A program made the position numbers and the translations under genes. A stretch of 63,575 nt of DNA, the filler included, from Octopus bimaculoides (taxonomy: Eukaryota): the NCBI RefSeq assembly GCF_001194135.2. It is 5 parts of 5 records of this genome, joined end to end, with 100 filler letters (N's around TTAATTAATTAA, not from the genome) between each part and the next. Parts side by side here need not be neighbours in the genome. Positions count along the whole stretch, not along the records: positions 9,472 to 28,827 come from NC_068987.1; positions 28,928 to 55,909 come from NC_068981.1; positions 56,010 to 62,167 come from NC_069005.1; 2 more parts are not named here. One strand, 5' to 3'. Under the pieces are notes generated by a model. It was not told the origin of the DNA and did not search any database. It saw only the letters and a list, made by a program, of their open reading frames with translations. Positions 1 through 63,575 of the stretch are shown in pieces (the stretch's first letter is position 1; each line of letters begins with the position of its first letter).

Positions 1-37
1 AATAATAATAATAGAAAAACAACATAATAATAATAAT

Positions 38-68
<31 letters not shown>

Positions 69-79
69 GAAAAAACAAC

Positions 80-118
<39 letters not shown>

Positions 119-142
119 TTAATAATAATAATAATAGTAACA
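1..142. repeat. (AAT)n microsatellite with a duplicated interruption
   Basis: AAT runs; agaaaaacaacata occurs twice. Confidence 0.9.
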
Positions 143-332
143 ATAAATTTATGTAATCCCCCAAATAGTCTATGTAATCCCCAAAATCTATATAATCCCT
201 AAAATATTTTAGTCTGTAAACAGTGTCAAAATACTTTTAAATATACGTAAGAGCAAACCCGTTTCACTGTCATCTTAGCATCAGATTATCATCTTATAAT
301 AAAGTTACTTTTATAACAAAATTATAATTTAC

Positions 333-440
333 TTATGTTTTGACAGACAATCTCTAGAACAATGCTCCGTGCAAAACCAAATGTATGGCTCCCTAGGCAT
401 AACACCAGTTTGAACTTGTAACTTGTCTCTTGAGAGGTCT
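333..440 (-). CDS. Candidate isolated exon (TSQETSYKFKLVLCLGSHTFGFARSIVLEIVCQNI; loosely like Ig F-G strands)
   Basis: Acceptor tcttacccag|AG and donor ATAA|gtaaat. 108 nt, phase 1 to phase 1. Cannot be linked to the SEA exons, and a second frame is also open. Confidence 0.2.
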
Positions 441-1874
441 CTGGGTAAGACTTACGGTCAATTTGCACAAATACAAACAAAAGCCAAGCATATAATAACA
501 ACAACAACAATAATAATAATAATAATGATGATGATAATGATAATCCTTTCTGCTTTAGTCACAAAGCCTAGATTTTAGTGGGAAGGGAGACAATCGATCG
601 CATCGATCCCAGTACTTGAACAGTACTTAATTTTTAGTCCCCGAAATATATACAATTTATTGTATAAAGTCATTGGATAGACATTTTAATTGGAATCTTT
701 TTTGTCTCATATGTACTAGGTGCTCTTATATAAACCTTCGATTTTGTGTTCTGATGCATAACACTGTACCTACACAACCAAATGTATTTCTGGAATACAA
801 ATATGACATACAAGGGTGATTTGCTAACTACCTCTATTAGTGATACCCGCATTGTTTTTGATATTGACGATAATATTCAAAATACAACTATAGCGAAATA
901 AAATGGAGGGCGGTTGGCAATATATACAATATTGAAAACTGGAACTCTGAATTCATTTAAGGAACGGCTATCATTAAATCAAATTCTAACTAGCTTAGTA
1001 ATTACTATATCAATTTCATAGTTATCCTTTCCTGTTCATTGTGATATTTTAAATCAGAAACTAGAATTCATATTCAAAATTTTAAGGAATGTATTTTAGA
1101 AGAATATTTATGCCATCATATATATCTTATATTTTAAATTGTATGACATATTAGCTTTTCAATTATAATTCTGTGTTTCTATGGTTCCTTTTGTTTATGT
1201 GTGGTTGTCTTTGTTATTTATTTCAATAGATATTTCAATTAATCACCATATCATATAATTCAGATTAATTCTTCTCAATCTTTTTCACATAGACTATAAT
1301 TTTCTATTGCATTACATACAACGTGAGAGGTGTCAGAGTTTGAAGCAGCTTTTTTTTTTCTTCTAAGCTGTTTTACAAATACGAACGTTAAACAATGTGT
1401 GCACACACAAGATATTCAAAACGGAATCCAACATTTTTAAAGGAAAAATTCTCAGTGATAGCCATTCACATGGATGCTCATATACTTTGCAATGAAAGAC
1501 AAAATTTGCACAGTAAATTTCCAATGAGACCTACAGCATATTCAGAGAATATTGGTTGTCATATTGGTTTAAAATGTTTGCACATCCCGAAAGGATAAAA
1601 CGGTAAAGTAGACCCCGGCGGAATTTGAACTCAACGTAACGGCTGAAGAAATATTGTTAGGCATTTCATTCGGTATGCTAACAATTCTGCCAGTTCGTTG
1701 CCTTCAACACTGACTGTGATATTGATATTGCCAGGCAGAATATCTGGCATTATTTAATACAAGTGGAGGTGTGTATGTCAGGGCGCCTGGCTCATGATCG
1801 TAAGATCGTGGTTTCGAATCCGGGACAAAATTTCAGGCCTTGTGACTATAGTAGAAAATATTATTTACATACAA

Positions 1875-2090
1875 GACGTCGTGCTGGCAGAGTCGTTAGC
1901 ACGCCGAGGGGAATGCTTAGCGGCATTTCGTCCGTCTTCGTTTTCTGAGTTCAAATTCCATTGAGGTTGACTTTGCCTTTCATCCCCTCGAGGTCGACAA
2001 AATAAGTATCAGTTGAGTACGGGAGTCGATGTAATTGATTTAAATCCGCCTCGAAAATTGCTAGCTCTGTTCCAGACTTTGAAATCATTG
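1875..2090 (+). mobile_element. SINE family A copy (tRNA-like head, Meta/Sauria-like central domain)
   Basis: Pattern gctggcaga-tcgttagcacgccg...gagttcaaattcc...ctttgcctttcatcc...gtcga.aaa.taagta.cag is shared with more than 10 other copies in the window. Partial minus-strand copies lie at ~540-650 and ~1590-1705. Confidence 0.85.
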
Positions 2091-2678
2091 TTCGAATAAC
2101 ACCACTCTCAGGATTTGCCTTTCTCTTCTGTTAACCTTTAAAATAAACTCCAGCCGTATTGGATCCCATTTTCTCCACCCCATAAAATAACTAACATAGT
2201 AACATTTTACGCTTTACTATGCATTAAATGGAAATATTAAGAACTATTTTCATGAGATGGTATGAAATCCTGACACACAGAAAAGTTACAGTGAGTTCAT
2301 CATTACAAATCAATAATTTATTGATTGATTCATAATGAAGAAAAAATATGTTTCACCCAAGGGTATTTCAACGCAGAATAAAATCAGAAAGCACCAAAGT
2401 ATTCAATACAACATGGCTTTCTATGAGGTTAATCTCTTTCGTCGCTTCGGCTTAAATAGTAATTGAATTAATCTAGGTGGCATGATTCCTAATCTACACA
2501 AGGATTTAAAATACATCTACGGTACACGCATCCGATCAGAATTTATACTAACGAAGTAAGAATCATGCAACTGTAAAACTAGATTCCATATTTGATGTGT
2601 ATACATACACACACACATATAGGATATATAAGCATACACACACACACTGTCACTTATACACACTCATGCACACTCACA

Positions 2679-2741
<63 letters not shown>

Positions 2742-3553
2742 CAATGGTAAAATATGCTCTCATGTGTAACTATATCTCCTTCGTTGTGAATTGGACAATG
2801 TTATGAAATTGAATTTGCGACAATGAGGTTCTTCAATTTTTTTTGTTTGTTGAGATGTCTGGAAGCCAATGGTTAATGATACCTTGCTTGTCATCCAGTT
2901 AATTAGCTTGGGAACAAAACCGCTAATAGGATGTTCTGCGCTACAGTACATGCCTCTTCAGTCGATACTAAAGAGATTCTTGATTAATTTGATCATCTAA
3001 TTTGCATACCATCATTATCCAATGGCTAAACAAAATCAATAAATTAGAAGTTGTACGATTCACCTAATTATACTCTCCGGATATTCGGCTTCTGCTGTTG
3101 ATATATCTGTTTAACTTCTTAATAGAAATAATATTTGCAGTTTAAGACACAAAACTTGGTTTATTTAACCTCGTGCTTATTTCAAAAGTTCAGAAACATT
3201 ATTGAAGATCTTAAATTTCAGGACGATAAATTAGTAACTTTCACCTCGCTGACTCCCAAAACGTGCATTAATTCTTCTCTGAATATTAATATCTCATGAT
3301 ATTTTTTTCTTTTATAAGCTGCTAGATTTTTCACTAATAAATTCTGTTTCAACATTATCAAAAATTTTAAGGAAACAAATATCATTGGCTTCTGCGATAA
3401 TGTATTTCCTGAGAATGCATTAGTGATTTCCCAAGCAGGAATGTCCTTAGTTGGTTAGAGTGTAGTGACAACTATTAAAGTAGTATTACAGGTGATGGTG
3501 TTTGTGGTATATCAATGGTGCTCATGATAGTGAGTGATAAATATCTCATCAAT

Positions 3554-3588
<35 letters not shown>

Positions 3589-5116
3589 NNNNNNNNNNNN
3601 NNNNNNNNNNNNNNNNNNNNNNNNNNNNNNNNNNNNNNNNNNNNNNNNNNNNNNNNNNNNNNNNNNNNNNNNNNNNNNNNNNNNNNNNNNNNNNNNNNNN
3701 NNNNNNNNNNNNNNNNNNNNNNNNNNNNNNNNNNNNNNNNNNNNNNNNNNNNNNNNNNNNNNNNNNNNNNNNNNNNNNNNNNNNNNNNNNNNNNNNNNNN
3801 NNNNNNNNNNNNNNNNNNNNNNNNNNNNNNNNNNNNNNNNNNNNNNNNNNNNNNNNNNNNNNNNNNNNNNNNNNNNNNNNNNNNNNNNNNNNNNNNNNNN
3901 NNNNNNNNNNNNNNNNNNNNNNNNNNNNNNNNNNNNNNNNNNNNNNNNNNNNNNNNNNNNNNNNNNNNNNNNNNNNNNNNNNNNNNNNNNNNNNNNNNNN
4001 NNNNNNNNNNNNNNNNNNNNNNNNNNNNNNNNNNNNNNNNNNNNNNNNNNNNNNNNNNNNNNNNNNNNNNNNNNNNNNNNNNNNNNNNNNNNNNNNNNNN
4101 NNNNNNNNNNNNNNNNNNNNNATATATATATATATATATTATTGGTAATATATTTGAATACTAGTTTCGCCGAGTTGTTATACTGACTAATATTAACGTA
4201 ACCATATTATATTTTGCATTGGAAAATAGAAAGAGAAAAGAAGTGGGAAATAAGCTGAAGGAGTAGTGCCTGGGTTTCTGAACCAATCGTGAGATACGTT
4301 CTCGATCCCCTTCGCCAATTGCTATAACAGAAGGTGTTGCAATATAATTCAAACTCGAATTAACATACTACTGCAGTTGATAAATATCTTAATTGGGGTA
4401 CATATATATTAGATAGCTTATAAGTAATTGAGCAATATATACTTTGTCCACTGCGTTATATAAAAAGACTTACTTCCTTCATATCTAAGACTAACCTACG
4501 GTACATACCGACAGAGATATTATTGATTACATCGACAGTTCGTTTTAGAAATATACGGTTCCGAGTTAAATATTACTTTGGAGTGAAACATTCTGATTTT
4601 TACGATTGTAGATTTAATTTTTCTTTCAGTCAAACATTCTTGCCTCTTTCAGCAGAGGTAACCGTGTTACAAGTAATTGCTCCACCCTTCCAGTCAAAGG
4701 ATATATTATTTCTGTTAGGTAACTGATAAGCGCAGGCATAGCTATGCAGTAAGAAATTTCTTTCCCAGTTGCGTTGTTCTGGGCTGAATCCCACTGCGTG
4801 GCACCTCCGCAAAGTGTATTCATTCTATAGTGCCGGCCTGACCGCAGTTGTATTACTAGATGTGGTTGGCGTAACTGAAAAAAAAAAGAAAGCATCTCGT
4901 GAGCGCGCACACACATATTATAATTGAACGATTATGAAGCATTGTGTAGAATATATTGTATAAAGGATCGTGAGTAAGGCCAAAATAATGCAAGGTAAAT
5001 CACAAGAAAACAAATATGTGAATTAATGTAGACTTTCCTTGTATTCAATATTTAGGGGTTATGACCCCATCTTCAAGAAATCGTTGATTTCTTGAAAATG
5101 GGGTTATATATATATA

Positions 5117-6062
5117 TACCAGGTCATTAAGTATAAAGTGTCCGATTTTCTTATGCACCGAGTTTGACAGTCTTTAATTCTAATAATTTATTCTCACAAT
5201 TCTTTGTTTTGCAACATTGAAGGGTTACATTATCACTTGGGAAATGCAATTCATGGTGTCTTATTATATTATGAATTTTCCTTTGGATATCAATTTTTGT
5301 GAACCCATGAATATGAGTTCCCTCGCCGAACCAATGTATCCCAGAAAGCTCAAAACATTAATGAGGTATTTGGTGAAGTTGTGGCGAATAAGCGTGCTGT
5401 GTGTAGATGGTATGAGAAGTTCGGTGTGGTCACCTTACTTATGGGAATCAGACCCATGGTAGACCTGAAGCCAAGGTGGCTAATGATGAGCTGGCAACTA
5501 TAGTCGAAGCAGACACATCTCAATCTACGCGTGAGTTAGCAGCAAGGTTTGATGTTTCGATTACCACTGTATTTGACCATCTGAAAAAAATCGACAAGAT
5601 AAAGCAGCTGGAGAAGTGGGTACCACACGACCTAAACGAGTATCAAATGACACGTCGTCTTGAAACCTGCTGTTGTTTGCTGTCACGGAATAAAAGCGAA
5701 CTGATTTTGCATCGGCTGATGAAAAATGGATCCTTTTCCCCAATAACAAGCGGCCTGCACGGTGTGTGGATAGAGACAAAACAAAATTCAAAAACCAATA
5801 TTCACCAAATATAATGCTAATGGTGGTCCAGTGCTGGTGTCATCCACTACAACTTCATGAGACCCGGTAAGTCAATTGCAGTGGATGTATACGTCAGCCG
5901 ATTAGATGAAATGATGAGCGAACTTGCAATTAAACAACCGATATTAGTCAATAGAGACACTTCTCTTGCAAGACAATCATCGTCGACATGTTGCACAAAG
6001 TACGTTGCTCATGTTACAGGTACAGAACTTGGAAGTCCTCTATCATCCATCATGTTCACCAG
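5117..6062 (+). mobile_element. Mariner transposon remnant, frameshifted, truncated at the YSPD motif
   Basis: TIR-like start after (TA)n. Translated fragments include STRELAARFDVSITTVFDHLKKI, KWVPHDL, DEKWI, QDN and HPSCSPD. Confidence 0.9.
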
Positions 6063-6480
6063 ATGCTTTCGACATCGACATTGCTGCAACTCTAAACCCA
6101 GAAGGGCGTCCAGTAGCTTTCTTCTCAAGGACTCTTAACTGCCAGCGAGCAACATCACTTTGCCGTTGAGAAGGAATCTTATGTTATTGTGGAAACAACA
6201 AGGAAATGGAGACAGTTCTTATTGAGAAACCATTTCAAACTTATCACTGACCAGAAATCAGTTGTCTTCATCTATGACACCCATCAAAAGGGTAAAGTCA
6301 AGAATAACAAAATACAAAGCTGGAAGATAGAACTCTCCTGTTTTAGCTATGAAACTGTTTACTGACCTGGGACAGATAATAAGGGACCCGACTGTTTGTC
6401 TCGTGATTATTGCGCAGCATTGTTATCGGTAGATCTGAAAAGGTAACATGGAACATTAAGTCATCCAGGTATTCTTCAGA
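6063..6480 (+). mobile_element. Gypsy/Ty3 pol fragment (RNase H to start of the integrase zinc-binding region)
   Basis: DAFDIDIAATLNPEGRPVAFFSRTL, KNNKIQSWKIELSCFSY, PDCLSR and LSHPGI, broken by stops and frameshifts. Confidence 0.85.
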
Positions 6481-7064
6481 TTATTACTATCGATGAAAAC
6501 AGAGCTAAGGTAGGGGAAATTAGAATGCAAACTTATATAATTAGGTGCTACCTTATGTTTCACCATTGTGTTTGTGTGTAACAATGCTTTGGTTGTTCCA
6601 AGTGATCTTCAAATAACCAAGGCAGAATTCCAAGCAACCACAAAGCCGTCATCATGAATGTACGAAGAAACTAATAGAATAAAACAGTGCTTATCGTAAT
6701 CGCGCATACACACACACGCACACACACGCACACAAACATAGACACATACACCCACCTACACACAAAAACACAGACACGTGTGTATATGATAGTCCCCCAC
6801 CCGCTTGGCAACTATTGCTCTTTTGTTTCTTCTTTGGTAGACGACACGGATAGTACAACTATCAGTGAGAGGATAAGATTAAATATTAGTGTCGATTTGA
6901 TCAAGAAAATCCTTCGAAGTGATTTTGTTGCATGTCCAATCAGCAATGACTGTAACAGATAAAATAATAAATCAAAAATATATAAGCGTGAAAAAATTTT
7001 TATTTGCTTCCGTAAGATATTTGTATTTTGAAGACATGCAATTAACGTTAATACCATTCTTACG

Positions 7065-7438
7065 GGAGGCGCAATGGCCCAGTAGGTTAGGGCAGCGGAA
7101 TCTCGGTCGTAGGATCGCGGTTTCGATTTTCAGACCGGGCATTGTGAGTGTTTATTGAGCGAAAACACCTAAAGCTCGACGAGGCTCCGGCAGGGGATGG
7201 TGGCGAACCCTTCTGTACTCTATCACCACAACTTTCTCTCACTCTTACTTCCTGTTTCTGTCGTGCCTGTGATTAAAAGGGCCACACTGTATCACGCTGA
7301 ATATCCCCTAGAACTACCTTAAGGGTACACGTGTCTGTGCAGTGCTCAGCCACTTGCACGTTTATTTCACGAGCAGGCTGTTCCGTTGATCGGATCAACT
7401 GGAACACTCGACGTCGTAAGCGACGGAGTGCCAACTAA
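7065..7438 (+). mobile_element. Full-length tRNA-derived SINE, family B, with 10-bp TSD
   Basis: tRNA-like head ggaggcgcaatggcccagtaggttagggc...ggtttcgatt. TSD cattcttacg at 7055-7064 and 7439-7448. Near-identical copy at 55142-55533. Confidence 0.92.
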
Positions 7439-8629
7439 CATTCTTACGATTACCCTGAATTATTATCTCAGTGTCCTTCAAATCAAAATAACTGCCGGTG
7501 TGTAAGAAATAGAAAAGAAAGGCAATAAAATAAAGATCTTGCATTAAAGATACATACAATTTAAATCAACTTGATTCGGCATATATCGCAGTTATTCTGG
7601 AAAGAAATCAATGGCCTTAATGAACATCCCAGATAAACATAAATAAGAAGAGGTAAATTTAATGGATTATTTTAGAGACGTACAAAGCAAGTATTTGCTA
7701 AATGATAGAATGCATTCTAGAGATCCAGTATCTTTGTTCCTTTTTAAGCAACATGTGATATAACAAGTATTAGGTAATTACAATGTCACGGGGAACACAT
7801 TCAGAGAATAATGTATTCTATTGATATTCTGATTCTGTAGGTGTGACAATATTAAGGAATGTGAAGTATCATTTAATTAATTTAATCAATTGAAGCATAA
7901 CAGGATGCGTACAGGTGATTACGTTAATAAGCATATTCTGGAACTTGTGAAATGATTCGGATTATCCTCAGAGATTAATTATAAAGTGTCATGGAATTAC
8001 TGGCAATCAAGAAAACTAAAATCAACGGAAAGCAATGTAAGTGGGAAGAGAATATAGGAAAAAGATGTACGGGGGATGAATTAATGAAGGGACTTATTTT
8101 TATTAATACGTATATGTAAAAAAGACAATGGCATGTGTACACACACACACACACANNNNNNNNNNNNNNNNNNNNNNNNNNNNNNNNNNNNNNNNNNNNN
8201 NNNNNNNNNNNNNNNNNNNNNNNNNNNNNNNNNNNNNNNNNNNNNNNNNNNNNNNNNNNNNNNNNNNNNNNNNNNNNNNNNNNNNNNNNNNNNNNNNNNN
8301 NNNNNNNNNNNNNNNNNNNNNNNNNNNNNNNNNNNNNNNNNNNNNNNNNNNNNNNNNNNNNNNNNNNNNNNNNNNNNNNNNNNNNNNNNNNNNNNNNNNN
8401 NNNNNNNNNNNNNNNNNNNNNNNNNNNNNNNNNNNNNNNNNNNNNNNNNNNNNNNNNNNNNNNNNNNNNNNNNNNNNNNNNNNNNNNNNNNNNNNNNNNN
8501 NNNNNNNNNNNNNNNNNNNNNNNNNNNNNNNNNNNNNNNNNNNNNNNNNNNNNNNNNNNNNNNNNNNNNNNNNNNNNNNNNNNNNNNNNNNNNNNNNNNN
8601 NNNNNNNNNNNNNNNNNNNNNNNNNNNNN

Positions 8630-8707
<78 letters not shown>

Positions 8708-9415
8708 AATGTATATATACCATTTTGTTTATCGGGAAATAAATATAAGCTTAGCATGATCTTTCTCACTTCTCCTTACAAACCAAGATACATATAAAAA
8801 AACACTTCTATCAAAAGACATTTTTTATCAAAAGACATGTATCTTACACCTCATTAACACCAACACCAAGGCACACACCTAAAACATAGAAAATTATTAA
8901 AAGAAAGAATTTGGAAAAACATCTAGTCATTAGATTTCTGACCAAAAGTCAACTATTCAAATAGTTTCGCAAAACACTCCTTTAACACCTCACCTTCTCC
9001 CACCTCCACCTCCATTCAAGTATCGTGTGTTGATCATCATTTACTACTTTCTTTCAGCTACCATTCATGAACAGTCTTTCAGTCCCAAACTGATTAACAA
9101 TCCACAAATCTACCTCAAACGCAGCCAATATAGAATCCTTAGATCTGTTTGACAACGAATGAAGTAAAATTCATATCATTAAAAAAAAAATTTAAATGAT
9201 AAATTAAACTGATTAGAATTATCAGTAAAGTCATTCTTTTTCTTTGTTGAAATATATATATATATATATATATATATAGCTCTCCTGAAATAAGAATTTC
9301 TTACTTCCGGTCAGCCATTGTTATGATCGGCCATTATTATGATTGACCGTTGACTGAACACTATTCAATTTNNNNNNNNNNNNNNNNNNNNNNNNNNNNN
9401 NNNNNNNNNNNNNNN

Positions 9416-9427
9416 TTAATTAATTAA
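9416..9427. other. Assembly linker TTAATTAATTAA inside a 100-bp join (also 28872-28883, 55954-55965, 62212-62223)
   Basis: 44 N + 12 bp + 44 N, identical at four sites. Confidence 0.95.
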
Positions 9428-9542
9428 NNNNNNNNNNNNNNNNNNNNNNNNNNNNNNNNNNNNNNNNNNNNGTTGTTATTGTATTTCTGCTTCGTCCTGT
9501 TATTAGTCTTATTAATCCTAGTAGTATTATTGGTATTGGTGT

Positions 9543-11170
9543 TTACACTGTTGTTGGTATTTTTGGTGTTATGTGGTTTGGCTTTAGGATCCTTTGTATT
9601 TCTATTTTATTATGTTTAACTGTGTCCTTCATATTGTTAGTGTGGTTTGCAGCAGGGTTTGGTGTATTATTAGTGTATGTGTTGCTAGCGTTTAGATTCC
9701 CTTTATTTGGGTCTTTTTTATGGTTATTGGGTTCTATGAATTTAATTTTATGGTTGAATCCTGCTTTATGTAGTGCGATGTTATAGGTTTCCTTATGCTT
9801 ATTAAAAATATCTCGGTTAGAGGAGAGGCATGATATCTTATTGCTTATACTATGTACTAAGCCTCTCTTAAGGAATAGCAGGTGGTTACTGGATGCGTTT
9901 ATATAATTTAGGTTAGTGTTTGGCTTTATGTAAGGTTCATGGAGTCCTGTGGCTAGGTTGCAATTGGCGTCTAAGTAGTTTATGGAGGTGTGTTCATTTT
10001 CTCTAGAAATGGTTAGTCCAAATCTTTTGAAGAATTTATATAGGTTTTTCTTGATGAGTTCAAGTTTCTTATTAGAGAGATTTTTAACTACGAACAGCGC
10101 GTCGTCCCTGTATAAGCCACCTTTGAGATGTGGGAATTCCTCCTGTATGTACGAAAGCAAATATATGCCCACTAAATCGGTTATCTGACCTGAATCCGGG
10201 GCTCCCATGGTGATATGGAAGGAGTTTGGGGAGTCCTTACGGACCCAGAGTTTGTTATCAAAGCTTATAACTGATTTCCTTGCTTCAAGTATTACTTTAA
10301 TTTCTTTCCTAGTTAGATGTGAGTGGTTTTTGGCGAATATTAGGGCACTATTTAGGCACTAATTGAGGAGTAGTAGTCTGCTATGTCTATCTGTATGAAT
10401 TTATAGCTATTTGTGTTCAGTATTTTGGAGAACCAATTTAGGGCTTCGTATGTGTTGGACCATAATTCGAGGGAGAGTCTACTTTTTAGCGTAGGGATGT
10501 ACTTATCTAGTATTAGTTTACTTAATTTACATAGGTCTGATCTATTTGGGCATATTAATCTAACTTTAGTGTCTGTTAGGAAGTTAGGTTTATGGTCTTT
10601 TAGAGTGATTCTAGGTCTAAGTGGTACAAATGGCTCAGTTTTTTCAGCTAAATTATAGTCTAAAATGATGTCCTTGGCTTCTAAGTTCATGGATCGTAAG
10701 GTGCTATCTGGTGCTACTTTATATTTTTTTGTTATTTCTTTGTGTAGCAGTTGGTGGTATAAGTTAATATCCATAGTGTAAGAATTTCTAGTTCTGTCCG
10801 AGTGGACAATAATTCCATTCTGTGATTTTAGCTTTTGCAGGAGGTCCTTAAGGTATCTTTGGTAATTATTATTCCTTAGTGGGTGTCGCTTGAATTTAAT
10901 GTTTTTGTTGGTATTCCATACTTCGTTTTCGAATGTTTCCAAGTGGCTATTTAGTGGAGGAGTTTTCTTGGTTTTAAAGATTCCTTTGGTGAATTGATTA
11001 TTATTGCTGTGGTTCAGTGGCTCATTATGGGCATTTTTATCATAGAATGATGCCTTCCAACGCAAGCGGTGGGTGAAGTCGGTTATTTTGCTGATAACTT
11101 CCTTAAGGTATACATTTTTGGGTGGTATTGGTATGTCCTTTAGAGATGCTTCTATTAGTATCTGCTCCAT
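9543..11170 (-). mobile_element. Penelope-like element reverse transcriptase, one frameshift near 10350
   Basis: SLKDIPIPPKNVYLKEVISKITDFTHRLRWKA, RITLKDHKPNF, RLICP, QIDIADYYSSI, MGAPDSGQITDLVGIYLL, GLYRDDAL and INYLD. Gaps on both sides. Confidence 0.9.
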
Positions 11171-11989
11171 TGTTCAGTATGCGCCTATTTAAAGCTGGTT
11201 AAGGCAGTCTTAGTCAGAGGTATGTAAATAGGTAAATGATAGGATTGCTNNNNNNNNNNNNNNNNNNNNNNNNNNNNNNNNNNNNNNNNNNNNNNNNNNN
11301 NNNNNNNNNNNNNNNNNNNNNNNNNNNNNNNNNNNNNNNNNNNNNNNNNTCTGCAAAACCCCAGGGTTCCCTGAAAGTTATCAGGGGTTCCACGTTTTTA
11401 AAAATAATTTTGAAGGATTCAAGAATGAGGACAGAAACAGGTATGTTGCTATAGAGATACATGGTTAAACCAGTCAGAGGGAGAAAGCAAGAGAAAGAAA
11501 GTGGAAGAGAGCAAGAATGCAAGAGAGAGAGCAGGAGAGAGATGATGGCAAAGTGTCAGGGCATACTCACAAGGAATGGAGATCAGAATATAAATGAGAT
11601 GATAGAGTAGAGCAAGAGAGAGATAGATGGTGCTGCAGTGCCAGTGCATACCCTCAATGTATGGTGTTGAGAATATAAATTGCACGAGTAGGGAGTAGAA
11701 TGCAAAGAGTGCGGGGGTAGGGAATGCAGTGACTGGTGAAACCTGGATATGTATAGAGGGGGTGGGAGAAAACAGGATAGCAATGATACAGTGAGCAGGG
11801 CAGTGAGGAATAGATTGGGGAGCAAAAGAGAAACATATGCATAGTGCATGAAAAAAGAGTCAAAGGGAGGCAGAAAAGAGATGTAGTTTGGTTTGTTGGG
11901 CTAGGGTGAGTGAGAAGTTTTATTACATGTGGGTGGAACCCACAGAGCTTCTAGAACTCAGTTTCACTGAAGTGGGTGGGTCTTCTCAA

Positions 11990-13255
11990 GAACCTCCTAT
12001 CACCATACATCTCAGTCCATTGTCATCTCCTCCATGATGCCCAACATCCAGAGATCAGTCATCACCACTTCATCCCATGTCTGCATGAGTCTCCCTCTTC
12101 CACAGGTACCACCCACTTTCAGTTACTGGCACTGCTTTATACAGCTGTCCTCATTCATACACATTACATGTCCAAACCAACATAGTCATTCTACTGCATG
12201 CTGCATTTAATTCCTCTTATGCCAAACTTTTCTTTTCACACATTTGCATTTGGTCGTACATGAACACTGATGTTGCACATCCAAAGAAGCATACTACCTT
12301 CATTCCTCTCTAGTCTATGCATGTTTTCTGCATTCAGAGCATATGTCTCACTGCCATGGAATATAGCTGTTCATACACAGGCAACATACAATCTACCTTT
12401 CACTCAGAGAGTTCTTTTGTTGCCAACAGAGGTAAGAGCTCTCTGAACTTCCTCCATCCTATTCTTATTCTAGAAACAATACTTTCAGAACATCCTCTAC
12501 CATTGCTAATTTGGTCACCTACGTAACAAAAACTATCTACCACCTCAAGAGAACCTCCTGGGCATTTGAGAGAGCCTAATTATTGTATGTCCTTTGTGTT
12601 TATTGTTCAATTACTTTCAATTCCTTTTCTACATATTGAGCAGGGTCATTTACCTGTCGGAAAGAGACTCTTATCCAATTTCTTGGTAACAGCAACTTTG
12701 GTCTTTGGGTTAACTTTAAGGCCTTTTTGTTCCAGGTTTTGCTTCCATACCTGAAATTTCTTCTTGAATTCCAATACAGATTTTGCTATAAGAACAAGGT
12801 CCATATACTAGTTACCACAAGCATTCTGTTTTGAATTCCTCTGTTATGGTCTGGAGGACTATGATAAATAAGAGTGAACTGAAAACTGAGCCCTGGTAAA
12901 TCCCTAGTTGTACACTAATTTCAACACTGTATTCATGACCAACTCCCACCCTAATGACAGTACTGTTGTACATGGCTTGTACAGCTCTAACAAGTCACTC
13001 GTCTACTCTTAACTTCCTTAGAGACCACCAGATAACAGAGTGAAGGATGCTGTCAAAAGCTTTCTCCAAGTCAACAAAAGCCAAATATAATGGCTTACTT
13101 TTGGCCAAATACTTTTCCCAGGCACAAAATCAAACTGCATCTCATCTACTTTAATTCTATTCCTAATCAATTGAGCTACAACTTTCTCCGTAACTTTCAT
13201 GACCTGATCCAGCAGTTTAATACCTCTGTAGTTTGCTAGCACCAGCTCACCAAGT
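11990..13255 (-). mobile_element. Old RTE LINE RT remnant
   Basis: NYRGIKLLDQVMKVTEKV and MQFDFVPGKS, plus C-terminal RT motifs; heavily mutated and deleted. Confidence 0.8.
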
Positions 13256-14285
13256 TATCATGGGGATGGATATACATCGATGTAACAGCTCTGACAACTT
13301 TCTATATCTTGATGTAATAGCTGCAACAAGTCTCATCGTGATGGCTAAACATTCAAATAACAGCTCAGAAACGTCATCATGATAGGAATACATTGATGAA
13401 ACAGTTCTAAAATATTATCAGTGATGATGATACATTAATGTATCAACTCTCAGAAGTAATCATACAAGTCATCAAGATGGCTATAGATTGATCTAATACC
13501 ATTAACAAGTTGTCATGGTGATGGCTATATATTGATGAAAGTTTTAACAAGACATCATGATAATGGACATGCATTGATATAACAGTCTAACAAGGTCATC
13601 ATGATGGCTATATGTTAATGTAACAGAGCTAACAAGTCATCCTCATTATGGCTGTACCTTGCGTAAGAGCTCAAACAAGTCATTGTCATACTGGTAATAC
13701 ATTGATGTAAATGCTCTAACATGTCAGCATGGTGATGCCTATACACTGATGTAACAGCTCTAACATGTCATCATGATGACATGTTAGACTCTACCAAGTC
13801 GTCCTGATAGCTGTACATTCGTATGAAAGCTATAACAAGTCATATACATTGATATAACAGCTGTAAGCAGTCACCACAGTGGCTAAACATTGCTGTAACA
13901 GCTCTACAAAGTCATCATGATAAATATACACTTATATAACAGCTCTAACAAGAAATCACAGTGAATAGTGGTGGATACACATTAATGTAGCAGCTCTAAG
14001 AAATCATCACAGTGTTGGTGATACATTGATGTAACGGATCTAACAAGTCATGTTGATGGCTATGCATTGAGATAAGAAATTATCAGCATGGTTATACATT
14101 AATGTAAAAGTGCTAACAAGTCACCATAGTTATTGCTATAAACTGAGTAAGAGCTCAAAGAAATCATCATGATGGTTATACATTGATGTAAATGTTCTAA
14201 CAAGTCATCACATTGGCTAAACATTAATGTAACAGTTCTAACCACTCATCATAGTGATAGCTACACATTGATGTCGCCAACAAGT
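13255..14285. repeat. Diverged ~41-bp minisatellite, consensus ACATTGATGTAACAGCTCTAACAAGTCATCATGATGGCTAT, ~24 units
   Basis: Recurrent acattgatgtaacagctctaacaagtcatcatgatggcta with substitutions and indels. Confidence 0.88.
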
Positions 14286-14576
14286 GACATCCAATGTCAA
14301 GACAATGCTGATTTGTTTCATCGATGCAAAAGGAATTGCTCACACAGAATTTATTCTTCCAGGTCAAACTGTTAACCAGACATTTTACTTCGCAGTTCTG
14401 AAATTTTTGTGAGATGTAGTGAGAGGAAAACGCCTCAACCTGTGGCAAAGTGGAGAGTGGTGGTTTCATCATGACAATGTGCCTGCATACACCGCCTTGA
14501 GTATGAGATGGTTTCTGACCAAAAATGGCATGACCCCACTTACCCACCCTCCCTAATCACCCGATCTTGCTCCCTG
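14286..14576 (+). mobile_element. Mariner transposase fragment
   Basis: SNVKTMLICFIDAKGIAHTEFILPGQTVNQTFY...WWFHHDNVPAYTA...HPP*SPDLAP. Confidence 0.9.
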
Positions 14577-16905
14577 AACATCTGCCACATACAAAAACTA
14601 ACTTCCTAGTTAACCTGCCTTTGATATTGCTGCACCTCTTATGTGTCCATAGCTTGCACAGGGTACATCTTATAGAGTTTCTACCTACGCCTTTTCTACA
14701 GATCGAGCAGAGCCATCTACCTGAAGGGGTTTGTGTTTTGTCTACCTTCCTACTTATTAGGACTTTGGTTTTAGCTAGGTTGACTTTAAGGCCCTTCGAT
14801 CCTAGTCCCTGCTTCCACACCTGAAACTTCTCCTCTAGTTCTGATAGTAACTCAGCAATTAGTGCAAGGTCATCAGCATAGAGGAGCTCCCAGGGGCATC
14901 CTGTCTTGAATTCCTCTGTTATTGCCTGGAGGACTATGATAAATAGGAGGGGGCTGAGGATAGAACATTGGTGGACTCCTACCTCTACCCAGAATTCTTC
15001 ACTGTACTCATTGCCAACCCTCACCTTACTGACAGCGTCTCTGTACATGGCTCGCACAGCTCTCACTAACCATTCTTCTATCCCTAGTTTCCTCATTGAC
15101 CACCAGATAAGGGATTGGGGGACCCTGTCAAAGGCTTTCTCCATGTCAACGAAAGCCAGGTACAGAGGTTTATCCTTGGCTAGGTATTTCTCCTGCAGCT
15201 GTCTTACCAGAAATATAGCATCAGTGGTGCTTTTCCTTGGCACGAACCCCAACTGCATCTCATCTAAACTGACTCACTCCCTAATTAGTTGGACTATGAC
15301 CCTCTCCGTGACTTTCATTACCTAATCTAAAAGCTTGATACCTCTGTAATTACTTGTATCTAAAGCGTCACCTTTACCTTTGTAGCAGTTGACTATGGTG
15401 CTGCTACACCAGTCATTGGGCATGGCTTCTTCGTGTATCACCTGGTTGGCAATACGGGTGACTAGGCTATAGCCGACACTGCCAGATATTTTGAGCATCT
15501 CTGCAGTGATTCTCGAAGGGCCGGGGGCTTTCCCTGTCTTCATACTCTTAATTGCTTTATCTACCATGGTACTGTCAACTCGGATAGCTGGTCCCTCTAC
15601 TGGGTCGACATTCGGCAGACTCTCTTTCTTCCATTCATTCTCTTTATTGAGCAATCTTTTGTAGTGGCGTCTCCAAACCTCTTTCTTTGTAGTCTCGTTT
15701 AGTGCAAGTGTACCATCATCCATGCGAACACATTTCTCTCCTACGACATCACAATTCTCTCTCACACACTGTCTTGCAACATGAAATACTTCAAGTCTTT
15801 GGTCCTCATGGCACAGAACATTGGCAAATTTTTTCTTATCTGCTTCCTCTCTGGCTAAATAAACCTGTTGCCTAGCTTCCCTTCTGGCAGTCTGATACAA
15901 TTCCCTGCTACCACCGTTCTTCCAGTCCTTCTAAGCCTGTTTCTTTTGTCTAATAGCCCTGTCTACCTCCTTGTTCCACCACCACGTTACTTTGGGTCAA
16001 GAGGGGACTTTACACCAGCCACAGATCTGGTCGTGGCTCTCAGCAGGTTGTCCCGCAGAAAACTCCAATTTTCTTCCACGTTGTATGATGCTATATCCTC
16101 TTCTATTTCGTCAAATGCTTCAAGTAACATGTCTCTAAATCTTTGTCCATTTGCAGGACCTTTAAGCTTCCACACCCTTCTCCTCCAAGCCAGTCTACTT
16201 CTGGGCACCCATTTTGCCTTGATCCCCGAAGTCGCTAACTACTAATCTGTGTTGAGGGGTACATTCTTCGCCAGGGAAGGTTTTGGTATTTATAAGCCGC
16301 CCTCTTTCCCTATTTCTGGTGAGGATGTAGTCGATTTCGCTAGGGTGTCTGCCGGAACAGTAGGTGACTAGGTGACAGGCAGGTTTCCTGAAGTTGGTAT
16401 TGCAAACCATAAGATCGTTTGCATCACAGAACTCTAGTAGTCTGGTTCCCTCCTCATTGCGGGAACCGAAGCCATAGCCTCCATGTACGCCATGGAAGCC
16501 CCTTGCATGACGTCCAACATGACCATTGAAACCACCAGCCACAAAGAGAAGGTCCCTGTCATTCGTCAATGAGGTAGTTTGCAAGAGGGTGTCGTAGAAT
16601 TGGTCTTTCAGCCAATCCAGTAGCCCCGGTTGAGGGGCATAGGCCAAGATGACGGTAGCTAACCTATGATGAAGCACTAGTCTAATCTTAAGTACTCTGT
16701 AACACTCTGACTACCTCGATTACCTTATCAACCCATTTCTCTGCTAGAACTATTCCCATGCCCCCAACCCCGTCAGTGTTCCCTGCCCAGAAAATCTTGT
16801 ACTTGTGTTCTTTGCCTGTGAGGAACCTAGCGGAATCTCCTCTCCACCTTACTTCTTGGAGGCAGCAGATATCGACACATCTCCGGTGGGAGGGCGGGTG
16901 GACCA
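14574..16905 (-). mobile_element. RTE-clade LINE: APE endonuclease + RT + Cys/His finger, frameshifted, 3' end lost
   Basis: VDICCLQEVRWRG, YAPQPG, GGFNGHVG, IDYIL, QHRLVV, GKAPGP, NYRGIKLL, FVDMEKAFDRVP, GVHQCSILSPLLF and LLYADDL. Confidence 0.95.
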
Positions 16906-17774
16906 ACAGCCAAGAGAACTTCGTCGTAATTCTGTCAGCAGAGAGATTGGAAGACGATTAGGAGAAACTGCTTATATAGAGCTAGGGTCCCGTAGGAATC
17001 GAGGATAGAGAGGGGGAGAGAGGAGTGATTCAGAGAGAGAGAGAGAGAGAGAGAGANNNNNNNNNNNNNNNNNNNNNNNNNNNNNNNNNNNNNNNNNNNN
17101 NNNNNNNNNNNNNNNNNNNNNNNNNNNNNNNNNNNNNNNNNNNNNNNNNNNNNNNNNNNNNNNNNNNNNNNNNNNNNNNNNNNNNNNNNNNNNNNNNNNN
17201 NNNNNNNNNNNNNNNNNNNNNNNNNNNNNNNNNNNNNNNNNNNNNNNNNNNNNNNNNNNNNNNNNNNNNNNNNNNNNNNNNNNNNNNNNNNNNNNNNNNN
17301 NNNNNNNNNNNNNNNNNNNNNNNNNNNNNNNNNNNNNNNNNNNNNNNNNNNNNNNNNNNNNNNNNNNNNNNNNNNNNNNNNNNNNNNNNNNNNNNNNNNN
17401 NNNNNNNNNNNNNNNNNNNNNNNNNNNNNNNNNNNNNNNNNNNNNNNNNNNNNNNNNNNNNNNNNNNNNNNNNNNNNNNNNNNNNNNNNNNNNNNNNNNN
17501 NNNNNNNNNNNNNNNNNNNNNNNNNNNNNNNNNNNNNNNNNNNNNNNNNNNNNNNNNNNNNNNNNNNNNNNNNNNNNNNNNNNNNNNNNNNNNNNNNNNN
17601 NNNNNNNNNNNNNNNNNNNNNNNNNNNNNNNNNNNNNNNNNNNNNNNNNNNNNNNNNNNNNNNNNNNNNNNNNNNNNNNNNNNNNNNNNNNNNNNNNNNN
17701 NNNNNNNNNNNNNNNNNNNNNNNNNNNNNNNNNNNNNNNNNNNNNNNNNNNTTTAGAACAAAATTGAAGACAGC

Positions 17775-18180
17775 AGTGCTTAATCGTGAGTTTTAAATGC
17801 TTAAATCAGTAACATAGTTAAAAGAGACTGCAATGCTTAAATCGTAATTTTAAAGGAAGAGAAGGAGCGATCAGTAACATAGTTGAAACAGACAGCAAAC
17901 GCTTAAATCGTAATTTTAAAGGAAGGAGCGATAAACTTGAATAATGTAAAGAAAATAAATAAGCATGAATTTAAGACAAAACAGAGATTGAGTGTTGTTA
18001 CATGGAGAGAAATAATCACCAGTTTAAATGCTTAAATCAGTGACATAGTTAAAAGAGACAGCAAATGCTTAAATCGTAATTTTAGAGGAAGGAGCAATAA
18101 ACTTGAATAAAGTAAAGAAAATAAATAAGCACTTATGTAAGACAAAACAGAGTTCGAGTAATGTTTACATGGAAAGAAAG
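17775..18180. repeat. Nested tandem duplication (~170-bp unit built from a shorter aaatgcttaaatc subunit)
   Basis: gcttaaatcgtaatttta.aggaag occurs 3 times and aaacttgaataa.gtaaagaaaataaataagca twice. Confidence 0.8.
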
Positions 18181-18373
18181 ATAGATAATGAAGAATTGGT
18201 CGGGGTGGGGAGCGCCAAGATGGATAATATGGAGGGTGGAAGTAAAAAAAAATTGTTAGCTGTTCATATTTTGGAGAACGTCGTCGTAATTCTGTCAACA
18301 CACACATATATATAAATATATATAAACGTATATATATTTCATGTGTGTTGCGAGTGTGTATGTGTTTGTGTGC

Positions 18374-18424
<51 letters not shown>

Positions 18425-18561
18425 CATAGTCTTTTACTATATTGTAGGGTTGAGCAAAGCCTTGAGTAGATTTACTAGATGGAAACTGGAAGACCTCCAT
18501 ATATATATACGTGTGTGTGTGCACATATTTTTTATTTAAAGGTCACAATACATGTACTAAA

Positions 18562-18614
18562 GCACTACTAATAGTTTCATATCTTGAAAAAACTCAAACA
18601 TATTCTTTAGGCAC
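18562..18614 (-). ncRNA. Minimal type I hammerhead ribozyme motif, mutated core (CUAAAGA)
   Basis: Minus strand reads gtgc-CTAAAGA-atatgtttgag/ttcaagatat-GAAAC-tatta-GTA-gtgc, downstream of the PLE ORF in the sense orientation. Confidence 0.65.
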
Positions 18615-19363
18615 AAACCACATATCATAACGAACTAAAGAAATTAAATCATAGAAGAAAAGCGAAAAAAAAATGAGAAGGCAGCATATAAAAAATGCAG
18701 ACAGTAAACAATGGAAAATGGAAAACAGAAAATGAAAAACAAACTAAAATATAGAAAAATAAAAGTAAAAAGGTAAAAGATCCATCCTCCTTAGACCTTA
18801 AATAATAAAGTTGGAAGGATACCAAGTCAGTCAGGAATAGGCAGAATTTTACAATTCTTCAAACTATATTTATATATATATGCATGCAACCATTGAAAAT
18901 ATCTGACCTGGAGCACAATAGAGAGTTAGGGATCTTAGATCTGAACAGGAGCTGCGCTTTTTCAGCCAAACAAAGTCTACATTTATTCAATCCATTCACA
19001 TAAGGTACAAATTTCTCAATTACTTTCCATTTAATCACATGCAGTGTTTCATTATCTTTCACAGTCCATACAAAGCTAGCCAACTTAGTAGCTTTATTTT
19101 TGTCCCTATGTTGGAAAGAGGCTATGTGATTGGCATCGTGATTTTTAAATTCACCTTCGCATAATCCAATATAAGTCTTATCAGCTGTATTATTATTTAG
19201 GGTTGCAGTAACTTCTGCCTCGTATACGATGGATTTAGTCTACTTTTTAATTTTTACATTTTAGTTTCTGTTTTGCATTGTTTACTATCTGTGTTTTCTA
19301 TATTCTGCCTTCTCAGTTTTTACGCATTTCTTCTATTATTCAATTTCTTTATTTCGTTATATA

Positions 19364-19410
19364 TGAAGAATATGTTTGAGTTTTCTCAACATATGAAACT
19401 ATTAGTAGTG
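19364..19410 (+). ncRNA. Hammerhead ribozyme motif in the inverted PLE repeat, 5' strand of stem I deleted
   Basis: (a)TGAAGA-atatgtttgag-tttt-ctcaacatat-GAAAC-tatta-GTA-gtgc. Confidence 0.6.
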
Positions 19411-20264
19411 CTTTAATACATGTATTGTGACCTTTAAATAAATTATATTAATCTCTCACCAGATGGAGTACTGTTTTTGTTGAATTTTCTATTACGGATC
19501 AGTACATGATAAATATCTTTTATAATATATAAAATAAAGATATGTGCATATTCACTGTTCACACGAAAATGGCTTCACCAATTGCTTTCATACTTGTAAT
19601 GCATGAATAATTTGACCTCAGACAAATAATAGGCAGTTCATTTGATTTTTTATTAAAAATTATCAAAAGTAAAAAATACAGTCATGCCTTTGAAAGTTTT
19701 TACAATATTTACATCCAGTTTTCTAGCGCCAGTGATGTAACATATCTCTTTATGTATATCTCTCTATCTCTGTCTCTCTATCCATATCACTTGTCTTCAC
19801 TTTCATTTCTCAGCTGCTATTCTTTGCACTTTCAATTTTCATACACCATTGTTTAACTTCCATGTTATTGGTTTCACTGTAAGTCTAAGTTTATAATCGC
19901 TATTTACAAACAACAAATTATTGACAGTAAGAAGTTCACAATTACTGATGTAAGTTATTTCATAATTTACAGACATAAATATCTTCATAAATTTCACTTA
20001 AATCCATACAGTTTTGTCTTATTCTGTTGATGACGGTTTCTTTCTGGTTCCTTCGATACTGGCATTTTGGTTCACTGAGTAACAAATTTTGCTTCAATCT
20101 GTACAATACTTTATTTTCCGTTAAAATTTCTTATTTACTTTCTGCCCGTCGTATTAAGAAACATAATTTCTGTTACCAAGTTATTTTCATTGTTTACTAT
20201 CTTCTGCACTATTTCGTGTATTTCTATATACATATGTAACTTTGACTAGAAGGAAAGTGTCAAA

Positions 20265-21268
20265 TTTGTTGGCAGAACTATAGATTTCTGCTCCACCCCC
20301 ACTCCAATTTCGATGATCATAACTTTCAGAAAAATGGATATTTTTAATGAAATTTTCTACAAATATGTNNNNNNNNNNNNNNNNNNNNNNNNNNNNNNNN
20401 NNNNNNNNNNNNNNNNNNNNNNNNNNNNNNNNNNNNNNNAAATATACCTCAGACTATGTAAATTCCAAGGACTTAGGAATTTGGAGGGAAAACAATTGGG
20501 GGTTACTTTTGAGAACTGTTCCCCACTTAGGGGTGTTTCGGAACAAGTCATCCATATTTGTTTCGTTTTCTCCATTTTGTGTGTTTGTGCATCCATAGAT
20601 TTCTACTGAAGAAACAAAAAGGCAATGAAGGCAAATGAAGCCCTCAGCAGAAAACTCGTTATGCTAAAACTAACATCCGGGACATAGAAATATGTTATTA
20701 AGACTACTTATTTGTTGCATACAATTTTTTTTTTACTTTAAGTAAATTCCCAAGTAAATGTTTCTAATAGAAAGGCAGAAGACACCAGAAGCAAAAATAA
20801 GGAATGTACATGCACAGTTGAATATAGAAGTGTGAAGTATAATTTGTTACATAATCTCTATAATAAGCATAATATTGAATGGAATAAGTCCTTGTTTGAA
20901 CTTTTTAAATTACATTTGTGTGTAATTACAAAATGGATAAAATGAAGCAAATATGGACAGCTTGTTCTGAAACACCCCCAAGTGGGGAACACTTCTCAAA
21001 AATAACCCCCAATTGTTTCCCCCCAAAATTGCTATGTCCTCGGAATCTACATGGTCCAAGGTATATTTGTAGAGAATTTCATTAAAAAATATCCATTTTC
21101 TTGAAAGTGAAGACGAATTGAAGTGGACTCCGGTAAATTTTCAGAAATTCCCCACCCATGATATAACATATTCGTAGAAAATGTCATTAAAAAAATATCC
21201 ATTTTTCTGAAAGTTATGATCATCCAAAGTCCGGGGGTGCACAGAAATCTGTAGTTATGCCAAGTTGT
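20265..21268. mobile_element. Foldback/MITE-like palindromic element, copy 1 (~450-bp modular inverted arms, short spacer)
   Basis: Left end ggcagaactatagatttctg matches right end cagaaatctgtagttatgcc. gatgatcataactttcagaaaaatggata and its reverse complement lie at opposite ends. The left arm is partly N. Confidence 0.8.
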
Positions 21269-21299
21269 CTACAATATCAAGTTCAGTCAAAAGAATGTC

Positions 21300-22797
21300 T
21301 CTGTCCAGGGAAAGAGAGATAGCTGCAGAAAGGGAAGATGCCAAGAAACAAACAGACTGTGTACTATAAAATCAGAACATCTCAAAGTGATGAACAGAGG
21401 TTATGCATGACTGACAAAGAATAGTATCTCCACTGCAGAACGAAGAGCAGTTGCAACAGCTCAGAGAAGCAACTTCTACAAAAAAACTTTCAATTATGAT
21501 CCAGCAGTACATTATGCAGATGACACTAGAGTTTCCATTGGTGCAATGACAACTGAGTGCATACATTGTAAAGCAAAGAAGTAGTCTGGAGAGACACCTG
21601 CACTGTGCTGCTGTGGTGGAAAGGTTAAACTCCCTGCAATCACCCAACCTCCAGAACCATTGAAGAAACTGTTGTCATCAACTGACCAAGAATTCAAGCA
21701 CTTCCAAAACAAAATTAGACAGTACAATGCTGCACTACAGATGACATCATTTGGATCCACAAGAGATATAACTGAGCCAGGATTCATGCGAACTTTCAAG
21801 GTCCAAGGTCAGGTTATCATCGGATTGGCTCTCTACTCCCTCTGTGAAATGAATCACCAAAATTCCTTCAAATATATTTTCTGGGTGATTCTCGATAAGA
21901 AGGGCAAGAGAGGTGCAAGAACATTTCCGGCATCAGGATGAATATTGTAGTGTCTCTGCAAAAGATGCTGCATGACAACAACAACCTGATCAGAAGCTTC
22001 AAGACTGCACTTGAAACAATTCCACCTAACTCCAAGGTAGTTATCAGATCAGACAAGAAACCATCTGGTCAAAATGGATGTGCCAACAGCAAATGAAATA
22101 GCTGTGCTTCTGGTTGGGCAAGAACATGACAAGCATGACATTGCCTTCCATCTCAGAGACAGCACATTGACACAGTCCAACTAAAAATGGAAGCTCCCAA
22201 AAATACCACACTCACAGCATTCTTCCAGCTCTGTCAAGATGATGGATTTACTACAAGAGTGTTATACAATGAAGTTCTACAATTTTATACCTGGTACCAA
22301 AACAAATGGAAAAGACGTGCACTTGGAGCACCCACATCATTTACAGCCTTATGTACAGTTGACAACACAATATGTCAAACATATCGCCAGGCTTGCCATC
22401 TCAGAGGTCTTCTGGAAGATGATGCACACTGGGATGCCACTCTGACAGAGGCACAAATGTGCAAGTCTCCTATGCAGCTGAGAAACCTCTTCTCCATCAT
22501 GGCAACATGATAGGTAAGAATGTCTTCATTCCAAGGATACTGGTCATCTCAAATGATCTCCCTTTTCATTACAAGAGACTGCAGTTTCCTGTCAAACTTA
22601 GTTTTGTAATGTCTATCAACAAAGCAAAAGGTCAATCTCTAAAGGTGGTGAGACTTAACCTCCTTTAACCTTGCTTTTCAAATGGTCAGCTGTATGTTGG
22701 ATGTTCTAGAGTTGGAGATGAAAAGAACCTCTACATTCTCAGTGATAAACATGGCAAGACAGAAAACACTGTATATGTAGAAGCACTTACATGAATA
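21300..22797 (+). mobile_element. Internally deleted Helitron (RepHel N-terminus, post-Rep segment and Pif1 helicase C-terminus)
   Basis: CCCGGKVKLP..PPEPL, IRQYNAALQMTSFG, TFKVQGQV, TTLTAFF, YRQACHLRGLLEDD.HW, KRLQFPVKLSFVMSINKAKGQSL, GQLYVGCSRV and NTVYVEAL. Confidence 0.93.
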
Positions 22798-23174
22798 GTA
22801 GGTCCATGTCATATACAGAAGTGTAAAACCATTGAGTGTTAAAGCATTACTATTACACTTTCACTTTTCAACTGACATGCATGAATGTATATCTGTGTAT
22901 AAAAGTGAAACAGTAACATGATATATTCGCTGTCTGTTTGTTTGTGTGTGTGTGTGTGTGTACTCTACGCACGGCCTACCATTGTTTATAATCCGTACCT
23001 GTTTTTGGTTACGAAATAAGATAGACAAACGTGTAATTACTTTATATACATATATGGGTCGAAAACTTTCTTTTCACATTTCACTTAATGTCTATGTTCC
23101 ATGTTGGGATGGGTTGCAGAGTTACGTTCAAAGTTGGTATCTCAACTACTAGCAGTTGAGACCTGCGTAATCTA

Positions 23175-23382
23175 CAGGGTATCCACAAAGTCTGGGTACA
23201 TGGGGATTAACACATACTTTAAGAAATTATTATTTCTTATATTTAATTGTTTATGTTATGATTTTATTTACTCCATATACCCACATGGGGATTAACACAT
23301 ACTTTAAGAAATTATTATTTCTTATATCTAATTATGTTATGATTTTATTTACTCTATGTATCCAGACCTTGTGGACACTCTG
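23175..23382. mobile_element. Tc1/mariner-type MITE with TA TSD and an internal ~85-bp tandem duplication
   Basis: TA-cagggtatccacaaagtctgggtacat ... atgtatccagaccttgtggacactctg-TA. Confidence 0.88.
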
Positions 23383-23744
23383 TAGACAGCAACTTTGAAT
23401 TTCATGGCATCACTGGATATTTCTGCTAGTATATATATATAAAGATTACATGTTGACCTCTCTCTTTATACCAGCAAACTTTGGTATGAAAGTAATCTCT
23501 CAATGTATATTTTCCCTGATGATATTTTGCTCATATCTTATAAATGCAATTTATTTAATGATGATGATGATATATATATATATATATATATACATATCAA
23601 TAGCAATTGCAGCTTCAAAGATATTTGTTAGCCATTCAAGGAAAACAAAAAAACCATTAGATTCACTTCAACATTTAATTTTCAAAAACAATTGCAACAT
23701 GGAAGATGTTTGTAAGCCATTTAAGAACACACAAAAAAACCATA

Positions 23745-26700
23745 TCTACAGATTTCTGTCCCTTCACCGACTTTAGATGATCATAACTTTCAGAAAAATG
23801 GATATTTTTTTAATGAAATCTTCTACAAATATGTGTTATATCATGTAGATTCCGAATATACAATATTTTTTAGGGAAAGTGTTTTAGGAGAGGGCTGGGT
23901 GGGGAATTTCGGAAAATTTACCGGAGTTCAATTTGTCTTAACTTTCAAGAAAATGAATATTTTTTTTATGAAATCCTCTACAAATATACCTCAGACTATG
24001 TAGATTCCAAGGACTTAGGAATTTAGGGGGTTACTTTTGAGAACTGTTCCCTACTCAGGTGTGTTTTGAAACAAGTTGTCCATATTTGTTTCACTTTCTC
24101 CATTTTGTGTGTTAGTGCATCCATAAATTTCAACAAACAGGCAATGAAGGCAAATGAAGCCCTCAGCAGAAAACTCGTTAGACTAAAAATAACAGCTAAA
24201 GGTCTGGTACACAGAAATATGCTATTAAGACAACTTATCCGTTACATACGACTTTTTTTTTCATCATCATCATCATCATAATCGTTTAACATTCGCTTTC
24301 CATGCTAACATGGGTTAGACGATTTGATTGAGGACTGGCAAGCCAGAAGGCTGCACCAGGCTCCAATCTGATCTGGCAGAGTTTCTACAGCTGGATGCCC
24401 TTCCTAAGGCCAACCACTCCGAAAGTGTAGTGGGTGCTTTTACATGCCACCGGCACAAGGGCCAGTCTCACGGTACTGGCAACGGTCTCACTCAAAAGGT
24501 GTTTTTTACGTGCCACCTGCACAGGAGACAGTCCAGCGGCACTGGCAACGACCTTGCTCAAATGATTTTCTAACGTGCCATCAGTACAAGTGCTAGAAGG
24601 CGACGTTCATAACGATTACGCTCTAATAGTGCTATTTACAGGCCACAAGCACGGAAGCCAGACAGCTGCTCTGGCAATGAACACGCTTGGACAGTGCTGT
24701 TAGTGCTCCACTGGCGCAGGTGCCAGTCATCGGATATATTTTGATTTTACTTGCCCCAACATGTCTTCACAAGCAGAGTTTAGTGCCCAATGAAGGAGAG
24801 GTTGGCATGGGTGCCAGTCGTCGGATTCGGTTCGATTTCAATTTCAGATTTCAAATTTACTTACCTCAACAGGTCTTTGAAAGCAGAGTTTAGTGTCCAA
24901 TGAAGTAAAGATATGGATAAGTGAGCAGGCCACACTTCTGGCAGAGGTCCCAGCTTATGCTCTCACTTGGTTTGCCGGGTCTTCTCACATACTGCATATT
25001 TCCAAAGGTCCCAGTTACTAGTCATTGCCTCGGTGAGGCCTAAAGTTAGAAGGTTGTGCTTCACCACTTCATCCCAGGTCTTCCTGAGTCTACATCTTCC
25101 ACAGGTTCCCTCAACCGCTAGGGTGTGGCACTTTTTCACACAGCTATCCTCATCCATTCTTGCCACGTGACCATACCAGCGCAGTCGTCTATCTTGCACA
25201 CCACAATTGATACTTCTTAGGTCTAACTTTTCTCTCAAGGTACTTACACTCTCTCGAGTATGCACACTGACATTACACATCCATTGGAGCATACTGGCTT
25301 CTTTTCTTGCGAGCTTACGCATGTCCTCAGCAGTCATGGCCCATGTTTCACTGCCATGTAGCATGGCTGTTTGTACACATGCGTCATACAGTCTGCCTTT
25401 TACTCTGAGTGAGAGACCCTTTTTCACCAGCAGAGGTAAGAGCTCTCTAAACTTTGCCTATTTTCTGCACATTTACAGTGTTTATTGCTCCTGAACATCT
25501 GCCACATACAAAAACTAACTTCTTTGTTAACCTTCTTTTGATATTGCTGCACCTCTTATGTGTCTATAGCTTGCACTGGGTACATCTTATAGAGTTTCTA
25601 CCTACACCTTTTCTACAGATCGAGCAGGGCCATCTAATTGAAATGGTTTGTGATTTATCTACCTTCCTACTTATTAGGACTTTTTTTTTACCATGTTGAC
25701 TCTAAGGCCCTTCGATTCTAGTCCTTGCTTCCACACCTGAAACTTCTCCTCTAGTTCTGATAGTAACTCAGCAATTAGTGCAAGGTCATCAGCATAGAGG
25801 AGCTCCCAGGGGCATCCCGTCTTGAATTCCTGTGTTATTGCTTGGAGGACTATGATAAATAGGAGGGGGCTGAGGATAGAACATTGGTGGACCCCTACCT
25901 CTACCTGGAATTCTTCACTGTACTCGTTGCCAACCCTCACCTTACTGACAGCATTCCTGTACATGGCTTGCAAAGCTCTCACTAACCACTCATCTATCCC
26001 CAGTTTCCTCATTGACCACCAGATAAGGGAGCGGGGGACCCTGCCAAAGGCTTTCTCCATGTCAACGAAAGTCAGGTACAGAGGTTTATCTTTGACTAGG
26101 TATTTCTCCTGCTGCTGTTTTACCAGAAATATAGCATCGGTGGTGCTTTTCTCTGGAATGAACCCAAACTGCATCTCATCTAAACTGACTTTCTCCCTAA
26201 TTTGTTGGGCTATGACTCTCTCGGTGACATTCATTAACTGGTCCAACAACTTGATACCTCTGTAATTGTTTGTGTCTAAAGCATCACATTTACCTTTGTA
26301 GCTGTTGACTATGGTGCTGCTACACCAGTCATTGGGTATGACTCCTTCGTGAATCACCTGATTAACTATACGGGTGACTACGCTACAGCCAACACTGCCA
26401 GATATTTTGAGCATCTCTGCAGTGATTCCTGATGGGCCGGGGGCTTTCCCAGTCTTCAACAGAAAGGCAGAAGAAACCAGAAGCAAATATAAGGAATATA
26501 CACACACAGTTGAATATAGAAGTGTAAAGTATAATTTGTTACATAATCCCTATAATAAACATGATATTGAATGAAATAATTCCTCGTTTGAACTTTTTTT
26601 ATTACATATATGTGTGTGTGTGTGTGTGTGTGTATGTGTAGAAATGTAGGGATGCACAAATTCCCAAAACAAAGAAAATGAAACAAATATGGACTTGTTC

Positions 26701-27062
26701 CGAAACACCCCCAACTGGGAAACAGTTCTCAAAAATAACTCTCAATTGTTTTTCCCCAAAATTCCTATGTCCTCGAAATCTACATAGTCTGAATTTACAT
26801 AGTCTGAAGTATATTTGTAGAGAATTTCATTAAAAAATATCCATTTTCTTGAAAGTGAAGACGAATTGAAGTGGACTCTGGTGAATTTTCCAAAATTCCC
26901 CACCCAGCCAATTCCTAAAACACTTTCCCCAAAAACTTTTGTACATTCAGAATCTACATGATATAACACATACTCATAAAAATTTCATTAAAAGATCCAT
27001 TTTTCTGAAAGTTATGATCATCCAAACTCAGGAGGGAGGGAAGCAGAAATCTGTAGTTATGC
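23745..27062. mobile_element. Foldback element copy 2: left arm ~23745-24258, right arm ~26459-27062, split by an RTE insertion
   Basis: Both arms align to the copy 1 arms. The right arm resumes at agaaaggcagaaga, as at 20770. Confidence 0.8.
24261..26458 (-). mobile_element. 5'-truncated RTE LINE with RT, internal deletion, 3' UTR and (GAT)n tail
   Basis: KTGKAPGPSGI...LLYADDL and KGRLYDACVQTAMLHGSETW...RRLRWYGHV; (tca)n at 24261-24279. Highly similar to 14574-15560. Confidence 0.95.
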
Positions 27063-27070
27063 TAGATTCC

Positions 27071-27156
27071 CTGAAACTGCGACCTGTTCACTGACAAAAC
27101 TTTGTGCTGCATAGATGCAGCATGAAGTTTTGTCAGTGAACAGGTCGTGGTTTCAG
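27071..27156. repeat. 86-nt near-perfect hairpin
   Basis: ctgaaactgcgacctgttcactgacaaaactt pairs with aagttttgtcagtgaacaggtcgtggtttcag, and there is an inner tgctgcat/atgcagca stem. Confidence 0.92.
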
Positions 27157-27299
27157 AGTCACGAAAATATTTTGACACAAATTAAATTTAAATGATGAAG
27201 TGAATCTAATAGTTTTTTTGTGTGTTCTTAAATGGTTTACAATCATCTTCCATGATGCAATTGTTTTTGTTTCAGCACACGATTTCAGATCAAGTCACT

Positions 27300-28350
27300 T
27301 GCTATGCAAGTACAACTCCATAATTTTATTTACATTCGTGTCAGAATTTTCGTTGCTTGACCAGTATCACAGACAAACTTTATCCAGTACAGACATCAGC
27401 TGACAGAATATTTAATATGAAACTAAGGGATGTCTTGCATGATATTTCGGAGGAAAATATTTTGGGAGAGGTTGCAGGGTTGATGCGGACTATAGAGTTT
27501 CAAAAGCATGGACTACCCCATTGTCATATGTTGTTCATATTAAAAAAAAAAATCCAGAACATTATGATAAATTTGTTTATGCAGAACTACCAAATCCACA
27601 AACACAACCAATTCTGTTTCAACATGTCACCAAAAGCATGCTACATGGTCCATGTGGAAGAGATAAACCCAATGTAACATGTATGGTTGATGGAAAATGT
27701 AAAAAACATTTCCCTAGACACTTTCAGGAAAATACATTACACAGTTATAATGGCTATCCACCTTACCAACATTGAAATAATAATTTTACATTTACAAAGT
27801 CTAATGTTGAATTAGATAATCATTCAGTAGTACCATATTCCCCCTTCTTTTTAGTCAAATATGGAGGTTATTGTAATGTAGAGACATGTGCATCTGTAAA
27901 ATCAGTTAAATATATTAGCAAATACATTCATGAAGGTCATGATTGGGTGACAGTCAATATTAGTGGACAAACCAATGTACGACAAATACACAAAGATAAA
28001 ATTGAAAATTATATCAATGGCTGCTATGCATCCTCATCAGAGATAGTCTGGAGGATTTTAGGGTTCAAATTACACGGTTCATATCCTGCAGTAAAACAGC
28101 TTACAGTTCACTTACCCCAACAGCAATACATTTACTTTAATGACGATGATGATATTGAACACGTTATCCACACACAACAAGCCCACTCTCACTGAATGGA
28201 TGCGAGTTAACCGGAAATCACTAGCTGACTCATTTGCATGTACATTACACTATACTGATTTCCCTGAATTTTACACATGGAATAATAGACAATTTTCTGG
28301 CATCTCAGAAAAAATAATACACACTCAATTGGGGATATATACTTTGTTTC
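27300..28350 (+). mobile_element. Helitron Rep (HUH) domain remnant
   Basis: IEFQKHGLPHCHML (HUH motif), MLHGPCG, CMVDGKCKKHFP, VVPYSP, CNVETC, KYISKYIHEGHD and WRILGF. Confidence 0.93.
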
Positions 28351-28532
28351 ACTAAAGGAACATGATGACCATGAATACTATCGGACTATGGAGTTTGCAA
28401 ATATTTCAGCTACTCCATATCAGATGCAAAGACTTTTCAGCTCCATATATTACACAAAAATATGATACAATGTAAAATATCTTAAAGATAGCGTGTTCAC
28501 ACTAGTACATTATATATATATAAATTGTTGAG

Positions 28533-28827
28533 ATGCTTGAACGGAGATGCGTAGATATGTGCTGCATCCAGGAAGTAAGATGGAGAGGAGGTTCTGCAAG
28601 GTTCCTCACAGGCAAAGAACACAGGTACAAGATTTTCTGGGCAGGGAACACTGACGGGGTCGGGGGCGTAGGAATACTTCTAGCGGAGAAATGGGTGGAT
28701 AAGGTAATCGAGGTCGTTAGAGTAAGTGACAGAGTACTTAAGATCAGACTAGTGCTTCATCATAGATTAGCTACTGTCATCTCAGCCTATGCACCTCAAC
28801 CTGGGCTACCAGATGGTCTGAAAGACC
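28533..28827 (+). mobile_element. Young RTE LINE 5' coding fragment (APE endonuclease) running into a gap
   Basis: Uninterrupted MLERRCVDMCCIQEVRWRGGSARFLTG...YAPQPGLPDGLKD; an inverted homolog of 16600-16875. Confidence 0.92.
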
Positions 28828-28929
28828 NNNNNNNNNNNNNNNNNNNNNNNNNNNNNNNNNNNNNNNNNNNNTTAATTAATTAANNNNNNNNNNNNNNNNN
28901 NNNNNNNNNNNNNNNNNNNNNNNNNNNAA

Positions 28930-29801
28930 GACAACTCGTGGAAATCTCACAAAACCACAGAGGCCCTGACCACTAGGGCAAGTGCCTTCTCCTCATCGTC
29001 GAGAGGCACATGCTTTCAGTAGGCCCGTTTACTTGGACCATTCTTGCCACATTCACCCACTTTTCAACAAAAAGGCAAGGCGGTAGTACTTCCCTCTCTA
29101 CCCACACTTTCCTTTTCAAGTGAAACTTGAAAAAGTTGATGAGGGCTTGGCCAAAAAGGAAAGTATCTGTCTTCAGCCCTTTCAATCTGGTTCATTACAC
29201 AACCTCTTTCGACTGTGCAGATCACAAACTTGTGATTTGTGTAACGGACCAGTTTAAAAAGTGGACAACTTATACTATTTTTATCAACTGGCCTACAGAA
29301 TACTTTATCTAGATTCACCTAGATGACCCAATGCAATTCATTCATATCCACACTGGTATATTCGGAAAATCCAGTCGCGCCCCCTTTTTCCAACAGCTAG
29401 CCTCACACAATCTAAGCATGCGTCCAAGATGACGTCCCACTTACCCATTAGCACTAAAGGTCGACGGCTGAAGATATCTGGTTGTCCTGCTCCTATTGGA
29501 GCATAAACAACAACCAGTCTAAAAGCACTCCGTCGGTACTGTTCACATCCAGGGCCACCAACTTACCTACTGGATTCAGAGAGATGGCCTTTATCTTGAG
29601 ATCCAGACCTCTCTGGAATAACACCGCAGTACCACCTCCCATTCTCAGTTGATACGGAGATAAGTAAATCTCGTATCCACTGAAAATGGGCATGAAAACT
29701 CGTCGGTCAGAGAGACTGGTCTCACTGACAGCCATGACATCTAAACTTAGTGACTTGAGGTCTGAGTAGGCAGCGCTATTTCTAAGGCGACCCCAGGCCA
29801 C
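28930..29801 (-). mobile_element. Tx1/L1-like LINE remnant (APE endonuclease fragment and ORF2 C-terminus)
   Basis: LKSLSLDVMAVSETSL...GGGTAVLF...GKLVALDV and INFFKFHLKRKV...KWVNVARMVQVNG. A possible ORF1 piece (YGTVEMRFTSEEEAK) lies near 30700. Confidence 0.6.
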
Positions 29802-30989
29802 GTATATTTATACTGCTTGTTCTTAGCAAGGCCAAGATGGACAATGTATTTGACGGAGAAGAGGAGAGAGCTACTTGCCGTTTTTTTGTAAGGGTCAGGA
29901 GATAGGTGTCCCGTCCCTCTGGTTAAGGTCTCTTATTAACGTTTTTTGTAAAATTTCCTACCACATCAGCGTATTTGGTTTTTTAATGTTATATGTATTT
30001 TGTTGTATTTGTATGATTTTTATGTTTGTAGGTATGTTGGTTGTCGGTGTGAGGAAATTGCACTGAGTGATGTCTGTATGGTTGTGTTTGTATTCCATTC
30101 TTGCTTTGTTGGTCGTGTTTATGGCAGTATAGTTGATAATGTTTAAATTTTGTTCGTGTGAGGATTTGTGATCAAACTGTTGTGCGTGTGAATTAGATCG
30201 TGCTAGTAGTGGTGGTGTCTGTGATTGTGGTGGTACTTGTGGTAGTGATAGGGATGATGTTGACAAGGTTAGTGTTGCTGTGCTTGAGGGAGGTGTTTGA
30301 GCAATGTTGCTCAAGGCATCTCCCCTATTTGTTCGTATCCGCTAGTTTTTTTGTGTTGGTGTGTTTTTCTTCCTCTTTCTTTTCTTGGCTCCGGTGACCA
30401 CGTGCAATTTAGACTCCTCACTGTCCTCATCCTTACAGGAACATGTCTGAGTGGTCCAAAGAGGGGAGGAGTATGTCTAGGGGAGGTTTTTGGTGTTTTG
30501 TTGAAGTAGTTGTTGTTATTGCTTTGGGGGTCTCTGCTGTTGTTGTTGCTGCTGTTTGCGCAACCGTTAGTTTCGGTCCTGTTGTTGTTGATGTTGTGGC
30601 CACTTGCCTCTGTTGGTGCTGTTTTTGCTGTTACTGTTGTGGGATGAGGATGAGTTTGTCACTCGTTATAGTAGTTTTTGAGTGCTTTTTGGCCTCTTCT
30701 TCTGAGGTGAATCTCATTTCGACAGTTCCATATTTTTTTTACTCAGGCTGTATAAGTTTTGTTCTTCCAAATTGGAAGAACACCTGCTGGTGTGTTGCCT
30801 GATCTATTATTCTACTTCTTGTTCCAATTTTTATAGAATTATCCACAAATTAGTTTCATGCTAGACTGATCTAGGGACGTTCAGGATTGTGAAGGTAAAG
30901 AGCATTATGCTATCCTTCAGGCCAATAAAAGATAGAAAGTCCCATCTGTGAGCCACCAAGGCAATCACAACAGTGTCATTCGTTTTAAC

Positions 30990-31086
30990 AAGAAACATCA
31001 GTATTAATACCACTTGAGCACTGAGGTCGATGTACTCGACTAGTCTCACCTTACAAAATTTTAGGCCTTGTGCGTATAGTAGAAAG

Positions 31087-31160
<74 letters not shown>

Positions 31161-31365
31161 CATCATCATCATCATCATTATTATTTAGAAGGCGAGCTGG
31201 TTGGATTATCAGCACACCTGATAAAATGCTTAGCGGTATTTCGTCCGTCTTTACGTTGTGAGTTCAAATTCCGCTGAGGTCAATTTTGTCTTTCATCCAT
31301 TCTGGGTCGATAAAATCGATCAGCCCTATCCCAACAAATGTCAGGTCTTGTGCCTATAGTAAGAA
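30990..31365 (+). mobile_element. Two SINE family A copies separated by a long (ATT)n tract
   Basis: A SINE 3' end (ggccttgtgcgtatagtagaaag), then (ATT)n at 31088-31183, then a new SINE head. Confidence 0.8.
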
Positions 31366-31384
31366 ATCTATTGATTAAATATGA

Positions 31385-32085
31385 AGTATTTCACCCAAAG
31401 AATGACACAGACAGACGGTATGTACCAAGAAAAAGAGGAGGAAAAGGACTGACTGGGCGCAAACGCAGTATTTATTAGAGCAGAAGAAAACAACATGGCA
31501 TGGTACTTAAAAAATGTCACCGGACCAATATTGTTGGAAGTAAGAAGGCCAGGCCTATGAAAAATCAGTACAGTACAAGCATACGAGGATGGATGAAACA
31601 GAAAACAGGTGGACAGAGAAAAGTATGTATGGACAGTTCCATACAAATGTTGAAGGTAGGTCAGATAAGAAAAAAGTGGCTATGGATAGTTAAAAGTGAT
31701 TTAAAATAAGAAACAGAGGCTTTGATTTGTGATGCTCAAGAGCAAGCATTAAGAACAGAATAGGCAAAACAGCAGAAACTGATAAGCGTAAAATTTGTGG
31801 AGAGAATGGGGAAATTGCATAGCATATTAGCAGTCAATTTACACCACTAGCCCAGAAACACTATAAGAGGCGGTATGATAACATAGGAAGGGTAGACCAT
31901 TGGACACCTTGCAATAAATATCGATCTGACAGAACAGAAAAGTGGTACAAACATAAACCCGAAGAAAAATGATAATGCAAAGATCCTGCGTTATCATGAA
32001 ATAGAGAATAGGAAACTAGATATAGTCATGACCGAGAAAGAAATAGTGCTGGATCACAGATATAGTGTGTCCAGCTAACAACAAA
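31385..32085 (+). mobile_element. Dong/R4-clade LINE remnant (post-RT region, zinc knuckle, start of restriction-like endonuclease)
   Basis: WLWIVKSDLK.ETEALICDAQEQALRT, KICGE, LAQKHYKRRYDN, KWYKHKPE, LDIV and IVCPAN. Confidence 0.82.
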
Positions 32086-32119
32086 GCATGAAATAAAGGA
32101 AAATTATTATTATTATTAT

Positions 32120-32670
32120 TGAATGAGAGAGCAGTGCATGCCATCAAAGTGGCACAGGGGTAAAATGTACGAAACCCAGTATAACCATCATGACTAACCG
32201 TCTGATAAAGGTACACCAAGCAAATGCATCATAACCATATGTGCGCAACATGGTTATCTCATATCAAGATAAACAGTGCATGTCCTTGCAGGTGGGGCTC
32301 AGAATTTTCTTCAGGTCGAGTAGCCCATCCTACTCAAAAGGTCCCTGAATAAGGATTGTTTAAGGATGTTGAACGAAACATCCATGTTTCCAGGGATGAA
32401 TTATTCAAACCCCACAGAATTCTTTTCAACACATGGCTATGATGCTACCCTACTACTCCTGCTCGTGATCAGAGATGCGCATATTGCCAACCACTAAGGG
32501 ACATGCTTAACTGGTTAAGGTCAAACAACTGACAAGCAAATCTGTGGTATTGAGCAGAATATATGCAGTAGCCCATCTTTTATACCAAGACAAAACAATG
32601 TACATGATTACACTTCCAATCAGTTAAGATCAAAAGCCATGAAAATCAGTGCCTGGTACTGCATCAGGGT
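32120..32670. repeat. Unclassified interspersed repeat (probably retroelement UTR-derived)
   Basis: GC-richer block bounded by (ATT)n/(GTT)n tracts, with no supportable ORF. Recognised from recall as a common octopus repeat, not verified. Confidence 0.4.
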
Positions 32671-33109
32671 ATTTATTATTATTATTGTTGTTGTTGTTGT
32701 TATCATGATCATTAAGGCGGCAAGAATCATTAGCGCGTCGAAGCTAAATCTCTCCTGCTTGATCAAGGCTGAACGAGAGCTTATACATTGGGTGGCTTTA
32801 GTAGAGTTCACTAGGTTTGAGAATATCGTAGTCTCTCAATGTATTGTTTCTGACTGTATCTTTCGTTGTATCATGCAACCGATTTTTCAGAAGGTACTGT
32901 TTAAAAAAATTCTCAGCAGGAACTCTCTGCGAAAAAGTATGAGTTGGAATCTATCAGTAACACATTGGAAGGCAACCTTTTCAATTTGTGAATAATTATG
33001 TATCTTCTCTCATGCATCAGTAAACAATAGAGCTTCAGGGTTTCACCTACCATCACTGATCTTTCACTTGGGCTTACAAGAATCGACGTATCAGTTAATG
33101 ACAACTCAC

Positions 33110-33200
33110 AAGACGTGCTTTTTATTTGCTGTTCCTCCATCAAAATAATGGAAAATCCAACTACCAACACATCCCCTGAACACACCCTTCTTCTCAACAT
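33110..33200 (-). CDS. Candidate next exon of the SEA gene (DVEKKGVFRGCVGSWIFHYFDGGTANKKHV)
   Basis: Phase-1 acceptor ttgtag|AT with a weak pyrimidine tract, and canonical donor TT|gtgagt. A competing overlapping frame has an Ig-like stretch. Confidence 0.3.
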
Positions 33201-33644
33201 CTACAACTGTGGATTTTGATTCAGTCTTGATCCTACATCATCTTAATAAAAGACGACATAATCCCCCAGAGCTTATTGTACTATATAGGTGTATAGGTGA
33301 ACAACACTACATATCATATGACTGATTTCATCCTTACATTAATGTAATATCAACAATGCACAGAATGCCTTTATAATCACAGAATTGCTAAACTCTTACA
33401 CCTCCAAAATTGTTGCAGAAACAACTGAACTTTTGCCTGATTTTATACTGTTATAGATAACGCTATCTAATTATATATCTTGTACTAGATAAACCAACCT
33501 GATTTCATACCTTCTAGAATAGCTACCTGATATTATACGCAAATTATGATCTTTATACTCTGCTATGAACAATGCTCCTTGATTTTATGCAACTTAATGT
33601 AAAAATTTACCGGAATTTATGTCTTGTTACAGACAAATCCTTAC

Positions 33645-33814
33645 CTAGCTGAATGTTGTTCAGCATGTCTTCCTCTACATTGGATGGATTTCCTAAAGGA
33701 GTAGAAACAGTTTTCATATTGTTCAAACCCGTCGAATTAATAAAGTCAATCATCTTGTCTTGATCAACATAGCCATGTACTACAAGGTCGTAGTCAACGA
33801 GGGTGGAACCTCTC
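33645..33814 (-). CDS. Host gene exon: C-terminal half of SEA domain (RGSTLVDYDLVVHGYVDQDKMIDFINSTGLNNMKTVSTPLGNPSNVEEDMLNNIQL)
   Basis: Acceptor gtatatttcag|G and donor CTA G|gtaagg. 170 nt, phase 2 to phase 1. The spliced junction gives GFKRGSTLVDY, like the SEA F-R-x-G-S-V-V-V motif. Confidence 0.9.
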
Positions 33815-34623
33815 CTGAAATATACGAAAAATTTGTTAAGTTTGAGAAAATGAGAGAAAAAGAAAGACAAAAGAAAGACAAAAAATAAAAACGGTGCAAG
33901 AGAGAAGGAGAAAGAGATCGCTAGAAGAGAGTAACGATAGGAAACTTAAATCAATGGTTCAATTAGAAAATCTTAATATAAAATCATACATAGAGACGTG
34001 CAGACATATACACGTGCGCGCACGCGCACACACATCTTTTGTATTTTTATATATACACATTTTCAGAGAATTTATGATCAGGGAGAATTTTGTTGCACAT
34101 ATAAGTATATGTTCAAGGAGAGATATTTGTCTGTTGCTAAGAAATCGAATTTGTTGTCCATGCAGTGTCATTCGTTTGATCTATATCGTTCACTCTTCAA
34201 TCTGTACTAGTTATACATAAATTGGGTTTCTGGACAAACAGGTAAAAATTATTCTTTACTTTAGAATTTTTTTCTTGTTTAAAACGGAACACTGAACCTC
34301 CAAACAAGTTAATCAATTTCATGGTCACCTACACAATTTCACTATTGGTTCTTTTGTTGCAGGATATAATATATCATCTATTAATATTCCTTTTAATGAT
34401 TGTGGTTGTATTTTACTTTTCAAAATTGTCTTTGTAGAATCCTGATCATCCTGCAGTCTATTTCAGCATTAGTACGTTTTGAAGAATAATATTATAGGTT
34501 TGGTTGTTTCTAGGATTTTGAGTAGAGATATATAATCTTTTAAAATTCAGATATGTTGTTTCTTTTTTATTTGTCTTAATACTATGGCATCAATTGTCTT
34601 TTCTCATTATATCCAGTAGTCTA

Positions 34624-34850
34624 AGGTAGCGAGCTGGCAGAAACGTTAGCATGCCGGGCTAAATGCTTAGCGGTATTCGTCTGTCTTTACGGTCTGAGTT
34701 CAAATTCCGTCGAGGTTGACTTTTCCTTCCATCCTTTCGGAGTCAATAAACTAAGTACCAGTTGCGTACTGGTGGTCGATCTAATCGACTGCACCCCCAC
34801 AAAAAAAAAAAAAAAAAAATTCGGGCCTTGTGCCTAGAGTAGAAAAGATT
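34624..34850 (+). mobile_element. SINE family A copy
   Basis: aaggtagcgagctggcagaaacgttagc...ggccttgtgcctagagtagaaaagattat. Confidence 0.88.
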
Positions 34851-36412
34851 ATATCCTGTAGTCTATTAAAGATAATGCCATTTGATGAATACAGCTTTTA
34901 AGTACTTGACGTTGTATATCATCGGTATTTGTAGCAGATCCAATGGTGCATATCCTTTTGGTTTAATTAAATGGAATATTTGCCTTCGTGTATTTCGAAT
35001 AACACACGGTAAGGAACAGAGAATGCTTCGAGTCTGTAGATTTGTATTATACTTCTGTATTAATTCGGATGTTTGCTTTCATCACTAAAATATTGAAAGA
35101 AAAAACAGAAGTTTTCTTGATTGTATTTCCCTGTGAATGTTGCTATTTATTCCATTTTAAATTCATTTAATCGTTTTATTGTTTTATTCCATATAATAAG
35201 CAATCGTCTACGAATCTATTCTAGTTCTCTTTTATATATTAATAGAAGGGGTTTCCGTATTTTTGTTGCGATTCTTGGAACATTGTAGTTTCCAAATCCC
35301 TTAACTAAATTTTTATTGACTGAATTCTCATGCAGCTTTGGATTGTTGTCAACAGTTTCGCAATTCTTTTCATCTAACTGGTACCCTTCCTCACAATGAA
35401 AAAAAATTGAAAGTAAGGCACATATTATGTTGCTACAAAATAGGGACACAGCAACATTTGGTAAAGCTACCAACAGTGTGTAACGGTAGCTATTAAAACT
35501 ATTATGTCTCTTGTGATCGAAGCCATTATTATAACAGGTTGTGCCAAAGAAGTATTTGTTTTCATTCCTTCTATTCCTCTCTCGTGCCGTCAGATATGCT
35601 ATAACAGTTCAAATGCCTTCAACTTCCAATGATATTCTTTCAAAAGTCTTTCGGGACTGCTGTAGTTGAACTGACAAATCCAGGTATTACTCATAGTTAG
35701 ATGCATGTTCAAGTGTTGGGCCGTGCAGACATTTTCCCCCATAGCACCCAACTGCAGAACAAGATATGTTATCTCTCCTAAATCTCTTCCAGTTAGAATT
35801 GGCTGTTCTAGTAATTTAGAATTACAAAAAAAAAAAAAGTATATAAAGTAAAGCATAAATAAAGTATTATTATTTTGTCTATATAAGAAATATACAACTT
35901 TGTAAAATTAGCTTAATTCATTTATCTTAAAGTATGATGTGCTGAAGATTCCAATGAAGGATGAAAAACGCTATACATGGCTACCAACGACTAGAAACTT
36001 TAAAAACTTTATAATGTATAGAAACAAATATTGAATATGTATCCTCTGTATACTTTCTCTAATCCGATGTAAATTCCAAACTTTCAAATCCACCTCAACT
36101 AATTTAGTATAGAAAGGATTGTTTCCCCAATAATAGTTGACCATCAGGAGCACGCCATGTGCATAAATAAAGTATTTATTTAAGCGTCAAAATTAGATTA
36201 ACAATAAACACATTCTCTAAAATTTCACACATTATAACAACTTGGAAAAATTTCATTTTAAATATGCTTCTGTAATAAATTAAAATTATATGTAAATGTA
36301 ATCATATACAAAAAAGCGCTACATTAAAAACGTGCAGCAGGTCAAATAATTTTTCAACTTCTACAAAAAAAGTTTCTATATTTCTGGTATCCAGGCAGTC
36401 CCAGTACCTACG

Positions 36413-36416
<4 letters not shown>

Positions 36417-36460
<44 letters not shown>

Positions 36461-36652
36461 CATGCGCGCGTGGACAAACGATGGCTGGATGGTTGGACTG
36501 ATGGATGAACAGGCGAATGGATGGACGGACAGACAGATGATGGACAGACTGACGGACGGACAGATGGACAGACGGATGGAAGGACAGATAGACGGTCAGA
36601 TGGATGGATGGATAGATGGATGGATGGATGGATGAATGGATGGATGGATGGC
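36417..36652. repeat. Compound (GT)n / (GGAC,GGAT)n microsatellite
   Basis: Directly visible. Confidence 0.9.
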
Positions 36653-37011
36653 CAGACTATGAACATTTTGAAATCCAAGTTCTTAGAGAAAGTTGAATAT
36701 AAGAAATGATAGTGTTCCTATAATAGATAGTATTTTCAGTAGAAAAGAATTACCGCCTGCATGATAACTTCGCAAATCTTTGTCAGATCGTTCTCTCACA
36801 ACATTTTATTCGAGATTTGGTGACATTAATGAGATTTATGACATGTTCAGATACAAAATCTCTTTATAATACACACACTAAACTGATGTAATAATTACAC
36901 TATTATACCGATTTCTGACAAAATACATTATTTATGTAAGCTGACGAGTATATTTCTTAAGAGTTAAGAATTTCATCAATATATCATTATGTAACTTTCA
37001 ATGTTTGAGTG

Positions 37012-37054
<43 letters not shown>

Positions 37055-37570
37055 NNNNNNNNNNNNNNNNNNNNNNNNNNNNNNNNNNNNNNNNNNNNNN
37101 NNNNNNNNNNNNNNNNNNNNNNNNNNNNNNNNNNNNNNNNNNNNNNNNNNNNNNNNNCACACACACACATACATGTTGTTTAGCTAAAATAATCTAGTTT
37201 GGTCAATATTTGGTCAATATTACCCCATCAGAACCTTTACAGATTCTGATGGAGTAATTACAAGGTAAACATAACAGAAATGGCAGAGCAAAAAATCTTG
37301 CTGTATTTTATTTAGATATAGTTATTTTACTTATTTTAAAATCTGTAGATGTTGGCTTTGTGCCAATGTAACAAAATTAAGATTTGCTTTTAGAGAAATC
37401 GACTTCCTAAAAGTTGCAGATCTTGGTTTTTCCCTTTATCCCGCCTGAAAGAATGAGGTAAGAACTAGTCAAGTCCTGAAGTCAAAGCAACTAACGAAAA
37501 TCCTTACCAAAGAAAATGTGGCCCTGTGCCAATGTAAACAAAATATATTTACATAAAGAAATCAACTTAC

Positions 37571-37629
37571 TTAAATCCGGTAACTAATACTGAAATGAAA
37601 CCTGGTGTATCTTTATACACTTCAGTTAA
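37571..37629 (-). CDS. Host gene exon: middle of SEA domain (LTEVYKDTPGFISVLVTGF-K)
   Basis: Strong acceptor ttttatttctttttttccag|TTA and donor TTT AA|gtaagt. 59 nt, phase 0 to phase 2, fitting both neighbours exactly. Confidence 0.9.
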
Positions 37630-38629
37630 CTGGAAAAAAAGAAATAAAAATATTTACAATAAATTCATTGTTTCTTGACCTAGGGCTGATCAGTAAATAC
37701 AATATTAAGATTTTAAGCGAATTGAGATGAGAAGATATAAGCTCACACATTCTACCTCTCTCTATCACATATGTAATTTCTATGCATTCATGTTTCATTA
37801 AAAATGTACCCCCTTCCCTCGAAACGTTATTGTTTCTTTAGAAGTAGGTCGAATTAATCTGAAAATTATTTGTATTTATTTTATCAACATTGTATGGAGG
37901 AAATTTTTACACAGATATGCTGAGTGCAAATCAAGATTAAAAAGAAAAGCATATATTTTTGCTTCTATCTTTCGAGTCAATGCTGCTGTTCATATAATTA
38001 ATAGTTCCTTTGTGGGCACACATCCACAACCTATCTATCAGAAGTCAGTTGCTTTCTTGACAAGGATATTGTACTTCTCAATAAATTCTAGATATTAATT
38101 AATATGCTAAACAGCAAAATTCTTAATTTTGTATCTGAAATATTGTCACATATTTATTGTCACACTTATGGCCACCAGATAGCTATATTCGACGTTATTA
38201 GTTGAAGAAGCGTTTAACATTCTCTATATCTAAGCTGATAAAGTATAAATATGTTCACATCGTTATCCTTACCACAGCATCACTTAATGTTTACAAGATT
38301 ATTTTAAATACGTTAGGTAATTGAAGAATCTATATTATTAGAGTTGACTTTCTCTGTCCATCCACCTGTTACATGCGCACATCAAGATGATTTTTTATTT
38401 TCAAATCAGACGGGAAGGCAATGCCTGTAGCACCGCAACCTGGTATCCAAGGCGCAACCAAGTGTTAAATCATGCGACGGATTAAGTTTACTACCCAGGT
38501 AGGCTGTGTCGTGATTTGAAACTCAGATGGCAAAGAGACGGAAGAGATACCGTAAGACACGGTTCGTTACGCTTTCATTTTCCTTACCCCTATATAGGAT
38601 GAACGACAAAAAGTGACTGCTAATTTACT

Positions 38630-38995
38630 CGTTGTTATTGTTGTTGTTGTTGTTGCCTTTGCACAGCTTCTAACACTGGAGATGTATTACAATATCAGCT
38701 GTTCACTACCAGTGAACTAAGGTAACACCTCTTATTGTTCGAGCACCTTCCAGAGTATTCGAGCGGTTCCAAGCACAAGCAGTACTGTTTTCTGCAAGTG
38801 CTCCACCCTTATTGCAGCCCCTATTTATTCCACGTACTTCTCAAGATTTTTGCTCACTGTTCCCAGGGCTCCGACAATTATTGGTACTACTGTTACCTTT
38901 TTCATCGACCACAACTGCTTAACTTCCCAAGCTAACCTGTCATATCTCTCGACTTTTCTTTCTTCCTTATCGTATACTTTGTTATCAGCTGGGCA
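38630..38995 (-). mobile_element. Dong/R4-clade LINE 3' end with UTR and (AAC)n tail
   Basis: IACPADNK...VTVVPIIVGALGTVSKNLEKY...VEHLQKTVLLGTARILWKVL*. Confidence 0.88.
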
Positions 38996-38998
38996 TGC

Positions 38999-39053
<55 letters not shown>

Positions 39054-39057
39054 TATT

Positions 39058-39660
39058 ATTCAAATTCCGCCGAGGTCGACTTTGCCTTCTATCCTTTCGG
39101 GGTCGATAAATTAAGTACCGGTGAAACACTGGGATCGATGTAATCGACTAGTCCCCTCTCCCCAGATTTCAGGCCTTGTGCCTATAGTAGAAAGGATTAT
39201 TATTGATATTAAGGCGGCGAGCTGGCAGAATCGTTAGCACGCCCGGCGAAATGCTTAGCGGTATTTCGTCTGTCCCTACGTTCCGAGTTCAAATTCCGCC
39301 GCGGTCGACTTTGCCTTCTATCCTTTTGGGGTCGATAAATTAAGTATCATTTGAGTACTGGGGTCGATGTGAACGACTGTCCCTCTCCCTACAAAATCCA
39401 GGCCTTGTGCCAATAGTAGAAAGGATTATAATTATAATTATTATTATTATTATTATTAAGGCAGGATTTTTAACGCAGCAGAGAAAATGCTCAGCGGCAT
39501 TTCGTCTGACTTTACACTGTGAGTTGAAATGCTGCCGAGGTCCATATTGCCGTCCATTCTTTCAAGATTGATAAAATAAATAGCCATTGAATACTGGGGT
39601 CGATGTAATCGACTAACCTCCTTCCCACAAACTTTTGGCCTTGTGCCTAAAGTAGAAAGG

Positions 39661-39711
<51 letters not shown>

Positions 39712-39958
39712 GTTGTTGTTGTTGTTGTTGTAGTTGTTGTTGTTAAGGCGGCGATGTAGCAGAATCGTTAACACGCCGGGCAAAATACTTAGTGGTATTT
39801 CGCCCGTTTTTACATTTTGAGTTCAAATTCCACCGAGGTCGACGTTGCCTTTCATCCTTTCAGGGTCGATAAATGAAGGACCAGTCAAGTACTGGGGTCG
39901 ATGTGATTGACTTACCCCTCTCCACAAATTCCAGGCCTTGTGCCTATAGTAGAAAGGA
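39058..39958 (+). mobile_element. Train of four head-to-tail family A SINEs (39058-39197 partial, 39211-39425, 39458-39660, 39745-39958)
   Basis: Each copy ends in tagtagaaagg followed by (ATT)n, and the next begins aaggcgg or aaggcag. Confidence 0.92.
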
Positions 39959-40059
39959 TTATTATTATTGTTATCCCGCCTCCATTGCACTGTTCCTTTC
40001 TCGACCCTATACCACGTCTACAATATATTTAGACTACTCTATCCTCATATTTACTAACC

Positions 40060-41330
40060 TCCTCTGAGAAGACCAGAGTTGTAACAGCAGGCTGTGCTGT
40101 AAAAGGCTGGCATGGGTACTGATACTGCAAACACGTTGTAGGTCACCGTTTTATTGCATGTAGAGAGTTCTGACATCCACATTTTTATTATCCCTCAGTG
40201 ACACGTTCCTTGTTACAGACAGCATCATAAGATATGCTTCTTCTATCTCTAGGTATCTATTGTATTCCTCATTAGATATCGGAGAAACGGTCGAGTTATT
40301 GATGGAACTGCTGTTTGTCTTGCCTGGTTTACAGTTTTTCCTTCGTTTCACAGCCATAGAGGAACATTTATCTTGACCAAAATCCAACCCAATCTCCTCT
40401 GAGAATGTCGTAACCAGTTCACGGTTCTTTTTCATATCATGCCTATTCCTGGCATACAGTTTCAAGCCATCTTCAAAGAAGCAGTGTTTAATCATGTAAT
40501 CTTGGAATGTAATTTTGGTGCTTCTCTCTTCCTGTGAACAAACGAGATACCCTTCAGACAGACTTACCATAAATGACAAGAGAGTTACTGGAAGAATGAA
40601 TTACATCACATGAGACTGTCTCCTTGAGATAAACCTCCGCAATTCTGTATTTTATCAGCAATGACACAATCAGTCCTCGACTTCAATTTCAAGATGGTGG
40701 CCCAAGATGAAGTCAAGTCAGCTTTGGCTTTGACTACGTTATCTAGAACTTTAACTAGGCGAAGGTCTTCTAGTATACGTCTTCTAGTATACGTCTTCTA
40801 GTATACGTCTTCTAGTATACACAAGTGAGATAGAGTCACATGCTTTCTTATAGTCCAGCCACATTGAAACCAAGTATCTCATATATCGCCGCACCTTTGA
40901 CATCACAGTTTTGTTGATCAGAATTGTCCGGTTCACTTTCAATCTCCTTTCTTCTCAGTTGTTTGTTCTACTGTGATGATAATATTTTCACAATGGCTTT
41001 GGAGGAATAAGTTTAAACAGGCTGTATATACTTTACACATTAAATTCTGACAAGCAGTTGGTAGGTAGTTCTTTGCTATATGAGTGGTTTTGTTTTGGGG
41101 AATAGTTTTGCTTCTGTCAGAGTTAACATCGAGATCTTACTGGTACAAGTTGACAAGATACAGTTGGTAGAAAGTTAACTTCTTGTATCAGTATCCGGCA
41201 ATCAAGTCTCTTCTTGTCACTTTTTCATCCTAGAGTTTTTTAATTACAGTCGCAAGGGTAAAAAGAGACTGTTTACTTTTTATGATGTTTCGCTTCCGTT
41301 CTGTAACTGTGTCCTTCATGTTGACGTGTC
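40060..41330 (-). mobile_element. Dong/R4-clade LINE RT remnant
   Basis: NYLPTACQNLMCKVY, DYKKAC and HCFFEDGLKLYARN...TFSEEIGLDFGQDKC. Confidence 0.8.
40765..40820. repeat. Four perfect copies of 14-bp gtcttctagtatac
   Basis: Directly visible, inside the LINE remnant. Confidence 0.95.
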
Positions 41331-41601
41331 CAGCCATGTTGTTTGCAGCATCTCACTGCATGATAAATTCAAATTTAAGACGAAAATCACTACGATCTTG
41401 ATTAAGAGGTTCCCTCAGTCAATGCATGTGAAGATCAACCATTTATTTAGCAGGGTTGATATTGTGTCTACAAAGTCGGAGATAATATTTTATCGTGTTT
41501 TTGATGAATAGTGTCCCACACCATAAATGCAACTTGTCGCTTCGTGATTGTATATACGTACGTATGTATGTTTGTATGTATGTAGGTATGTATGCATGCA
41601 T

Positions 41602-41635
<34 letters not shown>

Positions 41636-42160
41636 CATGAGTGCTTTATTGTTTTCGCTAATTCAGCTTTCTTCACACTCACAACCTCTTCTTTTTCCAT
41701 TTTTCATTTATTCTCTTGGGATCTTACGACCCCCATTTTCAATTGATTGGGTACTAACTTTCACCTCTCCTTCTCTTCAGTTGATTTCCTCATACTAGTT
41801 CCCACATCACGCACACTATCGATTTTCAATATCGCATTTTCCCTCCAAATTATTCTCTTTGTTTTTATTTTATTTAATAGCCGTGCATACATATATTTTT
41901 CTTTCTCTTCAAAGAAGCACAAGTATTCGAAACGTTGTGTTTTCACTCCTCACAACAAACTATTGCACCTTATTTATTAGCTTTGACGATATGGAATGAC
42001 TTCATTATATTTTAGAACATAATCTTCCATTTAACACAGTAAATCATAATGAGAGGGTTTATAATATTGTAGTTGAAGCTAATATTTTTTAAAAACTGGA
42101 TTTTCATTTTTATCTTTAATTTATTATTGCACATAAATATTTAGAAATAGTCAATTTTAC

Positions 42161-42270
42161 CTCTCCAGTAATATTTTGCGCCAACGTTCTGTAAAGAAGA
42201 GAGTTGTGATCGAGTAATGTTGTATTGAATGTTGCGTTGAATGACATCTGAAACGGGAGCTCATATTTGG
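42161..42270 (-). CDS. Host gene exon: N-terminal third of SEA domain (TKYELPFQMSFNATFNTTLLDHNSLLYRTLAQNITGE)
   Basis: Acceptor tttcttttcag|CC and donor GAG|gtaaaa. 110 nt, phase 1 to phase 0. Matches the SEA pattern F-N-x-x-L-x-D-x-x-S-x-x-Y-x-x-L. Not in the ORF track. Confidence 0.88.
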
Positions 42271-43369
42271 CTGAAAAGAAACAACAATACAGTTGAAAAA
42301 TGCTCAGTATAACATGCTTTTCGTTTTACACATCAGCTTTTCCAAGCTTTGCACAAACTTTCTCAAGTGAAATTGAATTGCTATTTATGTAAGTCTTGGA
42401 AGGAATAAAACGAGGCTCCACTTAGCAGTTACTATATATAACAAGTAACTTTGCCTAGCTTTAGAATTATCCAACATGAAAGAAGAAAGGAAAGCACAAG
42501 AGAAAAGTTTGATGTAGGATGAAAATATACAGATACAAAAATTAACACGAAGGTCGCCAAGCTTATATAGTGTACATAAAAGAGCTTACGATATTTATTA
42601 GAAGATTACAAAAATCCGCTTTTTTATTCACTCTTTACAACCCACATCCACATGACCTTCGTGAACCTCTTCAAAACCTACTCAGCAGAGACATCATACC
42701 CACATGTTTCAACTGCTCTAACATTATATCAATTCTTTTAATCATAGTCTTTTCCAATAAATTTGAGGTGAGGCTACGTATGAACAACAACAGAACAGAT
42801 AAAACACACACATGCGCACTGAAGCATAGAAAATACACAACAAGCCATATAACTGCATACAATGTGCAATGAAACATCACACATATTAGATAGAGCCTGG
42901 AGTGGCTGTCTAATTGTCTGCCTCTGTCTATCTCATTCTCATTATTTCTCCTTCTCTACTATTATCACAATCGTTCTAACTGTAAATCAACCATTTAGAA
43001 ACTTGTCACCACACTTACCAAATCCACTTTCCTTCTTCTCAGCACCAACATTAGACAACATTAAATACAAAACACCAATTACACTCAACAACACACATAT
43101 ACCACATAGACAAGACAATATATATATATATATTCGCAGTTATGAATGACATCACAAAAGCTTTTCCAGTTCAAATAGCTATACTACATTCAACATTCCT
43201 GAACGAATGTGCTTTAAGACAAATCTAATATATAGAATACTCCTGAGATCAAATATACTTTATTTTAAATACTAGCATTGTATTCAATGACTCTGCACGT
43301 GATCTATTACTATTACTCTACTGCTTTTAACTTTCATGAACGACTGTCATCTGAAACTATTAAGATATC

Positions 43370-43900
43370 ATGTCTATGACAAATATCTAATAATTTTTTA
43401 ATATCTGCTTTTGACAAACTGTTCACCAAAATTGTCTCCTTCGGTTTCAAACGCTGCCATCAGATCAGAGCAGATTTCCACCTTTATCATTTTCAAATTG
43501 GGTGTCAACTACTGAGGTACCTCTTTGCATACACTTTCCGATAACCAAAATCTTCTATCATCTTCTGTAATGCATTCTGACACAATCCACTTGTGCAGCA
43601 CACAATGCATTTCTTCCACTCGCTGGCGATTTGTATCAGTGATCCTAATTTATTGTTTCCCACCGTGTGGTTGGTCTTCAGTGCTAGTTTCTCCTTTTTT
43701 AAAGTTCTTCATCGATCTGTGAACATTATTCTAGTTAACAGAGTCATCTCCGTAAACAACCCACAACATTCAGACAGCCTGCACACCTCCTTCATCAAGA
43801 ACTCATTGCTTTTGCTTGGAAATCATTTTTTTTGCCTGCAATGGAGAAGATTTACTACAGAGGAGGAGTTATTCTACAAACACATGCAACTTGAGCCATC
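43370..43900 (-). mobile_element. Decayed mariner transposase fragment
   Basis: FKKGETSTEDQP, FGYRKVYAKRVPQ*LTPNLK..KVEICSDLMAAFETEGDNF. Confidence 0.8.
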
Positions 43901-45049
43901 CATGTAAGTTAATCAAAAAACTTATGTCAAATTTTGCATTGCTTTCGAAATAACCCTCTCAATTACACATCGATGATTCCTTTATAACATGTTGCCAGCC
44001 TTATTCTAGTCATCTCCTCCAAATTCATCACAAATCTCTCATCTACAAAATATACAAAAAAAAAAAAAAAACCCTTACAAACATCACATATAGTATATAG
44101 ACCCATACATACAGAACGACTGAACAACGAAACAAAAATATTAAAAATAAAGAACCATCTGGAAATGCGAGTGACACGGTTTGTGTCCGCAGCAAACTTA
44201 AACTCTTGTAGTCACTGCCTCTACACGAATACCACTTCCAAACGCACAGACATATGTACAATATCCAAGAACATCACATTATCCTAACAACTCTATTTCT
44301 TCCATTCAATTTAGACAATTACAAAAAAAAAAAATTACAAAAACAAAATATACACACAAAATATGCGGCAACATTAATAACCTCACTAACCCTAAATACT
44401 GATTAGATTCACAGCAGCAACAACAAAGGCAGACGAACATCAAAGGTCCCACTCTGACCGAGTTTAGATTATCTGTTTCGCGATGGCTACCACCAGAATA
44501 TACGAGCATGCCGGCATAGAATGGACAGCGGAGAGAGTACAATATATCTAGACTCTTACACCGCATCCTGTGGTATTCATCTATCACAGCATGCTGGTAT
44601 GTGCAATGTTGGTCCTCAGCTAGTCGGAGATCGGCGTGTAACAGGAAAACAGATTGTTGTATAGCGCCTAGTCAGTCATTCGATCGACCGACTGCATAAT
44701 AAGACTGTTCCATCAGAGACGATCTAGGTTTCATAAAACATCTAGCGGGTGCCTCGAACTAACGAAGGAATATACTGTATACATAGTTCCCAGATCTGCT
44801 AGATATAACAGTCAAATCTCAAACCTTATACATTTTATAGCATAACACTGTCTGAAAAGACTTGGTGGTCACGGTTAGAATGCTTTTGATCATAGGTATG
44901 TTCTATCAGGGTTAAAAGAAAAAGCCAACGAAGAAGCCTCTTTATAGCCGGTACACCTGCTAGGAATGGCAATCAAATTCCTTCTAATTATATCCAATCA
45001 TTTTAAGTAGGGAAAGGTCACATTAGATATTGTATTATTACATGTTAGT

Positions 45050-45260
45050 AAGGCGGAGCTGGCAGAATCGTTAGCATGCCGGGGAAAATGCTTAGCAGCA
45101 TTGCGTCCGTCCTCACGTTCTGAGTTCAAATTCCACCGAGTTCAAAATGCCGTTCATCCTTTCGGAATCGATAAATTAACTACCAGTGAATCACTGGAGT
45201 CGATGTAATCGACTAGTCCCCTCCCTGCAAATTTCAGGCTTTGTGCTTATAGTAGAAAGG
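45050..45260 (+). mobile_element. SINE family A copy with 16-bp TSD
   Basis: attattacatgttagt at 45034-45049 and attattacatgctagt at 45261-45276. Confidence 0.92.
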
Positions 45261-45929
45261 ATTATTACATGCTAGTTAAAAAACAGGACGATCATGGCTG
45301 GAATGCCTTTATCATAGGTTTCCTCAGTCAGGATTGACCTGGGGGCGAACAACAACAACTGCCGATATATATTTCTTAGTTGTTGAAAAGTTTAAATATA
45401 AGCTCACTCATATTGAGAGTCGAATTTTGAACTGTTAACACTTCAATTAGTGCCAATGAGAATAACATCTGTTATTCACGATTACACTTTAGATTATATA
45501 CTTAGTCATCAGTCATAGGAAAATGGGGTTCAGAGTGGTATCAGTTGCTCATAATACAACTTTATTAAAGACAAGGAAAGGAAATAAGGATGCAGTGTAA
45601 CATCTGAAATGGTCACAAGCTTAACAAATTTACTTCACAAATAACTACTTCATTCGGTTTCAAAACCTTCTGCAGAGCACCTTGGGAAAGTGTCTTGTAT
45701 TATAACCCCAGGTCAATAGAAGAGCTGTGAGCGAAATTTGGTTGGCAGAAATAGTATGGGGTTCCTATTATTGGTTAGTAGAGTTAATCTGTTGCCTGTT
45801 TTAATCCGAGACAAATCTGTTTCCCTTTTATCACCGTCTAGCTGAGGACCAATAATGCTCTCTCAAATATGTTGTGATGAATGACACGGAGTTCAATGTA
45901 AGAAACTGAAAAAATATATATATATTAAA

Positions 45930-46302
45930 CTCGACTCCGTCGGTCACGAATGACCATGGGTGCACCTAAAAGGTTCCCCTTCGCGATACAAGTCTGAGCG
46001 GAAAGTCGCCTCACCGGCGAACGTACAACCAAGGGTTGTTTTTATGGAAGACAACCCTTGCATGCCAGCCTCATTGTTTTTATGGAAGACAACCCATGCA
46101 TACCAGCCTCCTTGTTTTTATGGAAGACAACCCATGCATACCAGCCTCCCTTCTCCACGCCACCGATGTTATCCAAGGGAAAGGCAAAGGGGCCGATACA
46201 GCGTGGCACAAGGTACGTCACAACTCATTTCAACAGCTGAGTGAACTGGAGCAACGTGAAATAAAGTGTCTTGCTCAAGAACACAACACGCACCACGTCC
46301 CG
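45930..46302 (-). mobile_element. SINE-like element (another family) with a 3 x 38-bp internal tandem repeat at 46036-46149
   Basis: Minus strand gtgttcttgagcaagacactttatttcacgttgctccagttcactcagctg is SINE-core-like; the head is lost in the gap. Confidence 0.65.
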
Positions 46303-46689
46303 NNNNNNNNNNNNNNNNNNNNNNNNNNNNNNNNNNNNNNNNNNNNNNNNNNNNNNNNNNNNNNNNNNNNNNNNNNNNNNNNNNNNNNNNNNNNNNNNNN
46401 NNNNNNNNNNNNNNNNNNNNNNNNNNNNNNNNNNNNNNNNNNNNNNNNNNNNNNNNNNNNNNNNNNNNNNNNNNNNNNNNNNNNNNNNNNNNNNNNNNNN
46501 NNNNNNNNNNNNNNNNNNNNNNNNNNNNNNNNNNNNNNNNNNNNNNNNNNNNNNNNNNNNNNNNNNNNNNNNNNNNNNNNNNNNNNNNNNNNNNNNNNNN
46601 NNNNNNNNNNNNNNNNNNNNNNNNNNNNNNNNNNNNNNNNNNNNNNNNNNNNNNNNNNNNNNNNNNNNNNNNNNNNNNTATTTTAACAT

Positions 46690-47523
46690 GGGGTTGGACC
46701 GCCTTTGGCAGTAATTACAGCTTGAATTCTACAAGGTATGAGCTCGTACAAAGTTTGAATTGTTTCCAAAGGAATTTTTGTCCATTCTTCAGCTAAAACA
46801 GTCTCCAGTCCTTGTAGTGATGATGCTGGAGGATATCGACTCCTTACTTGTTTTTTCTAAAATGCACCATAAATGTTCAATAATATTGAGATCTGGGGAC
46901 TGTGGTGGCCAGATAAGATGTTCAACTTCACTAGAATGTTCCTCGTGCCATTCAGTAATAACTTTAGCTGTGTGAATTGGTGCATTATCATCCTGAAAGA
47001 TTGCGTTTCTCTCCGGAAATAGTTCCGCAACCATAGGATGAATTCGATCAGATAAAATGCTTAAATAGCCCTGACTATTAATTCTGCCACGAAGGGAAAC
47101 CACTGGGTCGGCGGATTTCCAAGATATAATCCCCACCCCCCAGATCATCACAAATCCTCCTCCATGTTTAACAGTTGGAAGAAGACAGTCTGGGTCAAAT
47201 GCTTCCTTTGGCTGTCTCCACGCGTATACTCGGCTGGTGGTCGGAAATCGGGTAAAGATGACTCGTCTGAGAAAATAACAATCTTCCACTGCTCTAGGTT
47301 TTTCTGAAGGTTTTTACTCCACTCTAAACGCTTGGCAATGTTTGTTTTTGAAAGTAGTGGTTTTCTGATTGCAGCTCTTCCATGAAATCCGGCTTTCTGC
47401 AGCTCCTGGCGAACAGTTTTTGTGGAAACTGGGTTCTCTAGGTGGTCAAGCCCTGCACTAACTTTGGGAGCTGTACTTTTGTGATCCTTTCTAACAATTC
47501 GCGTAAGAGTTCGACGGTCCCTA
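46690..47523 (-). mobile_element. Tc1 transposase (DD34E), nearly intact between two gaps
   Basis: VSTKTVRQELQKAGFHGRAAIRKPLLS, VIFSDES, TVKHGGGFVMIWG, FQDDNAPIH and WPPQSPDLNIIEHLW. One frameshift. Confidence 0.95.
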
Positions 47524-48438
47524 NNNNNNNNNNNNNNNNNNNNNNNNNNNNNNNNNNNNNNNNNNNNNNNNNNNNNNNNNNNNNNNNNNNNNNNNNNNNN
47601 NNNNNNNNNNNNNNNNNNNNNNNNNNNNNNNNNNNNNNNNNNNNNNNNNNNNNNNNNNNNNNNNNNNNNNNNNNNNNNNNNNNNNNNNNNNNNNNNNNNN
47701 NNNNNNNNNNNNNNNNNNNNNNNNNNNNNNNNNNNNNNNNNNNNNNNNNNNNNNNNNNNNNNNNNNNNNNNNNNNNNNNNNNNNNNNNNNNNNNNNNNNN
47801 NNNNNNNNNNNNNNNNNNNNNNNNNNNNNNNNNNNNNNNNNNNNNNNNNNNNNNNNNNNNNNNNNNNNNNNNNNNNNNNNNNNNNNNNNNNNNNNNNNNN
47901 NNNNNNNNNNNNNNNNNNNNNNNNNNNNNNNNNNNNNNNNNNNNNNNNNNNNNNNNNNNNNNNNNNNNNNNNNNNNNNNNNNNNNNNNNNNNNNNNNNNN
48001 NNNNNNNNNNNNNNNNNNNNNNNNNNNNNNNNNNNNNNNNNNNNNNNNNNNNNNNNNNNNNNNNNNNNNNNNNNNNNNNNNNNNNNNNNNNNNNNNNNNN
48101 NNNNNNNNNNNNNNNNNNNNNNNNNNNNNNNNNNNNNNNNNNNNNNNNNNNNNNNNNNNNNNNNNNNNNNNNNNNNNNNNNNNNNNNNNNNNNNNNNNNN
48201 NNNNNNNNNNNNNNNNNNNNNNNNNNNNNNNNNNNNNNNNNNNNNNNNNNNNNNNNNNNNNNNNNNNNNNNNNNNNNNNNNNNNNNNNNNNNNNNNNNNN
48301 NNNNNNNNNNNNNNNNNNNNNNNNNNNNNNNNNNNNNNNNNNNNNNNNNNNNNNNNNNNNNNNNNNNNNNNNNNNNNNNNNNNNNNNNNNNNNNNNNNNN
48401 NNNNNNNNNNNNNNNNNNNNNNNNNNNNNNNNNNNNNN

Positions 48439-48489
<51 letters not shown>

Positions 48490-48551
48490 CACATATATAC
48501 ACAGGGAGGAATCAACTCTGGAAAGTAATGAAGTGTGTTTTAGTTACTTAC

Positions 48552-49352
48552 TGATAACTGGCGCCATTGTTACTGGTGCGCTTGTGCTTACTGCTGGTCC
48601 CTTTGTAGTAATAGCTTGTACTGTATTCCCCTTTGTTATCGCTGGTGGTTCCGTTACGTTTGCTGTTGTATTGAAAGTAACACTTTGCGATTCAACTACA
48701 GTTGATGTTGTGTTGGTAGTGATGGTACTTTTGTCTGCTGAGATAGGAGTCGAGGAAATGAATGGAGTCGAAATAAAGCTCTGAGTTACATTGGTGCTTC
48801 CTTGAGATGTGTTCTGCATGGTAGGGGTGGAATTTATACTTGTTGTATCTGGAGATGATGAACTCGAAGTAGTTGTTCCAAATTCAATGTCTGATGTAGA
48901 AGACTGCAGTGTAGGGGACAACGTTGAAGCAGAAGAAGGAGAGAGAGAGGAAGTTAGAGAAGTGGAAGAAGGAAGAGAGTTAGAAAGAGAAGAGGTGGAA
49001 GGAGAAAGAGAAGTAGAAGAGGGAGGAGAAAAAGATGAAGAAGGAGAAGAAGAAGGAGAAGGAGAGAGAGAAGAAGAAGAAGAAGAAGAAGAAGAAGAAG
49101 AAGATGAAGAAGAAGAAAAAAAAAGAGAAGAAAGAGAAGAAGTAATAGTAATAGTAGAAGGAGTAGTAATTTCTGATGTTGAGCCAAGAATAGAGGAAGG
49201 TGATGTAACTGAATTTGTTGAAGCCACTGTATTTGTGGTTTGTCCATTGGTTATGGAGGAGAATGAAGTAGATATAATAGTATTGACACTATCTGTGGTC
49301 ACTGATGATGTTGTGGGGACAGAGACGCTTGTGTTCTGACATTTTACATTGG
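48552..49352 (-). CDS. Host gene exon: Ser/Thr/Pro-rich mucin-like stalk (probably includes the end of the signal peptide, xNVKC-QNTS)
   Basis: Acceptor ttctatttcaaacag|CC (AG at 49354-49353) and donor ATC A|gtaagt (GT at 48551-48550). 801 nt, open, phase 1 to phase 1. Translation NVKCQNTSVSVPTTSSVTT...APVTMAPVI is S/T/P-rich with N-glycosylation sequons. Confidence 0.85.
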
Positions 49353-49569
49353 CTGTTTGAAATAGAACGCGGAGAAAAAGGAAAAGTGTTAGAATATTGC
49401 ATATGCTATACAATTCTATGAATTAATTCAAACAAACTTTATTCCGGTTGCGGCATGTATATCTGCCCATTATTCATTTTGTTATGAAATAACAAGTTTT
49501 AGGTTCTGGTTAATGAAAGTTTACAGGTTGATTGTTATATTTAATGATAATATTATACATAAATACTTT

Positions 49570-49772
49570 AAGGCATCGGGTTGACAGAATCGTTACCGTG
49601 CCTGGCAGCAAAATGATTAAGTTCTGAGCTGAAATTCCGCCGATGTCGACTTCGCCTTTCATCCTTTTCAGAGTTGTTAAAATAAGTGCCAGTTGAGCAT
49701 CGGTGTCAATGTAATCGACTTAACCCCTCCATCGAGCTTTTTTGACCTTGTGGCCAAATTTGAAACCAGTAT
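49570..49772 (+). mobile_element. SINE family A copy
   Basis: aaggcatcgggttgacagaatcgttacc...cgcctttcatccttt. Confidence 0.75.
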
Positions 49773-50239
49773 TATACATATATTTACAATTCGAAATAAT
49801 CACCTTTTGCTTTCACCGTAACCCTTAATCTGTTCTCAACTGATAATGGGTAAAGTATTATGTTTAAATAATGGGTAAATATATATGCCCCAAGTGGTAA
49901 ACAGTGACTCGTAGGTTAACCCGCTTTTGCATCCTATTTCGACATCGCAAGATCGATCCAGAGAATAACATAAAGAATATTTCTGGTATTAATTTGATAG
50001 TAGGGGGTTAAAAAATACTGAAATGATTTGCTTCAAGAGATAAGACAGTACAGGTGTAAACGGACCCAAATAAAACACCATGTAATCTCCCTTCTTAATT
50101 ATTAAACTTTAACCATGTATATAAACAAATATGTATGAGTTAATGGCGAAGTCTCCAAACATCCTACAAAATAGCAACCAAAAACGCCTCAAATCTTAAG
50201 AAGTGAAGGACCAGCTAAATAATGTAACCTAACGAGGCG

Positions 50240-51422
50240 TGGATTCTTCTGACGAACTCTTCTCTTTAGTTCTGTCCACATTTGCTCGATGTTATTTAAG
50301 CTAGAGCTCTGAGCTGGCCAATATTTCAATAGAGTAACACCCTCATCAGCCACACTCTGTTGTGTTGCACGCAATCTGTGTGACATGGAGCTCCGTCATG
50401 CTGAAAAATCTCACCTTCATCTAAGTCTGGTATCAAATTGTCCTTCAGTATCTGGATGTATTTGGCACTATTCAAATTACCATTAATTTTAACCAACTTT
50501 CTTGGACCATCACTTTTTATGCATCCCAAAAGCATCAGACTCTTACCCCACAAATTCACTTTTTTCGTTGTGTAAAGTGCGTCGTTTCGCTTTCTAATAA
50601 GCGAGAATTTGTCAGGTCTCCAGGAAAGCGAAATGACGCACGTAACACGACGAAAACAATGAAGTTTGGGGGTAAGTGTTTGATGCTTTGGGGATACATA
50701 AAAAGTGATGGTTCAAGAAAGTTGGTTAAAATTGATGGCAACTTGAATAGTGCCAAATACATCCAGTTGATGAAGGACAATTTGATACCAGATTTGGATG
50801 AAGGTGAGATTTTTCACCACCACGGAGCTCCATGCCACAGATCGCGTACACCACAATAGAATCTGACTGTATTGAAAGATTGGCCAGCTCAGAGCCCTGA
50901 CTTAAATATCATCGAGCAAATGTAGACAGAACTAAAGAGAAGAGTTCGTCAGAAGAATCCAAGCAATCTTGAAGGGATGTGGGAGCTCAGCCACAGAGAA
51001 TGGCATCTCATACCTGTGAAGATGGTGAAGGATCTGTACGTATCTCTTCCCAGGCGCATTGAAGTAATTATCTAAGCTAAAGGAAGCCACACGAAATATT
51101 AACAATGTACAATAACTTCTTGAAATGAACGTTAGGTAATAACTTTCTATTACAGACATTTTCCTGTTTTAAAACACTATATCTTGATTGGGTTATATGA
51201 GGTGGCCGAAAACTTTTGCACGGCTATTTTTGGTGGTCGTCTCGCAACTTCCCCTCTCATTCAGAACCCCTACTACAAAATATGATTAGGTATGGAAATG
51301 ACTCCAAGAGGGCCGATGTTTCATCTGTAAAATACACAACGCGAAACATCCACTTATAAGTTGGCAATTAGTAGAAATTTACAATAGTTTAAAGTGGCCG
51401 AAGACTTTTGCACGGTACTGTA
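50240..51422. mobile_element. Palindromic Tc1 derivative: head-to-head transposase 3' halves plus a right IR/DR terminus
   Basis: ~50248-50594 (minus) mirrors ~50623-50960 (plus); both encode GNLNSAKYIQ..KDNL...WPAQS. gtggccgaa.acttttgcacgg occurs at ~51203 and ~51394, ending cggtactg-TA. Confidence 0.9.
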
Positions 51423-52435
51423 TATACTTTCAGACGATTCAATGCCTTTCTCTGTCAGAACTAGGTTCCATATCTTCTATGAGAGTTACCTGTGACAGAT
51501 TGGCTTTAGATCTATATCTAAGGAAGTATTTATCTCTTACCGCTTCCTCCTACTAAATGTCGGGAAACTTCTGAAGTTTCGAAACGAAACAATTTTTAAC
51601 AACGCCAAAGGAATGAGGAGCGTTTTTGACTCTGGTCGGATTTAAACTGAAGATGACAAAACACAAAATGGTATCATAAATTGTTACATACAGCTCTGTA
51701 GCGCCTGCAATATACCTAATAATTTAACGTTGAGAAAGCAATACTCACAAAGACAAAATGATAAAATGAGAACTGTGAACCATTTGATGTCCCAAAGTTT
51801 TGGTACTGTACGTTTACCTTTAAAAAAATGAAAGCAAAATAAATAAATAAACTAGATTTTGATTTTTCTAATCCAATAGAAGCAGGCTAATGTAAAGAAT
51901 CTCTGTGATAAGCCAACAATGATTAATTGATTATAACTCACAGTTGACCTCGTTTATCAGGAGGTCATTTTTGTTTCATGAATAAATAAATTAAAAAAGA
52001 AAATATTTGTCTCTATCAAGAAATTTGTATTGTGGTTTTTCAGTGTGTGTGTGTGTGTGTGTGTGCATGTGTGTGTGTGTGCATGTGTGTGTGTGCGCGC
52101 GCATGCATGCGTGTGTTTGTACTTTGTCTGAGTGTATATGTGTGTGTGATATACAATAACTTGGTATTTTAGACAGTAATTTTACAAACAAATACATTTG
52201 GCATGGTTTGGCATAAAAACCGAAACTTTCTTATTTACTGCAAGCATTAAACTGTCCTGTAATAAACCATAAAAATGGTAGACAATAATATATGAGTTAA
52301 CGCGGTGTATGTGAGTACATGTAAGTATTGTAACAGTGCTAGTATCTACCAGTTGTTATATATAAACTCATTGATACTTGAAATGCATTAATTCCAATTG
52401 TTGAGCCTATCAGCAATCAATATATACGCACATAC

Positions 52436-52508
<73 letters not shown>

Positions 52509-53088
52509 ACACGATAGCATGTAAATTTTTTCTATGCTCGGATATAAACACAGTTCCAGAGCATTATGGTACAAAGCTGTATAGTGGAGAAAGTAGCATG
52601 ATATTACACTTGCATTATGAAATATTAAATGAAATTTTTTTTTTTACCTTGCATCATTTATATTTTCTCAGAATCTTTAAGTTCTACTTGAATTTCAGGC
52701 TGAAACAAATAAACAAGTAAAACAACCATCATAGAAGTAACAAATAAATACTAATAAGCAATGTATTTTATAAGTGTTAACACAACAAATAGGTGTTAAC
52801 ACAATATAGTGTGCACTATAAATATAATTAATCGAGATTATTTCTACATCGGGAAGAGGTAAACGTTGTTGAATATTGTTTAACTCAACCAAACATAAAA
52901 ATGGGTGAGAAGTAAAAATAAAAATGAAAGATGATAATAAAACAACAATAATAAACGAATTTATTTTAGTGTGTATGATCACCGTCAGTTTTCCACGATG
53001 CGTATTCATTTGTTCAATCAACTAAATTACCTGTTCATCGAATTAGCATATAATTGACTGAATATTTCTCGGGGACACGTACAGTTAA

Positions 53089-53305
53089 CCCTTTAGCAAT
53101 CAGATTACTCTGTCAAATATAATGCTTATTTATTCACGATGTTTTGAATTAATCACGCATTGTCTCATAGCTTTGAGATTTTGATATGATAGTTTATTCT
53201 TAGAATGACGTTGTAGTGTAGTTGTAAGAGGTCAGATCTGGGTGGTTTGAACATAAAACAGGTAGAACATTTGGGCCGGACAACGCAAGTTTAAATACTA
53301 AACGG
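53089..53305. mobile_element. piggyBac-like MITE with TTAA TSD
   Basis: TTAA-ccctttagca ... tactaaacgg-TTAA. Confidence 0.85.
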
Positions 53306-53311
53306 TTAAAG

Positions 53312-53500
53312 CAATTCTCGGTTAGAACCCGTGTGAAACAAAGTACAATACTTCCAACGACCTACCACAGTTTCCGCCAACCTAATTTTACTTATAAGGC
53401 TTAGGTCGACTCGAGCCATAGTAAATGACCCGTGTACAAGGTGCCACGCAGTGGAATCGAATCCAGTACTCCGTGATAGCAAAGCGAATTTCTTTATCAT
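53312..53500 (-). mobile_element. SINE family C copy, decayed
   Basis: caaggtgccacgcagtgga shared with 54860-55025 and, in the opposite orientation, ~4740-4840. Confidence 0.7.
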
Positions 53501-54036
53501 TCGGACTTACTACGTAAGTAATATTGTTGAATTCATGACCGGTCAAACAACTGAATTATAAGGCTAAGCAATAAAGTTCCATTAGGTCATATAACCACAA
53601 AATATATTTGATTTATAGACCTAAGTAATTAAATTGTTTTAAGTACATTGTTTCTAAAGTTCTTAGTAGTTGATATTTGTGTTTAACAGCGAAGACAAGA
53701 CAGAATGCCAGCATTTCTGTCTCTTAGTTCCATTATCTATTTTATCTCTGTATATCTATCAGACACTACTCAAAGTCATCCTGACAAGAAATGTTGATGT
53801 TAAGAGAGCAAGAGGCTACCAAAAACATTTGTGAATATACGACATCAAAGAGTGGAATAAAAAAAGAACCTGACTGATTGTATGCATGCAGTACAACACA
53901 GAGGAAACTGAAGAATCTTGGCAAGTTGACCGTTGGACACAGAGATGGCATCTGATATATAATATATGATATGATATGATATGATATGATATGATATGAT
54001 ATAATATGATATGATATGATATGATATAATATGATA

Positions 54037-54084
<48 letters not shown>

Positions 54085-54089
<5 letters not shown>

Positions 54090-54590
54090 GTCATCTCATA
54101 AATAACGCGTTTTTTTTTACTTCTTTTCTTTTTCAAAATTAAGATAACAAAAATCCTTTTTTAATCTAAAATATACTTTCCTTCATTTTCTACAATGTTC
54201 TTTCATCTATCTGGTAGACTTCCAAGGCCCCTCTTCTAAAATTCACTTGTCCGTAACGGAAAATACTCTTCCAGTACTATTCTGACCTCGTCTACAGAAT
54301 TCATATTTTTTCCTTTTGAATGATTTTGAAGACTGCAGAATAAATGATAATCAGATGGGGCAATGTCTGGTAAATATGTTGGGTGGGGCATTGTTTCCCA
54401 TTCACACTGCCCTAGCCTTTGGAATGTCATCATCGCTGTATATGGCCGAGCGTTATCCTGATGGAAGAACACTATTCGTCTTGAAGCCAAAGATGGTCGT
54501 TCTCTGATGGCATTCAGGTATCGATGAATGATTGAATGACCAAATCCAAGCTTCTCTGCTAGTTCCTCAACGGTTACGATGGGATTTTGT
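54085..54590 (-). mobile_element. Mariner 3' half with right TIR
   Basis: FFHQDNARPYTA...HPTYLPDIAPSDYHLFCSLQN; TIR tattgggtcatctcataaataacgc next to (TA)n. Confidence 0.9.
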
Positions 54591-54659
54591 CTTATGTCGA
54601 ACCGCTAAGTTACGGTGACGTAAACACACCAACACCGGTTATCAAGCTGTGGTGGGAGA

Positions 54660-54701
<42 letters not shown>

Positions 54702-54712
54702 GNNNNNNNNNN

Positions 54713-54757
<45 letters not shown>

Positions 54758-54859
54758 GGCTTTTTTGTCAAGCAGTAATGGGGATAAACATAAAAAACGA
54801 ATACACACACAAAGACACACACACACAAAGACACACACACACACACACGCATACACACA

Positions 54860-55025
54860 CGACGGCCTTCTTTCAGTCTCTGTCATCCCGTCGACCAAAC
54901 CCACTCACAAAGCTTTGGTCATCCAGAGGTTACAGTAGAAGACACCTGCTTAAGGTGCCACGCAGTGGAACAGGACCCAAAACCGTGTGGTTGAGTACCA
55001 AACCTCTTACCACACAGTCACGCCT
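54860..55025 (-). mobile_element. tRNA-derived SINE family C with (CA)n-rich tail
   Basis: Minus-strand head aggcgtgactgtgtggtaagagg and core ccactgcgtggcacc. Confidence 0.8.
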
Positions 55026-55141
55026 ATAGATGTTTATAGACGTTTGTAGAATATTCTGCTGAATGTATCTATGTACTTTAAAAAGTTTTAAAAAGTACTT
55101 GCATGCTTTATAAGGTATCCATAAATTTGTTATAGTACCAA

Positions 55142-55533
55142 TGTTGTTGTTGTTGTTGGCACTCCGTCGCTTACGACGTTGAGGGTTCCAGTTGATCCGA
55201 TCAACGGAACAGCCTGCTCGTGAAATTAACGTGCAAGTGGCTGAGCACTCCACAGACACGTGTACCCTTAACGTAGTTCTCGGGGATATTCAGCGAGACA
55301 GTGTGACAAGGCTGACCCTTTGAATTACAGGCACAACAGAAACAGGAAGTAAGAGTGAGAGAAAGTTGTGGTGAAAGAGTACAGCAGGGTTCGCCACCAT
55401 CCCCTGCCGGAGCCTCGTTGAGCTTTAGGTGTTTTCGCTCAATAAACACTCACAATGCCCGGTCTGGGAATCGAAACCGCGATCCTATGACCGCGAGTCC
55501 GCTGCCCTAACCACTGGGCTCTTGCGCCTCCAC
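55142..55533 (-). mobile_element. Full-length SINE family B with (AAC)n tail
   Basis: Reverse complement of 7065-7438. Confidence 0.92.
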
Positions 55534-56288
55534 AATACCCATGTACCTAATGAACAAAAGCACTATAGCAACAGCTGATAATATATGTATTCTATGCAAA
55601 ACCGAACCTGAAGACATTAGTAATTGCATTGTCAACTGTAAGTGAATGTCCTCACGATACCTTCATACCATGAGATCAGAACAATATGGAATACAATAAG
55701 GAATAAAAAGAAAAAAACAAAAAAACACAGCAGTCAGTAAAGATGAACATATTGGGTCAGTGTGATCAGAAGTATATTGTTGGAATCTAAAAATAACAAT
55801 TTAAAACAAGTTTCTTCCATAATTGTGTAGACTAATGACATAGCTATGAACGTTGTGATTTATCGTTGGACATTCTAATGTTTATGGAACACTTTCGTGA
55901 TATGTCCCANNNNNNNNNNNNNNNNNNNNNNNNNNNNNNNNNNNNNNNNNNNNTTAATTAATTAANNNNNNNNNNNNNNNNNNNNNNNNNNNNNNNNNNN
56001 NNNNNNNNNTGAACATTTTGAAAAATATCGATGCGGGAGTAAAGGAGATAAACATTTATGATGAAAGACCTTTCAACTCCAGGCAAAAATCTCCAATGAC
56101 CTCCAGGGCCATCTATGGGAAATTGATTCTCGTAAAATTCTTGCCACTGACATAAATGAGAAAGCACAAACGAAGAAACAGTCGGAAACAAGGAGCCAAC
56201 GACAATTACGATAAATGTGTGTGCGCGCGCGCGCGTTGCATGTAAATATCTCTCTCCCTCCCTCTCTCTCTGTATACATGCATGTATG

Positions 56289-56322
<34 letters not shown>

Positions 56323-56524
56323 TGCATGTATGTATATATATGTATGTATGTATGTATTTATGTATGTATGTAGCTGTACATATATAGCCATACAAATGGC
56401 CACCTAGCCGAATTGACAGCACCGACTCTGTAAATTATGAGTTCAAATCACATTGAGACCAGTTTTGTCTTTCACTCCTTCGAGTTCGATAAAATAAAGC
56501 ACCAGTCAAGACCTGAGTTCGATG

Positions 56525-56588
<64 letters not shown>

Positions 56589-56594
56589 GTAGTG

Positions 56595-56790
56595 TACCGT
56601 GATTGAAAATTCAACAAAAAGTACTGCATCTGGTGAGAGATAAATATCATTTATTTAAAGGACACAATACATGTATTAAAGCGCTACTAATAGTTTCATA
56701 TGTTGAGAAATACTCAAACATATACTTCAGGCACAAACCACATATCATAGCGAAGTAAAACAAATTTGAATAAGAGAAGAAACGCGAAAA
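56595..56790 (-). mobile_element. Solo Penelope terminal repeat, same family as 18533-19500
   Basis: gaaaattcaacaaaaagtactgcatctggtgagag...ttatttaaaggacacaatacatgtattaaagcgctactaatagtttcatat. Confidence 0.88.
56681..56734 (-). ncRNA. Hammerhead ribozyme motif, best-preserved copy (core CUGAAGU)
   Basis: gtgc-CTGAAGT-atatgtttgag-tattt-ctcaacatat-GAAAC-tatta-GTA-gcgc. Confidence 0.7.
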
Positions 56791-57594
56791 CTGAATTTGA
56801 GGGAGAATTGAACTCAGTCTCTGTTAGATTAACCTTGTTTTTATTACACAAATGCTTCGAAACATCGGAAACGAAGGGAGACAACACTGTCGCTACTATT
56901 TAGCTTTTGTCAAGGGAAATAACTCAGTAGGGGCATCAGCTGCTGGTACGCAGCGAGTTTCCAGAAAAGAAAGAAACATTATAAAATGCTTATGTAATAT
57001 TTTATTATTTCTTTACAAAACAAGATTTTAGAAATTGTCAACTTTTATTCTATTCATTATATATATTGTTTCTGGAATTAATTAATATTACTAAGAAATT
57101 TTATCGGTCCCTGGCATACTGGGGAAAAAAACTGCCGGTAAACCGCTACATCTGATAATTTGAGAAACACTGGTGCAGAGGATTTTGCTTGGGGGTGACT
57201 AAACATCATCTTGGGCAACACGTTTAGTTGCCAAATATAATTCCTTCAAGTTATTTCCCGTAATAAAGTTCTCTCCCAGCACACGAGTTATTCCCCGTAG
57301 TTGTAAGTTATTTCCCTTACAAGCATCGCGTTTATTTCCCACAAAAATATTTATCCGGATATATTTTTTTTGCGAAGTTCATTGCCAAATCGTAGGAAAC
57401 TATTATCAAAAGAATTTGTTCTAAATAGTCTTCTGTTATTCGCCGTCCACATGACATCACCATTCTATACAGGTAACATCCTTTAATAACTGTGTAACAA
57501 TCTCAAACAGATGCATTGCAATTAACAACATACAGAAATATGTCTATGACCAGTGACATTCTGTAAATCATGTGATGCTAGTTTTTTCGTTTCT

Positions 57595-57875
57595 ACCAGA
57601 GTCGAAACAAAAAAACTTCGACTCTAACTCCGACTCTGACCCCTCTACCATTGGCACCTCCGACTCCTCTTTATGTAATTAAGTGATTGTGGTCTACATA
57701 TCTCATAAAGCATATGTATACCCTTGTACTTTGACTCGGCCTTTATGTTATAAGTGGTTTATATTAAAGAATAAGGATATTGGGAGTCGGGATCAGAGTC
57801 GGTAGAGTTTTACCGACTCCGACTCCAGCTACCATTGTTCCCGAGTATGTTATGACTCGGAGTAGTAGCACCTGT
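57595..57875. mobile_element. Probable hAT-type MITE remnant with GACTCC subterminal repeats
   Basis: Multiple gactcc/ggagtc motifs in both orientations. Confidence 0.45.
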
Positions 57876-60871
57876 CAGGGTCTCAGCTATGATTTAATTA
57901 GCATATAATAGATGTGCCTCCGGAAGATGGTCACTCGGAGACGCCTCCAACGAATCCATGGTTCATAAAAAATGGTTGAGAACCACTGATCGAGAACGAT
58001 TTTCCAGTATGTCCATCTATCTTTAAATGATGTATGAATTGAGGGAGATTTCACTATTACTTCTAGTAGACCAAGAGGTCATATAAGAGGTTCAATCGAT
58101 GCCTTTCTATGTATGACGTGAATCTTGGACCCGATTACATAAGGCAGAGCGGACTCTACTAAGGAATATAACGTTTTGGAGGGAAAATGTGAGGTCAAGG
58201 GAGGTAAGTCTTAATGGAATATAAAATTGTTCAGAGTAGAGTTCTTTCCCTTGAATTACTTTTTTAAAAATTTCCCTTACATTGCCATTTTTTCTCCCAA
58301 CACTTTTTTTTTCTTTATTGCGGTTCCTTTTGCATGCGAGAAATTGGGTTCGGTTTTTCAATTGAAGTACCAACTTTTATTTCTATCACCAACGAAATAT
58401 GCAACTGGATCGATATAAATAGATCGATATAACCGAGGAGCGCCACAGCTGCCGGTCCGTACGCTTACCTTGAAAAGCACGACAGTGAATTAATCGATTC
58501 GATGGAGCGTCCACTGAAATGCCGAAGGGTTTCCTAATGGCACTTTACGCTCCGAGTTCCATTCGTGCCAAGATCAAAATTATCCCTTCGGGGTCGATAA
58601 GTAAATTTCTAGTCCCAGTTGCTGGAGTAACGGAATTACGAGAGAGTCCGACTCCATATGTTGTCTGGTTTATTTTGTCTCTCGGTATTCTGAGTTCAAA
58701 TTGAGTTGACAGTCACGGTTTTTTAACCAACCAAGGGTTTCTACTTGTGTAAACATCGATAATAAGAGAGAGAGAGAGAGAGAGAGAGAGTATGTGAGCA
58801 TTTATGGTTGTGTGTGATTGTATGTCTGTGTCTTTTGTACGTGTGCGTGAGTACGTTTTTCAGTGTGAGTGACTGAGTGTTTATACGTGTCTGAGTATGT
58901 GTATGCACGTGTGTNNNNNNNNNNNNNNNNNNNNNNNNNNNNNNNNNNNNNNNNNNNNNNNNNNNNNNNNNNNNNNNNNNNNNNNNNNNNNNNNNNNNNN
59001 NNNNNNNNNNNNNNNNNNNNNNNNNNNNNNNNNNNNNNNNNNNNNNNNNNNNNNNNNNNNNNNNNNNNNNNNNNNNNNNNNNNNNNNNNNNNNNNNNNNN
59101 NNNNNNNNNNNNNNNNNNNNNNNNNNNNNNNNNNNNNNNNNNNNNNNNNNNNNNNNNNNNNNNNNNNNNNNNNNNNNNNNNNNNNNNNNNNNNNNNNNNN
59201 NNNNNNNNNNNNNNNNNNNNNNNNNNNNNNNNNNNNNNNNNNNNNNNNNNNNNNNNNNNNNNNNNNNNNNNNNNNNNNNNNNNNNNNNNNNNNNNNNNNN
59301 NNNNNNNNNNNNNNNNNNNNNNNNNNNNNNNNNNNNNNNNNNNNNNNNNNNNNNNNNNNNNNNNNNNNNNNNNNNNNNNNNNNNNNNNNNNNNNNNNNNN
59401 NNNNNNNNNNNNNNNNNNNNNNNNNNNNNNNNNNNNNNNNNNNNNNNNNNNNNNNNNNNNNNNNNNNNNNNNNNNNNNNNNNNNNNNNNNNNNNNNNNNN
59501 NNNNNNNNNNNNNNNNNNNNNNNNNNNNNNNNNNNNNNNNNNNNNNNNNNNNNNNNNNNNNNNNNNNNNNNNNNNNNNNNNNNNNNNNNNNNNNNNNNNN
59601 NNNNNNNNNNNNNNNNNNNNNNNNNNNNNNNNNNNNNNNNNNNNNNNNNNNNNNNNNNNNNNNNNNNNNNNNNNNNNNNNNNNNNNNNNNNNNNNNNNNN
59701 NNNNNNNNNNNNNNNNNNNNNNNNNNNNNNNNNNNNNNNNNNNNNNNNNNNNNNNNNNNNNNNNNNNNNNNNNNNNNNNNNNNNNNNNNNNNNNNNNNNN
59801 NNNNNNNNNNNNNNNNNNNNNNNNNNNNNNNNNNNNNNNNNNNGGTGGTGGTGGTGGTGGTGGTGGTTGTGGTTACAAGGGAGTTAAGCATGACGGATAA
59901 TTTGCAATTATTGCTGGGTTTGTTGTTGTTGTTGTTGTTATTATTGTTATTGTTGCTGCTGTTGTTGTTGCTGTCGTATTTATTGCTCCACTGCAGATCT
60001 ATTGGTGCGGGAGAAATGGATGAAAAGCAAACGAGTCAAATTATATTAACTCGGTGTTATTGCGACTGTTCTTGTTGTTGCTGTTGTCGTCGTCGCTGCT
60101 GCTGCTGCTGCCGTGATCGTACTTGTTGTTATCGATGAGTCTGGCATGCATGGCATTGTGCAGCTTTGTTTCCTGTACATCCTTCATCGAGGCAAATGCG
60201 TTCCCTTCTGCCCTTCGTCCATGTCTCGGCACCGCATCTCTTTTGATTTCCTGAGCTGCACATGAGCAATGGGTGCCGGGCTCTATCAGCAATGGCCTGC
60301 TACTGACCCGTGGTTGCGGCGATGTGTACGATGTTTATCTTTGAATGGGAGCCGTGTGTTTGCCAAAAGAGTTTGCCAAAAGAGTTTGCCAAAAGAGTAT
60401 ATGTATGTATATATGTATGTGTGTGTGTGCATTGTTATGCCCCAGCATGGGCACAGTTCATTGAATGAAACAAGTAAAAGATAAAAGATGTATGTGTATG
60501 TATAAATATTCAAGTGTGTGTAACTGTGTGTATGCAAACGCATACACATACATACATGCATACATACATACGCATATGTGCACGTACAGACATATATATG
60601 TACTTACACAATTCTAACGAGTGTCCAATGGAACGAATCAAATAATAATCGATCAAACCATAACTTTATTGATCTTGGAAACCCTCGGTGCATGGAAGAA
60701 TAGAAATGACGATGGAACTGATCAACTGTGAAACGAAATTACAATTGTTTTACTGAGATTTGCTCATCTAATCAATAGGAACTGGCAAATTGTCACACAC
60801 TGTCCTAACACTGCAATAACACTGCATTAACACTGTAGTATGCTGGCTTAACGCTGCAGTACATTATATCG

Positions 60872-60912
<41 letters not shown>

Positions 60913-61218
60913 CAAAAGCTACCAGAAAAGCTACCGACACCACAACTACTACTACTACTACTACTACTACAGACATTACCACTGCCGGCAAGTCCTTACG
61001 ACCACCACCGCTACCAAATCGGTGTGGAACGCAGAAGTGTGTCTCTAGCGAGGTAGATGGAATTGTTAAAGTCGAAACACACGCTTGAATAGCAGGAATA
61101 ACAGGGACAAGCAAAACGATTCCGAACAATGAGAGAGAGAGATATACAACGACAACAACAGAAAAATATACAACAACAACGACGAATAACAAGAACCAAA
61201 ACAACAACAACAACAAAC

Positions 61219-61276
<58 letters not shown>

Positions 61277-61953
61277 GACAGAGAAAAAAAACGACGCTGG
61301 AGGCAACAAGAGATAAAGGGGCATCAAAATAAATGAGTTACGCTGCATTAGACCTGTGCGCGTGTGTGTGTGTTCGTACGTACATCAAGATAGATAAAGT
61401 TTGGATAGAGCAGTAAGGAACAATATGGCGGAAAACGGTGAGATAGGAAACAAAATTTGAAGAAGCAAAGAAACTAAAGATTTAGAAAATTGAAAAACGG
61501 TAAAAGCAAAAAGAAAATGTGACGCAGAACAATACAAGAGCAGCGTTATGATATATATATATATATATATATATATAGTAAGATGTGAAACAGCACGGCA
61601 AGCATATCTACACACATCCACACATATATAGTTAAGTAAGTATTTCGCCAAGCAGAATACATTTATATCCTACGTGTATAAGTATTCCTCCGTGCTTTTT
61701 TATATTTTATAATTTACACACAGACTCACACACACATACACACACTCATATATACATATATTGATGCATGCATATGTATGTTTATATGGGTATGTATGTA
61801 TGAGTGTGTGTGCGTGTGAGTATGTATGTACATACACACACAGGCAAATATATGTATGTATTAGGCTTTGTATGTGTATGTATTGCGTGCACGCATTGCT
61901 CTAACATTCTGTATTACACATAGCGTATATAGATTCGTAAATAAATTTATCCA

Positions 61954-61986
<33 letters not shown>

Positions 61987-62267
61987 TAGTAAATAAACTT
62001 AGTTTATGTATATGTGCATTTATACACATATACACACATACACAGTAACTAATACATCATACCTGCATAGAAACATCTTACACTCACACAAACACACACA
62101 AACGTACACATATACATATGCGTTTATGTATGTATGTCAGCGTCTGTGTGTGTGTGTGTGTGTGTGTNNNNNNNNNNNNNNNNNNNNNNNNNNNNNNNNN
62201 NNNNNNNNNNNTTAATTAATTAANNNNNNNNNNNNNNNNNNNNNNNNNNNNNNNNNNNNNNNNNNNN

Positions 62268-62306
<39 letters not shown>

Positions 62307-63575
62307 TAGGTACCTGTGCTTGTAAGTTTGTGCGTAGGTGTGTATATATGGTGGTTATATATGCATATATGTGTATATATGTGTGTATGTATATATATAT
62401 ATTTGTATATATTTTTTTGTATATATATATGTATATGAGAGGCTATACAAGAAGGCATGGGTTTTTGTGTGTATACGCACACATGTAGGTGTGGATGTGC
62501 AAGTATACGTATGTGTACTTGTGTGGAGATATAGGTGTGTGTGTAAGCCTGTATGGATATGCATGTGTATAGTTATGTATACACATGTGTATATTGGTGT
62601 GAATGTATATCCGGAGAGGGGTACAGGTATATCTGTGGGTTTGTAGGTGTATGTATGTATATTTGTTTCAGCGTGAGTATAGAGAGGTATAGATATGGAT
62701 ACCCCACTACCCTAGTCTACCACTGATATGTTACTCCATACTCCTGTTAGCAATAACCTACATAAACCTAACTTATACACTTAATCTAAGAACCCTTCAC
62801 ATAAGAACCTTGCAGAAAACACACGTGTGACTAGTTTTTCGTACTTACCAGCACTAAGTAATTAAATGCACCCAAGCACTAACAATCTAGCATAGTACCC
62901 CAACTATAGCAGATATAACCCCCAACTATAAATATAAATATAAACCCTTATGAACCATCGGATAATATATTATAGCTAAACAACCTGATACATCGAAACC
63001 TATAGATGCTTACACCCCCTACTTGATACCTGTATCTAAACACAAACACCCGTAATTGTATCTAGAACTGATATAACGCCCTCCCTACGACCAAAGTAGA
63101 GCAGTATTATACAATTAAATATATTAAATTAATTAAAATTCACTGGTTATCCCATTTAACTATACGCAAATAACACCGTTAGACGCCTCCAACGTATACA
63201 TATCCATGTCAGCTCTTTTAGTTAACACCCATTAAAAAAAAAAACACATAATTAACACATTGCCACACCTTGAATATTTAATATTTAATATTCTATATCT
63301 TACTAGTATACGTTTTAGCACTGAATAACTACAGGTAAGCACAACACGTAGATATTCAACGGCCATGTAAACAATTAACACTTGTCCATTCTGGTCCATT
63401 TTTGTCCCTGTTTATGAATTCTTCTTTTTGTCTTTTGACAGCCTAAAGATTCCCAATCCAGCTCATATCTTACTATAGTCAATTCAAACATGAACAAGCA
63501 AGAAAAAACACGAAAAAACACGAAAAAACACAACAACGCGAGGACGTGGAATAAATACAGTGTTATTGGATGCTC

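What the first reader, a model, noticed from the sequence alone, without database searches (positions are those of the whole stretch)
18562..56734. Three Penelope terminal repeats carry minimal hammerhead ribozymes, each broken differently; the consensus is intact
Seen in sequence: copies at 18562-18614 (-), 19364-19410 (+) and 56681-56734 (-). They have cores CTAAAGA, (A)TGAAGA with a stem I deletion, and CTGAAGT. All share stem II atatgtttgag/ctcaacatat, GAAAC and a GUA cleavage triplet, and the two minus-strand copies keep a 4-bp stem I (GUGC with GCGC or GUGC). The consensus core is CUGAAGA. Stem III is tiny, with a near-palindromic ACTATTAGT. Established: Penelope-like elements carry minimal type I hammerheads in their terminal repeats, and palindromic stem III allows dimeric folding. 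Inference: this family's active form self-cleaves, perhaps as a dimer. Two copies are on the minus strand, the same strand as the host gene, so a near-intact copy could cut pre-mRNA if it lies within the transcript.
Basis: partly seen in the sequence, partly recalled or inferred. Interest (0 to 1): 0.72.

Follow-up and report, generated by a model that had tools for sequence, protein, structure and literature searches.

The report
Decayed Hydra-clade Penelope hammerhead ends
The three ribozyme-like motifs are real, but they are the damaged tail ends of an old, common jumping gene of a known kind, they lie on two different chromosomes with no host gene seen around them, and they are predicted to be unable to cut RNA, so this is ordinary.

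Summary
The motifs are present as described. They are type I hammerheads in the 3' ends of one Hydra-clade Penelope-like element (PLE) family. Copy A carries a GIY-YIG remnant; a tandem copy elsewhere (L071, about 2.3 kb) shows pLTR-RT-endonuclease-pLTR with Hydra motifs. A and B are one inverted, 5'-truncated insertion on C7; C is a 210-nt stub on C25. The majority base over 119 copies gives an intact core. Two subfamilies differ by a compensatory stem I pair, by N7 and in loop II; stem II shows no covariation. Core positions decay as fast as flanks (7.5% vs 7.5-9%). All three window copies are predicted dead (G5A; deletion; A9U). Folding predicts an inactive monomer and, for one subfamily, a favoured double hammerhead. 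The host pre-mRNA idea fails: the window is a pack, the minus-strand gene is on C1, and copy C's unique flanks have no RNA reads. Craig et al. 2021 describe this clade, an octopus member and the same stem III; this family was not found in their supplement. This scan noted the same kind before on other DNA (42 notes). New member of a known kind, low interest.

The parts
18525..19240 (-). Copy A: 5'-truncated Hydra-clade PLE (endonuclease end, 3' UTR, hammerhead), short-tailed arm of an inverted insertion, next to CA/TA repeats
   Evidence: Many genome copies match window 18525-19240 at 80-86%; tail absent (L031)
18862..19239 (-). GIY-YIG endonuclease remnant, 126 aa open (VYEAEV...YIG, CxxC, CxH)
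   Evidence: Translation; 74% to L066 endonuclease, 39-40% to three full-length RT-EN proteins, E 1e-20 to 1e-26 in a small local database; no Pfam match at cut-off
18562..18614 (-). Hammerhead A, predicted dead: G5A (place 18608) plus two stem II mismatches; cut site would be 18566/18565
   Evidence: G5A is the inactive control in PMC4075628
19241..19508 (+). Copy B: inverted short arm of the same insertion (3' UTR, hammerhead, about 60-nt tail)
   Evidence: Junction at query 741/742; 81% to arm A; long tail
19363..19410 (+). Hammerhead B, predicted dead: 14-nt deletion removes stem I 5' arm and C3
   Evidence: Alignment; stem I probability 0
56585..56794 (-). Copy C: about 210-nt 3' stub with long tail, abutting (TA)n at 56531-56586; on another chromosome (C25)
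56681..56734 (-). Hammerhead C, predicted crippled: A9U (place 56724); stems intact; cut site would be 56685/56684
   Evidence: 89 of 93 family RNA reads over 56724 carry the consensus A9 instead

Best explanation
The three motifs are decayed copies of the type I hammerhead in the 3' end (pseudo-LTR) of an old Hydra-clade Penelope-like retrotransposon family; the ancestral ribozyme likely cut the element's own tandem transcript, probably as a double hammerhead, and these three copies are predicted to cut nothing. Shown: the sequence, the link to RT and endonuclease, the pLTR-ORF-pLTR tandem, the inverted arrangement of A+B, the intact majority core, neutral decay of copies. Inferred: a transcript from an upstream pLTR through a full-length unit holds two sense hammerheads about 2.3 kb apart; alone each folds with CUGA paired into the stem III strand (inactive), while two can pair through the near-palindrome ACUAUUAGU and cut 3' of GUA, releasing a unit-length template; RT/endonuclease then insert 5'-truncated cDNA at (TA)n, often with an inverted second arm; after insertion the copies mutate freely.
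For: Endonuclease remnant contiguous with hammerhead A. L071: 559-nt direct repeat at 85% flanking an ORF remnant that covers 632 of 678 aa of P0002, RT then endonuclease. Hydra motifs: CxCX5C linker in 17 distinct copies, CxxC...CxH in 20, RWK in L071, matching the clade definition. Majority base at all 11 fixed core positions is canonical, 102-115 of 119 copies each. Subfamily alpha has stem I pair C-G in 40 of 66 (U-A in 4), beta U-A in 19 of 25 (C-G in 0); the other subfamily differences inside the ribozyme are N7 and loop II. Core mismatch 67/890 (7.5%) vs 3' flank 145/1935 (7.5%) and 5' flank 73/814 (9%) in copies not chosen by the core pattern. Alpha consensus: monomer stem III probability 0.01, active fold 2.4 kcal above MFE; the two-strand MFE is the double hammerhead, -32.7 vs 2 x -14.2. 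Of 25 fully intact copies, 0 have the active monomer as MFE and 16 have a double hammerhead below two monomers. Penelope-1_HM has the identical stem III and GUA.
Against: No cleavage assay. Stem II has no compensatory change between subfamilies, so it is supported by complementarity only. Pair 10.1-11.1 is A-U, not the usual G-C, though many Hydra-clade motifs also have U11.1. For the beta consensus and copy C the two-strand MFE is not the double hammerhead (-29.9 vs -36.6; -28.1 vs -32.2), and only 8 of 25 intact copies have it within 1 kcal of MFE. Nearest-neighbour energies ignore core tertiary contacts, so the monomer could be more active than predicted. The stem I change falls on CpG sites; its link to subfamily argues for one fixed double change, but it is one event. 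Pfam finds neither RT nor GIY-YIG in these frames and Rfam finds no hammerhead. No RT tree was built. No pile-up of read ends at the cut site, in fragmented, unstranded libraries that could hardly show one.
Confidence: 0.9

Rival explanations
1. Same element, but the ribozyme works as a monomer, with stem I extended by a predicted 6-7 pair distal helix beyond an internal loop, as in canonical type I hammerheads.
For: The distal helix is in the MFE of both consensus folds and of copies A and C; its pairs are the majority state in both subfamilies except the closing one. The active monomer is only 2.4 kcal above MFE for alpha. Craig et al. list Hydra motifs as canonical monomers.
Against: Stem III hairpin alone is +2.1 kcal and has probability <=0.01 in both consensus folds; the intermolecular duplex is -4.9. 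No covariation in the distal helix, and its closing pair is G-G in 15 of 24 beta copies. Stem II is too long for the canonical loop contact (recalled geometry). Single PLE min-HHRs did not cleave in vitro.
Confidence: 0.2
2. Copy C (or A) lies in a host intron on the sense strand and cuts the pre-mRNA.
For: Both are on the minus strand of the window; copy C keeps all three stems. Family-derived RNA exists at low level. Large introns could span a 6-19 kb stretch without an exon, so an intronic place is not excluded.
Against: The stretches come from C7, C25 and C1. No host exon found by Pfam in either stretch. Zero depth over copy C's unique flanks, and 3 of 831 laid RNA reads at >=99% identity. 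A9U and G5A lesions. No sense partner nearby for a dimer. In a transcript through A+B, 45 of 47-53 hammerhead bases pair with the antisense arm.
Confidence: 0.03
3. The short copies are a separate non-autonomous, non-coding retrozyme family rather than truncated PLEs.
For: Copy C and arm B are non-coding; animal retrozymes derive from PLE pLTRs (abstract and introduction).
Against: 5' ends are staggered from about 60 nt to over 2 kb and run into the ORF; no tandem monomer arrays: of 29 loci with two hits, 26 are inverted pairs, 2 are pLTR-ORF tandems and 1 is a split hit.
Confidence: 0.04

Closest known systems
Hydra clade of C-terminal EN+ Penelope-like elements (Craig et al. 2021, PMC8557442; read: passages, sections 3, 6, 11, 12, supplement part 2 and search hits), incl. 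Hydra-1_Obim
   Same: RT then GIY-YIG, CxCX5C linker, CxxC and CxH, RWK, under 3 kb, (TA)n targets, tandem pLTR and inverted truncated arm, hammerhead near the 3' end, tail on one arm only.
   Different: A different family from Hydra-1_Obim: its listed hammerhead differs in all stems and the stem II string had 0 hits in the supplement; the proteins differ widely by eye (not aligned). Tail about 60 nt against the 30-40 bp described. Stem II 10 pairs against 3-7 in the published Hydra table.
Penelope-1_HM / Penelope-18_HMa hammerheads of Hydra magnipapillata (File S2 of PMC8557442)
   Same: Identical stem III and cut site (ACUA-U-UAGU-A), 4-pair stem I, U at 11.1.
   Different: Short 4-pair stem II with a U-U at its base there; long bulged A/U-rich stem II with A10.1-U11.1 here.
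Minimal hammerheads of metazoan PLEs (Cervera and de la Pena 2014, PMC4209133; read parts 1-2 of 4)
   Same: Long helix II, short helix I, palindromic helix III region, scattered single copies and close opposite-strand pairs, proposed dimer activity.
   Different: Has a 3-pair helix III with loop, no extra base between 9 and 10.1, no G10.1-C11.1.
Animal non-LTR retrozymes (bioRxiv 10.64898/2026.07.22.740005; read part 1 of 5)
   Same: Type I hammerhead of PLE pLTR origin.
   Different: No tandem non-coding monomers; copies run into coding sequence.

Membership tests
Hydra-clade PLE | Single RT ORF with C-terminal GIY-YIG endonuclease | tested here: met
   L071, L073, L066 remnants align in order to P0001/P0002; Pfam silent
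Hydra-clade PLE | CxCX5C linker before the endonuclease | tested here: met
   17 distinct copies among loci L001-L120
Hydra-clade PLE | No CCHH cysteine pair between GIY and YIG; CxxC and CxH around E and N | tested here: met
   Alignment; 20 distinct copies
Hydra-clade PLE | RWK motif near the N terminus | tested here: met
   WMRWKALL in L071
Hydra-clade PLE | DKT in place of DKG | tested here: inconclusive
   One copy reads FSDKTNNLY, one is frameshifted there, L071 has a deletion; too few copies reach it
Hydra-clade PLE | Length under 3 kb | tested here: met
   Repeat-to-repeat distance about 2.3 kb in L071, 2.7 kb in L073
Hydra-clade PLE | Insertion at (TA)n | tested here: met
   23 of 36 long-tailed copies with a defined end have a dinucleotide repeat within 24 nt (TA, TG and CA counted together; no background control)
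Hydra-clade PLE | Placement in RT phylogeny | not tested
   No named reference sequences were on hand as files
Type I hammerhead | Core CUGANGA / GAAA / UH | tested here: met
   Family majority; 36 of 78 copies not chosen by the core pattern keep it. Not met by any of the 3 window copies
Type I hammerhead | Three stems with covariation | tested here: inconclusive
   One compensatory pair in stem I; none in stems II and III within the family; a few sister motifs have other stem I/II sequences
Type I hammerhead | G10.1-C11.1 pair | tested here: not met
   A-U in 62 of 67 alpha and 23 of 25 beta copies; variable in published Hydra motifs too
Type I hammerhead | Self-cleavage 3' of the UH | not testable with these tools
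   Needs in vitro assay
min-HHR (Cervera and de la Pena 2014) | No helix III/loop 3; extra base between 9 and 10.1 | tested here: not met
   3-pair stem III with AUU loop, no extra base
Non-LTR retrozyme | Tandem non-coding monomers each with a hammerhead | tested here: not met
   0 arrays among 29 loci with two hits

The most novel reading that the evidence does not exclude
The ribozyme is a self-locking switch: CUGA pairs into the stem III strand in the monomer and only a second sense copy frees it. Some 50-200 genomic copies may still be intact, so they could be switched on in trans by any family RNA and nick host transcripts; and the strict rule of one long and one short tail (about 60 nt apart) in inverted pairs would mark two fixed priming sites on the element, one per strand.
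Probability: 0.15. Interest if true: 0.4.

Novelty: new member of a known kind. Interest (0 to 1): 0.13.

Why it matters
Little as it stands: one more Hydra-clade family whose ribozyme fits the published pattern. It adds a clean natural substrate (intact copies exist, two subfamilies with one compensatory pair) for the open question of whether animal PLE hammerheads cleave as monomers or dimers, and a counted tail asymmetry that bears on how PLEs prime and resolve insertion.

Tried and rejected
Rfam scan of the whole window at E<=10: no hammerhead among 93 matches. Pfam on the endonuclease and RT frames: nothing at cut-off. Naiad clade considered and rejected: endonuclease is C-terminal and the linker is CxCX5C. 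Identity with Hydra-1_Obim rejected. Host gene: 149 frames scanned, 141 from the two stretches with copies (a subset: 55 of 66 and 86 of 89 listed; low-complexity frames and three frames scanned earlier were left out) and 8 from the C1 stretch; only transposon domains in the first two; short exons would be missed. Run search: no RNA holder listed (no evidence). RNA reads over A/B: flanks are themselves repeats, so locus transcription cannot be told; no pile-up of ends at a cut site. About 6% of each of 3 runs from one study was read; the libraries look unstranded. Sister motifs with the same stem III: 56 matches, 0 in control; most are mutated copies of this family; of 15 inspected, some fold well (L133, L136, L138), four or five do not fold, so no covariation test was run. 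Young copies: none; best pairwise identity 96.5% among 113 copies over about 113 columns, longest open element frame 310 aa. Literature: 3 searches; only Craig et al. link octopus, Penelope and hammerheads; Repbase/Dfam could not be searched, so the family may be catalogued there. PMC6155905: nothing read.
Full report
Observation. The three motifs are in the sequence at the stated places, and a de novo scan of both strands finds these three and no other. The window is a pack with joints at 9372-9471, 28828-28927, 55910-56009 and 62168-62267. Copies A (18562-18614, -) and B (19364-19410, +) map to G000:C7, copy C (56681-56734, -) to C25, and the minus-strand exon at 48544-49422 to C1. G000 has 2.34 Gb; that it is an octopus is my inference from size, repeat content and earlier notes, not a tool result.

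What the repeat is. Copy A extends 716 nt (18525-19240) and its 5' part encodes a 126-aa GIY-YIG endonuclease end. At 19240/19241 the strand flips and arm B begins, so A+B are one 5'-truncated insertion with an inverted arm. Walking upstream through other copies reaches an RT. A search with the L066 endonuclease frame among longer proteins gave 13 unnamed relatives of 586-721 aa, 35-44% identical, among 828 candidates. L071 holds a 559-nt direct repeat (85%) on both sides of an ORF remnant covering 632 of 678 aa of P0002, with 10 stops: the pLTR-ORF-pLTR layout. The CxCX5C linker (17 copies), CxxC...CxH (20 copies), RWK and the catalytic R are present, and there is no cysteine pair between GIY and YIG. 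These define the Hydra clade (PMC8557442 section 11). Pfam detects neither domain. The published Hydra-1_Obim has a different hammerhead, and this family's stem II string has no hit in that supplement; Penelope-1_HM has the same stem III and cut triplet.

The family ribozyme. 119 distinct copies from loci L001-L120 were aligned; 40 of them come from loci chosen by a core pattern and were left out of the rate tests. Every fixed core position has the canonical majority base. Two subfamilies, called on five positions outside stem I, differ inside the ribozyme at N7 (A or U), in loop II length, and by one double change in stem I: C-G in 40 of 66 alpha copies, U-A in 19 of 25 beta copies (Fisher p 1e-12 on the C-G/U-A cells, but this is one evolutionary event counted many times, at CpG sites). 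Stems II and III show no compensatory change. Pair 10.1-11.1 is A-U. Exact patterns match 121 and 199 places, 0 in reversed controls; calibrated on the sample this gives roughly 500-1400 hammerhead-bearing ends. Copies are 8% from their subfamily majority on average, and core positions are hit as often as flanks (67/890 against 145/1935 and 73/814), so there is no sign of selection after insertion. 36 of 78 keep the core, 13 of 78 keep core and stems (4 of 47 when copies chosen by likeness to C are dropped).

How it likely works. In the predicted monomer MFE the CUGA strand pairs with the 3' strand of stem III; the active fold is 2.4 (alpha) or 4.0 (beta) kcal/mol higher. The stem III hairpin alone is +2.1, the intermolecular duplex -4.9. 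For alpha the two-strand MFE is exactly the double hammerhead (-32.7 against 2 x -14.2); for beta and copy C it is not. Among 25 fully intact copies none has the active monomer as MFE, 16 have a double hammerhead below two monomers, and 8 have it within 1 kcal of the two-strand MFE. This fits the dimer model and the weak in vitro activity reported for PLE hammerheads (PMC4209133). I infer that the two sense hammerheads of a pLTR-ORF-pLTR transcript paired and cut out a unit-length template. This is prediction; no cleavage is shown.

The window copies. A has G5A, the standard inactive mutant (PMC4075628, part 1 of 2), and two stem II mismatches. B lacks 14 nt including C3 and the 5' arm of stem I. 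C has A9U, 10-100 fold down by the same paper, and the change extends the inactive helix (gap 5.2 kcal). In a transcript across A+B, 45 bases of the sense hammerhead pair with the antisense arm on either strand.

Host pre-mRNA. No host exon was found in either stretch (Helitron and LINE domains only). In three RNA runs of one study (about 6% of each read) copy C's unique flanks at 57166-57597 and 58030-58605 have zero depth; 3 of 831 laid reads are 99% or more alike, and 89 of 93 reads over 56724 carry the consensus A9. Family RNA exists at low level but comes from other copies. For A/B the flanks are repeats and the test is inconclusive. An intronic place in a large gene is not excluded, but a crippled core, no partner and no reads make the idea improbable.

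Side result. Of 29 loci with two hammerhead hits, 26 are opposite-strand pairs; 21 of these have one arm with the roughly 60-nt tail and one without, none has two long tails, and 5 are unscorable, intermediate or tailless on both arms (counted by hand; two loci were fetched because they were inverted pairs). Craig et al. describe a 30-40 bp tail at one end.

Verdict. Real, ordinary, a new family in a described clade. The scan holds 42 notes of this kind in at least 4 genomes and none near this place. Interest 0.13.

Noticed in passing
window 9543-11173 (-), C7 stretch: A second, distant Hydra-type RT remnant (30-33% to the L066 RT, 34-39% to P0001/P0002/P0007) in two open frames of 273 and 271 aa; its 3' end is cut by the pack joint.
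   Followed up: partly
L071 (G000:C8:78134017-78137720): pLTR plus near full-length 2.3-kb unit of this family in tandem, ORF broken by stops, frameshifts and a deletion; L073 is a second tandem.
   Followed up: yes
26 inverted pairs among loci L001-L147, incl. window A/B: One arm carries an extra tail of about 60 nt, the other stops after the AT-rich motif; 21 of 26 pairs, never two long tails.
   Followed up: partly
L024/L041 (G000:C3:45.93 Mb): A family copy lies a few hundred bases downstream of what reads as an EGF-like exon (label recalled from the cysteine pattern) on the same strand; its hammerhead is broken at C3 and in stem III. One case of a sense-intronic copy with a dead core.
   Followed up: no
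L143, L136, L137, L138, L133: Sister hammerheads with the same stem III but other stems I/II; L143 has a Hydra RT and endonuclease at 50-62% to this family; L136/L137 have G10.1-C11.1 and GUC.
   Followed up: partly
window 14557-16957 (-), 24963-26549 (-), 28524-28826 (+): LINE remnants with RT, PHD finger and AP endonuclease domains.
   Followed up: no
window 21585-22510 and 27324-28195 (+): Helitron fragments (Helitron_like_N at 27324-27674, E 3e-12).
   Followed up: no
window 50379-50839: 216-nt inverted repeat, 88% complementary, whose arms read as Tc1-like transposase fragments (label recalled); explains the sub-threshold MIR2646 Rfam match.
   Followed up: partly
window 48544-49422 (-) and 35219-35608 (-), C1 stretch: Ser/Thr-rich mucin-like exon with a hydrophobic N-terminal stretch, single copy in G000; a weak antistasin-like match further on (E 6e-4).
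   Followed up: partly
window 39059-39992 and dispersed: Three to four tandem copies (229-298 nt spacing) of an abundant SINE-like repeat, with further dispersed copies.
   Followed up: no
window 13259-14255: Degenerate array of about 41-44-nt units, 17 copies listed (family D14).
   Followed up: no
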